Shown here: positions 1 through 64,000 of the stretch, piece after piece
Layout: every line of letters begins with the position of its first letter
Position numbering within the stretch: the first letter of the stretch is position 1
DNA from: a virus
DNA: 64,000 bases
Direction: 5' to 3' (one strand)
Virus record (IMG/VR): IMGVR_UViG_3300029571_000009
Span: 1 to 64,000 of that record
The notes under the pieces: model-generated
What the model saw: the letters and a program-made list of their open reading frames with translations, nothing else
What the model was told of the DNA's origin: nothing
The model's database searches: none
Translations under genes and position numbers: made by a program

Positions 1-515
1 TTCTTAATAAAGTCGATGAAATCCCATTCTGAAATAAATTCATGTCTTCTTTTGTTACTCTTTTCAAGCTCCGCATTTACATCTGCTTCATTCTCAAGAC
101 CAATCTCTTTTAACTCTTCATTAGTAAGGCTTGTTCCTTCCTTAACCTTTTCAGCAGCCTTTTCAAGCTTATATCTACGACCTGGCTTTTCAAGATCAAA
201 GATGAACTTCTTGAACTCTGCAACTTCTGCTAATTTTGATGATGTAAGTCTCTCCTTAAATGGAATCTTTAATGATTCACCTTTAACCTTATTGCCATTT
301 TCATCTACACCACTCTTAGAAAATGTGTACACATCACCATGACCATCCGCAAAAGCACCTGATGTAACAGTCATCATGTGTCTGTTATCTCCACAAGCTA
401 CATTAAACATTAACTGCTTGCGTACCCAACCAGAATCAAACTGCTTTTCCTGATAAGGATGGAACTTTTCACTCTCCTTACCGATACTTAACTTTCCTGT
501 CATTTCAAAATTCAT
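1..515 (-). CDS. hypothetical phage protein, 5' part only (gene runs past window start); acidic Phe-rich stretch, possibly ssDNA-binding-like
   Basis: ATG at 515-513 preceded by AAGGAGG; open minus-strand frame down to position 1 (MNFEMTGKLSIGKESEKF...EWDFIDFIK); the overlapping plus ORF 16..342 is low-complexity. Confidence 0.5.
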   Translation of the reverse strand, partial: MNFEMTGKLSIGKESEKFHPYQEKQFDSGWVRKQLMFNVACGDNRHMMTVTSGAFADGHGDVYTFSKSGVDENGNKVKGESLKIPFKERLTSSKLAEVAEFKKFIFDLEKPGRRYKLEKAAEKVKEGTSLTNEELKEIGLENEADVNAELEKSNKRRHEFISEWDFIDFIK

Positions 516-695
516 TAAATGAATCCTCCTTATATGTAAATAATTTTTGATAACTTATATATAAACGCCCACTTAGGACGGAACATGGAAGTAAATCTAT
601 ATGAAAATTTATCCATAAACAGTGATTTTTGGTGTACTTAACCAAGGGTATGCTGTTTCACCACCCATATTTTTATTCGCTGTTCAGTTATTTAT

Positions 696-719
696 TTTGG
701 AAATTTTGACTTGATTAAG
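696..719 (-). promoter_or_regulatory. copy of conserved intergenic motif (plus strand TTTGGAAATTTTGACTTGATTAAG), upstream of the minus-strand gene 1..515
   Basis: same core TTTGGAAAWTTT recurs at 1054, 9138, 25408, 27254 and 32664, always just upstream of a minus-strand gene start. Confidence 0.35.
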
Positions 720-1026
720 TCGGATCAACTATTCGATATGCCAATCTTTTATCTGTAAAGATTTCTTCTCCATTATCTTTTAATTTCGTTATGTTACAAG
801 ACAAATGCATTTCATCATATTCCAGATTTGAAATTTTACAATTAGATTGGATACTGTTTCCTTTCATAACTTTTGACTTGAAGAAAACTGCCTTACCATT
901 ATAATTCTTATGTGCATCACAATAAGTATCCCAACTGTCTGCCTCAACTACTCTTGACTGATGATCTCTGATGATATTATTTTTATCAATGATTAGATTT
1001 GTTTCAATTACTTCTATGCATATCAC
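715..1026 (-). CDS. hypothetical protein
   Basis: 103 aa ORF in the colinear minus-strand array. Confidence 0.5.
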   Translation of the reverse strand: MICIEVIETNLIIDKNNIIRDHQSRVVEADSWDTYCDAHKNYNGKAVFFKSKVMKGNSIQSNCKISNLEYDEMHLSCNITKLKDNGEEIFTDKRLAYRIVDPT

Positions 1027-1053
1027 CTCTATTCATATATTCTCTATTTTACA

Positions 1054-1076
1054 TTTGGAAATTTTAAACTGAATTG
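1054..1076 (-). promoter_or_regulatory. copy of conserved intergenic motif (TTTGGAAATTTTAAACTGAATTG)
   Basis: motif match; lies between the start of 715..1026 and the stop of 1084..1296. Confidence 0.35.
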
Positions 1077-1083
1077 TTCAAGA

Positions 1084-1296
1084 CTAAGAACTTACTTTGT
1101 TGTTCATAATATTTAGTATTGTATTTAACATATTCTCTGTGGTTGCGAAGTCTCCACCTAAACAAGAAGCAGTTGTCTTTATTTCATAAGTCCAATCAGC
1201 TTTATTGCTTGTTGACTCTACTGGATAATTCATATATAATACTGTTCCCTTTGGAACAATAATATCATGGTACTTATCTTTGTAATCTTCTTTCAA
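1084..1296 (-). CDS. hypothetical protein
   Basis: 70 aa ORF, minus array. Confidence 0.4.
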   Translation of the reverse strand: MKEDYKDKYHDIIVPKGTVLYMNYPVESTSNKADWTYEIKTTASCLGGDFATTENMLNTILNIMNNKVSS

Positions 1297-1509
1297 AACC
1301 TTTAACCACTTTTGACAACCTTTATTATATGATTTGTACTTTGCATCACTTGTATATACACGAAAATAAGGTTCAGACGGATATTCAATGCTCTTGAATT
1401 TGTTAATTACAAGTAATACTCCATCAGATATTCTATAAAGGTCTTGATAATCTGTTTCTGCTAATATCTCTATTTATATCACCTCACTTATTTATTCTCT
1501 ATTAGTAAA

Positions 1510-1776
1510 TTATTTATCACACATAACACTGCCATCAGAGTTTAGTCTTGGTGTCATACCACCCATACCTGCATATCCTGCTGCATATGAATAAATCCAA
1601 TAATGAACACCTGTATCTGGATCAATAAATTCATAAATGTCACTATTATAAATTTTAGGTGTTGTACCACTATTATTTGTTTGTGTACCTTCTGGAATGG
1701 TACATCCGACTAACGAAAACATTAAAACTAATGCTGTTGCGAGTACCATAAGTTTCTTTTTCATATCTTTTCTCAC
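1510..1776 (-). CDS. putative secreted lipoprotein
   Basis: N-terminal signal peptide with lipobox LVGC (MKKKLMVLATALVLMFSLVGC). Confidence 0.55.
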   Translation of the reverse strand: MRKDMKKKLMVLATALVLMFSLVGCTIPEGTQTNNSGTTPKIYNSDIYEFIDPDTGVHYWIYSYAAGYAGMGGMTPRLNSDGSVMCDK

Positions 1777-2209
1777 CTCTCGTCTTTTAAAATTAAATAG
1801 TATAAGAAACTTAGAAAAGTAAAACTAAGTCCCAATATTTTATTCTCTGTTTGATATGCGCACATTGTTATTCCAACAGAAAAGCTAATGCTTGTTTTAT
1901 GTATTGCTTCATATTATTACACCTCCAAGTTCAAATGAAACAGTGAATTCCACTGAATTACTTCACTTACTTATTCTCCCGTTTTTAAATTTATTTAAGA
2001 TAAACTTTCTTCAACTAATATATTTAATTTTTTCCAACAAGAAATACATATATGGAATGGCTGACTTTGTAATCTGAACGATTTTAGATATATGATCTTT
2101 TCATTACTTAATTCTTTATCACAAATTTTACATCTACATTTTTTAGTATTTCTTACTTCAAATTCGTTAAATTCATGTATAAAGCTTTTATCCATTTCAT
2201 CATCTCCAA

Positions 2210-2608
2210 CTATTTATTCTCTGTTTCAGGTTCTTCTAAAACTGCAATGCTCAAAGTTCCTGTATCACAATTTCTACCCATTCTTGTCTTAAATCCAAGT
2301 TCATTCAATTCTTTGTCTAATTCGTATAGATCATTTTCATCTGTACTGTAAATCTTACTACCTTTACAAATCTCGACAGCTCTTACATAATTTTTATCTT
2401 GCCAAGCCGAACTAATATATAACCATTGGTCTGTATCTACTTTAGATATTTTATTTCGTGGAACTACTGTGAATGGTTTAAGAATTTCTTCGATTTCATC
2501 TTTATGTTCTATGTAATTATCTACTGGATCTCGTATCAAATTAAGACACGCTCTACAACCTCTTTTATATTCCATAATATTATTCTCCATTACTTTTATA
2601 TAAAACAT
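2210..2608 (-). CDS. hypothetical protein, paralog of 17688..18227
   Basis: N-terminus YKRGCRACLNLIRDPVDNYIEHKDEIEEIL closely matches YKRGYRAECNLIRDPIDNYLEHKEEIEKVL in 17688..18227. Confidence 0.55.
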   Translation of the reverse strand: MFYIKVMENNIMEYKRGCRACLNLIRDPVDNYIEHKDEIEEILKPFTVVPRNKISKVDTDQWLYISSAWQDKNYVRAVEICKGSKIYSTDENDLYELDKELNELGFKTRMGRNCDTGTLSIAVLEEPETENK

Positions 2609-2819
2609 TAAAAGTTTTAATAACTTGTTCTCTAACTTCGTCCATGCTTTTTGCTTTCACTACAAGAACGATTGAATTATGATAAAAATCAGAAGCGTTT
2701 ACTTCATCATAAAAATTTTCAATCATTTTTTGTGTTGGTTTTGGCTCAAAAGCCAGAGATAAAACTCTTCCTATTCTTGTTGTAAGTGGTTCATACTGTA
2801 CTAAAAACATATTATCCAT
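2580..2819 (-). CDS. hypothetical protein
   Basis: 79 aa ORF, minus array. Confidence 0.4.
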   Translation of the reverse strand: MDNMFLVQYEPLTTRIGRVLSLAFEPKPTQKMIENFYDEVNASDFYHNSIVLVVKAKSMDEVREQVIKTFNVLYKSNGE

Positions 2820-2970
2820 AACTGTTTATTCTCCAATTTGTGCCAAGAAATGTCAGTTTCATTCGGTCTTGATTTCCATACCATATATAGTGTTTGTTGT
2901 GCTTTACGCTCACTATATATGGTATGTTATTTACTCTTCACCAATAAATACCAATCTATCAATATATTCT

Positions 2971-3246
2971 CTACTTTTCAGAAGATTTCTTTAAGTCTGT
3001 TAATGCATAATCTAAATCCTTAACCGTCTGAATAGCTTCCTTCATACTATTCATACCAGCAACAGCACTTGAAAAAGCTTTAATACTTTCAAACTCCATC
3101 TCTGAAATAGTCTTTAAAACATCGACCAATTTCATATTGCCAATTCCAGATACCTTTGCTGCATTTTCGATTGTTTCTTCTTCATTGACAAGTAAATCAA
3201 TAAACTGTCTTACCTTATTATTCTCCATCGTGTTTAACTCCTTCAT
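2971..3246 (-). CDS. hypothetical protein
   Basis: 91 aa ORF. Confidence 0.45.
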   Translation of the reverse strand: MKELNTMENNKVRQFIDLLVNEEETIENAAKVSGIGNMKLVDVLKTISEMEFESIKAFSSAVAGMNSMKEAIQTVKDLDYALTDLKKSSEK

Positions 3247-3400
3247 ATATTCTTTTTAATCTTTCTTTGCATTCCTTACTTGGATAACCAGAATTAGATA
3301 AAGCTAGTTTTATCCATTCTATCGTCTGTTTATCTACTTGTTCTTTGTCAAGTTCAACATCTTTTACTTCACCATCATAAGACTCGTCATACTTCTTCAT
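3218..3400 (-). CDS. hypothetical acidic protein
   Basis: 60 aa ORF. Confidence 0.35.
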   Translation of the reverse strand: MKKYDESYDGEVKDVELDKEQVDKQTIEWIKLALSNSGYPSKECKERLKRIYEGVKHDGE

Positions 3401-3474
3401 TTCTTCAACTAAGTAATTTGATACATCTTCGATACTTGGATATTTTTCGATATGTCATGCACCTCCCTAATAAG

Positions 3475-3915
3475 TTATTCTCCATACTTTTCAAATAATT
3501 CTGCCATTGTCATATCATTGTATTTTGCAAGATCCACACAACAAGCACATACATTTTTAGGTTGCGATGCTCCAATTCCATAGCATAGATAATCAGTCAA
3601 TTTAGCATACTGAAAATTTTCATATTCTCCTCTTGTATTCCAACCTACCATTTCTTCACCACTAATAATGAATTTTGTATCAGGAACACTAAGTACACTG
3701 CCATTACACTGTCTCCACCATGCCTCTTCACCTGCTAATTTAACAAATTCATCTTCTGACATATCACACATCTTATTAAATAGGTTTTTAGATATTTCCC
3801 ATACCTCATATCTATTCCCAGCATATGTAATTTCAGCATCATTTGGTGGATTATCTACAATGTCAAAAAATCTTTTTAATTTATTTCCTAAAATCTCCAT
3901 TATTTTACCTCTCAA
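3475..3915 (-). CDS. hypothetical protein
   Basis: 146 aa ORF; stop overlaps the start of 3912..4496. Confidence 0.5.
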   Translation of the reverse strand: MRGKIMEILGNKLKRFFDIVDNPPNDAEITYAGNRYEVWEISKNLFNKMCDMSEDEFVKLAGEEAWWRQCNGSVLSVPDTKFIISGEEMVGWNTRGEYENFQYAKLTDYLCYGIGASQPKNVCACCVDLAKYNDMTMAELFEKYGE

Positions 3916-4496
3916 GGAAACCGATATTTATTCTTTGATTCAAATTCTTCAAGTGCTTTATAAAATTCACTGCCTTTAATTTCTATAAAGCCTGTACTAT
4001 CATCTGGTGTAATAGTTTCATATTTTGTTGTAGAAATTTTTAAATATAATTTATTCTCATGTTCAAATCTTGAAATTGAATATCCCCCTAAATGTAATTC
4101 TTTGAAATAATCTCCTTCTTGAATTGGATGATTATTAATAACAATTTCTTTTTCAACGCACAAATCCTGGAACTCTTTTGATGTTTTGCTATTGGCTCTA
4201 AATTTTCTCATTAATACATTAGAATCGCAGAATAACTTAGTTGGTTTTAGTAATTCCTTACCAAATTTCTGATTGTTTTCATCGCAATGGGCAATATATA
4301 ATCTAATATTATGTTTCTCATGCTCTTTAAATGGACAATTTACAAATCCATCTCCACTAATATGATATTCTTTTCCAGCAATACCTTTATTCTCAAAAAA
4401 ATTATTTACTAATATTCTTCTTTCTTCCTCATGTTTTCTATAATCATCAATCTCTTTGAGGAATTTCTCATTTGTTACAATATAAAATTTCTCCAT
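3912..4496 (-). CDS. hypothetical protein
   Basis: 194 aa ORF. Confidence 0.55.
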   Translation of the reverse strand: MEKFYIVTNEKFLKEIDDYRKHEEERRILVNNFFENKGIAGKEYHISGDGFVNCPFKEHEKHNIRLYIAHCDENNQKFGKELLKPTKLFCDSNVLMRKFRANSKTSKEFQDLCVEKEIVINNHPIQEGDYFKELHLGGYSISRFEHENKLYLKISTTKYETITPDDSTGFIEIKGSEFYKALEEFESKNKYRFP

Positions 4497-4541
4497 TTTT
4501 TATCTCCACATTTCCACAAGAATCGAATCATTCTTATTAAT

Positions 4542-4829
4542 TTATTCTCTCAATCCATCCAATACTCTCATCAAAACGTGTCTTGTAAGTTTTTTAACAT
4601 CACCACTGTACAATCCACATTCAATGTCACAAGCCTTTAGAACTTCATCAAGAGTTTTATTCTTCTCTTCACTTAGTAACCTCTTACAGTTCTCATATTC
4701 AATATCATTTGTCTCATGAGCATTTCTAAGATTACTTTCTAAGCAGCGAATAATATCAATTAGTTCATCTTTTGTCATAGATTTTAATGTACTGTCGGAA
4801 TATGTTTTTCTTCCATCACCTATTGACAT
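4542..4829 (-). CDS. hypothetical protein
   Basis: 95 aa ORF. Confidence 0.45.
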   Translation of the reverse strand: MSIGDGRKTYSDSTLKSMTKDELIDIIRCLESNLRNAHETNDIEYENCKRLLSEEKNKTLDEVLKACDIECGLYSGDVKKLTRHVLMRVLDGLRE

Positions 4830-5092
4830 GTTCCACCTGCCTTTACTATCTCAATCGCCTTTTCAAGAGGAATAAGATAATTATTGCTGTTGCCACTTCC
4901 ATACAGTTTTACAGAAGAGTCCGTTTTCAACTGTCCTACAACACCATCAATATAATAAGCTGTTGATTGGTCTTTTATGTCTCTATAATCTAACACATAG
5001 TTACTACACTCTTGGCAGTGTGATATATCTCCTGAACAATCACCTTCATAGTTGCAATAAAAACTCAACTTATCTGCATCAATTAATCTCAT
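4820..5092 (-). CDS. hypothetical Cys-rich protein
   Basis: 90 aa ORF with CQECSNY motif. Confidence 0.45.
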   Translation of the reverse strand: MRLIDADKLSFYCNYEGDCSGDISHCQECSNYVLDYRDIKDQSTAYYIDGVVGQLKTDSSVKLYGSGNSNNYLIPLEKAIEIVKAGGTCQ

Positions 5093-5102
5093 TTTATTTC
5101 TC

Positions 5103-5297
5103 CTATTTGTAATCTTCTGGATGTTCTTTATAGTTATCTACCACGCTTTTCATATAACTAAAATAATCTCTTACAGAATCACTACTATCAGAAAATCCAC
5201 TTGTCACTTCGTATCCATTATCGAACACTGCAAAGGTTAAGAAACCTGAGCTATCTAGTCCTACTTCTATGTCACAGCCTTTATATTTACCTTTCAT
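5103..5297 (-). CDS. hypothetical protein
   Basis: 64 aa ORF. Confidence 0.4.
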   Translation of the reverse strand: MKGKYKGCDIEVGLDSSGFLTFAVFDNGYEVTSGFSDSSDSVRDYFSYMKSVVDNYKEHPEDYK

Positions 5298-5461
5298 GAT
5301 GTTATTCTCCTAATCATCCTTATCTATAATGAACCAATATAAGAAACTTAAAAGTGTAAAAATGATTCCAAGTATCTTATTTTCTGCTTGATATGAATAC
5401 ATCGTTACACCACTCCAGAACCATACCAAAAGAAATGCGATTGCTTGTCTATAATACTTTT

Positions 5462-5692
5462 TCATTTCACACCTCCAATTTTCTCAGCTACTTTTGCCTC
5501 ACATATTCCACAAATGCAGCCATTTTTCTCATCATACTTTTCAAGTTCACTAATGAGATTACTACAACACCAGCTTGATTCATTAAGATGAAACTCAATC
5601 ATGTCGTCATCCCAATCCGAAGGAAAATCCATTGGTAGATTTATTATCCACTGTATGGTTTTGGTCTGTCTATCTGCCATATTATTCTCCAA
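5462..5692 (-). CDS. hypothetical Cys-rich protein
   Basis: 76 aa ORF, CCSNL...CICGICEAK. Confidence 0.45.
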   Translation of the reverse strand: MENNMADRQTKTIQWIINLPMDFPSDWDDDMIEFHLNESSWCCSNLISELEKYDEKNGCICGICEAKVAEKIGGVK

Positions 5693-5999
5693 TTTCTATC
5701 TTCTGACCGATAAACTTCTGAAGCTGTTCATTTACATCATCAGGATAAGTTTTCACAACATAATCAGCGCAAACATGAATTTTTGTAATAATCTTATTCT
5801 CATCATACTCAATACTTCCAAGTGTTCCACCTGGAATTCTGATAGGCAAACAACTATTCTCATAATCACAAAGCACATAATGTTTCCAATGTCCATTAGG
5901 ATCAAGTCTAGCAAGTTTATCCAGCTCTGTTGTGATTTCACAATAATATTCATTCATTTTTGAATATCTTGAATTCGCATATTTGTTAATCAGCTTCAT
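5682..5999 (-). CDS. hypothetical protein
   Basis: 105 aa ORF. Confidence 0.5.
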   Translation of the reverse strand: MKLINKYANSRYSKMNEYYCEITTELDKLARLDPNGHWKHYVLCDYENSCLPIRIPGGTLGSIEYDENKIITKIHVCADYVVKTYPDDVNEQLQKFIGQKIEIGE

Positions 6000-6036
6000 A
6001 ATGTTATTCTCCTAACTATGTTCATATATTTGTTGT

Positions 6037-6333
6037 TTATATCTTGATTTTATATACTCTGATTGGTTCTCCTTCACTTTTATTGCTTTCTTGTGGATAA
6101 TACGTATTACCAACCCATTTAAATTTTAAATAGACCAACTCAAAATCGTTTTTATCAATACTACACTTTTCAAGTAATCCATGAAAATTTTTACTCAGCC
6201 TAAAACAAGTTTCTACATCATTGTCTTTGTACCAATTCATATTTATCAAAAATTGCGTTCTGTCATTACTAATACCACTATAAAAATTTCTCATTCGCAC
6301 CTCCAATCTATCCAAAGGAAAGAAAAAATTCAT
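6037..6333 (-). CDS. hypothetical protein
   Basis: 98 aa ORF. Confidence 0.45.
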   Translation of the reverse strand: MNFFFPLDRLEVRMRNFYSGISNDRTQFLINMNWYKDNDVETCFRLSKNFHGLLEKCSIDKNDFELVYLKFKWVGNTYYPQESNKSEGEPIRVYKIKI

Positions 6334-6336
6334 TCC

Positions 6337-6957
6337 TTACATATTGTCTATTTCTAACCACCTAACAATTGGCTCAGATGTGCTACCTTTTTCCCACACG
6401 AACCATGCATGGCACATTGTAGTCGCCCACTTCTTTCCCGTTTTTGGATCTTTCTCTAATCCACTATTCCAAGTTGCCATTCTATTCCTGAACACATATA
6501 TGTACTTAGGTGGATATTTTTCAAATAATTCTTTTCTTTTTGCGCCCTCAAGAAATTGAATTTTAAGAAACATTGCCATCTGACCATTATCTGTTAATAA
6601 ATCCATTCCTTTTTCTACAAATTCTTTTGCAAGTGAATATGGTGGATTGGTTATGATGCCTTCGTATTTTTTATCTGTTTCATATGTAAGAAAATTAGCA
6701 ACAATTGTGTTAGGATATCCTCTATCGACTAAATCAAGTCCTGTAATTTCTCTTTTATTCTTATAAAATTCATTTATTGCATTAGCAATATGACCACCAC
6801 CTACACACGGTTCTAATATTGTCTGTGCAAAAAAATCATATTTTGAAAGCAGCATTTTTACTGCTTCAGGATTTGTCGCATAGTAGTCATTTTCTACTCT
6901 TTCATTTTCTGGATTACCACCAGCCAATTTAGCACCTGCTAATACTTTTTTCTCCAT
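6337..6957 (-). CDS. N6-adenine DNA methyltransferase (orphan)
   Basis: AdoMet motif I EPCVGGGHIANAI followed by catalytic motif IV ITNPPYS. Confidence 0.7.
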   Translation of the reverse strand: MEKKVLAGAKLAGGNPENERVENDYYATNPEAVKMLLSKYDFFAQTILEPCVGGGHIANAINEFYKNKREITGLDLVDRGYPNTIVANFLTYETDKKYEGIITNPPYSLAKEFVEKGMDLLTDNGQMAMFLKIQFLEGAKRKELFEKYPPKYIYVFRNRMATWNSGLEKDPKTGKKWATTMCHAWFVWEKGSTSEPIVRWLEIDNM

Positions 6958-7145
6958 TTTGTGTTACCAGAAAGCTCATATGATTTACAGTAGCTACACT
7001 TTACATCCTTTCTGATATTTATTCTCTTATTAATTGGGATTCCCATAACCGAATAGCTTAGATATGATTAAAAATTCCCTATGAAAGATTGGTTTTAAGT
7101 GAAATCACTTCATCATTTCTTTCAGTTTTTTATTCTTATATTCTC

Positions 7146-8315
7146 CTATCCGTTGTGTTTTAATAAATACTCCCTCGAAACATTTTTAAAACTTTTTTGC
7201 CCTGAAATATCTCTGTATACAAATCCCTCTCTCTTAACCTTTGGATTTAATTCACTATATCCATCAGCTTCAAGTTTCATCTCTTCCATAGTCTTAGGTA
7301 ACTCATAAGCCGTATCAATAATTGGCACACTTGTTAATCCATGGCTCTTACAGAAATCAGCCATTTCTACAGTTCCCAGTCTTGTACCATCAATAATCAG
7401 ATTGAATACAAATAACTTATTCTCCGTAAATTTATATGGATTTCCCTGAACCGAGCCAACTCCTTCACCTTGTAACACAACTCTGTTATAGTCATTCTCT
7501 GTTGCAAACTGCGTAAGAATCTTTTCAATGTCATATTTATCAGCCAATTCCCAATAAATATTTGACTCGTGATAACAAGCCTGTTCTCTATCAGCCTGCC
7601 TTACATTTCTACTGCATACGATAAAATCAAATTTGTTCTTGCCCTTCTTCAATCTATCAACTGCAAATGTGCAGCTTGTACCATCGCATTTCTCAGTCTT
7701 AATCCACTTTTCTGTACTCTGAAGATAAAATGGTGCATTCTCAATTCTTGTCTCATCTGTTTTGACAATCCAATCTGGAAACTTCTTTGGATTATCTTTC
7801 TTGCGACCAAACAATAGAAACATAATCTTACGACCAATGCTGTATCTCATAATCCTTCTTACAATTGGGTTAGCGAATAACTTTGGTCTACGCTTTGCCA
7901 TTGACTTATATTTAGCATTTGGATCAATCTTATTAGTCTTTCTTGCTGCATCCTCTTCTGAAGCATATGTAATCTTCAAAGCTTCTGTAACATCATCACC
8001 AATATTTCTATCCTGTAATTCTGGGAAAAGTGATAATGGTAAGGCTAATCCCTGGCTAATTACTTTGAACTTGCCAAGTTTCATAGTCTTAACTTTGAAT
8101 TTCTTATTTGCCAAAAATGCGAATCTCTCATCTGTTTCAGGACACTTGCTGTCAATTTCGATATAAACAGCCATATCTCCTACATTAAACTCGCCTTTCT
8201 TAGCGATGCAAACCCATCCTAAAACTCCAATGAGTTCAATATTATCAGCTCCTTCAATCGGTCTGATCCACTCAATTTTTTCTACATGTGCTAATGCTCT
8301 CTCTTTGTTCTCCAA
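7146..8315 (-). CDS. ATP-dependent RNA ligase, Rnl5/DraRnl-like (N-terminal OB domain plus adenylyltransferase)
   Basis: nucleotidyltransferase motif I KCDGTS, motif III VLQGEGVG, motif IV REGFVYRD; N-terminal tRNA-binding-like OB segment IEGADNIELIGVLGWVCIAKKGEF. Confidence 0.7.
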   Translation of the reverse strand: MENKERALAHVEKIEWIRPIEGADNIELIGVLGWVCIAKKGEFNVGDMAVYIEIDSKCPETDERFAFLANKKFKVKTMKLGKFKVISQGLALPLSLFPELQDRNIGDDVTEALKITYASEEDAARKTNKIDPNAKYKSMAKRRPKLFANPIVRRIMRYSIGRKIMFLLFGRKKDNPKKFPDWIVKTDETRIENAPFYLQSTEKWIKTEKCDGTSCTFAVDRLKKGKNKFDFIVCSRNVRQADREQACYHESNIYWELADKYDIEKILTQFATENDYNRVVLQGEGVGSVQGNPYKFTENKLFVFNLIIDGTRLGTVEMADFCKSHGLTSVPIIDTAYELPKTMEEMKLEADGYSELNPKVKREGFVYRDISGQKSFKNVSREYLLKHNG

Positions 8316-8383
8316 GTTCCTCTTACCTTAGTAAGTAGTGCGCACTTTATCCTATAGGAACTTTTCTATTTTTCCTTTCTTAT

Positions 8384-9088
8384 TTAATCTTCTAATTTAT
8401 TACCTTTAGCTTCATTACAAAGCTTACACATTGTTTGATAGTTACTAATATCATCAATACCACCTTTTGAACGTGGTAAAATATGATCTTTTGTCATTAA
8501 AATTTCATCACCATTATCATCAACTGCATACAGATTTAGATGATATGTTTTATCCTGCAAATGTCTTTCTTTTGCAAAATATTTGCCTTCAATTCCACAA
8601 AATACACACTTACAACCTTTTGTGAAAAATGTCTGGTATCTTTGGCTATTACCTTTTATTAAATCTCCATCGAAATCAACCTTTGCATTTCTCTTATCTT
8701 TTTCAAATAAAACATTTTTCACTTTATTTCTAACTTCATCAATAGAATATACTTCCTTGCGAATTAAGTCCTCATGCTTTGATTTTGATTTTTTTAGTTT
8801 TGGTTCACAAAACTGCTTATTCAATAAAGTATTGTAGACATCTTCGATGTTTAAAACATCAATCAAATCTTTTACCGTTCTGATGTTGTTAGGAATATAA
8901 TCAGAAAGTAAATGTCTATTCCAAACAATCTTAAAAATTTCTGTATCCAAATTTGGTGATAATGGATTATTATTCTTGGGAAAACTCGTATTTAACAAAT
9001 CTTCAATAGTTTCATATTTGTCTAATAACTCCTTATCATTAAAACGATAATGAAATTTAAGACCTTTAAAAAATTTCTTTTTGCTCAT
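8384..9088 (-). CDS. HNH endonuclease (free-standing, homing-type)
   Basis: C-terminal HNH motif KDHILPRSKGGIDDISNYQTMCKLCNEAKGNK plus upstream CxxC pair CKCVFCG. Confidence 0.75.
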   Translation of the reverse strand: MSKKKFFKGLKFHYRFNDKELLDKYETIEDLLNTSFPKNNNPLSPNLDTEIFKIVWNRHLLSDYIPNNIRTVKDLIDVLNIEDVYNTLLNKQFCEPKLKKSKSKHEDLIRKEVYSIDEVRNKVKNVLFEKDKRNAKVDFDGDLIKGNSQRYQTFFTKGCKCVFCGIEGKYFAKERHLQDKTYHLNLYAVDDNGDEILMTKDHILPRSKGGIDDISNYQTMCKLCNEAKGNKLED

Positions 9089-9137
9089 AGTGACATCTCC
9101 TTTAAAATTTTATTGTCACTTATATATTCTCTCTTTT

Positions 9138-9153
9138 ATTTGGAAATCGTGAG
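9138..9153 (-). promoter_or_regulatory. copy of conserved intergenic motif (TTTGGAAATCGTGAGC), upstream of the HNH gene
   Basis: motif match in the 9089-9194 intergenic space. Confidence 0.3.
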
Positions 9154-9194
9154 CAGAAATGCTCTAAGATAAAATCATTTGAAATGCTTCTTTC

Positions 9195-9419
9195 TTATTT
9201 CTCATATAAAGCTTTCTGAAATTGTTTTCTAAATTTCTTACAAGCTGATTCATTTTGACTATCTGTTAATACTCCATGTATATAACAATACTGAATTGAA
9301 TATAATAACTTTTGTAATCTCTCAGCGTCTTTACTGAGAGTACACCCTTGTTTATTCACATACTTTTCCAAATTATCAAATAACGGATCAAAATTACTCA
9401 TATCTACAACTTTACCCAT
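9195..9419 (-). CDS. hypothetical protein
   Basis: 74 aa ORF. Confidence 0.4.
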   Translation of the reverse strand: MGKVVDMSNFDPLFDNLEKYVNKQGCTLSKDAERLQKLLYSIQYCYIHGVLTDSQNESACKKFRKQFQKALYEK

Positions 9420-9423
9420 ATTC

Positions 9424-9720
9424 TTATTCCCCCATCTGATCTACAATACTTTGTAACTTGTCAATATACATCTGTGCATATTTTTTATGTGATAACTGTT
9501 TAATATTAGCAGGTACAAAAGCTAACTTTGCTTCACCAAAAACATCATTATTTGAATAAACTTTCATAAACTGGCACATAGTTTCAGCATCAACCCGATC
9601 TAAATCTAGCTGAAAACAAATTACATCGCCCTTCTGTGGATGCAGTTTTCTAACCTTAATAAGTGTCTGTTTAAATAACTTCTTTTTCTGTCTCTTGTTC
9701 AATTTCTCACCTACTTTCAC
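9424..9720 (-). CDS. hypothetical protein
   Basis: 98 aa ORF. Confidence 0.45.
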   Translation of the reverse strand: MKVGEKLNKRQKKKLFKQTLIKVRKLHPQKGDVICFQLDLDRVDAETMCQFMKVYSNNDVFGEAKLAFVPANIKQLSHKKYAQMYIDKLQSIVDQMGE

Positions 9721-9914
9721 AACCGAATGAATCGTGGTTTTCCTACTTTATTCTTGCAGCACAGGGTTTGCATATATATACCTTTATTTTTTAAATCGTG
9801 TTTTAGATATAATATTTTTAATTTTACAGATATTACACTCTACCAAAACACATGATACTCTTTGTTTAAAATTATTTTTATAATATATTTTTCCTAAATC
9901 TTCAATTATATTAA

Positions 9915-10442
9915 TCATTCCATATATAACTCCTCAAATACAATTTGTTTAGGTAATAATTTATAGCACCAATAAGCACTCATAAAAGTGATTTTATTTT
10001 GAATAACACCATTATTTAAAAATTTCATTCTCTTGTTAAAAGATAATATTTGTAATTCTTTATCTTTAAACAAATGATATGGAGCTGCATCATTCCACCA
10101 AGTATTGGGTGCAATAAGCGCAAATGGTTTGCCAAAACTTAATGCTCTTTCAAAGATTTTTCTTTTATTAGTAAATGGTGGATTAGACACAATACAATCC
10201 CAGTTCTCATCAGGTTCATATGTATAGAAGTCTTGTCCATTATCTATATGAGTAGCGATTACTTTGTGACCTGCTTCTCTAATTTGTTTAACAAATTCAC
10301 TATTTTCCATGTCAAATGGACACCAAACCGTTGCTTCTTTTGGTATATATTTTACTATCGGTTTAACACCGTAATTTGGTGTCATACATTCGTCATTGTT
10401 TCCTTTGCTATATAATACTTCTTGACTATTAATCTTTGTCAT
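9915..10442 (-). CDS. small phage-type N6-adenine DNA methyltransferase
   Basis: catalytic motif SNPPF with upstream AdoMet-binding-like region; 175 aa, consistent with small phage Dam-like enzymes. Confidence 0.6.
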   Translation of the reverse strand: MTKINSQEVLYSKGNNDECMTPNYGVKPIVKYIPKEATVWCPFDMENSEFVKQIREAGHKVIATHIDNGQDFYTYEPDENWDCIVSNPPFTNKRKIFERALSFGKPFALIAPNTWWNDAAPYHLFKDKELQILSFNKRMKFLNNGVIQNKITFMSAYWCYKLLPKQIVFEELYME

Positions 10443-10590
10443 TTTTCAAAAAGGTACAACGTTGTTTTATTCTTGCAAGAAACCTATACCTTTCTTAATA
10501 TTTTTTGTAATTACATTTATATATTCTTTTAATTCTTGTTGTCTCCAACCTCTGAAGCCTTGATTTTAGGGAATTTCAGAGATTGAGATT

Positions 10591-11421
10591 TTAATAATTT
10601 GTGATTAATACCTCACAATCGGCACTCTTGTCCTTTTTCTGATAATTGCAGTTGCTATAATCATGCTTTAAATAATGAACTATGTATTTATCTTTCCATT
10701 TATCAAGTAATGGATTGTCATATTTGAGATTATTACTTAATGCAAACTTAACACCTTTATCATTCAACATATCAAGAGTCTCTAGTAATTTATTCTCCAT
10801 TTCTTCTGTCCAGCCACCGTTTTCATTGTATGTAGCAACAGAATTGAAATATGGTGGATCTGCATAAACAAAATCGCCTTCCGTAAAATCGGAAAAATCA
10901 AATCTCTCAAATGGAATATTTAAGAAACTACAGTCTATTTCATTTAGCCGCTTATGAAAATCTATAAATTTTTGTCTAAGAGTGGGATTAAAACTTGACC
11001 TATCTTTACCAAAAGGCATATTGTATTCACCTTTGGAATTGAATCTGATTTGATTATTGAACGCATAACATAAAAGCGTATAGAATTTAATTGGGTCTTT
11101 AATACCTGTGTTATATTCTTCTCTAAACAGTAAATATCCTTCTTTGTTTTCTTTAGTTAATCCATACTTATTAATATATGAATCAATCTTATGTAATACT
11201 TCTTCAATATTTGAACCTTGTAAATATCTTAGAAAACCAACTACCTGTTCACATATATCATTGTAGATAATGTGATCAGCCTTTACATTAATACCAACAT
11301 TAAAACCTCCACCAAATAAATCCACGAAAGTATTTATCTTATCTGGAAACATCGGTATAATGATTGGTAGTAACTTATACTTGCCACCTACATAATTAAG
11401 TGGACTCTTTATATTACTCAA
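10591..11421 (-). CDS. DNA adenine methyltransferase, D12 (Dam) class
   Basis: NYVGGKYKLL, DLFGGG and DPPY motifs in D12-class order. Confidence 0.8.
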   Translation of the reverse strand: MSNIKSPLNYVGGKYKLLPIIIPMFPDKINTFVDLFGGGFNVGINVKADHIIYNDICEQVVGFLRYLQGSNIEEVLHKIDSYINKYGLTKENKEGYLLFREEYNTGIKDPIKFYTLLCYAFNNQIRFNSKGEYNMPFGKDRSSFNPTLRQKFIDFHKRLNEIDCSFLNIPFERFDFSDFTEGDFVYADPPYFNSVATYNENGGWTEEMENKLLETLDMLNDKGVKFALSNNLKYDNPLLDKWKDKYIVHYLKHDYSNCNYQKKDKSADCEVLITNY

Positions 11422-11594
11422 TTTTTGTTCACCAATAGTAGCTGCGCAGCTTTACTCACATGTGAACATTTTCCTTTCTTTAATTGTACTTATATTGTTA
11501 TATTCTCTTGTTTTGTCCTGAATATTGTATAATTTTCGTGACAAGCCAAGAAACCAAAATTTCTTCTTGTTTTATTCTTTACCTACTTGTTATT

Positions 11595-12101
11595 TTAATA
11601 TGGATTGACTTTAATGATTTCTTTTCCAACCTTTTCAGCATACTTAACACAATTTGCAGTACCACCTTTTGTGCCATCCCAAACCGCAATAACTTTATCT
11701 GCCAAATCAACCATATATTCATTTCTTTTCTGCATTAGCCAAGGCTTATATTCTTCATCAGATACCAACTTCACTGTATCTGCTTTTGAAAGAATATCGT
11801 TATATTGGTCAATACTTTCCTTAATCCATTTACAAGAATGATTCTTACGAGGAATTGCACAATGTAATTTAATGTCATAACCTTCGTCTTTGAGTTCTAA
11901 TACTGCCAATGCAAATACTGTATCAACTCCAAGAGCCATTCCTGTAATCGCTTCTGTACAATTATTCTCTTTTAGAATTGATTTAAACTGTTTTTTTAAG
12001 TTCTGCCAACGTAGATCAGATAAGTTGTAACCATATAATTTACTTGGTCTGTGACCTGTTACACATATTTTCATATTTTGTCCTTTCACGGTTGGATTCA
12101 C
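11595..12101 (-). CDS. SLOG-superfamily protein, YpsA/DUF1273-like (predicted nucleotide-binding)
   Basis: N-terminal ICVTGHRP motif and Rossmann-like GxALGVD pattern; sits next to the NAD module. Confidence 0.45.
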   Translation of the reverse strand: MNPTVKGQNMKICVTGHRPSKLYGYNLSDLRWQNLKKQFKSILKENNCTEAITGMALGVDTVFALAVLELKDEGYDIKLHCAIPRKNHSCKWIKESIDQYNDILSKADTVKLVSDEEYKPWLMQKRNEYMVDLADKVIAVWDGTKGGTANCVKYAEKVGKEIIKVNPY

Positions 12102-12388
12102 TTCTCAACCTCAATACTTTTTAAGCTGCCAAGAATGTTCATTGATTGTAGATACAACTTTTTTGTTACAATTTTAATGGCTTTTTCTAGCACTTCATCG
12201 TATGTTATGTATCTCAAATCAATTTTGGTTCTATCATTATCTCTATATATCTTAGGAAGAAAGTATAGATAAGCATAATCAACACCTACAAGCTGTGTAG
12301 TTAATTGAGCTACCAATTCTTCTCCAATATAGAAATCATATTCACCATATACCCATCTATTTTTTACTCTGTGCTTTCTTACTTCCAT
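12098..12388 (-). CDS. hypothetical protein
   Basis: 96 aa ORF. Confidence 0.4.
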   Translation of the reverse strand: MEVRKHRVKNRWVYGEYDFYIGEELVAQLTTQLVGVDYAYLYFLPKIYRDNDRTKIDLRYITYDEVLEKAIKIVTKKLYLQSMNILGSLKSIEVEK

Positions 12389-12423
12389 AATCCTTCCTTC
12401 CTAATGAAATATCGCATTCATTT

Positions 12424-12756
12424 TTATTTTAGTCTGTTCTTATATCGCTCAATACCATATCTTTCAAGCGAACTACTTGTCATAGTAGCCATTTCCACGT
12501 TTGTATTTAACAGAATTGACAACACAAGTGGAAGCTCATCGATCAGAATATTTTTATCTCTTTTCATTGCATCAATATCAGCAAATTCATATGCAGAATA
12601 AATCTTAACCTCTTTATCAGTAATTCTTTCTGCTAAATCACAAAGATACTGTTTCATACTCTCCGTTCCTACGATAATTGGATATCCCGTCTCTACTGCT
12701 TTCATAATAAGTCTTGTTGATTTACCGTATCCTCTTGGTACATTTAAAATTTCCAT
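12424..12756 (-). CDS. hypothetical small P-loop-like protein
   Basis: Walker-A-like GYGKST near the N-terminus; 110 aa. Confidence 0.35.
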   Translation of the reverse strand: MEILNVPRGYGKSTRLIMKAVETGYPIIVGTESMKQYLCDLAERITDKEVKIYSAYEFADIDAMKRDKNILIDELPLVLSILLNTNVEMATMTSSSLERYGIERYKNRLK

Positions 12757-12777
12757 GTGTATATTCTCCTATCGTTT

Positions 12778-13521
12778 TTAGAAATTTGGATAGAATGAAG
12801 GCATAAGCTGAAGCTTGAATAAATTCTTCTCATGCATTGAATCAATCTTCGCTTTTACATCCTCATCATTAATCTCTCCTGTTCTGATATACCTATCAAG
12901 AGTGTCATAAGTGAATCCAAGGTTGTCCTCGTCAGTCTTTCCACAAAGACCGTCAGTAGGTGTCTTATCTACTAACTCAGATGGAAGTCCTAATTCACGA
13001 CCAATCGCCTTAACTTCCGAAACTGTGAGCTGCGATAGTGGACTGAAATCACCTGCTGCGTCTCCATATCTGGTAGCATATCCTACCCAATCCTCTGAAA
13101 GATTACATGTATTTGCAACACGACCATTGATTGTCTGAGATACTGCATAAAGTGTAGCCATTCTGATACGAGCAGGAAGGTTTGTTGTTGTTTGTATAGA
13201 TAAATTTTCGTCTAATGATGTTTTAATTTCATATTCAGCAACATTAACAATTGTTCCAATTGGAATGATCGTTCGAGGAATATCTAAAAAGTTGCATAGC
13301 ATATGACTATATTCGATATCAGATTGTCTTCCCTGCGGCATAAGTACACCAAACACTCTATCTTTCCCAAGAGCTTCTACACACAGAGCAGCTACAACGC
13401 TTGAGTCCTTACCTCCTGAAATTCCAACTACTGCATTACAATCCTTACCATTCTTATCAAACCAATCTCTGATCCACTGTACTACTTCGTTCTTTACTGT
13501 CTTTACATCAAAATTACTCAT
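12778..13521 (-). CDS. nadE: NH3-dependent NAD+ synthetase
   Basis: PP-loop signature GISGGKDSS; 247 aa, typical NadE size and layout. Confidence 0.8.
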   Translation of the reverse strand: MSNFDVKTVKNEVVQWIRDWFDKNGKDCNAVVGISGGKDSSVVAALCVEALGKDRVFGVLMPQGRQSDIEYSHMLCNFLDIPRTIIPIGTIVNVAEYEIKTSLDENLSIQTTTNLPARIRMATLYAVSQTINGRVANTCNLSEDWVGYATRYGDAAGDFSPLSQLTVSEVKAIGRELGLPSELVDKTPTDGLCGKTDEDNLGFTYDTLDRYIRTGEINDEDVKAKIDSMHEKNLFKLQLMPSFYPNF

Positions 13522-13960
13522 GTTTTATCTCTCCTTTTTCAATCTTCTCAATCAATGTAAGTAATTCATTGTATACCTGAATTAAACCGCCTCTGTCATC
13601 AATATAAACATTTGCATATATTTTTCTACCTGCAAAAGCTACAGATGCGTCACAATTGATACCTCTATACTTGATATTGTTGTCCTTTAGATACTGCTCA
13701 ATCATTCCGTATTTATCTTCACCATTCCCAGTAAAAATAATTATCTCTGAATAATTCTCCCATCTTTGTAAAAGATTAATGACATTCTCATATGTCCTAC
13801 CCTTCTTATGGAAATCATAAATCGTATCATCGAAATCTACACAAAAGATAAGCCTGCCATATTTCTTAAATTCTTCCTCTAATCTATTGTAGGAATTATT
13901 GGCTTGAAGATAAAAATCCATATTACTTTCCTCCATACATTCTGTTCCTAATGTCCTCAA
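13514..13960 (-). CDS. HAD-superfamily phosphatase (possible nucleotidase)
   Basis: HAD motif I CVDFDDTIYD. Confidence 0.5.
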   Translation of the reverse strand: MRTLGTECMEESNMDFYLQANNSYNRLEEEFKKYGRLIFCVDFDDTIYDFHKKGRTYENVINLLQRWENYSEIIIFTGNGEDKYGMIEQYLKDNNIKYRGINCDASVAFAGRKIYANVYIDDRGGLIQVYNELLTLIEKIEKGEIKHE

Positions 13961-15383
13961 ATGTATCCTCTCTTACTAATTCTCCATTCTTGAATACAGT
14001 TGTAAGCAAACTATCTTCATTCATATCGAGTAACTGATCCTGACACTTCAGTTCTCCATCTTCTTCATATACTTTGCAACACCCCTTATGAGATTTCTTT
14101 AAATGGCTTGTATCAGTCTTCGGATCTTTGAAGATCATAAGCCTCTTACCATCAATAACTCCATAAGTAGCCTTCATTGCAATTCCAAAAGTATCTCTTG
14201 TAACAACAATCATCTTTCCATTCTCGACAATAGCTGTAAAACAAAATGCACCTACACCATAAGCAATGTTATTAGCTGCAAATCCACGCCTTTCTAACTC
14301 TCTCCAAATAGTCTCTACATTAGAAAGAGTACATCCGTCACCATAGATAATACCAATATGAGGATCTAACACCTTATAACCCTTACCGTTGATAGAACCA
14401 CCAAAGATATCCCATAATCTTTCTACTGTCTTAACTGAAATCTCTACAATATCACCACTGTCAGGACGAACAAGCAACTTGCCATTGTGATTCATAATCT
14501 CTTCCTTACACTGTGGAAGAATATTGTTTACCATATTCCAATAATCATAGGTATCTGAAACCATACTAAATGAAGTATTTGGATATAATTCTGTAAGTAA
14601 TCTCTTAACGAATGTAATCTCATCACCATCAATTGAGTAATTTGCTCCCATTACGGAATGCTCTGTTGATACTGCACCAATTCCAATACCACTATTCTTA
14701 CAATCAGCATTGTAATATTTATCAATATATGTAATGGCAGGAATAGTTGAAGTCTTATTGAAAGATAATAACCATGAAGCAGAACATCTTGTAGCTTCGT
14801 CCATACAAGACATACCTCTCATACCAAAATCGGCACAAGCCATATTGCCAGGTAAACCGTCTGTTGTTTTGTTATACCAATAATCTGCAATCTCACGATA
14901 CATATGACCAATAGTTGCGTGACAGCAAGGCTTCCATAATTCAACCTGAAGGATACACTCAATCCACTGAACAAGCCATGCAAATTTGTCATCTGTATTG
15001 GTAATTTCAATACAAGGAACTCCCATTGGTACAAGTGTTCCCTCTGGTAAAGCTCTAATTTTAAGTGGCAGATAACCAAGTCTGTGAAGTTCTACAATCT
15101 TCTCTAAGTCGTAATTATCTCTGCCAATCTGCACATCCATTGAATCTGTATAAAGAGATAACATCTCATTCTCTGATAATTCAAAGAAATTCTTCTGGAA
15201 ATATCCCATTAGATATTCCTTAATAAAAGCCTGTAATCCGAAGAAAACCATATGATTCTGATTTTCCAACATTGATTTACGAGGCACCCAATATGAGACT
15301 AACTTAGTTAATCCCTTTGGGTACATACGATCATGACACTGCTTATAAGTATCACTAAGTAATAAAGCCATTGTGTTATCCAT
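13923..15383 (-). CDS. nicotinamide phosphoribosyltransferase-like enzyme (NadV/NAMPT family; alternatively a Namat-type nicotinamide ADP-ribose transferase)
   Basis: about 486 aa; N-terminus MDNTMALLLSDTYKQCHDRMYP is typical of the NAMPT family; start moved to the internal ATG at 15383, which has a GGAGG RBS and avoids overlapping the upstream gene. Confidence 0.75.
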   Translation of the reverse strand: MDNTMALLLSDTYKQCHDRMYPKGLTKLVSYWVPRKSMLENQNHMVFFGLQAFIKEYLMGYFQKNFFELSENEMLSLYTDSMDVQIGRDNYDLEKIVELHRLGYLPLKIRALPEGTLVPMGVPCIEITNTDDKFAWLVQWIECILQVELWKPCCHATIGHMYREIADYWYNKTTDGLPGNMACADFGMRGMSCMDEATRCSASWLLSFNKTSTIPAITYIDKYYNADCKNSGIGIGAVSTEHSVMGANYSIDGDEITFVKRLLTELYPNTSFSMVSDTYDYWNMVNNILPQCKEEIMNHNGKLLVRPDSGDIVEISVKTVERLWDIFGGSINGKGYKVLDPHIGIIYGDGCTLSNVETIWRELERRGFAANNIAYGVGAFCFTAIVENGKMIVVTRDTFGIAMKATYGVIDGKRLMIFKDPKTDTSHLKKSHKGCCKVYEEDGELKCQDQLLDMNEDSLLTTVFKNGELVREDTFEDIRNRMYGGK

Positions 15384-15387
15384 AATT

Positions 15388-16224
15388 TTAAACCTCCATA
15401 ACTGTAATCTTTTCATGACTACCATTAAACAAACTGTTTGTAGTAAATAATCTGTTCACTGTATTATTCTCCAAAGACTTGATCAACGTTCCTTTTTCTT
15501 TATCAAGAATTGAATTCTCTGTATGTGTTGCATACGCATAAATCTCAGTTACACCATGTTTCTTTAATTCTTCTGCGCTATAATAAAGTGAACCGCCATA
15601 TGCGATAATATCATCAATCATTAACACAGCTTTGTCCTTCAAATCAATACCATTTGTTATAATGTCTAATCCAAGGATTTTGCCAGTCTTCCAATCTCTT
15701 TTCTTTTCACCATAACAATATGGTAACTCAGGGAATAAATCTGAATATCTCTTAGCTGCACCTGCGTCTGGGAAATAAAGTACAAGATTTCTCATGCCAA
15801 TCTTTGAAATAGCTTTATCAACATACTCTTTTGGATTTTCTTTTACACAATTATTGAGTAATGCAGTAGAAACATCGCTATGAGCATCTAAAACATAAAC
15901 TGATGAAAATCCTAACCAATTGATAAAATCGCAAAAATACTTCAATGTGAATACTTCATCATCATTTTTTACTCTATCCATTCGTGCATTAGGAATATAT
16001 GGAAGATATAAATAATAATCCACATTAGTAAAAAATCTTTCAAGATGTTTCCTTACTAACATCAGATAAAACATCTCATCGTTACTCTCATAAATCCATT
16101 CAATCCAAATGCAAGGAGAGCCATCATAAGTGTCTTCCTCAATGTTGTTTGTATCAATATTTACTCTTGGTGTTCCATCTGGGAACTTGTTGATTGCTAC
16201 AATTTCACCATTAATTTTAATCAT
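15388..16224 (-). CDS. ribose-phosphate pyrophosphokinase-like (Prs; alternatively an Adps-type ADP-ribose pyrophosphokinase)
   Basis: FPDGTPRVNI (Prs N-terminal motif) and PRTase-type DDIIAYGGSL; 5 nt upstream of the NAMPT-like gene. Confidence 0.7.
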   Translation of the reverse strand: MIKINGEIVAINKFPDGTPRVNIDTNNIEEDTYDGSPCIWIEWIYESNDEMFYLMLVRKHLERFFTNVDYYLYLPYIPNARMDRVKNDDEVFTLKYFCDFINWLGFSSVYVLDAHSDVSTALLNNCVKENPKEYVDKAISKIGMRNLVLYFPDAGAAKRYSDLFPELPYCYGEKKRDWKTGKILGLDIITNGIDLKDKAVLMIDDIIAYGGSLYYSAEELKKHGVTEIYAYATHTENSILDKEKGTLIKSLENNTVNRLFTTNSLFNGSHEKITVMEV

Positions 16225-16227
16225 ATT

Positions 16228-16740
16228 CTACTCTCCAATCACGTTAATCTGACACATCTTCATTGTCTCTAATGCAGCCTTATGCGTCTCAGGTGTAACA
16301 CCTGCACAGCAACTTGCATCCACTGTAATATCAATATTAGGATAATTTGCTCTAATCATAAGTGCATTTGACACTACACAAATGTCTGTACAAAGACCAC
16401 AAACTTCTACTTCTGTAAAATCAAAATCATCCCAATGTGTCCATCCGAAAGTCGGCTTATCAATAACTACGTCATTCTCAATATCAAAATCTAACTTATC
16501 TGAAATCTGCCATCCGATTGTATTTTTTACACAATGGACAACTGGGAGATGCTTTCCTTCATATGTTTCTAAATAATTATTTGGGTGTGTATCTCTTGTA
16601 AAAATTACACTATCACCATTTTCTCTGTACTCCTTGATTTTCTTTGCCACATTAAGTACAATACTCTGTGCTTCATTTGTGCCAAGTGAGCCATCAATAA
16701 AGTCATTCTGCATATCAATTACAATTAGTGTTTTACTCAT
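16228..16740 (-). CDS. pncA: nicotinamidase / isochorismatase-family hydrolase
   Basis: LIVIDMQNDF motif and catalytic Cys context EVCGLCTDICV. Confidence 0.65.
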   Translation of the reverse strand: MSKTLIVIDMQNDFIDGSLGTNEAQSIVLNVAKKIKEYRENGDSVIFTRDTHPNNYLETYEGKHLPVVHCVKNTIGWQISDKLDFDIENDVVIDKPTFGWTHWDDFDFTEVEVCGLCTDICVVSNALMIRANYPNIDITVDASCCAGVTPETHKAALETMKMCQINVIGE

Positions 16741-16828
16741 AATGTTTTTCCTTTCTATACTATATCTTGTTATTATTATTTTATCTAACCAGTATATGTA
16801 GTGTTAAACTTACCATGAAATGTCGGTT

Positions 16829-17173
16829 TCAATTCTCGTCATCTTGAAATGCTTTTATTCTATTTTCAAGATAATCTATCTCATCTTTCCAATGCTCAAC
16901 TAACATATCTTCAATCTGTTGTTTTGCATCTTCTATGCTATCAGCAATAATTGTGTCATATTCTACATTTAATTCTTCTGAAACATAAATATAAACATTC
17001 TCATCCGTTTCATCTTGAACAAATCCAGCTACTACATTCTCATTTTCTTCTTCATAGAACTGACTGAAATGTAGTTTATAACATTCTTTGCCAAATTCGT
17101 TTTTCTCTCCTACTTCCCAATATTTATTCATAAACACCTCACAATTAATTATTCTCTTCATATTTCTGATCAA
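16829..17173 (-). CDS. hypothetical acidic protein
   Basis: 114 aa ORF. Confidence 0.45.
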   Translation of the reverse strand: MIRNMKRIINCEVFMNKYWEVGEKNEFGKECYKLHFSQFYEEENENVVAGFVQDETDENVYIYVSEELNVEYDTIIADSIEDAKQQIEDMLVEHWKDEIDYLENRIKAFQDDEN

Positions 17174-17369
17174 ATAAGATCATTACAAAAGTAAAAGTGA
17201 ATATACCTAAAACAATACCACCAACTAAGGCAATTGATTGTGGCAGGAATAAAGATAGTAAAAGACTAAATCCTAAAACTAATCCAATTGCCATAGCACA
17301 TATAATTGCAACTACTAATAATACAGTACAAGTCATTTTAAACGCTTCCTTCAAGTTATCACCTCCCAA
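17145..17369 (-). CDS. small membrane protein (two TM helices)
   Basis: two hydrophobic helices: LVVAIICAMAIGLVLGFSLLLSLFL and IALVGGIVLGIFTFTFVMILF. Confidence 0.45.
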   Translation of the reverse strand: MGGDNLKEAFKMTCTVLLVVAIICAMAIGLVLGFSLLLSLFLPQSIALVGGIVLGIFTFTFVMILFDQKYEENN

Positions 17370-17398
17370 TGAAAGACAGGGTTCTTGTCAAATTTTTA

Positions 17399-17740
17399 TT
17401 ATTCATATGCTGTCATTTCTATAAAATTCTCATTCAAATCAAATACAATAGCTGCTTGACAATAAGTACCACCAATAATTAATTCTTTTACATTAGGATT
17501 CCATGTTTTCTCTTCGTACTTGATTTTCCATTTATCTAACCAATTCTTCCATTGAATGTAATCTGATACACATTTTTGACTGCCAAGAATTTGCATCACA
17601 TCAGACTTTCTTACAAAGCCCATTTCAGATGGTAGCTTGGACAATTCTTTTCGTAATACTGCTTTATCAATTAATTGTCCCATATGGTTATTCTCCTTCT
17701 CTACGAGTATATGGTTCACAAAACTCCAACATTTCTTCAT
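17399..17740 (-). CDS. hypothetical protein
   Basis: 113 aa ORF. Confidence 0.45.
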   Translation of the reverse strand: MKKCWSFVNHILVEKENNHMGQLIDKAVLRKELSKLPSEMGFVRKSDVMQILGSQKCVSDYIQWKNWLDKWKIKYEEKTWNPNVKELIIGGTYCQAAIVFDLNENFIEMTAYE

Positions 17741-18227
17741 TTATATGTCCTTCTTTAATAAGCTGTTCATACAAATCAATCCAACCTTGTGCAGATAGGT
17801 TATGATAATATCCAATACAGTTTCTCCAATGTTTACAATCAAATGTCGATGGATAAGTTTTAATTTCAATGTATGTTCTACACTTTTCATATAGATTCTT
17901 AGAATAACAATTTGACGCACTTTTAACATAACTATTACATTCAATAAAAGCTTCTGTTGGATCATACTTACTTCTCATGTCTGTTAATATTCTGTCATAT
18001 AATTCTGTCTTAGCGATATATATGCAATGGATTAGAAAATAGATATCATCATCTTCATATGAAGAACTTGTATAGAATATTTGATTGTGATTGACTTGTT
18101 TGTGAGTATCTTGTGGTGTAAACGTTGCTAAAACCTTTTCGATTTCTTCTTTGTGTTCCAAATAATTATCAATAGGATCTCTGATTAAATTACACTCAGC
18201 TCTATATCCTCGTTTATAATCTGACAT
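17688..18227 (-). CDS. hypothetical protein, paralog of 2210..2608
   Basis: shared N-terminal YKRGxRAxCNLIRDPxDNYxEHK block. Confidence 0.55.
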   Translation of the reverse strand: MSDYKRGYRAECNLIRDPIDNYLEHKEEIEKVLATFTPQDTHKQVNHNQIFYTSSSYEDDDIYFLIHCIYIAKTELYDRILTDMRSKYDPTEAFIECNSYVKSASNCYSKNLYEKCRTYIEIKTYPSTFDCKHWRNCIGYYHNLSAQGWIDLYEQLIKEGHINEEMLEFCEPYTRREGE

Positions 18228-18239
18228 ACTGTTATTCTC

Positions 18240-18452
18240 CTAATCAATTTCTTCAAATGCAACACTATTAAATTCCACATCTGGAAACTCTTTTATATAT
18301 ACAATTGTGTGCCAAGAATGAACTACAATATCTTCCAATGTATATTCTTTATCAACTTCCAATAAGTGATGATTTTCACCGCCACCACCCCATACGTCAT
18401 CATCGTTTCTAACACATTTAATTTTTCTTCGTTTTGTATTATAAATATCCAT
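18240..18452 (-). CDS. hypothetical protein
   Basis: 70 aa ORF. Confidence 0.4.
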   Translation of the reverse strand: MDIYNTKRRKIKCVRNDDDVWGGGGENHHLLEVDKEYTLEDIVVHSWHTIVYIKEFPDVEFNSVAFEEID

Positions 18453-18743
18453 TTAATTTCCACTCCTCTTCCAAACACCTATATATTCCTGTGACTCCTG
18501 TTTGAATCTTTTTAACATATCAATTAATGCATCTACTTCTGTCAAATCATTAAAAACAATCTCAACTGGATCTTTTTCTTTTAAATCCAATCTTTCTGCG
18601 TAAGGAAATGGTTTGATAAAACATTCAAATTTAATATCTCTGCCCTTATGTCTGAGTGTGATTTCATTAACATTTTCTTTGTCACCAATCTTCAATATTT
18701 TGCCTCCTTGTGAAATGCGAGTTTCATTTGAACTAAATCTCAA
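18453..18743 (-). CDS. hypothetical protein
   Basis: 96 aa ORF. Confidence 0.45.
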   Translation of the reverse strand: MRFSSNETRISQGGKILKIGDKENVNEITLRHKGRDIKFECFIKPFPYAERLDLKEKDPVEIVFNDLTEVDALIDMLKRFKQESQEYIGVWKRSGN

Positions 18744-19479
18744 ACAACTTCTCTACAGCTTTCTCACCTGTAACTCTATCTGACTTCTGTAACACTTTGC
18801 GTTCTTTCTGCCAGATACATTTAAAATCATCAGGCATATTATATTCACTTATCAACACTATATTATTTTCTGAAAGTTTACGAAGAAAATCGTAGAATTC
18901 GCTATAGTCGATTGACTGTTTAGAATACTGTTTTGTATTTTTATAAGGTGGATCGAAGTAAAAGAGGCAGTTCTTATAATCTGCAAAGTCTTTGTAATCA
19001 CAACATCTAAATTCAATATCATTTAAATCAGGAATTTGTGTTCTAAAATTCTTCAGTCTTTCATTATAAATACTTCTACCACCCTTAGAATCTCTGCCAT
19101 ATCCACCATCAAAATATCTGCCACCATAAGATGCACAATATCCAATAAGTGCTATATACTCTTTTGAATACTTATGTGTTCCAAGTTTTCTATCTTCTCT
19201 CACATCGGCATAATGTTCAAATGTACATACATCTGGTGCAATAGATAAATCATTATCAGACTGAGCATATTTCAATAAAGCAATTAGTTCTTCATTAATG
19301 TCAGCCCCTATCTTCTTATCACATTTAATCTTATCAATTAAATTCGCTCCACCAACCATAGGTTCTATGTAAGTTTTAATATTATTGTCATCAATATACT
19401 TCTGAATAATTGGCACTAAAAATTTTGCCAATCTATTTTTACTTCCTTGATATACCATTCCATTACCAGAAAGTGACAT
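18733..19479 (-). CDS. DNA adenine methyltransferase, D12 (Dam) class
   Basis: MVYQGSKNRL, EPMVGGAN and DPPYKNT motifs; close paralog of 25399..26124. Confidence 0.8.
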   Translation of the reverse strand: MSLSGNGMVYQGSKNRLAKFLVPIIQKYIDDNNIKTYIEPMVGGANLIDKIKCDKKIGADINEELIALLKYAQSDNDLSIAPDVCTFEHYADVREDRKLGTHKYSKEYIALIGYCASYGGRYFDGGYGRDSKGGRSIYNERLKNFRTQIPDLNDIEFRCCDYKDFADYKNCLFYFDPPYKNTKQYSKQSIDYSEFYDFLRKLSENNIVLISEYNMPDDFKCIWQKERKVLQKSDRVTGEKAVEKLFEI

Positions 19480-19524
19480 GTCCTTAGTAGCTACCTAACT
19501 TTTTCCTTTCTGTTTTAATATTTT

Positions 19525-20349
19525 CTACTTCACATATAAACTTTCATACACAATACTATCATTTGATTTACCAATAGTACGCTTAAAGCTGCTATTACCA
19601 CTAAGTAAATATTCGTGTCGTGTATATACATCTTCTGGAACATTCCATGTATTGTCTATATCCCCACTCTTACCATCGAATGATAAAGCATACTTGCAAG
19701 GTAAACTCCTCAAATAATTCCAAAACTTCTCATAATCAATTGTTCCATAATACATACCCTTTGTATTGGCATAAGGTGGATCAAGATACAAGAAGTCGTT
19801 ATCTGTTGGGTTAATATCTTCATAAGAACAACTGATAAACTCTACATTATTTTTCTTCAGCATATGACTCCACTCAAAAATAATCTTTTCAAAAGTTTCA
19901 GGAATAATACCATTTCTTGTTACATGAAAAGAATTATTAAATTCACCATCACGATTATATCTTGGCATACCATTAGTAGTAGTTCTCATAATGAACATAA
20001 AATCTAATGGATTATGTTCTTTATTGTATCGTTCTCTTACACTTGCAAAATATTCTTTTTTACGTTGTTTGTCATCATCAACATTTAACTCATTCCAGAG
20101 TTTCTTATAATAAAAATAAACTTCTAATGGATTATTGATAATCTCTTTCCATAAATCAATTAACCCGCTATTCAAATCACTACATACATAATGATTAACT
20201 TTGATGTCGCTATCTAATAATCTCCTTAATACAGACGCTCCACCACAAAACGGTTCATAATATGTATCAATTTCTTTTGGAAAGAATGTCAGTATCTTTT
20301 CTGCCTGACTTCTTTTACTTCCACTCCATTTAATTACTGGTTCGTACAT
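19525..20349 (-). CDS. DNA adenine methyltransferase, D12 (Dam) class
   Basis: IKWSGSKRS, EPFCGGASV and LDPPYAN motifs. Confidence 0.8.
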   Translation of the reverse strand: MYEPVIKWSGSKRSQAEKILTFFPKEIDTYYEPFCGGASVLRRLLDSDIKVNHYVCSDLNSGLIDLWKEIINNPLEVYFYYKKLWNELNVDDDKQRKKEYFASVRERYNKEHNPLDFMFIMRTTTNGMPRYNRDGEFNNSFHVTRNGIIPETFEKIIFEWSHMLKKNNVEFISCSYEDINPTDNDFLYLDPPYANTKGMYYGTIDYEKFWNYLRSLPCKYALSFDGKSGDIDNTWNVPEDVYTRHEYLLSGNSSFKRTIGKSNDSIVYESLYVK

Positions 20350-20426
20350 TTAATCTACTCAGAGCGAAATTTCTTTAAGGCTGCCACTCACTCCTTTCGT
20401 ATTTTGTTCACATATATATTTTCTAT

Positions 20427-20624
20427 TTATTCAACAAATCCAAGAATAATTTTTGCAATACACTTTGCATTATGAGAATCCATATCTTGAATAATCGCTT
20501 TTGCAAGATTGATATTATGATATTCTATAATTTCAATCTCTTCGTCTGTTGGATTATTACGATCTTCAATCGCTGAGTTAAACTTCTGACAAGTTGATAT
20601 AATATTTTCAAGCATATTTTTCAC
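20427..20624 (-). CDS. hypothetical protein
   Basis: 65 aa ORF. Confidence 0.35.
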   Translation of the reverse strand: MKNMLENIISTCQKFNSAIEDRNNPTDEEIEIIEYHNINLAKAIIQDMDSHNAKCIAKIILGFVE

Positions 20625-20660
20625 CTCGCTAACTTCAAATGAAAGATTTCTTTCAATGTA

Positions 20661-20858
20661 TTATTTGAATTCTATCTTATTTCTTTTTAATACCTTAACT
20701 GCCTTGTCATAATCAGTTTCAGCTACTTTGATGTTTTTCATCTTGGTAGGCTTTGGTTTTATCCAATAGCGACATTCTGTAATATCTTCGTCATACCACA
20801 TCAAACCACCTTCACAATATTTATGATACTGGCAGTCATTGTTACCACATCTACTCAT
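20661..20858 (-). CDS. hypothetical Cys-rich protein
   Basis: 65 aa, CGNNDCQYHKYC...C. Confidence 0.4.
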   Translation of the reverse strand: MSRCGNNDCQYHKYCEGGLMWYDEDITECRYWIKPKPTKMKNIKVAETDYDKAVKVLKRNKIEFK

Positions 20859-21705
20859 TTATATATTCTCTCACTCTCTTATTTCCAACCTCAAAAATTT
20901 CCTTATCTTTCTCAAAACATATGTAATTCCTATTTGTATTCATAGCTGCAATCGCAGTTGTACAACTTCCTGCACACGAATCAAGAACCAAATCACCTGG
21001 ATTTGTGTATGTCTTGATAAAATACTCACACGCTTCAACAGGCTTTTGGCACTGATGTAAGCTACTTTTCTGAGTATCCCATTTAAACTGCAAAACATCT
21101 CTTGGATATCTTTGTGTACTACCACCACCTGAAATACCAATCTTTGTAGCACCATAACAGTTACCATCTGTTGTATGTTTTGTATAAGAATGAACAGGCG
21201 TATGTCCTTCTGTCATTTGTGGATTGTAAGTAGGGAGTTTCTTATAGAAAATCAAGACATTTTCGTGTGCCTTCATAGGCATTTTCTTAGCGTTTAGATG
21301 ACCAGTTGCTTTGGTCTTTTCGATAATCCATTCATAGCGATATAGCTTTTCATTACTACAAGCGAGCCTCTTATCAAATGGTGACTGCGCCCATAATGCA
21401 ATACAACCATTATCTTTGATAATTCGATTGTAGTGAGTCCATAAACCATCTTTTTTGTTCTCATAAAACCAATCTCTTGTATATTCAAGACTGCTATCTA
21501 TTACTTGAGCTAACTCGAACAAATCTGTTTCATAAAAATATTGACCTGATAATTCCACATAATCATTTAACGGCATTTCACATTCCCAAGAATTATTAGT
21601 CGTATTATAAGGCAGATCCGTGAAGATGAAATCGACTGACTTATCATCAATCTTTTTCATACCTTCAAGACAGTCTTCGTTGTATATTTTGTTAATCTCT
21701 AACAT
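20851..21705 (-). CDS. DNA methyltransferase, N4/N6 beta class
   Basis: motif IV FTDLPY near the N-terminus and motif I VLDSCAGSCTTAIAA near the C-terminus. Confidence 0.7.
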   Translation of the reverse strand: MLEINKIYNEDCLEGMKKIDDKSVDFIFTDLPYNTTNNSWECEMPLNDYVELSGQYFYETDLFELAQVIDSSLEYTRDWFYENKKDGLWTHYNRIIKDNGCIALWAQSPFDKRLACSNEKLYRYEWIIEKTKATGHLNAKKMPMKAHENVLIFYKKLPTYNPQMTEGHTPVHSYTKHTTDGNCYGATKIGISGGGSTQRYPRDVLQFKWDTQKSSLHQCQKPVEACEYFIKTYTNPGDLVLDSCAGSCTTAIAAMNTNRNYICFEKDKEIFEVGNKRVREYINE

Positions 21706-21835
21706 TTCTTACTCAGAGCAAATCCAGATTTAATGCTGCAGCAAATCTCTCGCTCCTTTCATTGTATTAATTCTCTTAATAAATCTCTGTCCATTCACTA
21801 ATTTCTACTTTATTATCAGGATAACCAGACAAACT

Positions 21836-22216
21836 TCATTCATTATCGTTATATACTACTTTCCACATAGCATTTTCTCCATGTGGATTACCTTTAATTT
21901 TTCCATAATATAATCCCGAACATGGAGGTACTTCTTCGTCAACATTCTTCCAAATTGGCTTTTCATATACCTTATTAATGTCATCTACCGCTTTTGCCAA
22001 ATTCGTCATTGTATTTGTAAAATATTTTTCCTCTGTTTTAAGCATAGAATCAAAATAACTCTTCATAATGTCTAAAAGATTTTTTGTAAATTTTTCAGAT
22101 GTGTCATTCATTCCAAGTATGTAAGTATGATTAATCTTAAAAGAAATTCCAAGTCCAATAAGTGTTCCAACACAAAGTCCTAATAATCCAATTAATACCA
22201 TTAAACAAATATCCAT
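21836..22216 (-). CDS. membrane-anchored hypothetical protein
   Basis: N-terminal TM helix LMVLIGLLGLCVGTLIGLGI. Confidence 0.45.
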   Translation of the reverse strand: MDICLMVLIGLLGLCVGTLIGLGISFKINHTYILGMNDTSEKFTKNLLDIMKSYFDSMLKTEEKYFTNTMTNLAKAVDDINKVYEKPIWKNVDEEVPPCSGLYYGKIKGNPHGENAMWKVVYNDNE

Positions 22217-22287
22217 ATTTTACCTCTCTTTCTTATCATCCGAAGGAAACTTCGGTTTACTGTGTCTTTTGTAATATCATTTATTTA

Positions 22288-22647
22288 CTATGGTAAGTCA
22301 ACAATATTGTATCTAACAGTACCATCGTCATATTTCTTGGTTTCTAATATTCCATCAACATATTCTCCAATTTTGTCTGAATATTTGTTATATGTATTAC
22401 TACCAGAAATATTATATTCTACACTGTTATATTCAACAGTAATTCTATAAACTGCTGAATGCGATTGTGGCATCATCGTTTTAGTCGCAGGATTATAATG
22501 CATTGTTGTATAAGCAGCCCTGTGATATTCGTCTGTTATTTTTACTTGAACCGTAGATGTTTCGGTGCTAATGCATTTTGCACAGCCGGTTAATATAAAC
22601 ATAAATGCTAATAGTAAAGCCAAACTATATAAAATTTTCTTCTTCAT
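22288..22647 (-). CDS. putative lipoprotein
   Basis: signal peptide with lipobox LTGC. Confidence 0.5.
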   Translation of the reverse strand: MKKKILYSLALLLAFMFILTGCAKCISTETSTVQVKITDEYHRAAYTTMHYNPATKTMMPQSHSAVYRITVEYNSVEYNISGSNTYNKYSDKIGEYVDGILETKKYDDGTVRYNIVDLP

Positions 22648-22807
22648 ATGGTTTATTCGACCTCCTTTAACACAAGAATTGCTTTATAGTATCTACTATT
22701 ACATGAGCTGGACTCTACTTTATATCCAGCATCTAAATAATCATCCATAGCATTCTCAAAATCATTGCTATTTTCCATTTCTAAAATTACACATTTCTTC
22801 ATATGGC

Positions 22808-23068
22808 TTATTCTCCTTTACTATATCCAGTCTCTTCAAGGAATTTATCAAATTCCTCTTTTTTCATACAGTTTGGATAATACATATCTACCACCATATC
22901 AAACGGCTTTAAATAATTATCCAATACATCTTCAGCATTCTCTTTTGCTTCCTGCATTTTCATATTGATATAATCTTCTCTCGTCATATTCCATGCTGTA
23001 GGACAATCCGTGACACTCGAAAATCTACAATATAATCCATTCGGTTGTTTTGATATAAATCCTGCCAT
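22808..23068 (-). CDS. hypothetical protein
   Basis: 86 aa ORF. Confidence 0.4.
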   Translation of the reverse strand: MAGFISKQPNGLYCRFSSVTDCPTAWNMTREDYINMKMQEAKENAEDVLDNYLKPFDMVVDMYYPNCMKKEEFDKFLEETGYSKGE

Positions 23069-23069
23069 A

Positions 23070-23753
23070 TTATTCTCCTAATTCTTTTAGTGCATTAACA
23101 AGTTCAGCGAGTCTTGGATTCTCAGGATGCTCCTTTGCCATCTTTTCATATAAAGCAATATTATTCATCTTTTCAATCTCAGACTTTAGCTCCTCCTCAA
23201 TAGAGGCTTTTTGCTTTGCAATTTCTTTCTGACGATTTTCCTCGTCAGTTCTTGCATTGTATGCGTTCATATTAACTACACCAACAACCTGAGCTGTCAC
23301 ACCTTTTCCATACTCTTCGACTGTCTTAATTTCTTTTAAAATTCCAAGAACTCTATTGCCTTTCCCTCTTGCATTTACAACCAGATACAACGGATGATTG
23401 GTATCATACTTAAGAATTTCATTAATATCTTTATCATATAAAGCAAATCCATAATCTTTCTTATTGTAATCATCTACCAAATTTACAATCGCCACTTTAC
23501 TAAATCCTGTCATTTTATTATCCTCACTTTCATCTCTAATAATATTCAATTCACTTCTACTGAACCAATATAATCCATTGGAACTTGCTGCATTATACAT
23601 TCCGTCAATCTGAACAGCTATTGATCCGTTTGTAGTTTTAATAACTTGTCCATATAGCCCAACAATGTTTTCTTCTCTGTATTTTCTTTTATCAGTATAT
23701 GTAACTTTTACTCGTTGATTTTGATATTCTTCATAATCGTAAATCTTGCTCAT
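23070..23753 (-). CDS. hypothetical protein with C-terminal coiled coil
   Basis: 227 aa ORF. Confidence 0.5.
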   Translation of the reverse strand: MSKIYDYEEYQNQRVKVTYTDKRKYREENIVGLYGQVIKTTNGSIAVQIDGMYNAASSNGLYWFSRSELNIIRDESEDNKMTGFSKVAIVNLVDDYNKKDYGFALYDKDINEILKYDTNHPLYLVVNARGKGNRVLGILKEIKTVEEYGKGVTAQVVGVVNMNAYNARTDEENRQKEIAKQKASIEEELKSEIEKMNNIALYEKMAKEHPENPRLAELVNALKELGE

Positions 23754-23767
23754 CGCATCACCTCCTG

Positions 23768-24004
23768 TTAATATATTCTCGTATCATTTACAATTTTTTG
23801 ACAATTTTCAATTACCCTACAAATCAATCTCTTTCCATTATCACTAAAATAATCATTATTTTTCTGTTGATTATAGTAATCTTCAAGTTTATTGTTAGCA
23901 GATTTTAACCTTCGAGATATATTAGCATAGTCGCACTTATTATCACATTCCGATGAATATTCTTTATTGTATCTTAATTTACATTCCATACATGGACTGT
24001 ACAT
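23768..24004 (-). CDS. hypothetical Cys-rich protein
   Basis: 78 aa, CMECK...CDNKCDY. Confidence 0.4.
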   Translation of the reverse strand: MYSPCMECKLRYNKEYSSECDNKCDYANISRRLKSANNKLEDYYNQQKNNDYFSDNGKRLICRVIENCQKIVNDTRIY

Positions 24005-24022
24005 TTTGCACCTCCTGTTAAT

Positions 24023-24217
24023 TTATTCTCCTAATCCATATCTTCTTAACCATTCTTTTTTGCTTAATGTGGTTACACCACGTTTCTTTTGTTGCTTCCA
24101 TACCTTGATAGCATATTCTTTTGTCATTCCTGGCACTGGATAATGTATTACGGATTTTGAGATTGTATATGGTTTTCCTATAGAAGCCATCTTCAACAAA
24201 TCTAATAAGTTAGTCAT
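24023..24217 (-). CDS. hypothetical protein
   Basis: 64 aa ORF. Confidence 0.35.
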   Translation of the reverse strand: MTNLLDLLKMASIGKPYTISKSVIHYPVPGMTKEYAIKVWKQQKKRGVTTLSKKEWLRRYGLGE

Positions 24218-24229
24218 AAATATAGCCTC

Positions 24230-24559
24230 CTAATCCTCAATATAATTTATTTCTTCCAAAATTGAACTTCCTATAACATATAGTTTCTTTGAAATTATCC
24301 TTGTTACTCTTTTAAGGAATTCTTTATGAAGTTCATTCTCTTGCTCATACACAACCATTTTTTGATTCCCATTTCTATGACAGCAAGCATATGTTCCTTC
24401 CTCATACTCAGCTCCATAATAATAAAAATACAGATTGTATTTATGATTATGTTTACTAAATAACCACGGATGAAGCGTTGCAATAGTTATATAGTTATTT
24501 CCGATTTTTATTCTAAAATCATAATGTGACTTATTTTGTACGATTTTCAAAAACTTCAC
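24230..24559 (-). CDS. hypothetical protein
   Basis: 109 aa ORF. Confidence 0.45.
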   Translation of the reverse strand: MKFLKIVQNKSHYDFRIKIGNNYITIATLHPWLFSKHNHKYNLYFYYYGAEYEEGTYACCHRNGNQKMVVYEQENELHKEFLKRVTRIISKKLYVIGSSILEEINYIED

Positions 24560-24826
24560 CTCTTTTCATATTAAGAGTACATTCATTTCTATACTCTATG
24601 AGAGCATACTTGTTCCTTATCATTACATGTTAGGATCGAGGTTTATTCCAAGGCATTATATTCTCAAATGAGTTTCAGCCTATACGCTCATCGGTTGACT
24701 GACTTGTTAATTTCAGCCTTCACCTTTACTTTTTCACCATCTCAGGTTTTCAGTTCGTTTTACCTCATTTATATATTCTCTGCTAGAGCAGAAGAAATCT
24801 ATGATTCTTGTTCTTCTACAACCTTA

Positions 24827-25330
24827 TTATTTTATGTCATCTCTTTCATAAAAACATAAAAGCTCCGCAGCATGATTCCTTTGAATAGTAAGATTATCTA
24901 CTTCCTCCTTTAGTTCTTTATTCTTTTTTTCAAGTTCGGCTATTCTATTTCTCAACACATCTTCTGTTAAAAACTTCTGAGTTCCAATTTGCTTATAATC
25001 AAACGGAACAGATTTAACAGAATAATTGCTGATATAATCTGTTGTCCCATCGGTATATGTAATAGTTGGCTCAAAAAATCCACGATTCTTACAATTGTCA
25101 CAATGGCAGATAGATGAAATATACCCAATCTTGCCATCATTGTTTTCTACAAAATCACCTTCATGAAATTGAATGTCTGTTATATTATTCTCTTTAGGAA
25201 TAACTGGCTCTCTAAATATAAGTTTTAAATATCCTTCACCTACATTTTCTTCACCGATAAACGTATAACCACGATCTTCGTATTTTTTAACTGTTTCTTT
25301 TGCTTTGCATATCTTTACGCCAACAGTCAT
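24827..25330 (-). CDS. hypothetical protein with C-terminal coiled coil
   Basis: 167 aa ORF. Confidence 0.5.
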   Translation of the reverse strand: MTVGVKICKAKETVKKYEDRGYTFIGEENVGEGYLKLIFREPVIPKENNITDIQFHEGDFVENNDGKIGYISSICHCDNCKNRGFFEPTITYTDGTTDYISNYSVKSVPFDYKQIGTQKFLTEDVLRNRIAELEKKNKELKEEVDNLTIQRNHAAELLCFYERDDIK

Positions 25331-25398
25331 CTATTCATTCTCCTTTTTCTTTGTTTTTGTATATATTTATTCTCTGAAAATCAAAAAGAAATTCCGCT

Positions 25399-26124
25399 TT
25401 ACTTGGAATTTTTATTTTTATACATAAACAGCTTTTCTCTTCGAAAATCCTTAATGTTATTACATTCTCTATTGCTGTCAAATGTAATCTTAACTTGTTT
25501 CTCCCAAATGCAATCAAAGTCATCTGGCATTGAATATTCACTTATAATGACAACATTATCTTTAGACATTTCTCTACACCATTGATAAAATTGTTCATAT
25601 GGAAATTCACCTGTTTTGTATTTGGTTGTATTTTTATACGGTGGATCACAATATATTACATACCCATGTAAATTAGAATAATCTAAAAATGAAGCTGTTC
25701 TAAAATGGATATCTTTAAGATTTGGAGCTTGCTTCATGCATGATTTGTAAGAATAAATATCTCCCCGATGTTTAGCATCATCACGCTTTGCATAACCACC
25801 AAACCACTTTGCTCCAAAACTAAGTTCATATCCTATATACCCTGTTATAAAATCAGAATATTTGTCAGGATTATTTTTTACATCAATATAAAATTCTTTC
25901 GATACTTCTTTTGGTGGTTCAATTCCTTGCTGCAAACCAATAAGTACAGAAATTACATATTTATCAATATCGCTTCCTATCTTATTGTCACATTCAATTT
26001 TATCAATAATATTTGCACCACCTACGAATGGTTCTAAATAACCATTGCATCCCTTGTCTATATAATTCTGTATAATCGGTACAATTTGTTTTGATAACCG
26101 ATTTTTGCTTCCCATGTAAATCAT
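25399..26124 (-). CDS. DNA adenine methyltransferase, D12 (Dam) class
   Basis: MIYMGSKNRL, EPFVGGAN and CDPPYKNT motifs. Confidence 0.8.
   Translation of the reverse strand: MIYMGSKNRLSKQIVPIIQNYIDKGCNGYLEPFVGGANIIDKIECDNKIGSDIDKYVISVLIGLQQGIEPPKEVSKEFYIDVKNNPDKYSDFITGYIGYELSFGAKWFGGYAKRDDAKHRGDIYSYKSCMKQAPNLKDIHFRTASFLDYSNLHGYVIYCDPPYKNTTKYKTGEFPYEQFYQWCREMSKDNVVIISEYSMPDDFDCIWEKQVKITFDSNRECNNIKDFRREKLFMYKNKNSK
25408..25428 (-). promoter_or_regulatory. variant copy of conserved intergenic motif (TTGGAATTTTTATTTTT)
   Basis: motif-like sequence between the start of 24827..25330 and the stop of the Dam gene. Confidence 0.25.
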
Positions 26125-26181
26125 TATGTATCAGGAGTAAACGCTGCGTTTTCGGTATACCAAACCTCTTACTCCTTTCTT

Positions 26182-27105
26182 TTATTCTCTTAACCCACTC
26201 AAAATCCATTCAATAGTAGGTTCATTCCATCCATTGCCCATCAAACTACATCTTTTTGAGTATGATAACCAACGATTGTTAAGCTGAATTTTTGTAAAAT
26301 TATCAGGCAATCCCTGTAATCTTTCATATTCAACTTCTGTAAGTTTTCGTGGTCTACCACTATCTAATACTTTCTTTTCGTGATATCCACCATTGATACA
26401 AGTCAATGTGCAGCACTTAAAATCTGGATTATAAATTCTTCTATTCATTTCCATAGAATTAACTTTTAACTCTGCGCATACACGTTTGTTCATATCCAAG
26501 ATTTCAAAATCTTTCTTATAGAAATATTTCTCATCTACACTATTCTCCATAATATCTTTCAAAACTAATGGAGATTCATCAGGTAATTTACCTAATGGTA
26601 TGTTTGTCCAATAATATCTTTCACGATTTTGAGACGAAAATCTTCCTGAATCAATCAAAATAGGTTCTACACCAATACATTCTGTCATTGTCTTCAGATC
26701 TTCGTCACAACTTGGTATTACATTCTCAAACATGAAATATTTGGGCTGAATTGCCCTAAGACACTCAATTGCTTTAAAGAAAATTCCTGACTTACCATCA
26801 AGACCATTATTGACCTCTTTGCTTTCAATTCGTACTCTTGAAATTGACTGGCAACAAGTTCCTGCCAACAGTAAATCAAATCCTTTGAACTGTTCAAAAT
26901 CCGCTTCATATAAATCGCCATGATGTACCACAAACGGAAAATGGTACTGAGAAACTGCTATGGCTTCTGGCAAAATTTCATATGTATGATATTCTCTTAT
27001 AGGTATTCCGAGCTGCTGTAACGCATACAATCCTGTTTCAACGCCACCACATAAACTTAACACTCGTAGCCCCTTGAGAATTATTTTTTCATTATTCTCT
27101 GTCAA
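26182..27105 (-). CDS. DNA (cytosine-5) methyltransferase with variant motif IV
   Basis: motif I VLSLCGGVETG, motif IV AGTCCQSIS (canonical GPPCQ), motif VI FMFENV, motif X MGNGW. Confidence 0.7.
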   Translation of the reverse strand: MTENNEKIILKGLRVLSLCGGVETGLYALQQLGIPIREYHTYEILPEAIAVSQYHFPFVVHHGDLYEADFEQFKGFDLLLAGTCCQSISRVRIESKEVNNGLDGKSGIFFKAIECLRAIQPKYFMFENVIPSCDEDLKTMTECIGVEPILIDSGRFSSQNRERYYWTNIPLGKLPDESPLVLKDIMENSVDEKYFYKKDFEILDMNKRVCAELKVNSMEMNRRIYNPDFKCCTLTCINGGYHEKKVLDSGRPRKLTEVEYERLQGLPDNFTKIQLNNRWLSYSKRCSLMGNGWNEPTIEWILSGLRE

Positions 27106-27253
27106 AATACACTATTTTACAGAGGTTATATAACCATAATTACCTAGGAGTTACTGCTTAATTCCTTTCTTCTTGATTATTTTGTTGTAAAATCCTATGG
27201 AATTTGCACGTCTGCAAAAACCATAAGAAAAAAATATTTCTTGTTACTTTTAT

Positions 27254-27275
27254 TTGGAAATTTTGGCTGAATTGC
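27254..27275 (-). promoter_or_regulatory. copy of conserved intergenic motif (TTTGGAAATTTTGGCTGAATTG), upstream of the C5-MTase gene
   Basis: motif match. Confidence 0.35.
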
Positions 27276-27306
27276 CAAGATAGAAATTTCTATATATGAT
27301 TATTCT

Positions 27307-27597
27307 CTACATACTTTCTAATAAAACTGTTTCCAGTTCGATAGAACCCCAATTATTATTTGGTTTAATATAAGCAATTGATAAAACAGAACACTCATAG
27401 CCAGGAGAATCAAATGCGTCCGTAACATCCAGCTTAAAAGAAATGTTCTTTTTAGTCAATTCCTGCTTCAGCTCGTCAACAACATCATAATAATTTTCTT
27501 CATCTTCTCTGTAACGATGATAATATTCATGTTCTTCATCAAAATACTTGTCCAAAATTTCTTCTATAATATCCATCCTTTTCACCTCACAATCCAA
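27307..27597 (-). CDS. hypothetical acidic protein
   Basis: 96 aa ORF. Confidence 0.45.
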   Translation of the reverse strand: MDCEVKRMDIIEEILDKYFDEEHEYYHRYREDEENYYDVVDELKQELTKKNISFKLDVTDAFDSPGYECSVLSIAYIKPNNNWGSIELETVLLESM

Positions 27598-27615
27598 AGA
27601 AAGAGAATTTTAATC

Positions 27616-27993
27616 CTAAAATGCAGTACCACTCTCACCCTGATTAATTTCTTTACACTTCTGATCACACTCTTCCAATGTCTTAAACAAAGAAGTCTCT
27701 CCTCTATTTCTTACATTTACATATTCTCCAACAGAATTAACTTTATATTTAATTGTGGTTACATCATTCCAAATACTAGCCACAATTCTTCTAATTTTAA
27801 CTTTATGAGGTACAACCACTGTCTGTTTACATACAATCTTCCCTGTTGTATTACACTGTTTACATGGAATTTCATATCCGTTGTAAAGAATCTTCTTTGT
27901 TCCTTTACATATTGGACAAATAATTTCTACATTTTCTCTTGCGTATGTATAACATTCTTCCCCAATTTCAAACTTATTGTCTATTGTTTTCAT
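27616..27993 (-). CDS. zinc-ribbon protein
   Basis: CPICKGT...CKQC motifs; start trimmed to the ATG at 27993, which has an AGGAGG RBS, because the longer ORF would overlap the tRNA-Lys. Confidence 0.55.
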   Translation of the reverse strand: MKTIDNKFEIGEECYTYARENVEIICPICKGTKKILYNGYEIPCKQCNTTGKIVCKQTVVVPHKVKIRRIVASIWNDVTTIKYKVNSVGEYVNVRNRGETSLFKTLEECDQKCKEINQGESGTAF

Positions 27994-28022
27994 TTTAAAA
28001 TACCTCCTAATATAATAAATAA

Positions 28023-28095
28023 TGTGCCATACGAGGTTTGAACTCGTAACATCTTGATTAAAAGTCAAGTGCTCTACCTATTGAGATAATGGCAC
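28023..28095 (-). tRNA. tRNA-Lys(UUU)
   Basis: hand-folded cloverleaf: acceptor GTGCCAT/ATGGCAC, anticodon stem CTTGA/TCAAG with loop CTTTTAA, T-arm ACGAG-TTCAAAC-CTCGT, D-loop AATAGGTA; U10-C25 mismatch in the D-stem; no encoded CCA. Confidence 0.7.
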
Positions 28096-28099
28096 ACAG

Positions 28100-28171
28100 C
28101 TAGGATGGTGGGATTCGAACCACGAATGTCAGAATCAAAATCTGATGTGTTGACCACTTCACCACATCCCA
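28100..28171 (-). tRNA. tRNA-Gln(UUG), atypical T-arm
   Basis: acceptor TGGGATG/CATCCTA with one G-U pair; anticodon stem TCAGA/TCTGA with loop TTTTGAT; D-loop AGTGGTCAA; T-arm folds only as a 4 bp stem with an 8 nt loop (GTGG-TTCGAATC-CCAC); 4 nt from the tRNA-Lys. Confidence 0.5.
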
Positions 28172-28172
28172 T

Positions 28173-28200
28173 TAGTAAGGTGTGAGTTATATCACACCTT
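28173..28200. other. perfect hairpin AAGGTGTGA-GTTATA-TCACACCTT between the SPFH gene and the tRNAs
   Basis: 9 bp inverted repeat read directly; A/T-rich flank follows on the plus strand. Confidence 0.5.
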
Positions 28201-28217
28201 TTAATTAATATTAATAA

Positions 28218-29087
28218 TTACTTATCTGTTACAACTGTATTGTTAGTTCCAGAAATAGTAACCCAACCAAATTTATTTCTTGCTTCGGCTTCCTTCATTC
28301 TTATAAGCTCATCTGTAATAGAAGAACTTAACTTATTATTCGCCTCTGCCTGTGCTTTAGCTTCGATTAACTGTGCATCAGCCTTTGCTTGTGCTTCTGC
28401 CTTAGTTACTTCTGCATCAGCCTTTGCCTTATTAATAGCTGTCTGATTATTAATTTCCTGAGTTTCGGCTGCCTGCTGTGCTGTAATCTTTGCATTAATA
28501 GCTTCCATCGTATTTTCATCTACAGTAATATTAATAAGAGATACATTTGTAATATTAATTCCATATGTAGAAAATCTTTTATTAAGATAATCTGTTAATG
28601 CTGCATTAACATTTGCTCTTTCAGAACCGAGAATATCAGATACTTTATACTGCGCCACGACTTCTTTTGTCCAAGAAATGATATTAGGCTTAATAAAACT
28701 ATCTCTTACTTCCTTACCAGATTGTCCTCTAAACCTTGTAAATAAATCAGCGACCTTTTCAGTGTTGTACTGATATGTAAATGTTAAATCTAATGTCATA
28801 GCCTTACCTTCAGATGAACTAGCTGAAAAACTATCATCATCTTTAGAGTCTCCGTCCTTACCTGCTGTAAGATATGACTGTTCTAAGCTTACAGAATATA
28901 ATGTAGTCTTTACTGTGGGTGACTTGAAATGCCATCCCTGTGTTAATACGTCACCTTTGATTCCACCCGACATACTGTACTGGATTGCAACATATCCCGC
29001 TGGAACACGAACTGTTGACTTAAATAAAATTATTGCTAAAAATAGTATCACTATGGCAGATACAACGCCACCTACAACTTTCTTCAT
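28218..29087 (-). CDS. SPFH/band-7 (prohibitin/HflC-like) membrane protein
   Basis: N-terminal TM helix, SPFH-like core VRVPAGYVAIQYSMSGG, C-terminal Ala/Glu/Gln-rich coiled coil. Confidence 0.7.
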   Translation of the reverse strand: MKKVVGGVVSAIVILFLAIILFKSTVRVPAGYVAIQYSMSGGIKGDVLTQGWHFKSPTVKTTLYSVSLEQSYLTAGKDGDSKDDDSFSASSSEGKAMTLDLTFTYQYNTEKVADLFTRFRGQSGKEVRDSFIKPNIISWTKEVVAQYKVSDILGSERANVNAALTDYLNKRFSTYGINITNVSLINITVDENTMEAINAKITAQQAAETQEINNQTAINKAKADAEVTKAEAQAKADAQLIEAKAQAEANNKLSSSITDELIRMKEAEARNKFGWVTISGTNNTVVTDK

Positions 29088-29245
29088 TGTTGTTTTGTCT
29101 CCTTTTCTTCTTCGTTATTTATTTCATCTGTTACAACATCTTTTATTTTATTAATAGTAGAATTCCCTATTTTTTGAAAAAATCTTGACAGTAGAAACCA
29201 TATAATCATTAATCCAACTGCAATTAATATAAAAAATACTTCCAT
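29084..29245 (-). CDS. small single-TM protein translationally coupled to the SPFH gene
   Basis: 53 aa MEVFFILIAVGLMIIWFLLS... plus acidic tail; its TGA stop overlaps the SPFH ATG; not in the >=60 aa ORF track. Confidence 0.45.
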   Translation of the reverse strand: MEVFFILIAVGLMIIWFLLSRFFQKIGNSTINKIKDVVTDEINNEEEKETKQQ

Positions 29246-29373
29246 TTAATTATTCTCCTTTTTACTTATCATTCCATTCCATTTCCAATAGCTCATCATA
29301 TGTAGCAGCATTATCAGACAGACTCTTTTCTTTCTCTTCCAATAACTTAATACACATCTCAACAAGCTTCGGT

Positions 29374-29616
29374 TTAGAATAATTCTGTAATTGTTCTCTT
29401 AATTCTTCTTTGTTCATATCGACACCTCGTCTTAATATTATCTATATCACTTATAAGAACATCTCCACCCTTAATTACCCACATACACTGATAATCTTTC
29501 TCAGCACAGAGCTTGGTAAAATCAGCATATGATTGATACTTATCTGGCTTTGCCATAGCTCTATAACATTGTTTTCTATTCTGACAACTTTGGCTTGTAC
29601 ACATTGTTATATCCAT
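29374..29616 (-). CDS. hypothetical Cys-rich protein
   Basis: 80 aa ORF. Confidence 0.4.
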   Translation of the reverse strand: MDITMCTSQSCQNRKQCYRAMAKPDKYQSYADFTKLCAEKDYQCMWVIKGGDVLISDIDNIKTRCRYEQRRIKRTITELF

Positions 29617-31052
29617 TAAGCAGCTCCTCCATTTGCATTGACGAAATTATCAAAACTTCTCTTCATATATTTGAAATTGACTTCCTGCGAAGGACTGAGA
29701 TTCTGCCACTTTCTTGACTGACAATTTTCAATCCATTTTCCTAATTCAACATCTCTATCGCATTTGTAAGCATAAGCAGTTAAAGCCATTAATGCTATAG
29801 AACACTGCTTGTATAATTCAGAATCAATGTTTACATATGAATCCATAAAATCCTGATATTCTTCAATATCTTCATTTGATACATCTTTTGAAACATTATT
29901 CTGAATAAATTCAAGCGTTGAATCTGATTCACACGACTTTGTATCAGACTCATTTATATTATTCTCTGTTTCTGAATTAGTTTCTTCTGTAATATGTAAA
30001 TATTCCTTCATAAGCTGTTCGAGCATGTTAAGTTTTGCCTTAACAACTTTCTTATCTTTAGTTCCCTTACCATCATCATAAGTATCGAAACTCTTATTCT
30101 CATATTCTACAAATGTCTTGCTATGTAATGTTTTCTGAAACTCTTCAAGAAAATCAATAAATTTAATATCTTCAATTCCAAACTGTGTAAATGTATGAAA
30201 AGCAGCGAACCATATAAATGAATTTTTTGAATTAAACAATTTACCTACTGTGTCTTGATCAGTAATCTCATACAACCTATTGAGTTCATTCTCAAATACC
30301 TCAAATTCATCTTTCGTTGCATTTTCATTAAGATACAAACTCATTTGTTTTGATTTCTTCCAGTTATCAAGATGAAACATAGTCATAATAGATTCACACA
30401 CAATTCTGTTAAATACTTCCTTTGTATCTTCTTTTGGATTATAATTTCCACAATCCATAAAGAAACGATTGCTGACGAGTTTTTTTATCTCAGGTGCTAT
30501 CTTCCAAGCAACCAAAATATTTTTCTGATTTACATTCATACTTGTCTGTCTGTTATATCTTGCAATATGATAGGCTATTTCTTCATCTGTACAATCAAGA
30601 TGTTTGACTATATCAACAGCATAACTATCGAATTTTTCCTTTAATTCATCTGGTAAATCTTTGTATTTTTTACCTCTAAGATCATATTTAATAACTCCAA
30701 CTTTTCCATTCTCATCAACTCCTTGATAGTACATAATTGGCATTTCAAGACTCTTCTTAATTTCAAAAGCATTATTCTTAAATGATTCAAGAACAGTTAA
30801 TCTCTGCAATCCATCAATAAGCCAAAGAATGAACTCTGTCGAGCTTACAATCTGCTCACATATTTTAATGGAATCAATATCCTCTCCTTTGATTATAGTG
30901 GCAGCAAGTCCTGACTTTGCCTCATCTGACCATTGATCAGGCTTTCTCTGCAAAGGATGATTCTTATTAATCTGACCTCTTTTAAACTGATTAAGTAATG
31001 TTCCTAACATCATCTGATCTTTTTTAACTTTGTCTCTTCCCACCATTGTCAT
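29616..31052 (-). CDS. DUF262-type ParB/sulfiredoxin-fold protein (GmrSD N-terminal domain-like)
   Basis: IDGLQRLT motif, a variant of the DGQQR signature, in the N-terminal third; long C-terminal extension. Confidence 0.6.
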   Translation of the reverse strand: MTMVGRDKVKKDQMMLGTLLNQFKRGQINKNHPLQRKPDQWSDEAKSGLAATIIKGEDIDSIKICEQIVSSTEFILWLIDGLQRLTVLESFKNNAFEIKKSLEMPIMYYQGVDENGKVGVIKYDLRGKKYKDLPDELKEKFDSYAVDIVKHLDCTDEEIAYHIARYNRQTSMNVNQKNILVAWKIAPEIKKLVSNRFFMDCGNYNPKEDTKEVFNRIVCESIMTMFHLDNWKKSKQMSLYLNENATKDEFEVFENELNRLYEITDQDTVGKLFNSKNSFIWFAAFHTFTQFGIEDIKFIDFLEEFQKTLHSKTFVEYENKSFDTYDDGKGTKDKKVVKAKLNMLEQLMKEYLHITEETNSETENNINESDTKSCESDSTLEFIQNNVSKDVSNEDIEEYQDFMDSYVNIDSELYKQCSIALMALTAYAYKCDRDVELGKWIENCQSRKWQNLSPSQEVNFKYMKRSFDNFVNANGGAA

Positions 31053-31069
31053 AACTTGTTTCCTCCTAA

Positions 31070-31711
31070 TTAAAATAATAATGATATGTATTCATATTTT
31101 CTTAACCCTGATAAACAATCATTGTATTCATTTGCAGTTATATGTAATATTTTCAATATCTCATCTTTTGTATATTGTTGAGATAATAACCTCGCTACCC
31201 TTTCCTGTTTTCGTGGTAATTGCTGTAAATATAACTCAACCTTGTCAGTATATTCTTCTGTGAATATTTCTCTTTCTACATTCTCTCTTGAAGGTAAATT
31301 CTCTTTAATACTTTTCACCTCATCTGTATTAACATCCAATGAGACATTCATAATAATTTGAGGATTACCCTTTTCATCAAGAATTAGTTTTCCATTTTCG
31401 TCCCTTAAGAGATTCTGACGCTTTAACCTATATTTGTTGTCTCTCATCCATGTGCTTGTCTTTCTTGCAATATTACCCGTCAGAAAAGTTTCAAAACGAG
31501 ATTTATTTTGATCAAATGAGACTACTGCTTCCATAAGACAATCCATTGCCACCTCATATAAATCATCGTATTCACTAACTTCAACTTTTCCATGCCAAAT
31601 CTTATGACATATTCTTTTTAATTTTTTGTTTTCGTTGTCTGAATAATCATTAATAATTTTCATCATTTCAGGATTATTGTTAATAACCCTCATCATCTCT
31701 TCATTAATCAT
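31070..31711 (-). CDS. sigma-70-family sigma factor (phage-encoded)
   Basis: region 2-like DLYEVAMDCLMEAVVSFD and region 4-like HTH near the C-terminus (QERVARLLSQQYTKDEILKILHIT). Confidence 0.6.
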   Translation of the reverse strand: MINEEMMRVINNNPEMMKIINDYSDNENKKLKRICHKIWHGKVEVSEYDDLYEVAMDCLMEAVVSFDQNKSRFETFLTGNIARKTSTWMRDNKYRLKRQNLLRDENGKLILDEKGNPQIIMNVSLDVNTDEVKSIKENLPSRENVEREIFTEEYTDKVELYLQQLPRKQERVARLLSQQYTKDEILKILHITANEYNDCLSGLRKYEYISLLF

Positions 31712-31904
31712 TTCTTCTACCCGCCTTTTGAATTTCTTTATTCATATATTCCCCGAAAGACAATTCAGAATTCATAATTTTAATATGCTTAGTTTCTCTT
31801 TTACATTTTGGACACTTACAATATCTATTATGTCGATTTCTTTCTCCTGGTTGAAAACTCATAGTCTCTACCATAGGAATTAAACAGTTTCTACATATCA
31901 CCAT
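31704..31904 (-). CDS. zinc-ribbon protein
   Basis: CRNC...CKCPKC. Confidence 0.45.
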   Translation of the reverse strand: MVICRNCLIPMVETMSFQPGERNRHNRYCKCPKCKRETKHIKIMNSELSFGEYMNKEIQKAGRRND

Positions 31905-31906
31905 AA

Positions 31907-32575
31907 TTAATCCTCCAATATATCATTAGCCATTTTCCAATATTCCGTTCTTCCTTTGTAATCATCGCTAGTGACTTTACTAAGTTCTAATTTTATCTTC
32001 TCGATGTTGTATCCTTTGACTATCGCATCTTGCATAACCTGAACGTACCTTATACATTGCTTTATTCGTTTATGCTTATCTCGTATATCATCAAGTAAAT
32101 ATCCTATCTTTGCTACCTTATGAGCTTGTGGTTTCTTACCATTATGTATTTTCTTATATTTTTCTAATGCATGATTAATATCACTCTCAGCACTATCACA
32201 CTTTGACAACTCCGTATTTAATAAATTTTTATATGTTATAAGTTGATTGTCGTCCCAACCCACTAATCCCAAAATGGAATTAGCTTCTGATTCAATCTTG
32301 TCTAATAAGGCATAATCAAAATTATTTTTATCTCCTATATAGATATCTGCATTTCCTCTATAATAAAGAGATTTATCAGACTTCTGCCCCGTATCCACAT
32401 CAATAAGATTATATTTCTTAATCCATGAATACTTCTTTCTGCTGTTCTGTACTAATGACCTCGCTTGTTTGTAAGTAAACTCCTTTGCCATAGAACTCGA
32501 AGTCGTTATCATATACTCACCTGACTTCATAGGATTCTCCATAACATAATTTTTTCCATCTGTTAGAATAAACAA
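31907..32575 (-). CDS. hypothetical protein
   Basis: 222 aa ORF. Confidence 0.5.
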   Translation of the reverse strand: MFILTDGKNYVMENPMKSGEYMITTSSSMAKEFTYKQARSLVQNSRKKYSWIKKYNLIDVDTGQKSDKSLYYRGNADIYIGDKNNFDYALLDKIESEANSILGLVGWDDNQLITYKNLLNTELSKCDSAESDINHALEKYKKIHNGKKPQAHKVAKIGYLLDDIRDKHKRIKQCIRYVQVMQDAIVKGYNIEKIKLELSKVTSDDYKGRTEYWKMANDILED

Positions 32576-32663
32576 AAAACATCACTCCTCTCTGATTTTT
32601 GACGCACTTTAATAAGCCTTGGGTATACCAAAGAAAAATTAAAATGCTATTAAATTGTTAAAA

Positions 32664-32684
32664 TTTGGAAAAATTCTGCGAATG
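32664..32684 (-). promoter_or_regulatory. copy of conserved intergenic motif (TTTGGAAAAATTCTGCGAATG)
   Basis: motif match, upstream of 31907..32575. Confidence 0.3.
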
Positions 32685-32876
32685 CATTGATTTTTATATA
32701 ATTGATATGTATAATTTAAATGCGTACTAGTCTTTTTCCCCCAAGAAATAGATTTTGTATGTTGCTTGACTAGAAAGTTGGTAGCTGGCTAGTCAAGCAT
32801 TTTTTATTTTCTTTTCCATTATATTACTCCGAACATGTGTTTGTGTCAATATAAATTCGAACAAAAATTCGAGAAA

Positions 32877-33173
32877 TTATCTTAGCAAAATATCATGCAT
32901 AATTCCCTTCTTAATAATATTTTTTATGTCCTGTTCGACATTAAATAGTTGCATATGAGGAATGTACTCATCCTCATTCACAATTATTGTTTTTGATTTT
33001 CTAACTAATAAGCACCCATCATCAGGTGTTGCAATTTTCTTTGAAGAAGTATTATTATCAAAATCCATTGTAAGTATTACTACATTCTTAGGATTTTTCC
33101 CTTCAGCTTTCAGCTTTTGTAATCTTTCAATTGCTTCGTCAATTGAGGTATAATCATATGTTTCTGTCTTCAT
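32877..33173 (-). CDS. hypothetical protein downstream of the MazF-like toxin (candidate antitoxin in reversed gene order)
   Basis: 98 aa ORF 18 nt after the toxin gene. Confidence 0.4.
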   Translation of the reverse strand: MKTETYDYTSIDEAIERLQKLKAEGKNPKNVVILTMDFDNNTSSKKIATPDDGCLLVRKSKTIIVNEDEYIPHMQLFNVEQDIKNIIKKGIMHDILLR

Positions 33174-33191
33174 GATATTCTCTCCTCTCCC

Positions 33192-33542
33192 TTATATCAA
33201 AGCCAAACTTATTTTCATCGCTTCCATAACCTTTAAACTATCTTCAGCAGATAATTCACCAATTTTAAATTGAATCCGATCTTTATCAATCGTTGTAATC
33301 TGCTCTAATGCCACAACAGAATCATATTTTAGTCCATTAAGCTCATCTTTATGTATTTCTACATGTGTTGGCAATTCTCTTTTAGACTTGGTTGTTATAA
33401 TGGCAATTATAGTGGTAGGGCTAAACTTATTGCCAATATTGTTTTGCAATATCAGTACCGGTCTTTTACCACTCTGTTCTGAGCCTTTAGAATCGTATTT
33501 AGTTATATCAGCGAAATATATTTCACCACGTTTAATTTCCAT
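33192..33542 (-). CDS. mazF: MazF/PemK-family endoribonuclease toxin
   Basis: RGEIYFADI...GSEQSGKRPVLILQNN signature, 116 aa. Confidence 0.7.
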   Translation of the reverse strand: MEIKRGEIYFADITKYDSKGSEQSGKRPVLILQNNIGNKFSPTTIIAIITTKSKRELPTHVEIHKDELNGLKYDSVVALEQITTIDKDRIQFKIGELSAEDSLKVMEAMKISLALI

Positions 33543-33668
33543 TATGTTAGCCCTCCTTTCTCTGTTTGTCCCTTTTGATATTTTATATAATACATCATAT
33601 TATAATATATGTCAACATATATTATTGATTAATATATTATTTTTTACTATAATACAAATAAATAATAT
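33543..33668. promoter_or_regulatory. divergent promoter/operator region between the MazF operon and the XRE HTH gene
   Basis: AT-rich; inverted repeat AATATAT-TATTGATTA-ATATATT; several TATAAT-like hexamers. Confidence 0.4.
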
Positions 33669-33890
33669 ATGAAGAGGTGCTATATGTACAAGCTTAATGT
33701 AAAAAATCTTTTAGATGCAAAAGGTAAAACACAATATTGGCTTTCTAAACAAACAGGGATATCCGCAAATAATGTAAGCAAAATCTATAATGGAGAAACA
33801 ATCAATATTAGACTTGATACAATTAATAAATTGTGTGAAGCATTAGAATGTACACCATGCGAATTATTTATTAAGGACGATACAAAATAA
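33669..33890 (+). CDS. XRE-family HTH transcriptional regulator (Cro/CI-like)
   Basis: LSKQTGISANNVSKIYNG helix-turn-helix. Confidence 0.7.
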   Translation: MKRCYMYKLNVKNLLDAKGKTQYWLSKQTGISANNVSKIYNGETINIRLDTINKLCEALECTPCELFIKDDTK

Positions 33891-33904
33891 CTTTGTATCA
33901 TCCT

Positions 33905-35152
33905 TTACATATTGTTTAACACATCTTTCATCCCCACTGCACCATTTGCATAATTATTAACTGTTGTATTTACATTACTATGTCCTAACTGCTGCTGTAC
34001 AAATGCAAGATTTCCATTTCTGTTCATTATACTAGCATAATAATGACGCATCATATGTGGTGTTATACCATTTCCATAATTCTCAAATATCTGTTTGATA
34101 TTTCTTTCTGTTGTACGAGTTCCATTTTTATTTACAAACACAGCTTCTGTATCAATAATGTTACTTAATGTGCTTCTGTATTCTAACCACTCTCTTATAG
34201 CTTTTAAAGCAGATCCGCTAAGATATACCATTCTATTTTGCATTTCTCTGTACACACCTTTACCAAGAATAGTAATATAAGGCATTTCTTCATCTAAATG
34301 CAAATTAGATAAATCCAAACCAGCAAGTTCAGATTCTCTTATTCCAGTTCCTCTTAATACTCGAAAAATAGCAATATTTCTATTTCTTACTGAAATATCC
34401 TTTTTCCACATTATTTTTTCTTCCATATCATTAAGTTGCTTTTCTGTTGGAAGTTTTTTAGTTAACTTGTTTCCAGATGGAATCCCTTTATAAGTTACAT
34501 CTTTAAAGAATCCATCTTTAATTTCAGTTCCCTTCACTCTACTCATATAATCCCAAAAACTACTTATTATATGTTTTCTAGTTTCTAATGTCGTAGGTGA
34601 CATTCCATTCTGTTCTTTAGTCTTTAAATATAACGTGATATCTTCTGCCATAATGTCAGTAAAATCTGATGGCTCAATATCTGAAATATTTGTTTTATCA
34701 ATAAGTTTCTCTTCAATAAACCAATTGAGCAAATCTACAATAACTCCAAGATAATTTAAAGCACCTGCTTTACTTTCAATTTTAACAGTGAAATATTTTC
34801 TCATATATATAGGAAAATTTAACTCATCCAACTTCCTATTAAGCTTTTCAGCATTTTTGTTTGTACTTCTATTTTGTAACACATATTCATCAACCTCACT
34901 TTCATATTCGTCTATGTAATAATTCTCTCTTTTTATCTTTGCAGCCTCAAAAATTTCTTCATATGAATCACAAAATCTTACTTCGATACACTTCGTTACC
35001 TCTCCGCACTTCAAACAATACAAATCTTTAATATGTTTTCGTTCTCTTTGTCTCTGTCTCTGAATTCCACTGGCTAACATATTTTCATTCATACATTTCA
35101 TACATATGAATCTGCTTGCATGTTTTGGATTTCCATTCTTATATCTACTCAA
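33905..35152 (-). CDS. tyrosine integrase/recombinase with N-terminal zinc ribbon
   Basis: C-terminal HMMRHYYASIMNRNG...LGHSNVNTTVNNY (R-H-R-Y catalytic region); N-terminal CMKCMN...CLKCGE. Confidence 0.75.
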   Translation of the reverse strand: MSRYKNGNPKHASRFICMKCMNENMLASGIQRQRQRERKHIKDLYCLKCGEVTKCIEVRFCDSYEEIFEAAKIKRENYYIDEYESEVDEYVLQNRSTNKNAEKLNRKLDELNFPIYMRKYFTVKIESKAGALNYLGVIVDLLNWFIEEKLIDKTNISDIEPSDFTDIMAEDITLYLKTKEQNGMSPTTLETRKHIISSFWDYMSRVKGTEIKDGFFKDVTYKGIPSGNKLTKKLPTEKQLNDMEEKIMWKKDISVRNRNIAIFRVLRGTGIRESELAGLDLSNLHLDEEMPYITILGKGVYREMQNRMVYLSGSALKAIREWLEYRSTLSNIIDTEAVFVNKNGTRTTERNIKQIFENYGNGITPHMMRHYYASIMNRNGNLAFVQQQLGHSNVNTTVNNYANGAVGMKDVLNNM

Positions 35153-35173
35153 AAATTATTCACCTCATTTCCG

Positions 35174-35204
35174 CAATAAAAAAGAAGCAGGTATTTCTGC
35201 TTCT
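35174..35204 (-). terminator. rho-independent terminator after 35260..36060
   Basis: 8 bp stem AGAAGCAG/CTGCTTCT with a 6 nt loop, followed by a T tract on the minus strand. Confidence 0.55.
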
Positions 35205-35259
35205 AATACTTGTTTCTATATTTGATTTGTTTTCAATAAGAAAGCAATTTTTCTTTGGG

Positions 35260-36060
35260 TTATTCTTCTAACATTTTCTCAACTTTATCAAGGTGTGACT
35301 GATCCATTGACTTTCCAGTTCTATTGAGCATTAAGAAATATTTTAATACTGCCCTTCTATCTGCTTCTCTTACTTCCCCTTGTACAATATGATGGTTTAA
35401 GAAAACATTCTTATCTTTAGCCGATAAGTCATTGTAATAAACTCCGTTATATGGAAATCTATTCTCGTAAAAATCAATAATTGTGCTTAATCTCTGCTTA
35501 CCATCAAGTATTTCATATCCATTACCCGTCTCAGTCCATTTCTTATCATCCAAATGAATAAAAGCAAATTTACCTATATCAATATTGTTAAAAATACTGT
35601 CTATAAGCAACTGTTTATCTTCTAACTCCCATACATATCCTCTCTGATATTCAGGATTCATATCTACTCCAAATGCATAATATTTATGGATAAGAGACTC
35701 AATCATTGAATTGATAAAATTGATTTTTACATCCTGATTTTTACTAAACCTTGAATCCCCATTAGTAAGCGGTCTAACGCTAGTCCATTCAGCAACTCTA
35801 TATACTTCTCTATCATAAGGATTCCCATAATTTTCTTCAGTAGAAATACAATGTAATCCGTATACCTTTCCATCATATAACACTTCTTTTACTGTACAGT
35901 CTTTTAATGCACCATATTTTACCTTATCTCCTACTTCAAATCTATAAGTTGGTTCATTCAGATGTAACACTTCATCTTTAATAAAACTTAATCCATTTTC
36001 TCTTTCTTTCTGTAACTGTTCTTCTATGGTTAATTCTTTATTTACTTTCTTTCTCGCCAT
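35260..36060 (-). CDS. DUF262-type ParB/sulfiredoxin-fold protein
   Basis: LDGKQRLSTI (DGQQR-type motif) in the C-terminal half. Confidence 0.6.
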   Translation of the reverse strand: MARKKVNKELTIEEQLQKERENGLSFIKDEVLHLNEPTYRFEVGDKVKYGALKDCTVKEVLYDGKVYGLHCISTEENYGNPYDREVYRVAEWTSVRPLTNGDSRFSKNQDVKINFINSMIESLIHKYYAFGVDMNPEYQRGYVWELEDKQLLIDSIFNNIDIGKFAFIHLDDKKWTETGNGYEILDGKQRLSTIIDFYENRFPYNGVYYNDLSAKDKNVFLNHHIVQGEVREADRRAVLKYFLMLNRTGKSMDQSHLDKVEKMLEE

Positions 36061-36099
36061 TTAATCATCTCCTTCTATTTACCAAGAAATCGTCATTTA

Positions 36100-36297
36100 C
36101 TACACTGGTTTATATTTTTGACGATTTACTTTCTGTCTTTCTTCAATAATAAGATTCAAAACAATTGTTAGTCTCCTCTTTTCACTTGAGGAATCAGTCT
36201 CTCCATATATCTTAGTCAGTTTACCCTCATATTCTTGTTGTAAGCTGCACAATTCTCTTTCATATTCTATCAACTCTTTTAGTGTCATATTTATCAT
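36100..36297 (-). CDS. hypothetical protein
   Basis: start trimmed to the ATG at 36297 (GAGGTG RBS) to remove a 100 nt overlap with 36341..36628. Confidence 0.4.
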   Translation of the reverse strand: MINMTLKELIEYERELCSLQQEYEGKLTKIYGETDSSSEKRRLTIVLNLIIEERQKVNRQKYKPV

Positions 36298-36340
36298 TAT
36301 ATCACCTCGTTTCTTCTGCTCATTAATCAAATCCAATACT

Positions 36341-36628
36341 TCACATACAAAATTTTTGCCCACATTGAGGACAATATGTATTTGTAGAATATACATTACT
36401 ACCACAAATACCGCACTGATGTACAATTGTTGATTTTCCAAATAAGCTAAATTCTCTTTTATTATTTGTTGGAAATCTCTTTTGTTTTCTTACACATTCT
36501 TCTATGGTATCAATATTAGCCATTAAATCTTCAATATCACCAACTGCAATAACTCCATTTTCATTACTATATGCGATTTTAAATTGTTGTATGGATATCA
36601 ATGCCGCATTTATTTCTTCTTCATACAT
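36341..36628 (-). CDS. zinc-ribbon protein
   Basis: CGICGS...CPQCG. Confidence 0.45.
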   Translation of the reverse strand: MYEEEINAALISIQQFKIAYSNENGVIAVGDIEDLMANIDTIEECVRKQKRFPTNNKREFSLFGKSTIVHQCGICGSNVYSTNTYCPQCGQKFCM

Positions 36629-36638
36629 TTATATCACC

Positions 36639-36848
36639 TCAATTTCCTATTAACCAATCTCTTCCATCACAAGATTTGTGTTCTTGGACAATTTCATCAG
36701 TTAATTTTATATTTTTAAAAAGTCCACTATCAATTGCTGCACAACCATATGAACAATATTTATCTGTAAACCCAGTTCTTACAACAATAATTGAATTTTC
36801 AAGTAATGACTTACCACATTTAGAACACTCCATATATCTTTCCATCAA
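36639..36848 (-). CDS. zinc-ribbon protein
   Basis: CSKCGK...CSYGC. Confidence 0.45.
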   Translation of the reverse strand: MMERYMECSKCGKSLLENSIIVVRTGFTDKYCSYGCAAIDSGLFKNIKLTDEIVQEHKSCDGRDWLIGN

Positions 36849-37035
36849 TCACACCTCACTTCATTACTGACACATCAATAACATTTAATCCAGCATCTTC
36901 TAAATCCTGTTCAACACAATATCTCAATGTTTCTTCTGATGACTCATCATCATAGAATTCTCCTTCAACTTCTACAATAAGTTTTGCTTTTACCTTATTG
37001 GGGTTATTCATTGTTTTTGACATATGTATCACCTC

Positions 37036-37224
37036 TTATCTTTCAGTTACAATTAAATTTTCTATATCATACCTGCAATCAATCCAATGTTCATATAGTC
37101 CAATGTTTTCATCTGTTGGCTTCCTTGTTGCTGATGAAATATAATTATCAAATTTAACGATTGCGTTATACATTTTCTCAAGGTCTTCTTTTGTAATCTC
37201 GTCAGTATTTCTAAATTCTTTCAC
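37036..37224 (-). CDS. hypothetical protein
   Basis: 62 aa ORF. Confidence 0.35.
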   Translation of the reverse strand: MKEFRNTDEITKEDLEKMYNAIVKFDNYISSATRKPTDENIGLYEHWIDCRYDIENLIVTER

Positions 37225-37254
37225 TATATCACCTCTTCCAATCTTCCGAGTAAA

Positions 37255-37545
37255 TCATTCATTCATTGGCTTCTTAATTACAATTTTTCTTCCACAAATC
37301 GGGCAATAACCAATATTTATCTTTTTGCTAAAAGCATCTTCTGCGAAATCATATCCACAACAAAGTGTTACTCCATCAATCATTATTGTTCCATTCTGCC
37401 AAATTGCTAATGTTTTCTCTTTGTCATCTAAAATTTCTCTCGCCACATCTTCATCGAAATTAGTAACTTTTAATACTTCTTCCACACAGTCTGTAGGATA
37501 AGAAGAATAACCTACTGCGAATTTTTCTATTTGACTTTTTGTCAT
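37255..37545 (-). CDS. zinc-ribbon protein
   Basis: CCGYDF...CPICGRK. Confidence 0.45.
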   Translation of the reverse strand: MTKSQIEKFAVGYSSYPTDCVEEVLKVTNFDEDVAREILDDKEKTLAIWQNGTIMIDGVTLCCGYDFAEDAFSKKINIGYCPICGRKIVIKKPMNE

Positions 37546-37631
37546 ATCATTACCTCCAAACTAAAGAAAGTTAAATTTACTTGTTTCTATTCTACATGAT
37601 ATCATTAGACAACTCAATTACTTCATTACGT

Positions 37632-38150
37632 TTAATTGAATGGCATATAGTCTTCGTCCTCTTCACCATTTTTCTTAAAAATATCGTCATCTTCTCCATT
37701 ATCAATACAAGTATCATAACCATCATTTCCTATTGTAAAATGTTGAAGAAAATCAACTTCAATAAAATTCGCCATTTCTTGAATTTTTCTTGTGATATTA
37801 ATATCATTTACACTTGCATCTTTTGAACCATTTGGATGATTATGAGCTACAATAAATTTATTCGCACCAGACAATAATAGAAATATTGCAAGCTCTCTCA
37901 TTTTTATTATAGAAGTATCTGCTGTTCCATGTGATAGTTCAAACACTCCTTGCGGAATCATTTGACAATTAAATGATATAATATAAACATATTCCTCTTC
38001 TAAATATTCCATCTCAAACGTTTTATTTAAAAAATCAATAATTTTATCGTATGTTGAAAAATCTGAATTCCATTGTATTTTTTCTTTTTCTTTTAAAATT
38101 GGAAAATTATTTTTCTTATTTCTAAACGTAATATATCTTTTAATTTCCAT
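37632..38150 (-). CDS. RadC-like JAB/MPN domain protein
   Basis: JAMM-like motif VAHNHPNGS with a preceding Glu and a downstream Asp. Confidence 0.6.
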   Translation of the reverse strand: MEIKRYITFRNKKNNFPILKEKEKIQWNSDFSTYDKIIDFLNKTFEMEYLEEEYVYIISFNCQMIPQGVFELSHGTADTSIIKMRELAIFLLLSGANKFIVAHNHPNGSKDASVNDINITRKIQEMANFIEVDFLQHFTIGNDGYDTCIDNGEDDDIFKKNGEEDEDYMPFN

Positions 38151-38164
38151 TATGTTATTCTCCT

Positions 38165-39187
38165 TTAAAAAATAGATTTAGCAATTATATCAGCAGCCAT
38201 ATCATTATACTGATTTAAATTATTTTTCAAATATATTTTTGTTGTTTCTGTTCTAGCATGTCCTAATAACTGCTGAACCACATATATATTTTCATCTGTC
38301 TTTTCCAACATAATATTAGCAAATGATGCTCTTAACTTATGGGGCGTTACCGAATATCCAAGAGCTTCCTTTGTGTATTTTATTACAATATCCGACAATG
38401 ATCTTTGTGTCATACGAGTTTTTGATTTTGAAATGAATAATGCATCTTCATTTTTATCTATAATTCTTTTTCGATCACTTATCCATTCTGAGACTGCATT
38501 TTCTAATTGAGAACTCATAGAAAATGTTTTTTCTTTATGTCCTTTCTCTATAACACTTTTAATAGAATGATTCTCAAAGTCGATATCTTCAATATTTATT
38601 TCGCTTAATGCTGTTTCACGTATTCCAGTTTGCATAAATAGCATCATAATTGCTCTGTCTCTCGATTTCCATTTATATTGCATAGCAACTGACCTTCTAT
38701 TTCCTGCTCCACATTCTACAGCCAATAGTACTTCTTTTAAATCATCTTCGTCTAAGAATTTTCTATTAACAAAATCTTCTCCACGAACCCTTTTTATTTT
38801 ATTCATAGGATTTTCAGTTATATAATCATTCTCTATTAAGAAATCAAAAAAACTTTTTAGTACACTATGATAACACTTCCTATAAGATAATGAAGATTGT
38901 TTTTTATTTCCATTGTTATCTGTTATATATTCTATTGAATCCAAAAAACGAGTAATATCAAACTTTGTTACTTCTGTAGCTTTAATATGTCTAATATCAC
39001 TCGAATCAATAAAATATAAAAATTTTGCTATTTTTCTTATATATTCTCTACATGCTGTTGGTTGCCTTCCTGATTTGAACTCATAATAATATTCAGTTAC
39101 ATATTGTGGTAATGTAGATAATATTTCTTTTATATTTTTTTCAATTTGTAATGAATGCTCTAATCTACCTTTCATTTTTATCACCAT
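38165..39187 (-). CDS. tyrosine recombinase (XerC/D-like or second integrase)
   Basis: C-terminal HKLRASFA...LLGHARTETTKIY catalytic signature. Confidence 0.7.
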   Translation of the reverse strand: MVIKMKGRLEHSLQIEKNIKEILSTLPQYVTEYYYEFKSGRQPTACREYIRKIAKFLYFIDSSDIRHIKATEVTKFDITRFLDSIEYITDNNGNKKQSSLSYRKCYHSVLKSFFDFLIENDYITENPMNKIKRVRGEDFVNRKFLDEDDLKEVLLAVECGAGNRRSVAMQYKWKSRDRAIMMLFMQTGIRETALSEINIEDIDFENHSIKSVIEKGHKEKTFSMSSQLENAVSEWISDRKRIIDKNEDALFISKSKTRMTQRSLSDIVIKYTKEALGYSVTPHKLRASFANIMLEKTDENIYVVQQLLGHARTETTKIYLKNNLNQYNDMAADIIAKSIF

Positions 39188-39190
39188 CCT

Positions 39191-39568
39191 TTATAGCATA
39201 TTATTTAATTTTTCAATGCTATCTAATAATTTTTTCAAACTATTTGTAGTGTCTTCAATTGTTTTAGATAAATCTTCTACATCTTCATTTTCTTTTTTAT
39301 CAGTTTCCTTATTTAAGCAGTCTTCAAAAACATGACCACCATTTTCAATATACATATTAAACAACATATCACCTGGAACTGTTTCAAATAATTTTCCATT
39401 ATGATAAATCTCGTAATCAGGTACTTCATTTATAGGCGCTTTAAATCTAAATATACATAAAATAGCAAATTGCGTATCATCATAGCTGTCAAAATAATTT
39501 TTTTTCTCTGGTTTATCACTTGCAATATAATACCATTCTTTCATTATTTTATCTCCTTTATTTTTCAC
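39191..39568 (-). CDS. hypothetical protein
   Basis: 125 aa ORF. Confidence 0.45.
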   Translation of the reverse strand: MKNKGDKIMKEWYYIASDKPEKKNYFDSYDDTQFAILCIFRFKAPINEVPDYEIYHNGKLFETVPGDMLFNMYIENGGHVFEDCLNKETDKKENEDVEDLSKTIEDTTNSLKKLLDSIEKLNNML

Positions 39569-40319
39569 TTCGTCTATATTTTACTCTTGCTTCCCCTTCT
39601 TCTATAAATTTATCTTTTAAAGAGTCAGCCATTGGGCGTAAAGTTGTTTCGTAATATAATTTTTGTTTATACCATGTACTATATGGTTCAGCCATATGTT
39701 CATAATATTCTTTTACATATTTATGGAAAAATTTATTTATATCTTCTATTAAAGCACCTTGACCTAGCATTTGTTCAATTGTTCCATCTGATAGTCGAAC
39801 AATTTTCTTTGTTTCAGGATCAAATAATACGGAAAATGATTGTTGACAAATTCCATAGCCAGACCATAAATGTAACATTTTATAATGTTCTTCAGTAAAA
39901 ATCATATATCTTTCAACGTATAATTTTCCCGTTTTAAAATCTTTATATTTTATTCCTGGATATTCTTCTTTTCTATGCTCATCGTCTCCGTATTTAATAT
40001 GTGTTCTATCACTTTCCCCTCGTAATGCTTTCGCTTTTTCTTCCTGATATTTTTGTTCAACTCTACGAACTGTAATATTTTGAGTATATCTACCAGTTTG
40101 TGCATCTTTAAGCCAAACATCACCATTATAATCTCTCTCAGTTACCATAATATGATTGGTAGACAAGTCTCTTTTGTTCATATTATGATCTAAATAAGTG
40201 TTGGTTTCATTATTTCTATATCTCGTCTTATGATCATTATCTTCTATAATATTTTTTACATCATTGACACCTTTACAACCAATTCCAAATATTGTATAAA
40301 ATAATCCGAATAAACTCAT
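39558..40319 (-). CDS. hypothetical protein, N-terminal signal or TM segment
   Basis: 253 aa; N-terminus MSLFGLFYTIFGIGC. Confidence 0.5.
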   Translation of the reverse strand: MSLFGLFYTIFGIGCKGVNDVKNIIEDNDHKTRYRNNETNTYLDHNMNKRDLSTNHIMVTERDYNGDVWLKDAQTGRYTQNITVRRVEQKYQEEKAKALRGESDRTHIKYGDDEHRKEEYPGIKYKDFKTGKLYVERYMIFTEEHYKMLHLWSGYGICQQSFSVLFDPETKKIVRLSDGTIEQMLGQGALIEDINKFFHKYVKEYYEHMAEPYSTWYKQKLYYETTLRPMADSLKDKFIEEGEARVKYRRSEK

Positions 40320-40532
40320 ATAATTAACCGCCTTTCTTATTCTTTATAATCTTCACCAAAATGTTTTTTCATAAATTCTTCTGCATTTCTTTCTGCATTA
40401 TTTTTTTCTTCTTTTTTATTATCTATAAATATTGCGATTACAAACATTAATATTATTATACTTATAACTGTACCCATAATCCAAATCCTCCTATTTAACT
40501 ATTCACGTATCACTATTACTATTCTAATTCTA

Positions 40533-40766
40533 TCATATGATTTTAAATTTTGCACTATATATCCAAGTATTGTAGTGATCCATAGTAATGAAATTTAATA
40601 CATTCTCAAATCCCTTTATTACATCCGTTGCAAACAAAAATCCTTTACTGTATCCCTCGTAATTATTATTAGGAATAATTGTAACGTACTTTCCATTCTT
40701 ATGTACTTCATGTCCTCTCTTAGCCATTTCCTTCTTAAATTCTTTGTAATCAAACATATTCATCAC
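40533..40766 (-). CDS. hypothetical protein
   Basis: 77 aa ORF. Confidence 0.4.
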   Translation of the reverse strand: MMNMFDYKEFKKEMAKRGHEVHKNGKYVTIIPNNNYEGYSKGFLFATDVIKGFENVLNFITMDHYNTWIYSAKFKII

Positions 40767-40859
40767 AACCTTTCACTGTAAATTATCCATTCCTTTCCAT
40801 AAAAAAATAAGAGACTGGATATTTTCAATCTCTTATATGTTCTCTAAATTATTCAATTA

Positions 40860-41057
40860 TTATAATTTCTCATCCTCAATATCTTCTAAGCTGTCAATTC
40901 CTAACTCATCCATAATATCTTCACAAAGACAACTTCCATCGCATTCAGCTCCATCATACATAACAGTCATCTCTTCAACATTTAAAACATAACGGCTTTC
41001 TTTCTGTTGCTTAAATAACTTTAGTACCTGTCTTAATAAATATTCTTTCCTATCCAT
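40860..41057 (-). CDS. hypothetical acidic protein
   Basis: 65 aa ORF. Confidence 0.35.
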   Translation of the reverse strand: MDRKEYLLRQVLKLFKQQKESRYVLNVEEMTVMYDGAECDGSCLCEDIMDELGIDSLEDIEDEKL

Positions 41058-41266
41058 AACTTTTCTACCTTTCCTTAAACAAATTCAATGACAATTGCCC
41101 TATAAAATACTCCATCGACATTCTCAATCAATATTGTTTCATCCTGATCGCCTGTCATCATTCTTATATCGCTTACGTCAAGTATTACGACTTCTCCATC
41201 CATATATAAGTCTTTAAATTTTATTTTCATTTAATAACTCCTTCTGAAATTTCCGTTTCGTTGCTT

Positions 41267-41899
41267 TTAGAATAATGGTGCAAATAAATAAGAATAATCA
41301 TCTTCTACAAACGATTTAATTTCTTCAGGTGTCATAAGTGTAGCCATTTTATCAATCTTTTTAATATTCCTTTCGGTATATGAGATTGTTTTCTTATTCA
41401 TATACTCATAAGGAATATGCCAATCTGGATGATCTTTATTTTCACAATTCCATTTCATGTAATTCTCGCCATTCATAGGCTCGCCTTCATTATAATATTT
41501 CATAAAGCAATATTTAATTCCAGCATCTGTTATATCAATAAAAAGCTGTCCATCATTATTTGGTTGTCCAAATAAAAGCTGTAAGTCTCCGTCAAATTCT
41601 TCAACTTCTTTAAGAATATCAGAACTAAATACAATATCCTTCATGTCAAAATTCGTTTCACAGAAACGTTTTAGCTTTTCAAGCTTTTCATTGTCATTGA
41701 AACAGTATTTATATTCCATAAATTCATCTTTAATTTCCTCTATAATGTATCTTGCACGACTAATCATTCTCTCACCGTAATTCCACTGGAAATATCTTGC
41801 GATTAAACCTTTAAAGTTCTGCGTTTTTGGATGATCCGTTGCCGAACCATACACATAGTTTACATTATATCTTATATAAATTTGGCTTCTCTGTCCCAT
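41267..41899 (-). CDS. hypothetical protein
   Basis: 210 aa ORF. Confidence 0.5.
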   Translation of the reverse strand: MGQRSQIYIRYNVNYVYGSATDHPKTQNFKGLIARYFQWNYGERMISRARYIIEEIKDEFMEYKYCFNDNEKLEKLKRFCETNFDMKDIVFSSDILKEVEEFDGDLQLLFGQPNNDGQLFIDITDAGIKYCFMKYYNEGEPMNGENYMKWNCENKDHPDWHIPYEYMNKKTISYTERNIKKIDKMATLMTPEEIKSFVEDDYSYLFAPLF

Positions 41900-41948
41900 A
41901 TTATCACCATTTTAACCTTTCTAATTTCCTTGTAAATCATCGTTTCAT

Positions 41949-42140
41949 TTACTCATCAAGAATACCTATCATAGATGGTATTTGACACACTTTTAGCTCA
42001 CCATCAAATAATTCTCTATGTTCTTTGGATTCAAAATATCTTTTTGCTTTATTATAAGCATCTCTTTTTGAATCTGCTTTTACTTCAATCATTCTATCGT
42101 GGAATATTGCTATATAATTTCCATCTTTAATTCTTACCAT
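41949..42140 (-). CDS. hypothetical protein
   Basis: 63 aa ORF. Confidence 0.35.
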   Translation of the reverse strand: MVRIKDGNYIAIFHDRMIEVKADSKRDAYNKAKRYFESKEHRELFDGELKVCQIPSMIGILDE

Positions 42141-42154
42141 AATGCATCTCTCCT

Positions 42155-42418
42155 TTATAATAAGCTCTGAACATTTGATACTAAATCAAAATATTCCATT
42201 CCGTATAGTTTGGCGACATTATTTCCATCGTATCTTTCTTTTTGCTCAGTCGCATCCTCACAAGGAATTTCAATTCCTTTTTTATCTAAAAGTTCTTCAA
42301 ATAATTCGACAATTTCTGTTGCCAATTTATTTTTCTTTCCTTCGTTTATTTCTTCGTTTGTTAAATTTTGAATTCTTCTCAATTCGTCAACATAGTTACT
42401 CATAATATATACCTCCAT
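42155..42418 (-). CDS. hypothetical protein
   Basis: 87 aa ORF. Confidence 0.4.
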   Translation of the reverse strand: MEVYIMSNYVDELRRIQNLTNEEINEGKKNKLATEIVELFEELLDKKGIEIPCEDATEQKERYDGNNVAKLYGMEYFDLVSNVQSLL

Positions 42419-42442
42419 TCTTCACAGTAAATCCTCATTTCA

Positions 42443-42721
42443 TCAAATTTTATACTTTGCAACCGCATCTTCCCAATTGGCAATGATACAGATTTTGTCA
42501 ATTTCTTCAGCAATTTGCTCTATTTGTTTTGCCGTATTACAAAACGTACCTTTAAGACCTCGACCGAAAGCTAGTTGTATATCATCCAAAGTCTTTTCCT
42601 TTTTTAATTTTAGATTGTATCGTCTGAGAAGATCTGGTAATTTTTCTTTATGGATAATTCCATAATGATTATCCCATTCCAACCATAAGGCTTCTGCAAA
42701 TAATTCTTGTGGTAATCGCAT
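42443..42721 (-). CDS. hypothetical protein
   Basis: 92 aa ORF. Confidence 0.4.
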   Translation of the reverse strand: MRLPQELFAEALWLEWDNHYGIIHKEKLPDLLRRYNLKLKKEKTLDDIQLAFGRGLKGTFCNTAKQIEQIAEEIDKICIIANWEDAVAKYKI

Positions 42722-42766
42722 ATTATATCCTCCATTCTTCCAAAGAAACAGTTCTTTCTTTTGGTT

Positions 42767-42973
42767 TTAATCTTCATAAAAACTACGTTTTGCCTGCATC
42801 AGTTCACCATATCTCGCTTCTGCTAATATCTGCCATCTTCCTAAACTATGATCCGATCTCACATTTTCTGTAAATTTTCTAACGTCATCCCAAAATGTTT
42901 CCATATTGTGTAGTGTCCTTAATTTCTTAATCTTTGCATAATCTGCACTTTCCATAACATAACTTTCCAACAT
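42767..42973 (-). CDS. hypothetical protein
   Basis: 68 aa ORF. Confidence 0.35.
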   Translation of the reverse strand: MLESYVMESADYAKIKKLRTLHNMETFWDDVRKFTENVRSDHSLGRWQILAEARYGELMQAKRSFYED

Positions 42974-43002
42974 ATAACCACTCCTTCCAAAAGTAAGGTG
43001 GC

Positions 43003-44190
43003 TTATGCCACCTCACCTCTAATTCTCTTTGTAAATTCTGCACTATAATCTTCACTCCCAATGTTTACAGGTAATACTAAAATCTTATACTCATCTCCAT
43101 TGATAAGTAATGGTGCTTTGTTACCTGTACCAAAACATAAAGGGTTATCAGAATCAACAATGTTAAATGCATCTGTTAGAAACTGCGGATCAAAACCAAT
43201 ATAGAAGTTGTCCTTCATGTTATTTTCGCTTGTCTCAAATTCATCAAATGCCTCATATTTACCTGCTGCAATGTATGAATATAAATTTCCATTCTCACTA
43301 TGTAATACGACTGGTTTCTTATCTGCACCAGATGTTTTTCTTAATTCTGTGTCATACTTCATTGCATCAAGAATCTGTTTTCTATCAGGTACAAATCTAT
43401 AATCATCAGACATATCAAGCATTGAATCTACTTTGAAATACTCTCCGTCAATTCTACGGATAATGTATGTAAAATCATTTCCTTCAACCTTGATATATTT
43501 CTTATCCTGATAGATTTCAATTTCCTTTTCAGATTTCTTATCCATCAGCTTCTTAAATACAGGAACACACTTGTTATGAATTTTTACTGTATCAAATGGA
43601 CTTTCCGTTGTCTCATAAATGGTCTGATTTTCAAGTGTTCTCATTCCAATTCTATGACCATCAAGAGCTTCAATTCTCTTTGACTTTGTATTAAAATTAA
43701 ATACCTGCATCATCTTTCGGTTGTCATCATCTGCTGTATATGTATTAAGATTAACAACCGTTTCAAGTAACCAATTTCCCTTTATAGACATAATTTTCTT
43801 TTCACTTTCATCCATTGACGGAAGGAAAATATCTGTGTTCTGATAACGTGGGATTGTAACAATTTTCTTTCCACACTTAATATTGATTTTACCTACTTCC
43901 ATATCTTCTGTGGTTACATCCTCTAATGTAATTTCACCACTCATTTTTGAAATGATTTTAATATCATCCACATCAATTCCAAGAACTCCTGGGTGAGCAT
44001 CATAAACATTATCTGTTCTGACTTCTGCCCAATGCTCTATATCAGTTCCCCAAACTTTGAGAATTCCATTTTCATCTATCTGGAAATACAATCTTGTCAA
44101 TGTAGAAAGAGGTGCTTTTTTATTAATTGCAGCCATTCCCTTCTCCATCATTACCTTTAAATCCTTTGCATTCATTGTAAATTTCATCAT
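43003..44190 (-). CDS. dnaN: DNA polymerase III beta subunit-like sliding clamp
   Basis: N-terminus MKFTMNAKDL...LSTLTRLYFQIDENGILKVWGTDIEHWAEV follows the DnaN pattern; 395 aa. Confidence 0.6.
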   Translation of the reverse strand: MMKFTMNAKDLKVMMEKGMAAINKKAPLSTLTRLYFQIDENGILKVWGTDIEHWAEVRTDNVYDAHPGVLGIDVDDIKIISKMSGEITLEDVTTEDMEVGKINIKCGKKIVTIPRYQNTDIFLPSMDESEKKIMSIKGNWLLETVVNLNTYTADDDNRKMMQVFNFNTKSKRIEALDGHRIGMRTLENQTIYETTESPFDTVKIHNKCVPVFKKLMDKKSEKEIEIYQDKKYIKVEGNDFTYIIRRIDGEYFKVDSMLDMSDDYRFVPDRKQILDAMKYDTELRKTSGADKKPVVLHSENGNLYSYIAAGKYEAFDEFETSENNMKDNFYIGFDPQFLTDAFNIVDSDNPLCFGTGNKAPLLINGDEYKILVLPVNIGSEDYSAEFTKRIRGEVA

Positions 44191-44379
44191 AGTTATCTAC
44201 CAACCTTTCTTATATTAACTTTACTTTGTTGATTGAAATCGTCATACATATACCAAAATCTGGTTTGTTATCAGAAACAAGATATACAAAATCTTTTTTC
44301 TTTTTATGTACTGTAAAATATTTTCCCCATGTTTCATCAGGATTAAGTAATTTTACTTTTGTACCTTTTCGTAATGTTT

Positions 44380-44619
44380 TCATTTAATCACCTCGATTCT
44401 TTCACAGTGACAACATTTGAAATCACTTTTCTGATTCCAACATTCTTCACCACTTCCTGCATAGACATCACAATAATCGCAACCATTCCAATTTGGCTTT
44501 GCTCTACAAATATTTTTTGTTTTATGTTTTGTTGTGTCTAATAAATAGTGTTTCCGTAATCTTTCTGCATTATCATAATCAGTCATTTCATTCTCCTTTC
44601 TAATAAATAAGACAGACAC
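44380..44619 (-). CDS. hypothetical Cys-rich protein
   Basis: 79 aa, CDYCDVY...CCHCE. Confidence 0.4.
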   Translation of the reverse strand: MSVLFIRKENEMTDYDNAERLRKHYLLDTTKHKTKNICRAKPNWNGCDYCDVYAGSGEECWNQKSDFKCCHCERIEVIK

Positions 44620-44638
44620 ATTTGTTTGCGTCTGCCTT
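44609..44638 (-). terminator. possible terminator hairpin after an unlisted 55-aa acidic ORF (about 44655..44822)
   Basis: imperfect 9 bp stem around GACAGAC/GTCTGCC with a 12 nt loop and an A/T-rich flank. Confidence 0.3.
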
Positions 44639-44874
44639 ATTATTCTCTGTATTACTTATTCAAAATCTACATCATTATCTACGACCTGTGTATCATCAGG
44701 ATCTGACCAATCAAATTCTCCATCGCTCATATTCTCTGCTTTTTCAATAGCTTCATTTTCTGTCTCAGCTTCTACAACTGCATATCCATATTTAACTACC
44801 ATTACTCTCATTTTAGCCATAATTGCCACCTTTTACCTTTCTAAATTTTCACTGTAAATTACAATTTCCTAAGA

Positions 44875-45198
44875 CTACATTTCTTCGTTATTGTATGTAT
44901 AATCAAAATCTCCATATTTTAATTCAGAATTAATATTGTCTCTTGTTTCCGTTTCCCAATCCTGTCTAAATAATTTCGCTTGTTGTTTCGGAGTATTCTC
45001 TTTTTCTTTACATATAATATGTTCTCCATCCCAATCATGATAAGTAGTAACTGGTTTATATTCCATGTTACCTTCTTCAATTTCCTTTGAGATTTTCATT
45101 TTTAACTTTTGTTGTGATGTTCCAATGAAAAGAAGTCGCATACTAGAATACTCTTTCCATTCATTACAGCTATGTAAATAATATATTTGCTGTGCCAT
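44875..45198 (-). CDS. hypothetical protein
   Basis: 107 aa ORF. Confidence 0.45.
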   Translation of the reverse strand: MAQQIYYLHSCNEWKEYSSMRLLFIGTSQQKLKMKISKEIEEGNMEYKPVTTYHDWDGEHIICKEKENTPKQQAKLFRQDWETETRDNINSELKYGDFDYTYNNEEM

Positions 45199-45210
45199 AG
45201 TATCACTCCT

Positions 45211-45600
45211 TTACATGTGTGTCTGAAAGAATTTCTCTTCCATCAACTTAACTCTTTCTTCAAATGGTAAATCTCTATTGTTGTCCCATATTACATAAAA
45301 TGGATTCATAACTCCACCATAGCCAATACTAGGAATATCTAACATATATTCACACTTCTGTCTTGTAGTTTTCTGATTCCATTTCTCTAAAAATTCTGCC
45401 TTGCTTCGTTCTGCTGTTTTCTTTATCTTTTCCATTGCATCGGCTGGAATATAATCTTCAGGAACATAAAACTTAATTACCCCATGATTAGAAATATGTG
45501 CAATAGTTTTATAATCTCCATGTTCATATACTGCTTTATTACATACAGTAGTTCCATTACCCATACAACCCATAAATAATTCAAATTTCTGTGCTGCCAT
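45211..45600 (-). CDS. hypothetical protein
   Basis: 129 aa ORF. Confidence 0.45.
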   Translation of the reverse strand: MAAQKFELFMGCMGNGTTVCNKAVYEHGDYKTIAHISNHGVIKFYVPEDYIPADAMEKIKKTAERSKAEFLEKWNQKTTRQKCEYMLDIPSIGYGGVMNPFYVIWDNNRDLPFEERVKLMEEKFFQTHM

Positions 45601-45612
45601 TTGCGTTTTCTC

Positions 45613-45963
45613 CTATAATCCAAGTACAAAACAATCTCTCTGATGATTCCAAAGATGTGCTTTTAAATCTGCAAGAGTTTTTGTCCCATTCTTCAACGCT
45701 TCATAATCTGCCTTTATCATGTCTTTTGTATATTCTCCCCAACTATAAATAGATGACCGAAATTCTTTCCCTTTTTGTGAATACCACCCTTTACCTTCCG
45801 GAAAAGTATTTTTAGCAACTGTACAAAATGTAATTATCATTCCGTTGTAATCGGGTAATTTGTGTTCTCTACTTAAATCGTGTAACTCAATTTCAATTCC
45901 ATCTGGTGTAATTGCTTTATCAAGAATTTGCATATTAATCACCTCAATTCTTATATCAGACAA
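45613..45963 (-). CDS. hypothetical protein
   Basis: 116 aa ORF. Confidence 0.45.
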   Translation of the reverse strand: MSDIRIEVINMQILDKAITPDGIEIELHDLSREHKLPDYNGMIITFCTVAKNTFPEGKGWYSQKGKEFRSSIYSWGEYTKDMIKADYEALKNGTKTLADLKAHLWNHQRDCFVLGL

Positions 45964-46994
45964 TTATCATAATCATAAATATCTGGATAAGTCTGTCTAA
46001 TTGTATATTTATTGCCTCTGTTACTTGCAAACACTATATCTTCCGTTTCCTTGTTGATGAACTTACAAAGATGGTCAACATCCTTTCTGTGATAATTTCT
46101 GTTAATAAGCACATCTGCCATATCAGAATATGATTTTTCATAACAGCAATCACAATTATAAAATTCATTTCCTGTTCTCTTCTTTACATAAAGTAACTTA
46201 TCCCATTTCTCTTTCATAGGAAACTTTTTGATAAGTGCTGCAACCACCTTTTCTCTTGCAGTTCTTTGATCATACATTGTTCCATAAGTCTTATCATCAA
46301 ACCAATTTCCAAGATACATATAAGACTGAATCCATGCTCTATCCTTTACCCAAGGTGTATCCTGCATTACATAAGGTGAATCAGTACATACAAACTCGTA
46401 CCACTCAACACCACAATATTCATGTTTATGTTTTACCTTCGTGAACTGATATTTATGACCTAAATACTCAAATTCTGTATCTGGAATAGGTTCATATTCA
46501 ATTTCCTTTTCTGCCCAACATCCTGTCCAATTTTCGTCATAATCTTTTGCCTTTTCAGGATATAAATCTGGATCTTTATAAGATAACAACCACTGATTTA
46601 TTTTCATTGTGGTATCTCCGTTCCAACACTCAGCCCAAAAGTTCTTAGTCAAGTCTTCCACATTATACTGAAGCTTTTCCTTTACCTTGTTCCATTCTCT
46701 TTTGATTATCGTTTCAAATTTTGGAAGTTTATTTCCATCCGCATTTGAATATCTGATTACTTCATTTCCATTTTCATCACAACAGATAAACATTACATCA
46801 TCTGCCATTGGTGCATTTAATTCACAGTAACCAAGCGGATCGCATACTGAATACCAAGTTCCCTCATTTCCATATGTATATCTTCCGTAATATCTATGTT
46901 TTCCTTCAATTTCTTCAACTGTTTTCCAAAGTTCTACATATTTGTCATCTTCGCCTCTATATAACTGAACTTTAATTTCTCTCATACTAATCAA
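45951..46994 (-). CDS. hypothetical Trp/Tyr-rich protein
   Basis: 347 aa ORF. Confidence 0.5.
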   Translation of the reverse strand: MISMREIKVQLYRGEDDKYVELWKTVEEIEGKHRYYGRYTYGNEGTWYSVCDPLGYCELNAPMADDVMFICCDENGNEVIRYSNADGNKLPKFETIIKREWNKVKEKLQYNVEDLTKNFWAECWNGDTTMKINQWLLSYKDPDLYPEKAKDYDENWTGCWAEKEIEYEPIPDTEFEYLGHKYQFTKVKHKHEYCGVEWYEFVCTDSPYVMQDTPWVKDRAWIQSYMYLGNWFDDKTYGTMYDQRTAREKVVAALIKKFPMKEKWDKLLYVKKRTGNEFYNCDCCYEKSYSDMADVLINRNYHRKDVDHLCKFINKETEDIVFASNRGNKYTIRQTYPDIYDYDNCLI

Positions 46995-47263
46995 CCTGCC
47001 TTTCTAATTTCCTTTAACATATTTGCCTTACACAATATCAGATTTTCTTTCATATCTTCAATTCGCATATCCATAAATTCTTTAAGTGCCTTATCAAACT
47101 GTTTTTCTGTAATGTCATGACCATAATTTGCAATCACAACATCCATAACTTCTCTATACGAAAAGCCATTAAATAATGTGTCATTCTCATGTATTGGTGA
47201 GTTATAAGTAAACTCTTTTCCATTCCGTGAATCCGTTTCAGGATCATATAACCATCTACTCAT
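46991..47263 (-). CDS. hypothetical protein
   Basis: 90 aa ORF, ATGA overlap with the upstream gene. Confidence 0.45.
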   Translation of the reverse strand: MSRWLYDPETDSRNGKEFTYNSPIHENDTLFNGFSYREVMDVVIANYGHDITEKQFDKALKEFMDMRIEDMKENLILCKANMLKEIRKAG

Positions 47264-47264
47264 A

Positions 47265-47537
47265 TTAAACCTCCTCTACAATTCCGTTTTTTGCGTTACT
47301 CCAATGGTACTTCTTTCCATTCTCCACATTCTCAAAGATTACTGAATATGAAAATGTTTCAAATGGTGTGAACACTTCTCCGTTGCAAGTTGTCGGTGAC
47401 TTCTCTGTATTCCAATCAATACCAAGCTTTCCATTATCTTCATGAACTGTAAATATAGTTCCATAGTTCCGTGTCTTAATCTCTCTGTTACATGTGTCAT
47501 ACATGTGCACTTTTACTTTGTCATTTACCTTCAACAT
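47265..47537 (-). CDS. hypothetical protein
   Basis: 90 aa ORF with an AAGGAGG RBS. Confidence 0.5.
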   Translation of the reverse strand: MLKVNDKVKVHMYDTCNREIKTRNYGTIFTVHEDNGKLGIDWNTEKSPTTCNGEVFTPFETFSYSVIFENVENGKKYHWSNAKNGIVEEV

Positions 47538-47736
47538 TCTGTATTCCTCCTTGTAATAAAATAGGCAGCTAGGTATTTATTCTCCTAACTGCCTTTGCGG
47601 TTACTTGTTATTCTGTTCTTCCTTTTTCTTTCCTCTTTCTCTAATATGCTCACACATTTCATCCGAAACGCCATGCTGTTTTAACTGTTTTGCAAAGCGT
47701 TCATAAAATGGTAAGTCTTTCCACCGTGGTTTTCCT

Positions 47737-48024
47737 TTAGCCATTATTCTCATCCTTTCTATAATTCACACTCATTGGATGCCAACTCATGTCAAACCCA
47801 AAATGATACTCCAAACATTCAACAATTTCATCTTCATTAAATGCAAGTGCTTTCATTTCCCTTATGATGATATTTTCAAAATCATCCTCATCATCAATTA
47901 ATCCCATAAGATAATTGATGAGATATTTTAACTTTTTACCATGCTTTCTATAATCTGCTAACTGTTTCCGTACATTTTCTGTTATCATTTTAATTACTCC
48001 AATCTTTGTAAATGTTAGTTTCAA
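47737..48024 (-). CDS. hypothetical protein
   Basis: 95 aa ORF. Confidence 0.45.
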   Translation of the reverse strand: MKLTFTKIGVIKMITENVRKQLADYRKHGKKLKYLINYLMGLIDDEDDFENIIIREMKALAFNEDEIVECLEYHFGFDMSWHPMSVNYRKDENNG

Positions 48025-48326
48025 CGCTTTATTTTCTTTGCAGTAGGTAGTTTATGTTCTTTTTCTTCAAACTGAAATAATTCATGTTCACAAGGAACAT
48101 ATAATTTTCCATTTTCTTTGCATAAGAATATGTCTAATTGACTGTCATTACTTGCTGAATAAAAATCTTTCCAACTATAATCATGTTTTTTCCAATCAAC
48201 ATCATAATCACATATCCCAAGTTCTCTATCGCTTCTGATATGTTTAGAGAATGTGCATATATCCTTCTTTTCTGATTCTTTTAGTTTTCTTACTGACTCA
48301 AAATGATATCCATTATATTCAAACAT
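48021..48326 (-). CDS. hypothetical protein
   Basis: 101 aa ORF. Confidence 0.45.
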   Translation of the reverse strand: MFEYNGYHFESVRKLKESEKKDICTFSKHIRSDRELGICDYDVDWKKHDYSWKDFYSASNDSQLDIFLCKENGKLYVPCEHELFQFEEKEHKLPTAKKIKR

Positions 48327-48548
48327 ATATTTCCTCCAATCTTTTAAAGAAATGCGAATTTCAAATACTCATTGTTCCATCCAAATAATCATTTAAGCCT
48401 TCAAAATAATCTTCGTTTGGCTGTTCCTGATGAACAAATCCCTGTTCACACTGTTCCTCATAAGCTGCCTTCTGTGTCTCTTTATAAATAATTTCATCAA
48501 TTCTATTCATTTTCTATTTCTCCAACTCTAATAAAATACACATTTTTG

Positions 48549-48863
48549 TTACCATTCTGGTGTTTGTAATTTCAATACGTCCTTCATGGTAAGTTCCATT
48601 CTTTCAATCTTACTCTTCATTTCCACTAACTTTACCTGCATATATGCTTCTTTTTGTGTTTCAAAAAAGCCTTCATAAGCAAAGTCTTTAAGATTAGATA
48701 ACAGTTCATCTGCACCAAATTCTTTTATTGCATATTCAGAAAACACACCCTGAGACAATGCGTAATTATTTCCGTATTTCTTTTTCTCGTTGGTGTTTAA
48801 TTCGTAGATTCCCCAACTACTTCCTAATAACTCATTCCTTTTAATTTCTTGTACTAATTTCAT
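48549..48863 (-). CDS. hypothetical protein
   Basis: 104 aa ORF. Confidence 0.45.
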   Translation of the reverse strand: MKLVQEIKRNELLGSSWGIYELNTNEKKKYGNNYALSQGVFSEYAIKEFGADELLSNLKDFAYEGFFETQKEAYMQVKLVEMKSKIERMELTMKDVLKLQTPEW

Positions 48864-48901
48864 TCTTCTTACCTTCCTTTCTAATCCAAGAAAACACGCA
48901 T

Positions 48902-49213
48902 TTATTGTGCATTATAATGTTTAGAAATTCTGTTAAACACATCTTCTGCTGTAAGCCATCCTACAACGTCATCACATTCACTTTCTTCATTTGTAAGTAG
49001 TCCCATAAGTTCTAACTTGTCATCGTTTCTTCCGTAACTTCCATCATGCTCAATTACAGAACAAACAAACTCTCCTTCATTTCTATTTGGATATGCTAAT
49101 GCAGCTCCATTTAAAAATCCATTTTCAAAAACATACGGAATTCCTGCTACATCAAGTAAATTCCGCAATTTATAAATTTCCTTATAACATTCTCTTACCA
49201 TTATTTTCCTCAC
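48902..49213 (-). CDS. hypothetical protein
   Basis: 103 aa ORF. Confidence 0.45.
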   Translation of the reverse strand: MRKIMVRECYKEIYKLRNLLDVAGIPYVFENGFLNGAALAYPNRNEGEFVCSVIEHDGSYGRNDDKLELMGLLTNEESECDDVVGWLTAEDVFNRISKHYNAQ

Positions 49214-49239
49214 GTTCCAAAAGAAATATCCATTTCTAA

Positions 49240-49440
49240 TTAATCATTGTTCCATTCACCATTTAACACTTTATTTATTTTTACTTTGTTTATGTCCTGG
49301 TCGTTAAGAGTAATAGATGAAATGCCTTTAAATTTCTCAATTAACTCTTCTCTTGGCATAGTCCAATCAAACACTCTTAAATATGTCATTACATCTTCTT
49401 TTTTCACATATTCTCCGCTCGTGAAATCATCATATTTCAT
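49240..49440 (-). CDS. hypothetical protein
   Basis: start trimmed to the ATG at 49440 (GGAGA RBS) to remove a 164 nt overlap with 49469..49987. Confidence 0.4.
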   Translation of the reverse strand: MKYDDFTSGEYVKKEDVMTYLRVFDWTMPREELIEKFKGISSITLNDQDINKVKINKVLNGEWNND

Positions 49441-49468
49441 TTTATTTTCTCCAATCTTTCCTATGTTT

Positions 49469-49987
49469 TTACACATACTCATTGTTATACCAAACAGCTC
49501 CTTTCGCATCTTCATATAATCTGGCAATTTGTATACAGTCTGAATTTCCATAACCTTTATTAAGTTCCTTACAAAACTCTTCATAAGATAACTCCGTTCT
49601 ACAGTTATCATCAAAGTCACTCTCAAACTCACAATAATCTTTATAGGCTTCTCTTCTGTTTCCTACTTTGATAAATGTTGACATATCCATATTTTCATTT
49701 ATCTTATAAATAACAATCGAAGTTTCAACAACCTGTGAAAAATTATCTTTTATGAACTTCCTTATGTATTCTATTTCCTTATCATTTTTATATCTTGTGT
49801 CGTATCTAATATCATATGAATTAGTGTTTGAATATCCCTTCTCTTTTTCAGTAACATTGAATTTTATTACCTTGCCATTTCCATACTGAAAACACTTGCT
49901 TTCACTTATTTCCACTGTTCCTAACATAGTATATTTTTCATCATTGCAATCTTTTCCGCTAAATTCTAAATTATATTTCATAATCAT
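49469..49987 (-). CDS. hypothetical protein
   Basis: 172 aa ORF. Confidence 0.5.
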   Translation of the reverse strand: MIMKYNLEFSGKDCNDEKYTMLGTVEISESKCFQYGNGKVIKFNVTEKEKGYSNTNSYDIRYDTRYKNDKEIEYIRKFIKDNFSQVVETSIVIYKINENMDMSTFIKVGNRREAYKDYCEFESDFDDNCRTELSYEEFCKELNKGYGNSDCIQIARLYEDAKGAVWYNNEYV

Positions 49988-49993
49988 TCTCCT

Positions 49994-50470
49994 TCATTCT
50001 TTCTCACTTTCTATGCTGTTTGCACCATCAGAGAACCCATCATCATATCCCTTATTGTACATAGGATTCTCGAACTTTGTGTTTGCTATTGGACTATCTT
50101 CTTCAATACCGAACCACTCTTTCTCTTTATCTGTCATCTCACAACAATTTTCGAAAAATTCAAACGCATTTTCTCTATCATCAGAAATAAGTCCATCTTT
50201 AAAAAGTGTTGCAAGTTCTTCCAATCTTGTCCGTGAAATATAATTCTTATTTACTTTTTCAAACAGCTTTTCAGTTGCTTTATTAAGTGCAACTAATTTC
50301 TCTTTGTCGTTTGAAAACATGTAATACACACCATATTCCCACTGTCTACCCCATCTTTGGGATGAATCATAACCGCAAGCAACAATATAATTATCACTTG
50401 TTTCAATAAGAGAGAACTTTTTGCCTTTTGTGTTTGATACCACTAATATTTCTCTATGATTTTCTTTCAT
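49994..50470 (-). CDS. hypothetical protein
   Basis: 158 aa ORF. Confidence 0.5.
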   Translation of the reverse strand: MKENHREILVVSNTKGKKFSLIETSDNYIVACGYDSSQRWGRQWEYGVYYMFSNDKEKLVALNKATEKLFEKVNKNYISRTRLEELATLFKDGLISDDRENAFEFFENCCEMTDKEKEWFGIEEDSPIANTKFENPMYNKGYDDGFSDGANSIESEKE

Positions 50471-50471
50471 A

Positions 50472-50678
50472 TCACACCTCCAAGTTATACTCTTTAATTA
50501 ATCTCTGTCTTACCATGTCGTTTAAATCTTTATTAACAGGCATTATCCTATGCGTATTTCTGTTGATATATACGAAATGACTTCCCTTGCACCTTGTCGG
50601 CGTATATCCATTCTTCCGTAATATCATATCAAAGTCACGCATTCGCTTTGACTTTCTAAAATTGTGCATAAATCTCAC
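50472..50678 (-). CDS. hypothetical basic protein
   Basis: 68 aa ORF. Confidence 0.4.
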   Translation of the reverse strand: MRFMHNFRKSKRMRDFDMILRKNGYTPTRCKGSHFVYINRNTHRIMPVNKDLNDMVRQRLIKEYNLEV

Positions 50679-50734
50679 TCCTTTCTGTTACCCGTATAGC
50701 CTGATAGTGCAGCTTTATATGTATATGTTCTCTC

Positions 50735-51667
50735 TTATGCTGTTCTCTTCTTGATAAATATAACCTTTGTACCTTCAATCACTCTTGACTGTTCAAGTCC
50801 AAGTCCTTCTACAATCATATCCTCAACATAAAGAGATACCGCTGTTCTAAAATCTAAAATAGGATATTTTGCACAAGCATTTGCCTTTAAATTTTCTGGT
50901 GTAATTTTTCTAAACTCATTTGATAAAAAACTCTTTGTTTCGCTTCTATCCTGTGCATATAACTTATACATATCTCTTAATGCACGAGTTATATAACTTA
51001 CATATCCGCTATGTTTTCTATCAAATCCAGAATCTCTTATTATGTCATATACATATTCTGCACAAGCTCCATTGTCGATTGAACAGAGACTCAATGCTTC
51101 TGTATATGAACCAAGAACTCCACTTCCTCTATTACCTGCATTTTCTCTATACTCAAAGCCATAGATATTTTTCATTTTTTCAAGTGTTTCCGTTGCTGGA
51201 TCATGTAATACAAGCATTGCACCATGCTTCTGAATTGGCGTTACCTTTCTAACTGATACACCCTGAAATGCATATAATTCAGCTTCAAATGCAACTCTTT
51301 CAGAATCTTCCGTTGGTGCATTTAAAATTAGTTGCACCTTTAAATCCTTATATTTATCCTTATCTACAATCTGACTTGCAATCCATCTTCCATAACCATC
51401 AACTATATACACTTTGCCTTCTTCCCAATGTGGTACACCAAGTAAAGGCATGAGCTTTCTTTCATCCCAATTATTAGTTAGATATTTTAAATCCCTTTCC
51501 GTTCTTTCGTCTGTCTGATACCGTGAATCAACTTCCATTAACTCAACAGGTATTCTAATAATTGCAATGTCTTCATGTATATCAGTGTATGCCTTTGTAA
51601 GACCTTCTAACTTGTCAACACTTCCCTTTGACTTTCTTCCTGTTACTACTTCAAACATTTTGCACAT
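50735..51667 (-). CDS. ParB/sulfiredoxin-fold nuclease-like protein
   Basis: IVDGYGRWIA motif (ParB N-terminal DGxxR-type). Confidence 0.5.
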   Translation of the reverse strand: MCKMFEVVTGRKSKGSVDKLEGLTKAYTDIHEDIAIIRIPVELMEVDSRYQTDERTERDLKYLTNNWDERKLMPLLGVPHWEEGKVYIVDGYGRWIASQIVDKDKYKDLKVQLILNAPTEDSERVAFEAELYAFQGVSVRKVTPIQKHGAMLVLHDPATETLEKMKNIYGFEYRENAGNRGSGVLGSYTEALSLCSIDNGACAEYVYDIIRDSGFDRKHSGYVSYITRALRDMYKLYAQDRSETKSFLSNEFRKITPENLKANACAKYPILDFRTAVSLYVEDMIVEGLGLEQSRVIEGTKVIFIKKRTA

Positions 51668-52008
51668 AATTAACTACCTCTTTTCTTTTAATATTTTTGA
51701 TATGTATTTTAAGTAAAAAATAACGGCTCGCTTTCGCTTGCCGTTTAGTTACTAGACTTTTCAAACACTCCTGACATGAGCATATCTGTTTTCCAACACT
51801 CAAAATCTGGATATTCTGTTTTGTCTACCATATTTCTGTAGACTTCATGCATTTGCTTTTCTGTAAATGTTTTGCATTTAAGTGGTTCTTCATATGTGAT
51901 ATACATTACACTTCACCTCTTTCTTTTAGATAATTTCTGTATTCAACTTCGCTTTCAAACTGCTGATATTTGCATATACTTGGCACAAATCCCATATAAG
52001 CAAATCCG

Positions 52009-52242
52009 TTATAATATCCCTTCATGTATTATCCTCCTTGCAAAATTCTTTACCTTGTCAATGATTGTTGGCTCGACTGCCTTCTGCCATCTCTTTTGCC
52101 TTTCTGAAAAATATAGGCTGTTTTCTACATTGATATAATCCATCATCTGTAGTGGTGTTAATGAGTTGTATGGAGTTGATAGAGTACTATCTATTATTTC
52201 AGCTCCGTTTGCCTTAATGATTCTAAAATTAAATGCTTCCAT
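52009..52242 (-). CDS. hypothetical protein
   Basis: 77 aa ORF. Confidence 0.35.
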   Translation of the reverse strand: MEAFNFRIIKANGAEIIDSTLSTPYNSLTPLQMMDYINVENSLYFSERQKRWQKAVEPTIIDKVKNFARRIIHEGIL

Positions 52243-52563
52243 TTTTTATACCTCCTTTAATCTTGCATCACGCATAATCCGTGAGATTTCGTTTTCTGTT
52301 TTTGCGTTATGAATCTGCATTATCACTTCATCCGAATAACACAAATCTCTTGCTGTTGTAATTGTCGTTCTCTTGTAATTGTAGGTTTCTTTTGACATAG
52401 TTATATTCTCCCTTCTTTATTTTACAAAACCCGAATATTGAGCTTTAATAATTGTGTCGTCATAGATGATATCTGTATAATTGTCGTACATTATTAATGA
52501 GCAGATATCTCCCTTGATCCAATCTTCTGTCTTTGCAGTTTGCTTTGGGTGCTTTCTTGAATA

Positions 52564-52821
52564 TTATAATTCTTCTAAGTCTGCAAGATTATGTCTGAAT
52601 CTTGTTCGACTATTGGTTTTACTGTCTACAACAGTATATTTCCCTTTCTCTTCATTGATATAGAATCCATCTTTGTTTACTTTTGATGTTTTCCATTTAT
52701 AGCCTTCGTTTTCACATTCTTTCCATGCCACCTTTTCGGCATTTACTGAATACTGCCTTTTAAGTTCTTCTTTGTTCATAGTATTAACCCTCCTATATAA
52801 TTTATATTTTATTTTCGACAT
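52564..52821 (-). CDS. hypothetical basic protein
   Basis: 85 aa ORF. Confidence 0.4.
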   Translation of the reverse strand: MSKIKYKLYRRVNTMNKEELKRQYSVNAEKVAWKECENEGYKWKTSKVNKDGFYINEEKGKYTVVDSKTNSRTRFRHNLADLEEL

Positions 52822-52830
52822 TAAATGTCA

Positions 52831-52911
52831 ATGTGCTTGTAGGAATCGAACCTACTGATAAGTATAATGTTGTTAGCATTATATTATTCACCACATATAA
52901 GCACAAATAAG
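52831..52911 (-). ncRNA. tRNA-like element (degenerate tRNA or tRNA-derived fragment)
   Basis: perfect T-arm GTAGG-TTCGATT-CCTAC; acceptor TGTGCTT/AAGCACA; candidate anticodon stem TAATG/CATTA with loop CTAACAA (would read AAC); D-arm does not fold canonically. Confidence 0.3.
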
Positions 52912-53943
52912 ATAAGTAGCCCTCACATCCTCTGTTATATATTCACTTATTTCCTATTAGGTAGACCTCAAACATTAAATGGTATATTCACTTATTACTT
53001 ATCATCAGGTGACTAACCCTTATGCAGTCAACAGTTTATTATTTTAATTCGCTCCAACTGTTACGAATACCTTACACTGTTTTATACAAACCGATTGCAA
53101 GACATACGGTTTTATCAGTGACATTATTCTCGAACTGATTACAGAATATACTATCAACCTAGTTACACTAGACAGTAGGATTTATAGGCAGGGATTGTAC
53201 TGCTCATACCTCATACACGAATGTAGATAGATACATTCAACATTAGTGTTACCACTAATTCTTGTGTATTGTTCCACTAGCAACTTTTCAAATAACCAAG
53301 CATAAGTTTTCATCGTTTTACCGAAACGCCAGTCGCTAACTATATACTGAGCTATCGAATCATTGTTAATTTTTATGATAGTGAATTGTGTCAATCACTC
53401 ACTATATTTGTACCAAGATGCTATGTGATAGTGTTTACACACTATGTATTATGTACTTGCCACCAGCCACCACTTTTCATGCGCTGTTCACCAAGTTTTC
53501 CCGAATATAGAGTTTATATTCGCTGACCTAGCCACTTGGGAGTGCTCCGTAACACCCTTGTCAGCCCTATACGACATCTCCTCGTTTATGGTTCTCGCAA
53601 ACCACACCCTTGACCGTTCAATCATATGTATTCTTGTAGTGTTGTGCTGATAGTTTAGAGCAGAACATCTACTTGTCCACAAAACCTGAAGTCTATCGTC
53701 ACCTACTTATTAACGCACACCTCCTAACTAGGTTGTATTTTGTGTAAGTGTATTGATGTCGTGTGTAGGTTAATCACACTAGAATACACATACAGTAACC
53801 TTTATGCATTGCGTCTTTAAATTTTGGGTGACTTTAATAGACCGTTTGGGAAGAACTGTCGTACCTCTACGGCTTATCACGGTTTTATTTGTATTGCGTT
53901 TAATGTTATGTATTTTTATTGACTTATGGGTTGAGTAAAAAAG

Positions 53944-54047
53944 AACCCTATCTTGACGAAAATGTAAGTCAAAAATAGGGTTGATGATGGAGAACCCATC
54001 ACAAAATGATGATGTAGATTTTGTGACCTACCCACTCAAAGAGTGGG
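53944..54047. other. cluster of three perfect hairpins inside the ORF-free 52.9-54.1 kb island
   Basis: H1 AACCCTA...TAGGGTT with nested TTGAC...GTCAA (53944-53982); H2 TCACAAAAT-gatgatgtag-ATTTTGTGA (53999-54026); H3 CCCACTC-aaa-GAGTGGG (54031-54047). Confidence 0.5.
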
Positions 54048-54089
54048 TAACGCACTAGGCTTGACACGGTTTATACTCGCCTAGTCGAG

Positions 54090-54527
54090 TTATTTAACCA
54101 TACGGCTCTGCTGATTATCCATGAATTTTGTAGCATCTTCAGCAGACTTGAACTCGTAAATCTGCACATACTTGTCATCCTTTGCAAGTGCGTCATATGT
54201 CTTGTTGCCCTTGCCAAGCTTAGTTGCACCAAAGTCTTCGGTCGCAGACATCTTGATGGCAAACCTAGCCTTGCTTGACAGAAATGCACCCTTGATTGTA
54301 CGGACGAACTTGCCATCGCACTCAAGAGAGCCGACAATCCGTGTAGACTTCTTAGATGCTGTCTTAGGCTCTGACTTAGGTGTTGTGTCTTTAGGTGTCT
54401 CTGTCTTAGGCTGTTCAACTGCTCCAAGTCCTAAGAGTTTAGCGATTTTCTGTGCTTCTGTAGCGTTAATCTGATAAGCTACTCCATTAACGATAACTGC
54501 ATTCTTTAATTCTTTCATAATTACCAA
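54090..54527 (-). CDS. hypothetical protein; first gene of the leftward block, GC-richer than its neighbours
   Basis: 145 aa ORF; track start is TTG, an in-frame ATG lies at 54516 (MKELKN...); alternative frame 54071..54427 rejected. Confidence 0.5.
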   Translation of the reverse strand: MVIMKELKNAVIVNGVAYQINATEAQKIAKLLGLGAVEQPKTETPKDTTPKSEPKTASKKSTRIVGSLECDGKFVRTIKGAFLSSKARFAIKMSATEDFGATKLGKGNKTYDALAKDDKYVQIYEFKSAEDATKFMDNQQSRMVK

Positions 54528-54739
54528 CCTTTCTGTCTCATCTTAGAGACTTAAAAAAATATTTTTTGTTCACTGAACTGCTCGTCAGCCGTTCAGCTTG
54601 GCTACACCTTATCACAAAAAAATTCTGCTTGTTTCGGTGCAAAACTTCCAAAAATGCTTATTTTTCGTGGTTTTGAGTATGGCGAGAATGGGGGTGGCAA
54701 AAACGGATTAAACCCTTATGAAATGTAAAACCAGGTATA

Positions 54740-55545
54740 GCAGGTTTATTTACACACCAAGTCAAAAAATTTTTTATTAAAAATAAATTATCTTATTCTC
54801 AATCCATTAAATCCCCAATAAAATCAAGCAAAATCCCAATTTTCCCATCTCAAATCCCTTATCGTACCCCATATCGCTCAAACCTACTAACCAAGCCACT
54901 TTCACCCATCTTACAATCCAAAAATCAAACTTTCATTTCATCAAAAATTCACTCACAAATCCAAAATTATCCTTATTTATAAGCACTTTTACCGATAACC
55001 ATTTTTAATCCAGAATCATCATTATAATCAATTACATAAATCATAAATCTCTAATCAACAATAAGGGGGCTACATAAAAACCACATCAAAAAATCTAAAA
55101 TTACCTATATACATCACAAAAACAGCCAAAAAAATCCAATACAAACCATAAAAAAATCCTACTATAGCAATACTCAAAAATTCCATTTCTCATCTAAACC
55201 CTCTATCACGCCCATACACAGTCTTTTCATTCCACCCTACCAATAATACCTAAAATCATTTTTACCCACCTAAATGCTCAAAATACAAGGTCAATTTTTT
55301 ACATCACCCAAAATTACATTAACTATCTATATACATTCACATACATTTACTATAAATAATATTATCAATTCTCACGCCTATATAAAAATCCACTCTCACA
55401 GCTCAAATTTCAATTTTTACCCTCTACCCTAACAACTAGCCACCTGACATATAAAAATCCAAAATAGACTCAAAATCATACATTTTTTGCCTTATATCCC
55501 ATGTAAAGAATTTTATCTTAAAACAAATTTAAAAAAGAGAATATA
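54740..55545 (+). other. about 0.8 kb G-depleted (C+A-rich) noncoding tract at the strand-switch point; candidate origin or early-promoter/Rho-utilisation region
   Basis: no ORF of 60 aa or more on either strand; strong strand asymmetry on the plus strand (very few G, abundant A/C); repeated ATATAAAAATCC-like words. Confidence 0.45.
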
Positions 55546-55581
55546 AAATTGTATAAAACACATTTCTAAGGAGGGTTTCAA

Positions 55582-56556
55582 ATGAATACATATTTAATAC
55601 CAACAACAGCAGCATATTGTTATGAACCATATGATTACATTTATTTTGTTTATGCTGATACACCACAAGAAGCTTATATAAAAGCATGTACGAAATTACA
55701 AGGAGAATATATACCACTTGAATCACAAGAATATGAATTATATCCATTTAAATTGTACAAGCCAGATGATACAGATATTTTCCCGTTCCATGAATCAAGA
55801 AAATATGATATACTTACAGAAGCATTTAAAAATACAGAAGGAGCAGAATATATGGCGTATTTCAATGTAAACTGGAATGATTATATAGAAGATCTAATTA
55901 AAATAGCAGATAAAGAAAATTGGTCTAATGATACATACCCTAATAATAAAATTCTTACAAATTATATGGTTCACACATATAAAAAATTATCTTCTGAAAA
56001 GAACGTAATTATTAATAATGAATATGCACTATTTAACACAGGACTTTTTACCGAATTCTATCAACCAATATACGCATATCAAGATAAAAGCAAAAATGGA
56101 TTAAAGTTTCTTACATCATATGATTTAGGAAATATGAATATTTCTGAACGCCCACCAAGAGCAAATTATTTTGATGATCCATCTCTCTTATTATTTGATT
56201 GGCACTACGAAATAAACATTAATTATAAACATATATTGAAAGATATTAATAATATTGAAAGAATTCCCGAAAAGCTTAAAGATAGCAAAAATATTCTTAA
56301 CAATCTCAATGGTTCAATAGAAACTATGAAGAAGCGAGTATCAGCTAATTATAAATTGGCAATACCACAATATTATGAAAACAAGATTCAGTTATTACTT
56401 CCATTATGCTTAGAGGATGATACTACTCCGTCATTAGCCTTAACCGTAACTAAAGTAGGAAATTATTATCAAGGTCACACATGTTTAACACTTGATATGG
56501 CATATAATAATGCTCGTCTTATTGCAAAACCAGAATCTAACTGGTTATCAATATAA
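55582..56556 (+). CDS. hypothetical protein; first rightward gene
   Basis: 324 aa ORF with an AAGGAGGG RBS. Confidence 0.6.
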   Translation: MNTYLIPTTAAYCYEPYDYIYFVYADTPQEAYIKACTKLQGEYIPLESQEYELYPFKLYKPDDTDIFPFHESRKYDILTEAFKNTEGAEYMAYFNVNWNDYIEDLIKIADKENWSNDTYPNNKILTNYMVHTYKKLSSEKNVIINNEYALFNTGLFTEFYQPIYAYQDKSKNGLKFLTSYDLGNMNISERPPRANYFDDPSLLLFDWHYEININYKHILKDINNIERIPEKLKDSKNILNNLNGSIETMKKRVSANYKLAIPQYYENKIQLLLPLCLEDDTTPSLALTVTKVGNYYQGHTCLTLDMAYNNARLIAKPESNWLSI

Positions 56557-56577
56557 ATCAAATAAACATAAAAAATT

Positions 56578-56610
56578 AACAGGCGGTAATTAAGCTGTCT
56601 GTTTTTTTAT
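56578..56610 (+). terminator. rho-independent terminator
   Basis: hairpin AACAGGCGG...GCTGTCTGTT followed by T7. Confidence 0.55.
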
Positions 56611-57144
56611 TGCATAAATTTATATTATTCTCCACTATTCTATTTAAAAATTCATAAATTCAAATTCATATAAGAGAATAATCTATTGTAAATAATCATC
56701 ACACCACTCTTGCCAAACAAAAAATAATAAATTTTAAAGGAGGACTCATTATGGGTGGGTAACTTAACATTAATTACAACAGAAACATTTAATAACTTAT
56801 CATGTAACTTTTATAGAAATATATTTGATGAATTAGCATATTAAATCACTTCTCAATCTATTTAGGGAGAAAAAATCACACCTCACAGAAAAAATTAGCC
56901 ACTTTTATCTCATACCCTTATAAGTTATCACCTAAGACATAAAAATTGAAATTCACCCTCAAAATCGTTAATTTACTCCACAGATAGGGGGTATGAGAAA
57001 ACTATATACAAGCTCAAAAAGATAGTATGTGCGTAAGCACAAGATGTAGCCCTTTGATAAGGGCGGTCTTTTCGCAGCGTTAGCAAGAAAAGAACATCTG
57101 TGGGATAGACAATTGAAGAGAATAATATATCAAAGGAGTAATCT

Positions 57145-57423
57145 ATGATACAAGATGATATATCAAAATATCTTAAACAAAAAGAAAGCAATATTTCAAA
57201 GAGCAATCGCAAATCAAGGCACAAACATCAATATAAAGAATGTTTAATTCAATTTCCGATTGCATTTACAGGGAAAACATTCATAAACACAAAGTTATAT
57301 GGATATTGTTCCATCTGTGGAAAAATAGGTTCAGTTAAGAATGGAAAATTTAAAGCTGAATTAGAGCAATTAGAAAAATCAAGACAAGGTAACAATAGTT
57401 TTCTTATTGCTATATCAGGTTAA
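57145..57423 (+). CDS. hypothetical basic protein with CxxC
   Basis: 92 aa ORF with an AAAGGAG RBS. Confidence 0.45.
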   Translation: MIQDDISKYLKQKESNISKSNRKSRHKHQYKECLIQFPIAFTGKTFINTKLYGYCSICGKIGSVKNGKFKAELEQLEKSRQGNNSFLIAISG

Positions 57424-57544
57424 AAAATATATGAAAGATATCATAATAAGTTACCTATATTTTTTATTGAAGATTCATTTGCTGATTATGTTGTTTTAGA
57501 AAAAGAGAATAATACAGAGAATAATTCAAAAGGAGAATGATATT

Positions 57545-57751
57545 ATGAAAAAATCAATTTTATTTAAAAGAACAAGAAAATCCGTTGCCAAGAAACTATC
57601 TAATCATATTTATATAGATATTATTAATAGCCATGATACAAAATTAATAATAGATAACTTCACATTATTAGAACTTATTTATATTGAAAGAGCATTAAAG
57701 AAATTGGATTCTATGTCAGAAGAAGAAATTCAAGAATTAAATATAGAATAA
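57545..57751 (+). CDS. hypothetical protein
   Basis: 68 aa ORF with an AAAGGAGAA RBS. Confidence 0.45.
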   Translation: MKKSILFKRTRKSVAKKLSNHIYIDIINSHDTKLIIDNFTLLELIYIERALKKLDSMSEEEIQELNIE

Positions 57752-57760
57752 TTTCACATA

Positions 57761-58004
57761 GGTACATCTCATATGTACCCAAATGAAAACGTTAATCAAA
57801 AACACCATGTACCTAAACCAATCAATAACAATCAAACAAAAAATTATAGAGCTTGTATGAAGCGTAAGCGAAATACAAGCGTAATATTCTTCTCTTGATA
57901 ATATGAGTCTATATAGATATTGACCTACACAAATCCACACCTGACATGTACCCAAATGAAGAAAATTTTTACTTTTGGGTACGTCATACATGTACCCAAA
58001 TGAA
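57761..58004. repeat. iteron/palindrome cluster: three direct copies of ATGTACCCAAATGAA (57773, 57946, 57990) plus inverted partners GGTACAT (57761) and TTTGGGTAC (57974)
   Basis: exact 15-mer repeats read in the sequence; copies 2 and 3 are 44 bp apart; partial fourth copy CATGTACCTAAACC at 57806; lies just upstream of the parB-like gene. Confidence 0.6.
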
Positions 58005-58141
58005 TTTTTGACAATTTCATATAAATGCAATTTTTAATGTTTGTGCGAATTCAAATGGAGAATATACTATTAAACCACTTATTACACACTCTCGCACAAA
58101 ATTGTAACTGTAAATTATGTTTTAGAAGAAAGGATTTTAAA

Positions 58142-59089
58142 ATGCAACAGAAAGAATTAAAAATTGATCCTGAATTAAGGGATTTACTACCACCACTTAC
58201 AGGTGATGAGTACAAACAACTTGAAAAGAATATTGTAGAAAATGGATTTGATAAGAATTTTCCTATTATGGAATGGCATGGTTATATTGTAGATGGTCAT
58301 AATCGCTACTCTATTTGCAAAAAACACAATATTGATTATGTTGTTGGTACTCTTGGATATGAAACAAAAGATGAAGTTATGGAATGGATGTTGGATATTC
58401 AGCTTGGCAGACGTAATTTATCACCTATTCAAAGAATTGCTGTAACTGAGAAATATAGACCTATTTACGAGAAACAAGCAAAAGAGAATTCATTAAATAA
58501 TTTAAAACAGAATCAAACTGCCGACAAGTCAAATTTGACCAATCGAGAATTTAAATCAACAAATAAGAAACTTGCAGATATAGCAGGTGTTAAACCAACT
58601 ACATATAAGATGGGTGCAAAAGTTCTTAATTCAGATAACGAAGATTTAAAGCAGCGTGTTTTGTCAGGTGAAACTTCTATTAGTGCTGGTTATAAGGAAT
58701 TACAGAATGAAAAGAAAAAAGAACAATTCTCTGATAATCAAAATGAAGAATATAATATTGAGCAACCAACTACATCATCTTCTATTGTTCAACCTTCTCA
58801 AAAAAATCAAGTCAGCGAAGAAGTAAGACAAATATGTGAAGACCTTAAAACCGAAAAGTCAAAAGAGTATCTTGATTCTATTTGGGATTATAAGATTGAT
58901 ATAATCGAATGTATGAATATTGGATTTGAAAGATTTTATGATGGGTTTGTTAGTATTCTTAGTGATATGGAAAATCGTGTAACCAAATCAGAATTAGATG
59001 AATGTATTGCCAATGCAGAGAATAATATAACGAAACTATTAACTGCTATTGAGTTAGCAAAAAAAACAACATTAAAAACGGAGGATTAA
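58142..59089 (+). CDS. ParB-like partition/nuclease-domain protein
   Basis: canonical ParB box YIVDGHNRY plus an HTH-like segment; start taken at the ATG at 58142 with a GAAAGGA RBS rather than the longer track ORF. Confidence 0.65.
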   Translation: MQQKELKIDPELRDLLPPLTGDEYKQLEKNIVENGFDKNFPIMEWHGYIVDGHNRYSICKKHNIDYVVGTLGYETKDEVMEWMLDIQLGRRNLSPIQRIAVTEKYRPIYEKQAKENSLNNLKQNQTADKSNLTNREFKSTNKKLADIAGVKPTTYKMGAKVLNSDNEDLKQRVLSGETSISAGYKELQNEKKKEQFSDNQNEEYNIEQPTTSSSIVQPSQKNQVSEEVRQICEDLKTEKSKEYLDSIWDYKIDIIECMNIGFERFYDGFVSILSDMENRVTKSELDECIANAENNITKLLTAIELAKKTTLKTED

Positions 59090-59092
59090 ATA

Positions 59093-59938
59093 ATGAAATT
59101 AAAAGACTTAGTAAAAGGAACAAAAGTAACAGACAATAAGATTGCACATAAGGAAGTACCAATTGATAAATTGGATGCAATGCTTAATTATCAGAGAGAT
59201 ATTGATATGAAGCGTGTTGAAAGACTTAGTAGTGATGAGTATTTTGATGAAAATGAGGTTGATGAAGTAAAGGTTAGCGTTAGAGAAGATGGTTCTATGA
59301 AAGTATGTGATGGTCAGCATACTATTGCAATTTTAAAGATGAGAGGATGGACGACTGTACCGTGTGAACTTCGTTATGGTTTAACTATTGAGGAAGAGAA
59401 TGATTGGTTTACCATAACTAATACAAAAGAAAAGCCACAGAATAGAAAACGCACACTTACATCTCAGATTAATGGTACATATGAAAAAAATAAGATTGAA
59501 CAGGATTTTAATAATTGCATAAAAGCACTTGGCTTTAAGTTAGATATTTTTGGAGAAGAACCAGGAAATGATTATAAAATTAAGTGTCCTGCAAAACTAT
59601 TAGATATGTATAAGGAATATTCGTCAAGAAATGACGTAGATGGCTTTATTGAATGTATGGATTTAGTCAAGGGCTGTTGGAATGGAAATTCAAAATCATT
59701 GCAGTGGAATTATATTAGGGGAATGTTTGACTTTTATGAAACATATAAAGGTATTTTTGACAATAAGAGACTTATTACTTCTGTCGGGAAAAAATCCCCA
59801 TCTATCATTAAAGAAATTGCAGATAATGATAAATATACAAAGAAACCATCTTTAAAATATGCAAAGATTTATGTAAATGAATACAATTCTGGTTTAAATA
59901 AGAACAAAAGATTAAAAATGTCCTTATTAGAAGATTAA
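59093..59938 (+). CDS. ParB/DndB-like DGQH-motif protein
   Basis: VCDGQHTIAIL motif (DGQHR-type); begins 4 nt after the parB-like gene. Confidence 0.5.
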   Translation: MKLKDLVKGTKVTDNKIAHKEVPIDKLDAMLNYQRDIDMKRVERLSSDEYFDENEVDEVKVSVREDGSMKVCDGQHTIAILKMRGWTTVPCELRYGLTIEEENDWFTITNTKEKPQNRKRTLTSQINGTYEKNKIEQDFNNCIKALGFKLDIFGEEPGNDYKIKCPAKLLDMYKEYSSRNDVDGFIECMDLVKGCWNGNSKSLQWNYIRGMFDFYETYKGIFDNKRLITSVGKKSPSIIKEIADNDKYTKKPSLKYAKIYVNEYNSGLNKNKRLKMSLLED

Positions 59939-59957
59939 CATAGTGAGGTGATACGTC

Positions 59958-60743
59958 TTGCCAAACTATGTAAAAATTCCACGAGAAATCATCTATGATA
60001 AAGATCTCTCATCTAAGCGTGTAATAATCTTCTCATATCTTTGCACAAGACGTTCACTTGATGACACGGTGGCATTTTCTACAACAGAACTTTGTCACTG
60101 GTCTAAACTGAAACCTAATTACAGAGATGGGAAAATAAATCAAAAATATTATGAAGTTCTATTACTTCTCTCTCATTATGGATATTTTGAATCATGTCCT
60201 GATTTTGAGAAGTGTCTAAAAGAAAACACCAATTCGGTGAAATATCAGCAAGTACAACTAAATATTGAAAAATTCGATGTGCCTGATAATTTTGGAATCA
60301 TTTATTTTGATGAATTGGATAAAATATTGAATTTTAAGGAAGAGTTAAAAGGTAAAAATATAGACCTTGCGAGAATGTCATCTGCTTATATCTTACTCTT
60401 ACTTTCCTATATTCGTGTCAATTTGAATCGTATAGAAGATAAACCCCTCTGTTGCTATCGGTATTTCAAAACGATTTCAGAAGATATTGGACTTTCTGAG
60501 AGATATATAGGACGCATAGTTGATATTTTGGAAGAATTAAAAATTATAAAATGTCAACCTATGAAGAGAGAAAAATATATTAAAGATGGGAAAGAAAAAT
60601 ATTTAACTACTCCAAAGGTATTTGTTGATTATAGACATTTTATAAATGATGAGCATGGTCAAAGAATTGATAATAAATATGATCCATGTGAGGAAATCAA
60701 AAAACAAATAGAGATTTTGGAGAACAATAAGTTAAGAACATAA
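59958..60743 (+). CDS. replication initiator (RepA_N / phage replisome-organiser N-terminal domain-like)
   Basis: N-terminus YVKIPREIIYDKDLSSKRVIIFSYLCTRRS...AFSTTELCHWS follows the RepA_N pattern. Confidence 0.5.
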   Translation: MPNYVKIPREIIYDKDLSSKRVIIFSYLCTRRSLDDTVAFSTTELCHWSKLKPNYRDGKINQKYYEVLLLLSHYGYFESCPDFEKCLKENTNSVKYQQVQLNIEKFDVPDNFGIIYFDELDKILNFKEELKGKNIDLARMSSAYILLLLSYIRVNLNRIEDKPLCCYRYFKTISEDIGLSERYIGRIVDILEELKIIKCQPMKREKYIKDGKEKYLTTPKVFVDYRHFINDEHGQRIDNKYDPCEEIKKQIEILENNKLRT

Positions 60744-60873
60744 AGAGATACTGCCACTTACGACAATATCTCTTTACCATAAATTTGCGCAATGAGCGTT
60801 ACACTAAACGCTCTAATTTGCAGTGAGGCTTCTAATTCACTGGTAAATTATTGTTAAAAAGTTACTATAAGAA

Positions 60874-61107
60874 ATGAATACAATAGTAATTCACGTACCT
60901 ACTATATCCTATTTCTTATATGATATGCCATTTTTCGTGATGGCGACACGTTCTTTTCCTGAAGTTACAAGTAGCTTCAATTCTTTATACTGTGTAAAAC
61001 ACTTGACACAATATTTAACAAGATTCAAAACTGCGATTATAACAGCTGGTGTAAGAATAATGATTAGCAATATCTACAATCCTCCTTTCATAATAAGACA
61101 CTATTAA
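60874..61107 (+). CDS. hypothetical hydrophobic protein
   Basis: 77 aa ORF. Confidence 0.35.
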   Translation: MNTIVIHVPTISYFLYDMPFFVMATRSFPEVTSSFNSLYCVKHLTQYLTRFKTAIITAGVRIMISNIYNPPFIIRHY

Positions 61108-61371
61108 AATAGGAAAGATTATAGATTTCACTATTTTTAATGTGCATAATCACACCTCCGTACCTGATATAAGAATCAGTCGTGACTTTAGTTAATGAGT
61201 TACAAGTGTATATACACATCTTAATGATTATACCATATCAGTGAATTAGAACAAACCCTTTTGCAATAAGGGAATATATAAAAGTAACACATAAACCATA
61301 TCACACACACTATAAAGGAGCGATGAATGATATGAATAAAAAATTTTATTTAACAAGGAGAACAAATATTT

Positions 61372-61623
61372 ATGACGAAGGAAACAGAAAGACATGTAGC
61401 AAGAAGAACAATGGAACTTAAGAGAAAGAACAAGCTTGTATGCTATCCCAAGTTATCAGAAGCGGATTTCGGTGGTTGCGATTTAAATATTGCCAGTCGT
61501 ATAGCTGCAGATTTTAAGTTTGACGAGACAAAAAAGAGAGAATGTATAACTAGAGATTATAATAAAAAGCTTAAGGCTTGTGAAGAAAGACAAAATTTAA
61601 AGGAGGAAGCAGTACATGCTTAG
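61372..61623 (+). CDS. hypothetical basic protein
   Basis: 83 aa ORF with an AAGGAGAA RBS. Confidence 0.5.
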   Translation: MTKETERHVARRTMELKRKNKLVCYPKLSEADFGGCDLNIASRIAADFKFDETKKRECITRDYNKKLKACEERQNLKEEAVHA

Positions 61624-61954
61624 ATACGAAATTATTGCTAATGTTGGTATTAGCGTAGACTTACATAATAATTACACAGTGGTTGCTTTAGCAAAATGGA
61701 ATAAAGAGAAAGAATCTTACTTAGCCACTTTCTACATTAAACAGACAGATATTGACCATTTAGATCTTATGGATGACCAGATTGAAATAGAGTTTTCTTC
61801 TGAGATAAAAACAATCAAGAATGATTTAGTGAAATATATTGAAATGCTTATAGAAAGAGGAATTATTCAGAGATATATAGACAGATACAAATATGAGCTT
61901 GATTGTATTGATAGAGGAACTGCTATGTTTGAGTTAGAGAGAAATGTTAAGTAA
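61616..61954 (+). CDS. hypothetical protein
   Basis: 112 aa ORF, overlaps the upstream gene by 8 nt. Confidence 0.5.
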   Translation: MLRYEIIANVGISVDLHNNYTVVALAKWNKEKESYLATFYIKQTDIDHLDLMDDQIEIEFSSEIKTIKNDLVKYIEMLIERGIIQRYIDRYKYELDCIDRGTAMFELERNVK

Positions 61955-61985
61955 ATCAGATTATAGATATTTTAAAAAAGCTAAA

Positions 61986-62361
61986 ATGGCTGCTACCATC
62001 TCGGATTATAAAAAAAACACATATAGGGTGTATAGCCGTTTACCAAGGAAATGTAATAGGAATTGGTTGTAATACAATTAAAACGCATCCTATTCAAAAA
62101 TATTATAACAGATATAGAAATTCATGGAATAAGAATGGTATTAAACCGACTTTACATGCTGAAATCAATTGTCTTAATTCTATCCGTCATCTGGATATAA
62201 ATTTCCAAAAAGTAAAATTATATATTTTTAGAACGAGACTAGACAGAGAATTTGGTATGTGTCGTCCATGTCCAAGTTGTATGGCAGCGATTAAAGATTT
62301 AGGGATAAAACATATTTACTATACAAGCAACGATGGATATTCCTATGAATGTATAAATTAA
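61986..62361 (+). pseudogene. cytidine/dCMP deaminase-like gene interrupted by a +1 frameshift in an A8 homopolymer
   Basis: frame 1 gives MAATISDYKKNTYRVYSRLPRKCNRNWL-stop; frame 2 continues HIGCIAVYQGNVIGIGCN...HAEINCLNS...MCRPCPSCMAAIKD to a stop at 62359-62361 (H-A-E and PCxxC zinc motifs); removing one A from the 62011-62018 run fuses them into a single 123 aa ORF. Confidence 0.55.
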
Positions 62362-62618
62362 AAAGAGAGGTTATATGTATGTGCAACATTTGTGGCAATA
62401 ATCCTTGTCTTACAAGATGTCCAAACTTTCATCAGAAATATAATTACTTATGTTGCTATTGTGGTGGGGGTATTTTAAGTGGACAAGATTATCTGAGAAA
62501 TTCAGAAGGACAATATATACATAGAGACTGTATTCCATGTACTGATTATCTTATAGATTGGTTGGGATATCGTGTCGAAACAATGGACGAGGAGGATTAT
62601 AAAGATGAGAATTATTGA
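62349..62618 (+). CDS. zinc-ribbon protein
   Basis: CNICGNNPC...CCYCGGG...CIPC. Confidence 0.45.
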   Translation: MYKLKREVICMCNICGNNPCLTRCPNFHQKYNYLCCYCGGGILSGQDYLRNSEGQYIHRDCIPCTDYLIDWLGYRVETMDEEDYKDENY

Positions 62619-62880
62619 TAGACTGAGAATATTTTTTGATATTGATTACAGTTCAAATAAGGAATATTGGATTCCAATTAATGAGATTAAAATTAGAGAA
62701 GAATTTCTTGCTACTCCACCCAATTACAGAAAATTCAGGAAGAAAGAAAATACATTCATCAAGTATGGTGAACTGGGGAAGATTATAATTGACAGAAATT
62801 ATGAATTGATAGACGGATATTGTTCGTATCTTATTTGCAAGAAATATGACATAGGTAAAGCTCCTGTGTGGTTTGAATAA
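62572..62880 (+). CDS. hypothetical protein
   Basis: 102 aa ORF. Confidence 0.45.
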   Translation: MSKQWTRRIIKMRIIDRLRIFFDIDYSSNKEYWIPINEIKIREEFLATPPNYRKFRKKENTFIKYGELGKIIIDRNYELIDGYCSYLICKKYDIGKAPVWFE

Positions 62881-62930
62881 TTGTAAATAGAAATTTCATT
62901 TGGAGAATATATAAGTGGAGGTAAATTTAT

Positions 62931-63146
62931 ATGAATAATAATTTTGACAATGTTGAAGAAATGAAAGAATTGATCATAGATGAACTTTCGGAATGTGAAT
63001 TTGACAGCAATTTCAGATGTGAAGAATGTTCTGAATTGGAGCAATGTTATTGCAAAGCATCTACAAAATCATCTCATGAATTCGCAGAGAGCTTAGATTA
63101 TGGTGGATATGATTCTGAAAATGAATTTTGGGAGAATTTAGATTAA
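62931..63146 (+). CDS. hypothetical acidic protein with CxxC pair
   Basis: 71 aa ORF. Confidence 0.4.
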   Translation: MNNNFDNVEEMKELIIDELSECEFDSNFRCEECSELEQCYCKASTKSSHEFAESLDYGGYDSENEFWENLD

Positions 63147-63163
63147 ATATGGAGGTATAACTA

Positions 63164-64000
63164 TTGGATAATACAGGAATTTACATACCATCTATTGATG
63201 CAAAGGATATTTATTTATCAGCACATTACATTGAGGAAAATCCAGAAGGATATAATTTAAAACTCAAAGATGGACAGTATAATTTACGAAAATTTATTAA
63301 TACACTTGATTACAGTTTGGATCTTATAGAATTAAAAGATATTTATTATAGGAAATTTAGAAAACATGATTTTTCATTTAGAATTAAAAAGCACGATTAT
63401 TCTGTGAATGTAATTAATCTCACATTTAAGTATTCCGTTAAAGAATGGAATCAGATGAACAAAAACACTTTTGTAAGACTTGGATATGATTACAGAGAAC
63501 TTACATTTGAAGATGGAATTGCTAAAAATAGCGAAGGTGAAATTGTTGGGATTAAGACGAATGAAAAAATTGAAGATCCGATTGATATACCAAAACCATT
63601 TGTTAAAAAGCAGGTAAACATCTACGACAAAAAAGATAAATCTATTGTCAAAGAGATTCAAACTCAGTATCACAAAAAGGGTGAACCAAAGACTATAAAG
63701 ACAAATGCAGAACTTAGAACTGAGTTGTATAAAGATGGATTTATATGTAATGGTATTAAATATTGTCGTATGAAACGTTCTACTGGTTCAGCAAGAGTTG
63801 GTAAATGTCTCTTTATCAGAGAAGATTTATATGAATCAATTTTAAAGTTCAGTTCAGGTAGTCTTAAATACAATCAAGGCGATCCAATTGACTTAGCTGC
63901 ATATGAGGGATATATTGCTCTTCCATCTAGTAGTATTATTGATACAATTTCAATTAAACCAGAAAATATTCTTTTAATTGATGACTATGATAGCATATTT
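63164..64000 (+). CDS. hypothetical protein, 5' part (runs past window end); possibly replication-associated
   Basis: TTG start at 63164 preceded by GGAGGT; open frame to the window end (LDNTGIYIPSIDAKD...); not in the ORF track because it is unterminated. Confidence 0.45.
   Translation, partial: MDNTGIYIPSIDAKDIYLSAHYIEENPEGYNLKLKDGQYNLRKFINTLDYSLDLIELKDIYYRKFRKHDFSFRIKKHDYSVNVINLTFKYSVKEWNQMNKNTFVRLGYDYRELTFEDGIAKNSEGEIVGIKTNEKIEDPIDIPKPFVKKQVNIYDKKDKSIVKEIQTQYHKKGEPKTIKTNAELRTELYKDGFICNGIKYCRMKRSTGSARVGKCLFIREDLYESILKFSSGSLKYNQGDPIDLAAYEGYIALPSSSIIDTISIKPENILLIDDYDSIF

Follow-up and report, generated by a model that had tools for sequence, protein, structure and literature searches.

Eight solitary DNA methyltransferase genes in a 21-kb block of a human-gut phage: a probable case of anti-restriction by self-methylation

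Why would a phage carry eight DNA methyltransferase (MTase) genes within 21 kb and no restriction gene to go with any of them? The question arises from a window of 64,000 nucleotides, positions 1 to 64,000 of the IMG/VR record IMGVR_UViG_3300029571_000009, in which an earlier note had listed such genes between positions 6337 and 27105. All eight open reading frames were found, all on the minus strand, and they account for 8 of the 35 genes in a 20.8-kb span and for 29% of its bases. For comparison, around two thirds of gut phages lack MTases altogether, and among the carriers 72% encode a single one (PMC10477858). A 21-kb block with eight of them lies at the far tail of the gut-phage distribution. 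The genes of the block lie on the same strand, are tightly packed, and include an RNA ligase gene as well as NAD+ genes that resemble NARP1 (Table 1). The eight enzymes, named below by their start positions, fall into five sequence groups; seven of them probably make N6-methyladenine and one 5-methylcytosine.

Table 1. Predicted features of the MTase block and two proteins outside it (coordinates of the window).
Feature	Coordinates	Strand	Length (aa)	Evidence
Mini gamma-class amino-MTase (6337)	6337..6957	-	206	NPPY at residue 104; EPCVGGGH AdoMet motif; no TRD
RNA ligase, adjoining MTase 6337	7146..8315	-	389	PHA02142 OB-fold 1.9e-22; RNA_ligase 1e-18
HNH-motif protein	8384..9088	-	234	C-terminal ~35 residues alone match HNH/HNH_5
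Mini gamma-class amino-MTase (9915)	9915..10442	-	175	NPPF at residue 87; no TRD
T4-Dam-like D12 N6-adenine MTase (10591)	10591..11421	-	276	PF02086 4.7e-35; predicted target GATC
NAD+ synthesis/reconstitution cluster, inside the block	12778..16740	-		Pfam
D12-class N6-adenine MTase (18733)	18733..19479	-	248	PF02086 3.3e-15
Dam-family D12 N6-adenine MTase, divergent TRD (19525)	19525..20349	-	274	PF02086 3.6e-32
Beta-class N6/N4 MTase (20851)	20851..21705	-	284	PF01555 3.2e-25; phrog_67 9e-68
D12-class N6-adenine MTase (25399)	25399..26124	-	241	PF02086 5e-11
Short C5-cytosine MTase (26182)	26182..27105	-	307	PF00145 1.1e-20
DUF262/GmrSD_N/NsnA-like protein, outside the block	29616..31052
DUF262/GmrSD_N/NsnA-like protein, outside the block	35260..36060

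Judging from profiles and motif order, 10591, 18733, 19525, and 25399 are alpha-class N6-adenine DNA MTases. They scored 122, 57, 112.5, and 43.2 bits against PF02086 (cut-off 22). AdoMet motif I (residues ~33-45; FGGG, VGGA, CGGA, and VGGA in the same order) is N-terminal to the DPPY motif (at 188, 176, 190, and 160), and both motifs are kept in relatives. The AdoMet motif of 18733 reads EPMVGGA. The T4-Dam-like enzyme 10591 scored 139.6 bits against TIGR00571 (dam), over the cut-off of 114.85, and aligned with T4 Dam end to end, including the target-recognition domain (TRD; E 2e-43, query residues 8-275 to 5-259). Residues K11, R116, and P126 of T4 Dam, which contact GATC in the T4 Dam-DNA structures, align to K14, R126, and P136 of 10591. 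There is some support for GATC as its target, the sole one predicted among the eight enzymes. The Dam-family member 19525 also passes TIGR00571 (128.7 bits). Only its residues 3-196/211 align with DpnM, EcoDam, and T4 Dam, the TRD being left out, and it is 55-58% identical, over the full length, to the Dam of C. difficile phage phiCD211 and of Geobacillus virus E3. Both 18733 and 25399 fail the TIGR00571 cut-off, and no PDB sequence relative of 18733 was found.

The earlier note had counted six N6-adenine MTases. This agrees with the predicted class of the four D12 enzymes; for 6337 and 9915 the N6-adenine target is probable rather than certain. In the Pfam searches six of the eight MTases exceeded the curated cut-offs, while these two stayed under that of Eco57I (PF07669; 23.0 bits for 6337 and 19.1 for 9915, cut-off 25.3), yet they match phrog_799, annotated as 'DNA methyltransferase' (2e-60 and 5.5e-31). 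Close homologues of 6337 have precomputed PF07669 matches, and this protein is probably a DNA N6-adenine MTase. With 29% identity to it, 9915 is a distant paralogue, whose NPPF motif is kept in 14 of 14 homologues from related loci and whose AF2 model (pLDDT 87, pTM 0.84) has M.BseCI, StySJI M, PacII, and CamA as top Foldseek matches. In both proteins motif I is followed by NPP(Y/F), in a class-I Rossmann MTase fold that is closest to DNA N6A MTases. Their likeness to RNA m6A MTases is just slightly lower, which, like the missing TRD and the Pfam scores under the cut-off, counts against self-methylation of DNA. The two could then be N6-adenine or related amino-MTases of tRNA or rRNA, working together with the RNA ligase encoded nearby to repair or protect RNA and leaving only six DNA MTases; we consider this unlikely.

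The models of 6337 and 9915 have no separate TRD and consist of the catalytic core plus a short beta extension at the C-terminus. We tentatively raise the idea, with low confidence, that they are the smallest functional DNA adenine MTases, bare cores that would have little or no specificity (like M.EcoGII) or borrow it from a partner. If so, they would provide a blanket m6A cover, and the six site-specific enzymes together with palindrome purging would complete the protection. This family abounds in gut metagenomes, where the two mini MTases have over 3,500 and over 4,500 homologues.

The remaining two enzymes are a beta-class and a C5 MTase, as previously claimed, with Pfam N6_N4_Mtase and DNA_methylase domains. 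The former, 20851, scored 89.8 bits against PF01555 (cut-off 26.7) and is circularly permuted: DLPY, at residues ~30-33, precedes DSCAGSCT near residue 243. Its nearest solved structures are M.MboIIA, DpnA, CcrM, and RsrI. The catalytic tetrapeptide is DLPY and not the canonical DPPY, and homologues have DLP[YF] in 24 of 34 cases and DPP[YF] in 9 of 34. Since this variant is conserved, 20851 is probably active, and because of the D in DLPY its target is more likely N6-adenine. The C5 enzyme 26182 scored 74.8 bits against PF00145 (cut-off 22) and falls under the TIGR00675 cut-off (75 against 100.65). Its N-terminal half is DNMT3-like (E 4e-20 to DNMT3A/B versus 7e-5 to M.HhaI). Motif IV reads TCCQ in place of PCQ, with the Cys retained and the Pro replaced by Cys; the other motifs read FENV, QNRER, and GNGW. 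GTCCQS is kept in 11 homologues of 26182. The conservation of DLP[YF] and GTCCQS argues for purifying selection on both enzymes.

Could the block encode restriction-modification systems? The claim that the MTases have no restriction partner was borne out. Pfam, PHROG, and PADLOC scans revealed no restriction endonuclease among all the neighbours; a very divergent one, encoded by a small open reading frame, is conceivable. The largest intergenic gap in the block is 267 nt, and coding density is 90%. We rejected a type II restriction-modification system, as no cognate endonuclease gene was found beside the MTases. The HNH protein was considered as a restriction partner and also rejected. Its gene occurs in 17 related loci, 10 of which have no nearby 9915-, 10591-, or 6337-type MTase, and it does not co-vary with any MTase. 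The earlier note had called it homing-type: the HNH motif is there, while a homing endonuclease is not demonstrable and the gene belongs to the conserved backbone.

A dispersed analogue of such a system might still be imagined, in which methylation marks the phage's own DNA and phage nucleases, of the HNH or the DUF262/NsnA-like type, destroy unmethylated DNA of the host or of competitors. The HNH protein and the two DUF262 proteins do exist. We find this very unlikely: the HNH gene varies independently of the MTases, the DUF262 proteins have no recognisable nuclease domain and are sited outside the block, and the endonuclease profiles are silent apart from the generic HNH motif. Solitary MTases are also known to originate from restriction-modification systems whose restriction genes have decayed, and the eight could be functionless relics of this kind. 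We found no point in support of such decay, and the compactness of the block, the intact catalytic motifs kept across many relatives, and the recurrence of identical MTase proteins in dozens of independent metagenomes make it extremely unlikely.

The relatives of the locus show how the set may have been assembled. They carry 1 to 7 MTases per ~20 kb, with cassette-like swaps of alleles. Relatives keep 18733 as the anchor of the locus, and its exact sequence recurs in 71 blocks of the collection, on contigs as long as 436 kb. The presence of 25399 is variable among close relatives (present in L003-L006, absent from L001 and L002), and the C5 slot of 26182 is occupied by different C5 alleles. 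The neighbouring genes vary as well: PARG and alternative NAD pathways turn up at this place in relatives, and L002 has an alternative version of the NAD+ pathway with NAPRTase and NadD. The earlier note had described 18733 and 25399 as close paralogs arising from recent duplication and divergence. This could not be upheld, since they have just 43.9% identity over 230 aa and the relatives show gain, loss, and replacement of cassettes, not tandem duplication. Horizontal turnover of cassettes is the best explanation for the MTase set.

The element that carries the block is probably a large SPbeta-like temperate phage, ~150-190 kb in size, that infects human-gut Clostridia and has a YonO-type RNA polymerase. 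More than 100 IMG/VR contigs, 90-186 kb in length, carry homologues of 18733, and the lineage is abundant in human-gut metagenomes. In relatives with the same right end as the window, a YonO-like gene lies just outside it, with 23% identity to SPbeta yonO (E 2e-8) and 29% to its counterpart in Thomasclavelia phage TR-TP2 (E 3e-66). The assignment also draws on synteny with TR-TP2 and SPbeta. Two tyrosine integrases, PemK/MazF, and HTH regulators are temperate traits, and some contigs carrying the block reach 0.3-1 Mb, far above phage genome size. The integrases and the over-long contigs suggest that the MTases could also modify the host chromosome.

This might even be their main role, with protection of virion DNA being secondary. 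Prophage MTases could reprogram gene expression, or equalise the host and phage methylomes so that the lysogen and the partners with which it exchanges DNA are compatible. Besides the temperate traits and the contig sizes, the higher prevalence of MTases in temperate gut phages (PMC10477858) is in line with such a role. We nevertheless think it quite unlikely, because the genes sit among replication and counter-defence genes in one long co-directional stretch and not, moron-like, beside an integrase. Moreover, the SPbeta MTase is lytically induced (PMC8270828), regulation hardly justifies eight different specificities, and the turnover of cassettes fits an arms race.

The gene context supports a role in counter-defence. 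The NAD+ cluster encodes NadE, a small HAD-like protein, a NAMPT-family protein, a PRPS-like protein, and a nicotinamidase (Pfam NAD_synthase, 1.9e-53; NAPRTase and NAMPT_N; Pribosyltran; Isochorismatase). Its NAMPT-like and PRPS-like genes are adjacent (13923-16224), an architecture that resembles NARP1 by Pfam and gene order. NARP1 consists of adjacent PRPS-like Adps and NAMPT-like Namat genes (bioRxiv 10.1101/2024.02.11.579819; PMC13586617). The RNA ligase is a possible tRNA-repair counter-defence gene. The MTase block with the NAD+ genes and the RNA ligase is best explained as a counter-defence island.

Anti-restriction by self-methylation of phage DNA, as the earlier note proposed, is the best reading of the locus given this context and the precedent of SPbeta MtbP, and we regard it as likely; the activity on phage DNA, its targets and timing, and the protection are inferred. 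The phage would make eight solitary MTases that methylate its replicating DNA before packaging, each covering a different short motif. On entering the next host, progeny DNA would thus already be resistant to a range of type I-III restriction systems. Sites left unmethylated would be dealt with by avoidance of the sequence. Palindromes are avoided in the window and across ~1.5 Mb of relatives: in this lineage GGCC was found 10 times against 945 expected, CGCG and CCGG are also nearly absent, and GATC is halved. This avoidance shows strong restriction pressure on the lineage. Methylation would then be half of the strategy and site avoidance the other half. The observed/expected ratio of GATC is 0.40 in the genome carrying Dam 10591, and relatives that carry Dam avoid the site no less strongly (0.39 versus 0.51). 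As GATC is still avoided despite Dam, protection by Dam is not evident from the sequence. It also counts against self-methylation that type IV (methyl-dependent) enzymes would be able to attack a heavily methylated phage.

The locus is an extreme and well-delimited natural case in an abundant, uncultured human-gut phage lineage, combining eight MTases, cassette turnover, genes for NAD+ reconstitution and RNA repair, and near-total purging of GGCC, CGCG, and CCGG. It can serve as a test case for the division of target sites between methylation and avoidance, and it offers a small set of MTases that are candidates for new specificities, among them very small TRD-less adenine enzymes of possible use as tools. 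Public PacBio gut metagenomes probably hold the data to read the phage methylome.

One of the closest known systems is the SPbeta group (MtbP/M.SPbetaI and the multispecific C5 enzymes of phi3T and rho11s), large temperate Firmicutes phages in which the MTase is likewise solitary; SPbeta has a YonO-type polymerase, a homologue of which lies beside the window in relatives. By methylating GGCC ahead of packaging, MtbP shields the phage DNA in the following infection (PMC8270828). In SPbeta a single multispecific C5 enzyme serves several sites, whereas here there are eight monospecific-looking genes, mostly for adenine MTases; GGCC is methylated in SPbeta and purged from the genome here, and the YonO identity is just ~23%. 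The phages phiCD211/phiCDIF1296T and Geobacillus virus E3 are also large (131-141 kb) temperate Firmicutes siphophages with homologous orphan MTases, including the Dam related to 19525 (55-58% identity) and a mini MTase of 200 aa with 31% identity to 6337. In phiCD211 at least three orphan MTases are dispersed among replication genes over 40 kb, compared with eight here, and the stretch examined in phages of this type has no embedded NAD+ pathway, unlike our locus. T4 Dam and P1 Dam are orphan phage GATC adenine MTases, and 10591 is likewise an orphan phage enzyme, with GATC as its predicted target; 10591 differs in being one of eight enzymes and in belonging to a GATC-depleted genome. M.TaqI and CamA share the fold of the catalytic domain and the NPPY/F motif with 6337 and 9915 but continue into a large TRD of ~170-300 aa at the C-terminus, where the mini enzymes stop after the core and its short extension. 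In the gut phageome at large, MTases are common and enriched in temperate phages, and higher copy numbers correlate with more motifs and denser methylation (PMC10477858; PMC10711547). Anti-restriction by orphan MTases is already established in phages, and this locus is an extreme example of it rather than a new kind of system.

All eight MTase open reading frames that the earlier note had placed in the block (6337-27105) were found there on the minus strand (table), in a window that is AT-rich (G+C ~31%) and transcribed leftward nearly throughout ~54 kb from position 1. They account for 8 of the 35 genes of the block and 29% of its bases. The assignment to MTase families held at different levels. 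Six of the proteins pass the curated Pfam cut-offs, and all eight match PHROG families labelled DNA methyltransferase. Two genes, 10591 and 19525 (named, as all the MTase genes here, by their start coordinate), pass the NCBIfam Dam model, and the short enzymes 6337 and 9915 fall below the Pfam Eco57I cut-off of 25.3 bits. Reading of the sequences revealed NPPY in 6337 and NPPF in 9915. The four D12 proteins all have DPPY, preceded by an xGGx AdoMet motif. The beta-class enzyme 20851 has DLPY and then DSCAGSCT, and the C5 enzyme 26182 has TCCQ (in place of PCQ), FENV, QNRER, and GNGW. The DLPY and CCQ variants are not signs of decay, because homologues in related loci keep both: 24 of 34 beta-class homologues have DLP[YF] and 11 C5 homologues have GTCCQS, with the remaining motifs intact. 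Hence, the presence of eight MTases is confirmed, far beyond chance. The claim that 18733 and 25399 are close paralogs issued from a recent duplication had to be abandoned. With just 43.9% identity over 230 aa they are related, yet neither close nor recent duplicates. The remaining D12 pairs are 20-29% identical.

Main features of the window and of its relatives
Feature	Coordinates	Strand	Match or remark
MTase 6337, short protein (206 aa)	6337-6957	-	Eco57I 23.0 bits; phrog_799 2e-60
RNA ligase (PHA02142 OB-fold + RNA_ligase)	7146-8315	-	adjoins 6337
MTase 9915, short protein (175 aa)	9915-10442	-	Eco57I 19.1 bits; phrog_799 5.5e-31
MTase 10591, MethyltransfD12	10591-11421	-	Pfam E 4.7e-35
YpsA-SLOG protein	11595-12101		between MTases
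NAD+ cluster: NadE, small HAD-like, NAMPT-family, PRPS-like, nicotinamidase	12778-16740	-	
MTase 18733, MethyltransfD12	18733-19479	-	Pfam E 3.3e-15
MTase 19525, MethyltransfD12	19525-20349	-	Pfam E 3.6e-32
MTase 20851, N6_N4_Mtase (beta class)	20851-21705	-	Pfam E 3.2e-25
MTase 25399, MethyltransfD12	25399-26124	-	Pfam E 5e-11
MTase 26182, C5 DNA_methylase	26182-27105	-	Pfam E 1.1e-20
PemK/MazF toxin	33192-33542		lysogeny/addiction-like module (33192-39187)
HTH	33669-33890	+	same module, opposite strand
Tyrosine integrase	33905-35152		same module
RadC-like JAB protein	37632-38150		same module
Tyrosine integrase	38165-39187		same module; 30% identical to 33905-35152 in catalytic region
dCMP deaminase + YonO-like single-subunit RNA polymerase (812 aa, PF05183)	L089:10329-14169		relatives; immediately to the right of the window

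The short proteins 6337 and 9915, which are 29% identical, could not be linked convincingly by sequence to any protein of known structure. We collected 4,505 homologues of 6337 and 3,565 of 9915, nearly all unannotated metagenomic proteins, aligned the two families jointly, and predicted structures for both. The model of 9915 (pLDDT 87, pTM 0.84) placed M.BseCI, a type I M subunit, PacII, and CamA at the top ranks of a Foldseek search. Both proteins are thus gamma-class amino-methyltransferase cores, closest to DNA N6-adenine MTases and devoid of a target-recognition domain (TRD). An RNA substrate instead of DNA, an alternative that concerns these two proteins only, is unlikely. This abundant and uncharacterised family of 175-206 aa could possibly comprise minimal enzymes of relaxed specificity that methylate adenine in DNA.

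The sequences of the other enzymes provide some indications on their targets. The alignment of 10591 with T4 Dam covers the full length (E 2e-43), and K14, R126, and P136 are the counterparts of T4 Dam K11, R116, and P126, residues with a role in GATC contact in the T4 Dam-DNA structures. This makes GATC the likely target of 10591. Only its catalytic half is common to 19525 and DpnM, EcoDam, and T4 Dam, and no relative of solved structure was found by sequence for 18733. The closest matches of 20851 are adenine MTases (M.MboIIA, DpnA, CcrM, and RsrI), which makes N6-adenine a more likely target than N4-cytosine. The C5 enzyme resembles the catalytic domains of the eukaryotic DNMT3A/B (E 4e-20 for residues 12-174) far more than it does M.HhaI (7e-5), and its short length (307 aa) suggests a small TRD. 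We do not regard its likeness to DNMT3 as a novelty, since phage genes with the label DNMT3A are a common find in virome surveys (PMC11309003). Earlier work has argued for a prokaryotic origin of DNMT3 (PMC3227630).

The earlier note had seen no restriction partner for these enzymes, and our searches agree: none of the other ORFs in the block and beyond matched a restriction endonuclease family in Pfam, PHROGs, or PADLOC. The HNH protein (8384-9088, minus strand, 234 aa) matches over ~35 C-terminal residues only, and its N-terminal ~190 aa gave no identification. Homologues of it are present in 17 related loci, 10 of which have no 9915-, 10591-, or 6337-type MTase nearby. It co-varies with no MTase and is thus a backbone gene rather than a restriction partner. 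One might also imagine that the methylation marks the phage's own DNA for phage nucleases, either the HNH protein or DUF262/NsnA-like proteins, which we consider highly improbable. The two DUF262/GmrSD_N-type proteins of the window (29616-31052 and 35260-36060, both on the minus strand) match the PADLOC NsnA profile (E ~1e-17) and lack a recognisable nuclease domain. Finally, the MTases could be relics of decayed restriction-modification systems. The probability of this is close to nil, because the coding density of the block is 90% and its largest gap is 267 nt, so that neither a decayed restriction gene nor another pseudogene would fit.

The RNA ligase beside 6337 may point to counter-defence by tRNA repair. 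In the NAD+ cluster, which is enclosed by the MTase block, the NAMPT-family gene is directly followed by the PRPS-like gene. Adjacent NAMPT-like and PRPS-like genes (Namat + Adps) form the architecture of NARP1 (bioRxiv 10.1101/2024.02.11.579819; PMC13586617), and the pair can be called NARP1-like on the basis of its gene architecture. In one relative (L002), NAPRTase and NadD replace the NAD genes. In a census of 88 loci, the ±10 kb around the conserved 18733-type gene contained between 1 and 7 MTase genes, and a single slot was occupied by different C5 alleles (33 to 717 bits). The presence of the 25399-type gene varies even among close relatives. This variation amounts to cassette turnover in a counter-defence island. 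Other relatives have a TnpB/IS605-type gene next to the C5 MTase (L002:3421-4587, L006:1-999) or PARG between MTases (L003:3167-3949, L005:3181-3963), and these genes, too, speak for a hotspot of counter-defence cargo. In an IMG/VR subgroup (L073-L084, ~10001-10720), the 18733-type match covers residues 8-157 only and a second fragment follows directly on the opposite strand, which may reflect a disruption or inversion of the gene in these relatives.

When the 21.5-kb block was compared with the GenBank phages by megablast, no near-identical phage emerged. The 18733 protein was found unchanged in 71 metagenome-collection blocks, on human-gut contigs of up to 436 kb, and its homologues on >100 IMG/VR viral contigs, mostly of 90-186 kb; the only genome matches are Lachnoclostridium and Eubacteriales MAG fragments. 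Leftward extension beyond the window gave nothing further, the protein chosen as probe being found only on ~1-kb contigs. In relatives that match the window at its right end, the next genes encode a dCMP deaminase, the PF05183 protein of 812 aa, a Metallophos nuclease, HU, and an integrase. The 812-aa protein matches RNA polymerases of the YonO type from Thomasclavelia phage TR-TP2 and Enterocloster phages, and also from Clostridium phages c-st and D-1873 and Bacillus SPbeta and phi3T. TR-TP2, the closest cultured phage by YonO, shares this gene order (polymerase, HU, Metallophos exonuclease, lysis, terminase, portal), and its MazF-integrase pair is similar to the PemK/MazF and integrase of the window. 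The whole TR-TP2 record has no annotated DNA MTase, and tblastn of the eight proteins against its first 50 kb found nothing. The window also encodes two tyrosine integrases, RadC, DnaN, ParB-like proteins, and PemK/MazF. We conclude that the element is probably a large, SPbeta-like temperate phage from gut Clostridia, with Lachnospiraceae, Enterocloster, and Thomasclavelia as candidate hosts. An integrated state is suggested by the contigs that far exceed 190 kb, among them those of 436 kb (ERZ28616573 scaffold_8) and 298 kb (ERZ1309784 NODE_6). It is quite unlikely that the MTases serve, in a prophage, to methylate the host chromosome.

Other observations concern the rest of the element. Around ~52800-55600, where ORFs are sparse, minus-strand genes (to ~54.5 kb) give way to plus-strand ones (from 55.6 kb; DUF3825, ParB-like, and DUF6551 proteins) and the AT and GC skews flip sign, so that the region is a possible origin or may have a regulatory role. 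Two proteins on the minus strand (2210-2608 and 17688-18227) match no family and are 51% identical in their N-terminal ~60 residues (E 6e-17). Two related loci (L090 and L091) encode a RelA/SpoT-domain protein.

The window (positions 1-64000) is also depleted in palindromes. In Markov-corrected counts, GGCC and CGCG are absent (29 and 14 expected), CCGG occurs 3 times for 19 expected, and GATC 81 times for 205 (O/E 0.40). GGNCC has 0 occurrences, the O/E of CTAG, ACGT, CATG, and GCGC is ~0.45-0.53, and the eight tetramers of lowest O/E among the 256 are all palindromes. TGCA and AGCT are not depleted in the window. Across 78 related loci (~1.5 Mb), GGCC was found 10 times for 945 expected, and the O/E is 0.07 for CGCG, 0.29 for CCGG, and 0.48 for GATC. 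The lineage is therefore under strong restriction pressure and relies on avoidance, besides the probable methylation. The avoidance of GATC is not relaxed in loci with a Dam gene (O/E 0.39 versus 0.51 in those without, p 0.02), a comparison that says nothing firm on Dam activity because the loci are related, hence non-independent, and just ~20 kb each.

Taken together, these results make self-methylation against restriction the probable role of the block; what the enzymes do, where and when they act, and how far they protect are inferred. By analogy with MtbP of SPbeta, replicating phage DNA would be methylated by the eight enzymes, each at a different short motif, the progeny would carry a composite methylation coat, and the motifs left unmethylated would be purged from the sequence. 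The earlier note was right on the main line, wrong on the recent duplication, and incomplete: it had missed the temperate lifestyle, the purging of palindromes, and the TRD-less enzymes. There are precedents for self-methylation. MtbP methylates GGCC before packaging and shields the phage during the infection that follows (PMC8270828). In gut-phage methylomes, more MTase genes come with more motifs and denser methylation (PMC10477858; see also PMC10711547), and 72% of the MTase-carrying gut phages have a single one (PMC10477858). Our literature search found no relevant paper on phages with six to nine MTases. Cultured relatives have the same habit at a smaller scale: phiCD211 encodes a Dam 55% identical to 19525 with a second MTase adjacent to it, as well as a 200-aa MTase that shares 31% identity with 6337. 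Hence, the locus is an extreme case of a known kind of system, not a new kind.

Follow-up and report, generated by a model that had tools for sequence, protein, structure and literature searches.

Several pathways by which phages restore NAD+ have been described. NAD+ reconstitution pathway 1 (NARP1) consists of Adps and Namat and is represented by phages Bas63, SPbetaL1, FADO and ICP1 (Osterman et al. 2024). It turns ADPR, ATP and nicotinamide into NAD+ by way of ADPR-PP and protects phages against SIR2, TIR and SEFIR defences. In NARP1-AP, found in Vibrio phage Gary, a Macro phosphatase named Adpp (ADPR-1''-phosphate phosphatase) accompanies these two enzymes. NARP2 is made up of Nampt and NMNAT (Vibrio phage KVP40) and NARP3 of PnuC and NadR. 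Bacillus phage G, for its part, carries a Preiss-Handler route composed of PncA, PncB, NadD and NadE.

The window considered here (64,000 nt, positions 1 to 64,000 of IMG/VR virus record IMGVR_UViG_3300029571_000009) was originally predicted to hold an NAD+ module whose enzyme set fits neither classical salvage route, and its gene content bears this out: PncA and NadE are present, while PncB, NadD and NMNAT are absent from the window. What is reported below on protein families, pocket residues, clades, gene linkage, fusions and the cassette swap comes directly from computation. Eight open reading frames of the module were confirmed at the coordinates first proposed, all on the minus strand:

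16778-16807, minus strand: candidate promoter upstream of PncA (TTAACA-18-TAAAAT, 10/12 positions matched)
16228-16740, minus strand: PncA-type nicotinamidase (PF00857, 101.7 bits); proposed step 1
15388-16224, minus strand: Adps-type, Prs-like pyrophosphokinase (TIGR01251, 91 bits); proposed step 2
13923-15383, minus strand: Namat-family transferase, here "Namat*" (NF006629, 464 bits; also PF04095 and PF18127); proposed step 3
13514-13921, minus strand: small capless HAD-superfamily phosphatase (DFDDT motif; phrog_1238, 79.6 bits); variable accessory
12778-13521, minus strand: NH3-dependent NAD+ synthetase NadE (TIGR00552, 187.5 bits; PF02540, 181.5 bits); proposed step 4
12424-12756, minus strand: P-loop-like protein (phrog_1828 match; imperfect GYGKST motif)
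12098-12388, minus strand: orf96, no match
11595-12101, minus strand: YpsA/SLOG protein (PF06908, 81 bits)

From PncA to NadE neighbouring genes lie at most 4 nt apart and overlap by up to 8 nt, and this tight spacing suggests that they are co-transcribed. The site upstream of PncA is listed as no more than a candidate promoter because shuffles of the same region hold more promoter-like sites than the region itself does. The transferase probably starts at 15383, within an ORF that reaches 15425. The HAD phosphatase was correctly recognized, but its start is most likely 13921 and not 13960, since its homologues are 135 aa long. The P-loop protein and the SLOG protein had also been counted in the module; the SLOG family assignment holds, but among the 80 closest loci these two genes and orf96 occupy this position in few cases and are otherwise absent or elsewhere, so that none of the three is a conserved module part.

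The kinase and transferase genes had been likened to the NARP1 pair. They are indeed adjacent, although the gap is 4 nt rather than 5 and the Prs-like gene lies upstream, and the Adps side of the likeness stands; the Namat side is not canonical, the residues matching D215 and A242 of SPbetaL1 Namat both being Ser. The kinase shares 37%, 34% and 30% identity with the Adps proteins of SPbetaL1, FADO and ICP1, respectively, and 23% with E. coli Prs. Any two validated Adps proteins have only about 32% of residues in common, and this parity counts against a Prs identity. The TIGR01251 score lies below the cutoff of 113 bits, the N-terminal ~17 aa and C-terminal alpha11-alpha12 of Prs are missing, and the motifs ARMDR, HSDV..AL.NN and FPDAGA.KRY are common to the kinase and Adps. 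The kinase also keeps the residues corresponding to ICP1 K185 (SPbetaL1 K162), the catalytic beta-hairpin Lys, and to the acceptor-site residues F18, R87, H121, D161, D212 and D213 (PMC13586617). Its PP-loop reads I-A-Y-G-G-S. ICP1 has C215-D216-x-A-A-S with F92, and SPbetaL1 has S-S-F-G-G-T with Glu at 92, so both the loop and position 92 vary among validated Adps. The best PDB matches of the transferase are the SPbetaL1 Namat structures 9w5x/9w5w (395 bits; human NAMPT reaches 193), and the Nampt-like catalytic core is kept (D13, Y15, F189, R192, H245, R306, D308 and TRD). By sequence comparison, then, the predicted pair groups with the experimentally validated NARP1 enzymes and not with Prs or Nampt (NadV), as had been proposed.

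The flanking enzymes are equally recognizable. The closest solved relative of the PncA protein is the P. horikoshii pyrazinamidase/nicotinamidase 1ILW (E=7e-16), with the catalytic Asp, Lys and Cys and the Zn-binding Asp-His-His aligned (TRDTHP…VHC). The best PDB matches of NadE are all NH3-dependent NAD synthetases. A PncA gene heads the module in 142 related loci, including those where identity is down to 52-55%, and in related loci NadE ends it. NadE is rare among isolated phages: 45 of 50,697 records have it, whereas 2,006 have a Namat/Nampt homologue. A Pfam scan that took in all 39 other window ORFs of at least 125 aa, together with tblastn and a motif search, found no NMNAT, PncB or NUDIX gene in the 64 kb, in keeping with what had been claimed for the first two. 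NadM, NadR and NadD adenylyltransferases are likewise absent from the window, as is PnuC.

The transferase departs from validated Namats in its pyridine pocket. In the Namat crystal structure D215 and A242 both touch nicotinamide (PMC12774641). Human NAMPT D219 binds the amide at the equivalent of D215, where NaPRT has Ser214 (PMC4442680), and a review table lists D219S as a mutation that switches substrate affinity (PMC4919578); the human NaPRT paper holds that strict nicotinate specificity needs further determinants as well (PMC4442680). The Namats of three phages with validated NARP1 (SPbetaL1, FADO and ICP1) carry D215 and A242. Window S212 aligns with SPbetaL1 D215 (human D219) and window S239 with A242 (human A244), K210 takes the place of G213 (human G217) and A184 that of H187 (human H191). 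Besides D215, four pocket residues are changed.

The same changes run through a whole group of transferases. In an alignment of 143 cluster representatives and six reference and window sequences (149 in all), Ala, Ser or Val at 215 goes with S242 in 46 of 48 cases, and Asp or Glu at 215 with A242 in 98 of 99. Columns 215, 242, 187, 304, 240, 239 and 213 separate the classes best, and several of them map to human H191, G217, D219 and A244, which are specificity and FK866-resistance mutation sites (PMC4919578). A neighbour-joining tree places the A/S class in one clade (47/48), with SPbetaL1, FADO and cr126_1 outside it; ICP1, which is not in the tree, is also D215/A242.

Gene linkage follows the same division. 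Among loci flanked by 5 kb or more on each side, PncA and Adps are each present in 37 of the 39 of the A/S class and NadE in 36, and none of the 39 lacks both PncA and NadE, while the 55 of the D/A class all have Adps and never PncA or NadE; these counts are not phylogenetically independent, because the A/S signature arose essentially once. The full-flank exceptions are L413 and L416 (without NadE), L359 (without PncA), and L358 and L376 (without more partners). A sample of 80 loci that is otherwise D/A contains a single A/S locus, L339, and it holds all four genes. In the gut phage Phass-1 (genetic code 15) the transferase is merely 35% identical and the gene order is the same. P0225 is a fusion of Namat* and NadE, and NADAR-NadE fusions occur in five MAG loci. 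PncA and NadE had been treated as the remains of a second, deamidated route. The linkage says otherwise: the two predicted enzymes are obligate partners of the A/S transferase clade, and with Adps and the transferase they would make up one closed four-step pathway, which needs neither PncB nor an adenylyltransferase.

The reading we favour, and hold to be probable, is that the four-enzyme core is a closed, deamidated version of NARP1. We infer each substrate, each product and the anti-defence role in what follows. Nicotinamide freed by NADases would be converted to nicotinate by PncA; the Adps homologue would use ATP to pyrophosphorylate ADP-ribose to ADPR-PP; Namat*, whose pyridine pocket no longer has the amide-binding Asp but has acquired two Ser and a Lys, would join nicotinate and ADPR-PP directly into NaAD; and NadE would amidate NaAD to NAD+. 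Adps and Namat* would thereby replace PncB and NadD, so that neither an NMN/NaMN adenylyltransferase nor PRPP would be needed, and the HAD phosphatase would be an optional accessory. From the pocket residues we infer the choice of nicotinate. The general claim has, in our judgement, somewhat better than an even chance of being right: the Namat* clade would perform the reaction nicotinate + ADPR-PP -> NaAD + PPi and, together with PncA, Adps and NadE, would give phages a fourth way to rebuild NAD+. This route would be widespread among the phages and prophages of gut Clostridia and would take over the function of PncB and NadD, and its HAD, Macro and NADAR accessories would broaden the set of ADP-ribose derivatives open to recycling. 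No description of such a nicotinic-acid detour for NAD+ rebuilding was found in the searchable literature. One point against this reading is that, by removing nicotinamide, the detour might lift the product inhibition of SIR2/TIR NADases, which makes its selective advantage hard to see.

The pocket and the linkage also bear on another possibility, namely that Namat* takes nicotinamide (or both bases) with ADPR-PP to give NAD+, as in canonical NARP1, and that PncA and NadE boost the host's Preiss-Handler pathway in parallel through host PncB and NadD. The catalytic core and the adjacency to Adps match validated NARP1, human D219S is listed just as a change in substrate affinity, and Clostridia hosts probably have PncB and NadD. 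We nevertheless think this unlikely: it leaves unexplained why PncA and NadE are confined to the A/S215-S242 clade (0/55 canonical loci), why at least five pocket residues changed jointly and why Namat* is fused to NadE, and PncA would vie with Namat for nicotinamide.

The ADPR-PP selectivity clamp of Namat consists of R40 in the SCL loop and a GSX-phi-X-phi-X-phi-TRD segment with aromatics at positions 3 and 7. Across the A/S clade the clamp is kept: 42 of 48 members have R40, all except one have an aromatic at 392, and most have an aromatic directly ahead of TRD; in 11 of 48 the clamp helix has the canonical length, several of them with GSYTYQYVTRD itself. Divergence of the clamp is greatest in the subclade of the window: F392 is kept, but M38 stands in the place of R40, Y396 is lost, S391 is Ala and the helix contains a 9-aa insertion (GAFCFTAIVENGKMIVVTRD), so ADPR-PP use is less secure for this subclade than for the clade as a whole.

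The slot between PncA and NadE offers a further comparison. Within the same phage family it holds Adps and Namat* in 119 distinct modules and PncB and NadD in 74, and never both. In one of the latter loci, L104, PncB reaches 482 bits with NF003704; NadD, at 103 bits for TIGR00482, falls slightly short of the 112-bit cutoff but has the GSFNPITNAH and SSSLVR motifs. Of the 119 Adps-Namat* modules, 98 have a Macro, NADAR or HAD accessory; of the 74 PncB-NadD modules, none does. Macro (PF01661) is found in 60 of the 119. The window lacks it and carries the HAD gene in that slot, where sister loci have Macro and/or NADAR, and HAD and Macro almost never co-occur. The AF2 model of the HAD protein (pLDDT 80.6) has among its listed PDB fold matches almost exclusively HAD-superfamily phosphatases, at TM-scores of 0.49 or less. 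The gene is also present in canonical NARP1 operons (crAss-like phage cr126_1 and 8 of 79 diverse loci). It is one of three interchangeable accessories, and the slot (HAD here, Macro/NADAR in sister loci) probably feeds modified ADP-ribose into the pathway.

These patterns weigh on a second alternative, a Preiss-Handler route with non-orthologous parts, in which the Prs-like enzyme supplies PRPP, Namat* makes NaMN, host NadD adenylylates it and the phage NadE completes the route. A nicotinate-type pocket is compatible with this as well, validated Namat retains PRPP activity in vitro, the window's adenine clamp is degraded (R40 to Met, Y396 lost), and the scheme agrees with the classical annotation given in the original prediction. 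We regard it as quite improbable. The kinase has Adps-specific features and is as near to validated Adps as these are to each other; SPbetaL1 Adps yielded no product in the reported ribose-phosphate-route assay, which supports its not being a Prs; and R40 and the aromatic clamp residues are kept in most of the clade. The ADPR-specific Macro and NADAR genes accompany the Adps cassette and never the PncB-NadD cassette, and the swap takes out NadD along with PncB, which would make the route host-dependent. A general NAD+-boosting auxiliary metabolic module without a link to defence, or a route to another pyridine dinucleotide, is less plausible still, for although a plain PncB-NadD cassette fills the same slot in sister phages and suggests NAD+ supply as the common selective pressure, ADPR is plentiful chiefly once NADases have acted, NARP1 and NARP2 have both been shown to counter NADase defences, and the Macro accessory fits the logic of NARP1-AP.

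The predicted four-enzyme set recurs in many phages of gut Clostridia. If NaAD is indeed made directly from nicotinate and ADPR-PP, this would be a new enzymatic reaction and part of one more pathway by which phages counter NAD+-depleting immunity. It would account for many phage genes now annotated "NadV/Prs/PncA/NadE", which resemble two incomplete salvage routes, and would provide an annotation rule to separate two kinds of Namat (Asp versus Ser/Ala at 215, Ala versus Ser at 242). One phage family would be swapping a PRPP-based for an ADPR-based cassette between a fixed PncA and NadE, which amounts to a natural experiment on the limits to NAD+ supply in the course of infection. The biology would sit in phages of gut Lachnospiraceae and Ruminococcus, a setting in which the deamidated NAD route is known to prevail.

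Set against the known systems, the module shares with NARP2 and NARP3 that it would be a phage pathway restoring NAD+, but the window lacks NMNAT, NadR and PnuC, its kinase is of the Adps type and its transferase is nearer Namat than Nampt. It resembles the Preiss-Handler route of Bacillus phage G and of the window's sister phages in having PncA first, NadE last and, as proposed, deamidated intermediates, and in the sister phages the genomic slot is shared; unlike that route, it has Adps and Namat* instead of PncB and NadD, and the ribose-phosphate and AMP moieties would come from ADPR and not from PRPP and ATP. Like NARP1-AP it has an extra, putatively ADPR-processing gene within the operon, and many sister loci have a Macro gene in the equivalent slot, although the window itself carries the small HAD phosphatase, which is nearly mutually exclusive with Macro. 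NARP1 itself is the closest: both have a phage-encoded Adps-type kinase next to a Namat-family transferase, with the catalytic residues of both kept, and both would draw on the ADPR remaining after NADases have acted. The window differs in its Ser in place of the amide-binding Asp, with coupled changes at 242, 213, 187 and 239/240, in a transferase that belongs to a separate clade, in its linkage to PncA and NadE, found in none of the canonical NARP1 loci examined, and in a transferase product that would be NaAD rather than NAD+.

The window phage is uncultivated. The sequence is AT-rich (GC about 31%) and transcribed almost wholly from the minus strand, and a megablast search of the module against INPHARED phages gave no match. 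All the genes named in the original prediction are present in the window, where the gene string reads:

16228-16740, minus strand: PncA/isochorismatase; aligned with the P. horikoshii nicotinamidase 1ILW, it retains the catalytic and Zn-binding residues
15388-16224, minus strand: Prs-like kinase
13923-15383, minus strand: Nampt-family transferase
13514-13960 (ORF; probable start 13921), minus strand: small HAD-like protein
12778-13521, minus strand: NadE; matches are NH3-dependent NAD synthetases only
Downstream of NadE: a P-loop-like protein (110 aa), then a 96-aa ORF, then a YpsA/SLOG protein

Between PncA and NadE, neighbouring genes lie at most 4 nt apart and overlap by up to 8 nt; the homologues of the HAD protein are 135 aa long, which makes 13921 its probable start. 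No NMNAT, PncB or NUDIX turned up in the 64-kb window, either when the 39 remaining ORFs of 125 aa or more were scanned with Pfam or in tblastn and motif searches. The YpsA/SLOG protein (11595-12101), also weakly DprA-like, closes the gene string and does not travel with the module; nucleotide binding is predicted for SLOG domains.

The original prediction asked whether the kinase and transferase belong with Adps and Namat or with Prs and NadV, and the pair goes with Adps and Namat, the two enzymes of NARP1, which makes NAD+ from ADP-ribose (ADPR) and nicotinamide. For the transferase, the sequence in the SPbetaL1 Namat crystal structures (9w5x/9w5w) gives 395 bits, human NAMPT only 193. The kinase shares 37% of its residues with SPbetaL1 Adps, 34% with FADO Adps, 30% with ICP1 Adps and 23% with E. 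coli Prs, and validated Adps proteins show only about 32% identity among themselves. It retains the catalytic lysine (K185 in ICP1, K162 in SPbetaL1) and the acceptor residues F18, R87, H121, D161, D212 and D213, and it is missing both the Prs N-terminal segment and the C-terminal alpha11-alpha12 module, loss of the latter being an Adps family trait (2026 Adps structure paper, PMC13586617). A match to phrog_619 was not counted in favour of Adps: this family cannot tell Adps from Prs, and E. coli Prs itself reaches 193 bits there.

The transferase departs from known Namats at the pyridine pocket. In SPbetaL1 Namat, whose numbering is used here for positions 215, 242, 213, 187, 40 and 392, the nicotinamide pocket comprises F189, R192, D215, A242, R306, D13' and Y15', and D215 makes a hydrogen bond to the nicotinamide amide (PMC12774641). 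D215 and A242 are present in the Namats of SPbetaL1, FADO and ICP1, the three phages with validated NARP1. The window transferase has serine at both positions and, going by its sequence, is without one defining Namat feature, the amide-binding D215. In a direct HMMER alignment with human NAMPT, window S212 corresponds to D219, S239 to A244, K210 to G217 and A184 to H191. NAMPT D219 contacts the amide, and its NaPRT equivalent is Ser214, one of the contributors to nicotinate specificity (PMC4442680). In a review table D219S appears as a substrate-affinity switch, and H191R, G217R and A244M appear as blocking inhibitor binding (PMC4919578).

This remodelling is shared by a whole group of transferases. 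A search of 1.84 billion cluster representatives gave a best 150 that, after alignment, removal of fragments shorter than 430 aa and addition of references, left 149 sequences. Residues 215 and 242 vary together almost without exception: Asp or Glu at 215 is paired with A242 in 98/99 aligned sequences, and Ala, Ser or Val with S242 in 46/48. A column-by-column scan ranked 215, 242, 187, 304, 240, 239 and 213 as the best class-separating columns; the changes group around the pyridine pocket and include G213 to Lys or Asn. By neighbour joining, the A/S class (A/S215-S242, here "remodelled Namat") comes out as one clade (47/48), with the window protein, MT835544 and Phass-1 inside and SPbetaL1, FADO and cr126_1 outside. 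The adenine clamp, which gives Namat its preference for ADPR-PP, is largely retained in this clade (R40 in 42/48, and position 392 aromatic in every member except one). The clamp helix has canonical length (e.g. GSYTYQYVTRD) in 11 of the 48 members and an 8-13 aa insertion, mostly then an aromatic before TRD, in the other 37; the most divergent clamp is that of the window's own subclade, where R40 is Met and the sequence reads GAFCFTAIVENGKMIVVTRD. Across the Namat family, many proteins (cluster representatives P0123, P0150, P0164 and others, 800-1100 aa long) have insertions of 90-400 aa that are probably inteins or homing-endonuclease domains; the insertion sites are few and fixed (after window residues ~235 and ~316, and within the clamp helix). 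Another representative, P0145, has an N-terminal HNH/AP2 extension.

The remodelled Namat travels with PncA and NadE. The block of PncA, Adps, remodelled Namat, accessory and NadE is kept across the 80 closest viral contigs, which are uncultivated gut phages (many contigs 150-165 kb), and persists where identity drops to 52% for PncA, 55% for NadE and 57% for Adps. MT835544 has the same four genes in another order (transferase 52% identical), and the code-15 gut phage Phass-1 has the same genes in the same order (transferase 35% identical), as its relatives likewise have the four genes. In Phass-1 (OQ749652, 8480-12918) the order is PncA-Adps-remodelled Namat-HAD-NadE in genetic code 15, and the module adjoins a cluster of over 25 tRNA genes, a suppressor tRNA among them. 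Of 80 diverse viral loci scanned, 79 are of the D215/A242 type, 77 of them with Adps and none (0/79) with PncA or NadE within 8 kb; the sole A215/S242 locus carries all four genes. In bacterial and archaeal genome bins, a search whose pattern was biased towards S242 returned 80 A/S-type loci. Among the 39 A/S loci whose flanks reach 5 kb or more in both directions, PncA is present in 37, Adps in 37, NadE in 36 and PncA or NadE in all 39; D/A controls (D215-A242) under the same flank rule have PncA or NadE in 0/55 (Fisher's exact p ~1e-27, a value that ignores phylogeny, the A/S signature having arisen essentially once). In one predicted protein (P0225, 865 aa, S215/S242) the remodelled Namat is fused to an NAD_synthase domain (NadE). 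Among isolated phages NadE is otherwise rare: it occurs in 45 of 50,697 records, a Namat/Nampt homologue in 2,006; the cyanophage and pelagiphage NadE-like genes sit in sugar-modification clusters and were set aside as irrelevant. On two human faecal phage scaffolds, MT836475 and MT836279, a NadE homologue (~49% identical) stands without any other gene of the module for several kb around.

A search from the NadE side found many phages of the same family in which PncA (identity up to 95%) and NadE (up to 91%) are retained without Adps or Namat between them. Between PncA and NadE these phages carry PncB (NF003704, 482 bits, above cutoff) and a NadD that scores 103 bits against TIGR00482, just under the cutoff of 112, with the GSFNPITNAH and SSSLVR motifs present. 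After identical sequences were removed there were 119 distinct modules with Adps and remodelled Namat, 74 with PncB and NadD, and none with both. The simplest reading is that Adps and remodelled Namat stand in for PncB and NadD, which would place them at nicotinate to NaAD. The 74 modules (e.g. IMGVR_UViG_3300045988_134314, 6404-10735) comprise PncA, a radical-SAM-like 214-aa protein, DUF5662, PncB, NadD and NadE, that is, a full Preiss-Handler set plus two extra genes in the same slot.

The slot between remodelled Namat and NadE holds Macro (PF01661), NADAR (PF08719) or HAD in 98/119 Adps modules; none of these occurs in the PncB-NadD modules (0/74). Macro is the ADPR-1''-phosphate phosphatase of NARP1-AP. 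Through these accessories the Adps cassette is tied to the chemistry of ADP-ribose, not of PRPP. In five loci, NADAR and NadE form a single ORF directly downstream of remodelled Namat, which may reflect stop-codon recoding or assembly error (L399, L404, L406, L409 and L415, on Ruminococcus MAG contigs at ~9.4-10.7 kb). The window's HAD protein has a DxDxT motif and an AF2 model with pLDDT 80.6; the PDB fold matches listed are nearly all capless HAD-superfamily phosphatases, weak and generic (TM-score at most 0.49), and a PDB sequence search gave no match. HAD also occurs in canonical NARP1 operons (cr126_1, and 8/79 diverse loci), and HAD and Macro occur together in only 1/298 Adps-Namat loci; this near-exclusion and the presence in canonical operons suggest that HAD may have a role equivalent to Macro, dephosphorylating an ADP-ribose derivative. 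HAD was rejected as Adpp itself, the NARP1-AP phosphatase being a Macro domain.

The nearest genomic relatives are MAGs of Lachnospiraceae, Roseburia, Ruminococcus and other Clostridia, and relatives in isolates are Lachnospiraceae bacterium A4 (82% identical), Ruminococcus sp. AM36-2AA (72%) and Thomasclavelia cocleata (66%). Since the window encodes two integrase-family proteins, a temperate lifestyle is probable. Their ORFs lie at 33908-60740 with GmrSD_N, RadC, DUF3825, DUF6551 and a DNA pol III beta-like protein, and coding strand and GC skew flip at ~54-56 kb; these genes, the strand and skew switch, and relatives inside isolate genomes (loci L346 and L350) suggest a temperate phage of Lachnospiraceae. 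A dense anti-restriction-like cluster (8384-11421 and 18733-20349) holds three D12/Dam methyltransferases, one N6_N4 and one C5 methylase, hits to Eco57I-like methylases and an HNH endonuclease (8384-9088). Three tRNA genes lie at 28022-28171 and 52831-52905: Lys-TTT and Gln-TTG side by side, and Val-AAC in an ORF-poor stretch.

With all substrates inferred, a four-step pathway can be proposed. PncA would convert nicotinamide to nicotinate, Adps would make ADPR-PP from ADPR and ATP, remodelled Namat would join nicotinate and ADPR-PP into NaAD, and NadE would convert NaAD to NAD+. This four-enzyme set would be closed in itself, which would explain why neither classical route looked complete. 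One speculation on the advantage of the detour is that the nicotinamidase of a gut-anaerobe host strips nicotinamide so fast that only nicotinate remains. By analogy with NARP1 and NARP2 the module may serve in anti-defence; less probably, it boosts NAD+ in general and is unconnected with defence, a reading towards which the sister PncB-NadD cassette points. A nicotinate phosphoribosyltransferase that uses PRPP and leans on host NadD would agree with the pocket and with the window's weakened clamp, but it is at odds with the Adps character of the kinase and with the ADPR accessories, and under it the swap would lose NadD and make the route host-dependent. If the module were canonical NARP1 and PncA and NadE were helpers unrelated to it, their exclusive linkage, the coordinated pocket changes and the fusion of remodelled Namat to NadE would be left unexplained.

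Published work covers NARP1, NARP1-AP, NARP2, NARP3 and the Namat and Adps structures; paywalled work aside, neither the NARP papers covered by a term search nor the papers returned by full-text searches tied PncA, NadE or nicotinic acid to NARP1. NARP3 consists of PnuC and NadR and is unrelated to the window module, and NARP1-AP has a Macro-domain phosphatase whereas the window carries HAD.

Follow-up and report, generated by a model that had tools for sequence, protein, structure and literature searches.

Unusual stems in a tRNA-Gln/tRNA-Lys pair of a prophage-like Lachnospira eligens virus probably reflect decay of an accessory cassette

We analyzed a pair of tRNA genes within a window of 64,000 nucleotides, the stretch from position 1 to 64,000 of the IMG/VR virus record IMGVR_UViG_3300029571_000009. 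The initial annotation of this DNA, made from its letters alone, described two minus-strand tRNAs 4 nt apart, and both ARAGORN and the Rfam model RF00005 bear this out: tRNA-Gln(UUG), of 72 nt, lies at 28100..28171 and tRNA-Lys(UUU), of 73 nt, at 28023..28095, separated by the spacer CUGU at 28096..28099 (all on the minus strand; spacer from the Rfam coordinates and the sequence). Both RF00005 matches span model positions 1-71, with 66.0 bits (E=3.9e-12) for tRNA-Lys and 53.5 bits (E=1.1e-8) for tRNA-Gln. Where the annotation had allowed for covariance scores below a pseudogene threshold, we found both genes far above the Rfam gathering score of 29 bits; the 53.5 bits of tRNA-Gln come from the general Rfam model and are not the tRNAscan-SE pseudogene measure, which calls for a total under 55 bits together with low sub-scores for primary or secondary structure.

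Each gene departs from the full 7/4/5/5 bp cloverleaf pairing at one place, and the other stems are intact. In tRNA-Lys, the cmscan alignment flags the 10-25 pair as non-standard, with U10 (28086, minus strand) standing opposite C25 (28071), precisely the mismatch that had been noted. In tRNA-Gln, the same program finds the 5' strand of the T stem short of one base, a G of the G51-G53 run, and the family alignment has its sole gap at this position. The resulting T arm (GUGG-UUCGAAUC-CCAC, 28108..28123, minus strand; cmscan and family alignments) measures 16 nt compared with the usual 17, with the 4-bp stem and 8-nt loop expected from the first reading, and since it is one base short, the near-universal G53-C61 pair cannot form. 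All of U8, A14, G18-G19, U33, U54-U55-C56, A58, and G53-C61 are present in tRNA-Lys, and tRNA-Gln has the same conserved tertiary set except for G53-C61. Acceptor stems and anticodon arms are intact in both molecules. The anticodon loops, CUUUUAA in tRNA-Lys and UUUUGAU in tRNA-Gln, are ones that we take, by comparison with E. coli, to be canonical for bacteria, and the 3' strand of the tRNA-Lys anticodon stem reads U39 C40 A41 A42 G43. The isotype identity features are as expected (A73 in tRNA-Lys; U1-A72 and G73 in tRNA-Gln), and CCA is encoded by neither gene.

The window has 31% G+C, and nearly all of its genes are small and located on the minus strand. Directly upstream of the tRNA cassette lies an SPFH/prohibitin-family gene (28218..29087, minus strand), which anchors the cassette in all relatives. 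On the other side, 30 nt past tRNA-Lys, is the start of a 125-aa zinc-ribbon gene with an AGGAGG ribosome-binding site (27616..27993, minus strand), a marker of the sub-lineage that bears U10. A conserved 9-bp hairpin without a U tract (28177..28200, minus strand; -12.7 kcal/mol, z=-4.4) ends 5 nt 5' of tRNA-Gln. It occupies the same position in L004-L047, with 7-9 bp and again without a U tract, and its pairing is maintained in relatives whose stems differ (GGUGUGA, GGGCGUAG, GGUGUGG, and GGGUGUAG). This hairpin may represent the 3' end of the SPFH mRNA or a processing element for co-transcribed tRNAs. Consensus scans of 27300-29600 detected no terminator-like site and no more promoter-like matches than in shuffled sequence, so the tRNAs are likely expressed by co-transcription with the adjoining genes.

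Elsewhere, the window encodes at least seven DNA methyltransferases, two tyrosine recombinases, ParB-like proteins, and a sigma-factor-like protein. A cluster at 12778-16740 (minus strand), comprising an NAD synthase, a NAMPT-like phosphoribosyltransferase, a PRTase-like protein, and an isochorismatase/nicotinamidase-like protein, resembles the NAD+-reconstitution sets that phages use in counter-defence. An RNA ligase of the Rnl5/NgrRnl type with an N-terminal OB domain (7146-8315, minus strand; PF21189 and PF09414) is located 20 kb from the tRNA pair and is closest to the Naegleria gruberi Rnl5 ligase NgrRnl (PDB 5cot, E=1e-35). Among the 40 window ORFs of at least 120 aa, we found no polynucleotide kinase or kinase-phosphatase domain. 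Two further RNA candidates lie in the distal part of the window: a full-length Pistol self-cleaving ribozyme (54022-54090, minus strand; Rfam RF02679, 60 bits against 34.5), which directly adjoins the end of the ORF at 54090-54527, and an ARAGORN tRNA-Val(aac) call (52831-52905, minus strand), which is probably spurious, having no Rfam tRNA match even at E<=1. Codon usage across the window shows AAA as 61% of Lys codons and CAA as 42% of Gln codons, or 1.1% of all codons; this CAA share gives simple codon supply no compelling support.

A search of IMG/VR viral contigs with the SPFH protein yielded 68 loci; 44 belong to close relatives, whose contigs reach 196 kb. In a cluster look-up, the exact protein was found in Lachnospira eligens isolates (the match being named 'prohibitin family protein [Lachnospira eligens]') and also on contigs of up to 622 kb. 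Because of these exact matches, the element appears to be a large prophage-like virus of the gut bacterium L. eligens, within a family whose members measure ~110-196 kb. The region gave no megablast match to annotated phages and plasmids; the closest annotated record has an SPFH protein of only 66% amino-acid identity, with no tRNA genes close by, and a scan of species-representative bacterial genomes with the SPFH protein yielded a single distant match. The Gln-Lys pair aligns as a unit, at 72-77% identity across the two genes, to tRNA clusters of Bacillales replicons (H71-H74: Staphylococcus, Listeria, and Priestia). The two phage genes may have been acquired jointly from a tRNA operon of bacteria.

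The slot following SPFH is highly variable among the 44 close IMG/VR relatives. Its commonest content is Gln(UUG) with Lys(UUU), some relatives carry Lys(CUU), and in others Met(CAT) takes their place or another Gln lies 1.4 kb off. Several hold damaged genes, either a Lys cut off after the anticodon loop or a Gln without its 3' end; some close relatives have no detectable tRNA in the slot, and many family members lack Lys. Taken over the whole family, the cassette appears to be under purifying selection, as suggested by compensatory changes (three Gln pairs and six Lys pairs altered on both sides) and by pairwise distances of 0.07 for Gln and 0.15 for Lys, lower than the 0.30 observed at four-fold degenerate sites of the adjacent gene. 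Paired cells reached 97.8% for Gln and 94.9% for Lys, compared with ~26-48% when the 3' partners were slid by 1-3 columns. Damage is nonetheless common among the alleles themselves: a broken pair, a deletion, or a changed conserved base occurs in 10 of the 14 distinct Lys alleles and in 7 of the 18 distinct Gln alleles.

Several individual relatives deserve mention. One Gln gene (L031:4856-4928) has an anticodon, UUA, that would decode the stop codon UAA; its cloverleaf, of 65.8 bits, is intact in all other respects. The partner Lys gene (L031:4933-5005) has three broken pairs and C56A; the ORF coverage of that neighbourhood gave no sign of TAA recoding, and we dropped this idea. The GGG run of the Gln T stem (columns 51-53 of alignment A1) is altered in at least four separate ways, namely G53A, G53C, G52A, and the G deletion, the carriers being the window, L082, L098, L021, L040, L044, and L047. 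The rest of tRNA-Gln is highly conserved, and the CCC partner of the run is invariant. These separate changes at G51-G53 could reflect selection or a mutational hotspot. The slot 3' of the tRNAs, reaching to an 89-aa gene or a methylase, is hypervariable (L092-L097, L100, L101, L103, and L080) and holds, depending on the relative, a CCA-adding enzyme with an HD domain, the RNA-repair nucleotidyltransferase RlaP, a Tpt1/KptA-like gene, SIR2, DUF8224, or T4_Y16D. The window's counterpart contains the 125-aa zinc-ribbon gene only.

Neither of the window's two lesions is shared with these IMG/VR relatives: all 22 other distinct cassette versions carry G10 and GUGGG, and the exact strings of both variant alleles returned zero matches in IMG/VR and JGI metagenomes. 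We recovered the window's sub-lineage by exact-protein look-ups in ENA/Logan assemblies, which display distinct gene neighbourhoods only, such that the proportions given here are not population frequencies and deletions are biased upward. U10 was present in nine other contigs from separate assemblies. It is accompanied by an unbroken Gln GGG run in seven of them (L083, L086, L087, L089, L090, L091, and L099) and, as in the window, by the G deletion in two (L082 and L098). Two more contigs (L084 and L085) have a 71-nt deletion joining the 5' part of Gln to the 3' part of Lys, producing a hybrid with non-complementary acceptor strands and a score of 36.4 bits that ARAGORN does not report, and one (L088) has lost Lys and keeps Gln intact. 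In the lineage carrying the window's SPFH allele, G10 and the Gln GGG run are found in all nine contigs (L073-L081, 9/9).

The 251-nt segment spanning the cassette is otherwise identical in all the contigs that retain both tRNA genes, and L084 and L085 differ from the window by 1-2 mismatches over 3,260 nt of downstream flank. The SPFH alleles of the window and L082, by comparison, share only ~86% nucleotide identity. Just upstream of the SPFH operon, seven contigs (L082-L085, L091, L098, and L099) have a TnpB/Cas12f-like (IS605 OrfB) gene, and the window has at that position a 478-aa DUF262/GmrSD_N-like gene instead. This difference in upstream genes shows recombination near the SPFH 3' end. 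We also considered that the window's tRNA-Lys might itself be a recombinant chimera, and dropped this explanation: the whole cassette and the downstream block are of the L082 type, with the junction near the SPFH end.

Could the lesions simply be errors, with the missing G a miscalled homopolymer and U10 an erroneous substitution? The deletion does sit in a G run, and the absence of the variant strings from IMG/VR and JGI metagenomes would be expected of an error. The probability of such an artefact is nevertheless close to negligible, given that U10 recurs in nine and the G deletion in two other contigs, from different ENA/Logan samples and, as in L082, on a different upstream background. This recurrence shows genuine, heritable alleles rather than assembly errors, and on sequence comparison U10 and the G deletion are derived and private to one sub-lineage.

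We then assessed what the two lesions would do to the molecules. The missing G costs tRNA-Gln 12.9 bits, from 66.4 to 53.5, the reference being a GGG allele otherwise identical to the window's Gln, found in L083, L027, L035, and L045. In the nearest-neighbour model, whose minimum-free-energy (MFE) predictions leave out modifications and tertiary contacts, the deletion shifts the Gln cloverleaf from -19.8 to -16.4 kcal/mol, making it 3.4 less stable and placing it 4.8 kcal/mol above a misfolded MFE structure; G10U shifts the Lys cloverleaf from -22.7 to -18.3 kcal/mol, making it 4.4 less stable, and is predicted to allow G18 and G19 to be tied up in a competing D hairpin of 5 bp (8-12 with 17-21). 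Bacterial elongator tRNAs very rarely have an acceptor/T helix of 11 bp or lack G53-C61, and the combination should hamper cleavage by RNase P, CCA addition, and binding to EF-Tu; D stems of 3 bp are tolerated more often. We thus predict that the Gln copy is probably crippled and the Lys copy weakened.

Taken together, these observations make it probable that the accessory tRNA pair of an L. eligens prophage family is degenerating here under relaxed selection, and that the odd stems are damage, not design. The initial annotation had listed decaying pseudo-tRNAs as its alternative, and the fusion, the loss of Lys, and the costs in score and energy fit that alternative much better than nuclease resistance. 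In the course of events that we propose, an intact cassette would be co-transcribed with its flanking genes, host RNase P and enzymes of 3' processing would excise the tRNAs, a CCA-adding enzyme would supply CCA, and the finished molecules would top up the decoders for AAA/AAG and CAA/CAG. The cassette appears to be dispensable, as contigs with near-identical flanks carry the fusion (L084 and L085) and L088 is without Lys; in the window's sub-lineage, selection on it would have relaxed. G10U, common to the sub-lineage, would have come first, followed in a few genomes by slippage that removed one base from the GGG run in the T stem of Gln, and sister genomes would have undergone deletions that fused or removed tRNA genes. 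The window would now be left with a Gln copy badly impaired by its 11-bp acceptor/T helix without the G53-C61 pair and a Lys copy weakened through its shortened D stem, of 3 bp, and an alternative fold. Two findings weigh against decay: both genes still score far above the Rfam tRNA threshold, and the U10 allele is spread over many samples, from which we infer that U10 is not strongly deleterious.

The same two findings can be taken to mean that the variants are merely tolerated, with both tRNAs processed, charged, and used, the mismatch and the short T stem near-neutral, and Lys and Gln decoding supplemented. This account would also explain the intact anticodon arms, acceptor stems, and identity elements, the persistence of U10 in at least ten genomes from separate samples, and the single A·C mismatches seen in many relatives. 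It sits less easily with the 12.9-bit cost of the G deletion and a cloverleaf that is not the predicted fold, with the great rarity among bacterial elongator tRNAs of a lost G53-C61 pair in an 11-bp helix, and with contigs of near-identical flanks that delete the tRNA genes outright. On balance we regard tolerance as unlikely, if by no means far-fetched.

A use for the pair in lysogeny was likewise weighed. In tRNA-dependent lysogeny, documented for tRNA-Lys(UUU) in mycobacteriophages (PMC10865867), integration would disrupt a host tRNA-Lys or tRNA-Gln gene and the prophage copy would complement the loss. The two tyrosine recombinases are located 6-11 kb from the pair and the element is found within bacterial contigs, in keeping with such a scheme, but large contigs still contain close relatives whose tRNAs are deleted or fused, and many family members manage without Lys altogether. 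We consider this explanation exceedingly improbable.

The initial annotation favored a different reading, in which the odd stems are adaptive and protect replacement tRNAs from PrrC, PARIS, or similar tRNases, acting jointly with the RNA ligase. The choice of tRNAs fits: PrrC and AriB are known to attack tRNA-Lys(UUU), systems of this kind can be neutralised by viral tRNAs (PMC10264068, PMC12409363, PMC11555353), and the tRNAs most cut by Cas13a are those for Lys and Gln (PMC11042736). Anti-defence-type genes, among them many for methyltransferases and some for NAD+ salvage, are also plentiful in the window, and in relatives the same variable region contains genes of the tRNA-repair type. The stems themselves, however, do not sustain the proposal. 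Escape from AriB maps to U39A and A41C, beside the 40|41 cleavage site (PMC12409363), and the anticodon-loop escape model requires loop changes (PMC10264068), whereas the window's Lys retains U36AAUC|A41, identical to the cleaved E. coli sequence, has neither U39A nor A41C, and both anticodon loops are of the canonical bacterial form. The lesions fall in the D and T arms, whereas known escape substitutions are located in the anticodon arm. U10 and the G deletion are absent from every other branch of the family, and close kin lose the tRNA genes. Nor does the ligase look like the suggested partner, being of the Rnl5/NgrRnl type rather than T4 Rnl1-like, 20 kb away, and without a polynucleotide kinase among the 40 scanned ORFs. 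Because the loops are canonical, the AriB site is intact, the lesions are lineage-private, and the ligase is of this type and at this distance, the claim of stem-based resistance fails, and we hold it to be very unlikely.

A counter-defence role for the intact cassette, elsewhere in the family, is possible. The tRNA genes sit in a hypervariable accessory region, where relatives hold a CCA-adding enzyme, RlaP, a Tpt1-like gene, and SIR2. One version, which we rate as improbable, is that the intact pair counters a host tRNase depleting tRNAs with U-rich anticodons, that it works as a pair only, and that it decays after G10U. The tRNase would then be a Cas13a-like enzyme, of the kind that cuts Lys and Gln most, or a PrrC-like one; G10U would have disabled Lys and thereby rendered Gln valueless, opening the way to the G deletion, the fusion, and the loss of Lys. 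In a variant of this scenario, the lesioned RNAs, with their perfect anticodon arms, would persist as non-decoding nuclease decoys, and the repeated G52/G53 changes in the Gln T stem would be selected, not accidental.

On the reading of decay under relaxed selection, which we prefer, the object is of an ordinary kind: phage accessory tRNAs in early decay. Its value is mostly cautionary. Odd stems in phage tRNAs invite an adaptive story, and here ~50 related loci show the lesions to be fresh, in a phage family that repeatedly damages and discards the tRNA pair. These loci also form a natural series for the dispensability of phage tRNAs, running from the intact cassette through U10 to the G deletion, fusion, or loss, with near-identical flanks. 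The candidates for the cassette's original benefit are codon supply and buffering against tRNA depletion. Since the host can be grown in culture and an intact cassette is present in a related element of some isolates, the choice between codon supply and buffering against tRNA-cutting defences is experimentally approachable.

Comparison with known systems places the pair more closely. In the T4 repair of PrrC damage by Pnkp and Rnl1, as in the window, an RNA ligase occurs together with a function related to Lys(UUU). Unlike in T4, the window's ligase is Rnl5/NgrRnl-like and lies 20 kb from the tRNAs, and no kinase-phosphatase was found in the window. Ligases of the Rnl5/NgrRnl type are described as sealers of nicks in duplexes. 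The tRNA-Lys(UUU) with which T5 withstands PARIS is the same isoacceptor and likewise virus-encoded, and the window is similarly full of anti-defence genes; T5 resistance, however, consists of U39A and A41C (PMC12409363), whereas the window has the sensitive, E. coli-type U39 C40 A41 and carries its odd base in the D stem. The mycobacteriophage tRNAs with mutant anticodon loops (van den Berg et al. 2023, PMC10264068) are of isotypes targeted by host tRNases, as are those of the window, but that model rests on loop changes relative to the host, and the window's loops are, by comparison with E. coli, canonical bacterial ones.

The accessory tRNAs of T4, T5, and the cluster C1 mycobacteriophages offer a closer parallel, forming, as in the window, a small cluster in an accessory-gene operon with CCA unencoded. 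As in the accessory tRNAs of large phages generally, compensatory change maintains the cloverleaves in the window's family, and presence varies between close relatives. The window differs from the T4, T5, and cluster C1 sets in having only two genes, both lesioned, which sister genomes delete, and, with respect to supplementation of the codon and tRNA pool, in that CAA is not heavily used. With tRNA pseudogenes, the pair shares the lineage-private loss of G53-C61 and G10-C25, the fusions and truncations in close kin, and the lowered covariance scores. It is unlike dead relics in that its scores still stand at 53.5 and 66 bits, its anticodon arms are untouched, and U10 is widespread. The window's tRNA pair is thus a case of early or partial decay rather than a dead relic.

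Follow-up and report, generated by a model that had tools for sequence, protein, structure and literature searches.

ParB-fold proteins of a large Lachnospiraceae prophage as probable regulators of phage transcription and replication

Do several ParB/sulfiredoxin-fold (ParB/Srx) proteins encoded in one phage form a single system, for example of nucleases, or do they belong to separate modules? We addressed this question in a 64 kb window, the whole stretch of DNA analysed here, which derives from a large gut-bacterial prophage with a genome of ~155 kb.

Six ParB/Srx-fold genes in one prophage window

We identified six relatives of the ParB/Srx fold in the window, rather than the five listed by the first-pass annotation. 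The translations and motifs quoted for these five (P1 to P5) were all verified, and the superfamily membership claimed for each is supported by profile or structure evidence, with two of them (P1 and P2) being of the DUF262 type, as proposed; a sixth small gene, P6, had been overlooked. A loose regular expression for DGxxR/T matched seven of the 253 ORFs, five of them P1 to P5, indicating that this motif is by itself fairly specific, and the profile evidence for the same proteins makes a chance resemblance unlikely. Pairwise profile comparisons between the P1, P3, P4 and P5 families gave no significant match.

The idea that these genes make up one combination or system did not hold. They occupy four or more separate transcription units across 30 kb; Staphylococcus phage StB12 and Heliusvirales phages have the P4-P5 pair without the other ParB-fold genes; and MT835469 contains P1/P2-like genes without P3 to P5. 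Homologues of P1, P2, P3 and P5 were found together on the same IMG/VR contigs (42-61% identity), and all of the ParB-fold genes look like core genes of a clade of Lachnospiraceae prophages of ~150-180 kb. Contigs bearing homologues are as long as 1.0-1.86 Mb, indicating that these relatives are integrated, and two tyrosine recombinases are encoded in the window. The region also contains six to seven DNA methyltransferases and an NAD-salvage cluster, surroundings that are likewise typical of anti-defence regions. No Walker-A motif was found in any window ORF of at least 50 aa, and thus neither ParA nor NsnB is encoded in the window; since this covers 64 kb of the ~155 kb genome, ParA or an effector could be encoded elsewhere.

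The additional protein, P6 (62572-62880, plus strand, 102 aa), is a minimal ParB-like protein that matches phrog_26377, 'ParB-like partition protein' (3.4e-5). Its motif is degenerate (LIDGYCSY, and LISGYYSY in one relative), and it is retained in many relatives, 2.5-3.5 kb downstream of P5. In MT835469, the P6 homologue adjoins a sigma-DUF262 fusion.

DUF262 and DndB-like proteins

P1 (29616-31052, minus strand, 478 aa) is a stand-alone protein with a ParB-DUF262 domain (motifs LQRKPDQW and IDGLQR) followed by a helical, ParBDB-like domain, an architecture resembling that of NsnA and DndB. The PADLOC NsnA profile matches it nearly end to end (2.6e-17; aa 8-352 against positions 45-383 of 385), phrog_1583 and phrog_2598 also match, and Pfam GmrSD_N falls short of its cutoff (E=0.0023). 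Nine residues (P33, Q35, R36, W41, I79, D80, G81, Q83 and R84) show no variation among relatives down to 24% identity. As the predicted structure of P1 is poor (pLDDT 43), its helical domain is predicted from the NsnA profile. NsnA, the ParB-DUF262 and ParBDB sensor of the anti-phage system Menshen (NsnABC) (PMC12065111), shares with P1 the QRxxxW-like and DGxQR motifs and the subsequent helical domain. In contrast to Menshen, the neighbourhood of P1 encodes neither the ABC ATPase NsnB nor the effector NsnC, and P1 is phage-encoded, core-like and coupled to a sigma factor.

This sigma-70-family gene (31070-31711, minus strand, 213 aa) lies 17 nt upstream of P1, and matches phrog_351, 'RNA polymerase sigma factor' (2.1e-10), PDB FliA region 4 (E=0.0013) and, just under the cutoff of 24, Pfam Sigma70_r2 (6.8e-5, 23.0 bits). 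It is immediately upstream of the P1 homologue in all 78 related loci, and the adjacency persists while identity drops to 39% for P1 and 27% for the sigma factor, and while other neighbours vary. In a sister clade the two genes form a single uninterrupted ORF, both in MT835469 and in 24 independent IMG/VR contigs, with one of the fusion loci showing 42% identity. From this gene order, the sigma factor is the predicted obligate partner of P1, and the constancy of the pairing and fusion points to a role for P1 in transcription control. The first-pass annotation had correctly listed P1 as a DUF262 protein, although it overlooked this strict coupling.

P2 (35260-36060, minus strand, 266 aa) is a minimal DUF262 protein, in which an N-terminal domain of ~105 aa without family assignment precedes the DUF262 core (YQRGYVW, LDGKQR). 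Pfam GmrSD_N matches it well above the cutoff of 33.2 (9.8e-19, 68.7 bits; aa 122-231 against positions 3-112 of 199); the N-terminal part of PADLOC NsnA (1.1e-17), PD-T4-2_A (1.5e-9) and an HMM made from P1 relatives (3.3e-8) match it too. Neither a ParBDB domain nor a nuclease was found beyond the core. P2 adjoins a lysogeny module consisting of a tyrosine recombinase, which follows it in 31 of 34 loci, an XRE-like repressor and a MazF-like gene, and its role is probably regulatory.

P3 (50735-51667, minus strand, 310 aa), the first gene of a leftward operon, is a DndB-like protein of two domains, a ParB/Srx N-terminal domain containing VDGYGRW and a helical C-terminal domain. No Pfam model covers its family, and its structural model is similar over its full length to a phage 'sulfur modification protein'. 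DndB regulates the dnd phosphorothioation operon, and DpdB is a related member of this family. However, dnd, ssp and dpd modification genes were not found in the window, P3 carries DGYGR in place of DGQHR, and both P3 and P5 fall under the curated DndB/DGQHR cutoffs.

The P4-P5 operon and its repeats

P4 (58142-59089, plus strand, 315 aa; the start is backed by a 100% identical database protein of 315 aa) consists of a ParB N-terminal domain, an HTH and a conserved C-terminal domain. Its Box II-like DGHNR (VDGHNRY) and Box III-like QLGRRNLS, followed by the HTH, resemble canonical ParB. We found no match in Pfam and no direct match to a curated family, and a match to phrog_12047, 'ParB-like partition nuclease' (1.6e-9). 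A profile of 48 diverse P4 relatives aligned by hhalign with CST185 of Clostridium phage c-st (98.1% probability, E=8.4e-14), which has a GERR motif and itself passes Pfam ParB_N (33.8 bits, cutoff 26.3). Residues D51, G52, R55, Q87, R91 and N92 never vary among these 48 members. The family comprises 11,886 representative clusters, some with fused MT-A70 or N6_N4 methyltransferases, and its members adjoin helicases in LE1 and c-st.

P5 (59093-59938, plus strand, 281 aa) begins 3 nt past the end of P4, and is a DUF6551 protein (7.5e-27, 94.8 bits, cutoff 26.8), a DndB/DGQHR-like variant of the ParB fold. TIGR03187 DGQHR matches weakly and under its cutoff (6e-5), and the StB12 homologue also has weak matches to the profiles of GmrSD_N and DndB. 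P5 has lost the arginine of Box II (CDGQHT, thus DGQHT in place of DGQHR), and (D/N)GQHT is present in nine of ten aligned homologues. P4 and P5 homologues are neighbours in 22 of 22 loci. The pair also occurs in StB12, where it stands right after cI/cro, in Heliusvirales phages and in other gut phage contigs.

The third gene of the operon (59958-60743, plus strand, 261 aa) encodes a replication-initiator-like protein with a DnaD/Rep-like HTH, matching phrog_428 'replication initiation protein' (5.5e-7), phrog_8102 (7.8e-5) and the DnaD-like phrog_186 (1.7e-4), and the operon is located at a divergent, skew-switching region. Just upstream of P4 is a repeat cluster (57774-58004), with three exact copies of TGTACCCAAATGAA at 57774, 57947 and 57991 and an inverted GTACCCAAA at 57974; four of the five copies of GTACCCAAA in the whole window are inside it. 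The repeats are kept wherever a homologue of the third gene occurs, and in loci L022-L025, which retain P4 and P5 and are missing this homologue, the repeats are missing too. They are probably iterons or operators bound by the initiator-like protein.

Alternative and proposed roles

The suggestion that the DUF262 and ParB-like proteins are NTP-dependent nucleases directed against unmodified host or competitor DNA, with phage methylation providing self-protection, is highly improbable. DUF262 does serve as the sensor in the GmrSD, BrxU and SspE nucleases, the window is rich in methyltransferases, and 'nuclease' appears in the annotation of some ParB/Srx domains. However, none of the six proteins was found to contain a nuclease domain, be it DUF1524, HNH or another type; P1, sub-threshold for GmrSD_N, ends after its NsnA-like helical domain with zero histidines in the final 125 residues, and P2 offers only the DUF262 core; both are missing the C-terminal DUF1524 His-Me nuclease that defines GmrSD, BrxU and SspE. 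The sole HNH gene (8384-9088) is a separate small gene 20 kb away. ParB/Srx-fold proteins such as Osa and pNOB8 ParB-N have reported nuclease activity of their own, and thus cleavage may occur even where a nuclease domain is missing. We also consider it very unlikely that at least one protein is a prophage sensor for superinfection exclusion with an unrecognised neighbour as effector, such as the MazF-like toxin near P2. DUF262 sensors are frequent among defence systems (PMC12065111), and P2 is within a conserved block of tyrosine recombinase, XRE-like and MazF-like genes, but P2 and the MazF-like gene are not adjacent, their spacing and intervening genes vary, and no match to a known system architecture was found. 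An anti-defence function is unlikely: effector-less P1, P2, P3 and P5 would imitate the sensor subunits of the GmrSD, Menshen, Dnd/Ssp or PD-T4-2 systems of the host, poisoning these systems through mixed oligomers or by occupying modified phage DNA. P1 matches NsnA at full length yet is without NsnB or NsnC, P2 matches the N-domains of PD-T4-2_A, HEC-05/06 and SspE, methyltransferases and NAD salvage are encoded in the same region, and Prs and NAMPT genes adjoin a DUF262 gene in a Bacillus phage. Against such decoys, the genes are conserved at fixed positions like core genes, unlike variable accessory genes, and the strict pairing or fusion of P1 with the sigma factor is unaccounted for.

For P4-P5, it is quite unlikely that a centromere-binding ParB and an accessory protein maintain the prophage as a plasmid, with GTACCCAAA as parS. 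Database names ('putative chromosome-partitioning protein'), the ParB-N and HTH domains of P4, its relationship to ParB-like proteins encoded by c-st and LE1, both plasmid prophages, and the repeats immediately 5' of the gene would fit such a module. However, the window contains no Walker-A ATPase as ParA partner, and P4 has neither a TIGR00180 match nor the N-terminal ParA-binding motif, defined as LG[KR]GL (10.1101/2025.10.10.680097). Relatives are integrated, the integrating phage StB12 has the same pair, the repeats track the initiator gene and not the HTH variant of P4, and the c-st relative of P4 is separate from the upstream FtsZ-like gene. P4 further differs from canonical ParB in its invariable pairing with a DUF6551 protein and in its location, in an operon of replication or early type. 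ParB-like proteins also include regulators, such as KorB and VirB. Of the first-pass reading of the 58 kb pair as a partition/replication ParB, the replication-type module stands, and partition is weak.

We therefore favour no single nuclease system, and propose that the ParB-fold proteins most likely control transcription and replication of the phage as NTP-gated DNA-binding regulators, an explanation that as a whole we give an even chance; all functional roles are derived from domain architecture and gene linkage. The earlier suggestion of modification-sensing or DNA-binding regulators remains reasonable. The window would make up the half of a temperate Lachnospiraceae phage of ~150-180 kb that is devoted to regulation and replication. 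The six genes are probably conserved core genes of at least four distinct modules, each encoding a ParB-fold domain that would bind NTP, in some cases joined to a DNA-binding domain and in no case to an effector nuclease. P4 and P5 would act jointly and early on phage DNA, in origin or early-promoter organisation, outside any ParABS partition machine.

A survey of ParB-CTPase-fold fusions, seeded with PF02195 and not mentioning DUF262, included a bacterial ParB-fold+Sigma70 fusion that binds ATP, phage ParB-fold+DUF6551 proteins that bind CTP or ATP, and ParB+methyltransferase fusions in phages (bioRxiv 10.1101/2025.10.10.680097). Whereas the surveyed ParB+Sigma70 proteins are bacterial, the sigma partner here is DUF262/NsnA-like, phage-encoded and in a strictly conserved operon or fusion. 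Late transcription in T4 involves the gp55 sigma factor, gp33 and the gp45 sliding clamp; the present case is similar by analogy only, as a sigma factor functionally tied to a family with known NTP-gated DNA clamps, but there is no sequence relationship and clamp behaviour of DUF262 is putative. P1 may physically cooperate with the sigma factor encoded upstream, as an NTP-gated DNA-binding cofactor that would determine the place or the time of transcription by the holoenzyme of RNA polymerase and the phage sigma factor. This coupling of a sigma factor to a DUF262 protein is the new and testable part of our analysis.

Six ParB/sulfiredoxin-fold proteins in a Lachnospiraceae prophage

The five open reading frames listed in the first-pass annotation are all present in the window with their quoted motifs: P1 (29616-31052, minus strand, 478 aa), P2 (35260-36060, minus strand, 266 aa), P3 (50735-51667, minus strand, 310 aa), P4 (58142-59089, plus strand, 315 aa) and P5 (59093-59938, plus strand, 281 aa). 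Their placement in the ParB/sulfiredoxin (Srx) fold was borne out by profile or structure comparison, which identified the N-terminal alpha/beta domain and a DGxxR/GERR-type Box II. A loose motif search of the 253 window ORFs returned just two matches besides these five genes. We additionally identified a sixth member that had been overlooked, P6 (62572-62880, plus strand, 102 aa), which matches phrog_26377 'ParB-like partition protein' at 3.4e-5. The six proteins fall into three branches of the superfamily: DUF262 (P1 and P2), DndB/DUF6551-like (P3 and P5), and ParB-N (P4 and the degenerate P6). In profile-profile comparisons the motifs were in register for P3-P4, P3-P5, P4-P5 and P1-P5, every score being non-significant and not counted as evidence, and PDB searches with sequences or profiles (P1, P2 and P4; family profiles of P1, P3 and P4) gave no meaningful match.

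P1, P2, P3 and P4 keep a conserved Box II arginine; P5 has threonine in its place, and P6 lacks it. P5 and its close relatives carry (D/N)GQHT, and the counterpart in Staphylococcus phage StB12 carries DGQHR. Because this arginine is reported to be required for NTP binding (preprint 10.1101/2025.10.10.680097), the P5 motif may reflect a loss of NTP-binding activity.

The same annotation had suggested that these proteins could be a combination of NTP-dependent nucleases, with modification-sensing regulators as the alternative; the nuclease reading is not supported. No DUF1524, HNH or other nuclease domain was found in any of the six in Pfam, NCBIfam and PADLOC; the DUF262 proteins P1 and P2 gave no DUF1524 or HNH match at E<=0.1 in the same databases. 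The C-terminal 125 residues of P1 contain no histidine, and its end consists of an acidic linker followed by a short helical stretch. P2 stops after its DUF262 core, which is preceded by an unassigned N-terminal domain of about 105 aa. Both differ in this from GmrSD-like type IV restriction enzymes, in which DUF262 is fused to a C-terminal DUF1524 (His-Me finger). We also found no Walker-A motif, either classical (GxxxxGK[ST]) or deviant, in any ORF of at least 50 aa in the window, excluding ParA and the Menshen ATPase NsnB within these 64 kb. Such a total absence across 64 kb of phage DNA is unusual given the replication genes in the region.

Nor do the six genes form one system, as they are distributed over at least four separate modules. 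The ParB-fold genes co-occur on the same IMG/VR phage contigs at 42-61% identity, indicating that they behave as core genes; this suits a role in controlling transcription and replication more than one in accessory defence or anti-defence, although P2 or P3 may act as decoys. The distant 176-kb gut phage MT835469 contains four ParB-like genes within 7 kb (26795-33596), encoding a 150-aa VDGWHRY protein with no family match, a minimal DUF262 protein, a sigma-DUF262 fusion and a P6-like domain fused to DUF5839, and it carries an additional DUF262 gene at 154 kb. Multiple ParB-fold paralogs are thus a trait of related phage lineages and not an oddity of this window.

Coupling of P1 to a sigma factor

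A sigma-70-family protein is encoded 17 nt upstream of P1 (31070-31711, minus strand). It matches phrog_351 'RNA polymerase sigma factor' at 2.1e-10, its region 4 matches FliA in the PDB (E=0.0013), and its Pfam Sigma70_r2 score of 23.0 bits is slightly below the cutoff of 24. In all 78 IMG/VR loci with upstream sequence, a sigma homolog ends approximately 20-65 nt before the P1 homolog; across these loci identity goes down to 39% for P1 and 27% for sigma, and the flanking genes vary. In MT835469, sigma and P1 form a single ORF of 765 aa, of which the N-terminal part matches a sigma-factor PHROG and the C-terminal part aligns to the whole of P1 and keeps its QR...W and DGxQR residues unchanged. 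Twenty-four independent IMG/VR loci carry the fused ORF without interruption, one of them at just 42% identity, indicating that it is not an assembly error. A ParB-fold protein is therefore associated with Sigma70 both as a conserved operon and as one polypeptide, and this adjacency and fusion provide strong genomic evidence that sigma and P1 act together.

P1 aligns to the PADLOC profile of NsnA over aa 8-352 (profile positions 45-383 of 385, E=2.6e-17) and falls below the Pfam GmrSD_N cutoff (E=0.0023), which P2 passes. The two proteins share PHROGs 1583 and 2598, and an HMM built from P1 relatives recovers P2 at 3.3e-8; an AF2 model built for P1 on a shallow alignment reached pLDDT 43 and was set aside. 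NsnA is a DNA sensor composed of ParB-DUF262 and a DNA-binding 'ParBDB' domain (PMC12065111). P1 shows this NsnA-type arrangement. Menshen (NsnABC), however, also requires an adjacent NsnB ABC-type ATPase and an NsnC effector, neither of which lies beside P1, its neighbours being the sigma factor, an 80-aa ORF and an SPFH protein.

A bacterial fusion of a ParB-fold domain to Sigma70 has been reported to bind ATP (preprint 10.1101/2025.10.10.680097). From this, from the properties of NsnA (PMC12065111) and from the adjacency and fusion of the two genes, we infer that P1 serves the phage sigma factor as an NTP-gated DNA-binding cofactor. A literature search for DUF262 in combination with a sigma factor found nothing relevant, and it is this sigma-DUF262 coupling that is the new, testable element.

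The P4-P5 operon and the question of partition

A gap of 3 nt lies between P4 and P5, and a replication-initiator-like gene (59958-60743, plus strand), with matches to replication-initiator and DnaD-like PHROGs, follows P5 after 19 nt. The P4-P5 adjacency was found in 22 of 22 IMG/VR loci. The pair is also present in StB12, which encodes a serine integrase, directly after cI/cro; in Heliusvirales phages, beside integrases; and in several gut phage contigs. P4 relatives lie beside helicases in LE1 and c-st, and some are fused to DNA methyltransferases.

P5 belongs to DUF6551 (PF20188; 94.8 bits against a cutoff of 26.8, profile positions 6-232 of 242). On the DndB/DGQHR model TIGR03187 it reaches 22.9 bits, below the cutoff of 58.85, and its motif is DGQHT. 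P3, which shares phrog_1033 with P5, has no match to TIGR03187 or PF14072, and no linkage to dndACDE, ssp or dpd genes was found among the scanned window ORFs.

P4 belongs to a family of 11,886 representative clusters (E<=0.001) and has no match in Pfam or NCBIfam; a Pfam scan at 1e-3 detected ParB_N in none of 48 diverse family members. Homology to ParB_N was seen solely via CST185 of Clostridium phage c-st, a protein whose Box II is GERR and whose score clears the Pfam ParB_N cutoff, and which the profile of the 48 members matches over 167 columns (98.1% probability, E=8.4e-14). The N-terminal domain of P4 is 85-97% conserved in relatives, and the HTH region is just 50-64% identical in seven of the eight compared. 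Between the window and the related loci L008-L029, a 99.6%-identical P5 stands alongside a P4 at only 80%, with the divergence mostly in the HTH region. This mosaicism suggests recombination that would exchange DNA-binding specificity.

The 58-kb pair had been read as a partition or replication ParB. The replication half of this reading is favoured, with the initiator 19 nt on; the partition half is unlikely. P4 does not score above cutoff as a canonical ParB (TIGR00180/PF02195, comprising ParB_N, HTH and dimerisation domain), its N-terminus MQQKELKIDPEL lacks the ParA-binding motif LG[KR]GL of ParABS systems, and the absence of Walker-A ORFs from the 64-kb window leaves it with no cognate ParA there. 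Within 250 bp upstream of P4 are three exact TGTACCCAAATGAA repeats and one inverted copy, which are kept in divergent relatives. A parS of P4 is not the favoured reading of the GTACCCAAA repeats, as their presence follows the initiator gene rather than the P4 recognition helix. The four loci with no initiator homolog, which retain P4, P5 and the same HTH variants, are precisely those that lack the TGTACCCAAATGAA repeats, and for this reason the repeats look like putative sites of the initiator rather than parS. Given the lack of a ParA and the integrated lifestyle of the element, a role of P4-P5 in replication or early regulation is more likely than one in partition. These results urge caution before a role in partition is assigned to phage proteins labelled 'ParB-like partition proteins'.

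Phage setting and implications

The window has a GC content of 30%. Genes up to approximately 52.8 kb are almost entirely small and on the minus strand, plus-strand genes begin at approximately 55.6 kb, and near this divergence, at about 56-58 kb, the GC skew switches sign. Three tRNAs are present. A stretch of about 2.6 kb without convincing ORFs (52900-55500), adjoining a tRNA-Val (52831-52905), is a candidate origin or regulatory region. Within this region, which separates the divergent operons, a Pistol self-cleaving ribozyme (54022-54090, minus strand; Rfam RF02679, matched over the full model at 60 bits, with a gathering score of 34.5) lies immediately 3' of a doubtful ORF (54090-54527). 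The first gene of substantial size in the leftward operon is P3, with a DUF3825 gene on the far side of the ORF-poor 52.9-55.5 kb; this arrangement is retained in a goat-cecum Lachnospiraceae MAG, the one real relative recovered by a P3 profile scan of a genome collection, and tblastn of P3 against phages gave no match. A conserved partner for P3 was sought and rejected, the best candidate being the downstream 158-aa ORF, found in just 38 of 67 loci, with other neighbours varying.

Profile scans identified a large-phage gene set of methyltransferases, NAD salvage, RNA ligase, HNH, sliding clamp, RadC, SPFH and recombinases. The eight methyltransferases previously counted are reduced to six or seven, all on the minus strand within 6337-26124 and 26182-27105: a C5 enzyme (26182-27105), D12 enzymes at 25399, 19525, 18733 and 10591 and an N6_N4 enzyme at 20851 are clear, and an Eco57I-like enzyme at 6337 is a weak match. 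An NAD+ salvage/reconstitution cluster (12778-16740, minus strand) encodes NAD synthase (NadE, 12778-13521), NAMPT-like (13923-15425), Prs-like phosphoribosyltransferase (15388-16224) and isochorismatase/nicotinamidase-like (16228-16740) proteins, and is reminiscent of counter-defence by phages against NAD-depleting systems. In a Bacillus phage (L168), a DUF262 gene adjoins Prs and NAMPT genes. An RNA ligase (PHA02142 OB-fold and RNA_ligase) beside an HNH endonuclease gene (7146-9088, minus strand) may constitute counter-defence of the tRNA-repair type.

In relatives, P2 shares a strand with sigma-P1, from which it is 4-7 kb upstream, and is followed by a tyrosine recombinase in 31 of 34 loci and by a MazF-like gene in 26 of 34. 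The recombinase (33905-35152, minus strand) ranges from 49 to 95% identity across otherwise close relatives, which suggests cassette exchange; a second one (38165-39187, minus strand) adjoins RadC (37632-38150), and both are located mid-genome in the phage. Between the first recombinase and the MazF-like growth inhibitor gene (33192-33542, minus strand; phrog_1936, 2.5e-29) lies, on the opposite strand, a putative XRE-type HTH repressor gene (33669-33890, plus strand), judged by eye from its MT835469 homolog. MT835469 encodes a 176-aa P2-like DUF262 protein (Pfam GmrSD_N 1.2e-13) at the equivalent position, without the recombinase, and keeps homologs of both small genes beside it; these two may form a lysogeny or toxin module.

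In the index of a public assembly collection, 456 blocks contain the exact P1 protein, among them a 365-kb contig from a cultured isolate and contigs of 236-318 kb from the human gut, and IMG/VR contigs with the same gene set are mostly 110-200 kb. Homologs also occur in contigs of 1.0 and 1.86 Mb, indicating that the element is normally an integrated prophage. All named hosts are Lachnospiraceae, and megablast of 26 kb of the window found no near-identical phage in INPHARED.

The most far-reaching reading, that sigma-P1 is a new transcription device with P2, P3, P4-P5 and P6 as sister switches, is unlikely. It would have a phage sigma factor tethered, as operon partner or fusion, to an NTP-gated DNA sensor or clamp of the DUF262/ParB type, which would load on phage DNA, possibly via its heavy methylation, and bring or confine the sigma-RNA polymerase holoenzyme to the phage genome. 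In the same phage, the other proteins would act as switches in lysogeny, at the early operon and at the origin. Such a device would parallel the sliding-clamp-activated late transcription of T4 in function.

ParB-fold NTPases are emerging as general DNA-gated switches, far beyond chromosome segregation, and this phage clade, very common in human gut metagenomes, carries six effector-less ParB-fold proteins as core genes. The sigma-P1 pairing is a second, independent coupling of a ParB fold to a sigma factor, after the bacterial fusion (10.1101/2025.10.10.680097). DUF262 domains have so far been known mainly as sensors within anti-phage nucleases, and the joining of sigma and P1 provides a concrete, testable hypothesis that a stand-alone DUF262 protein may control transcription.
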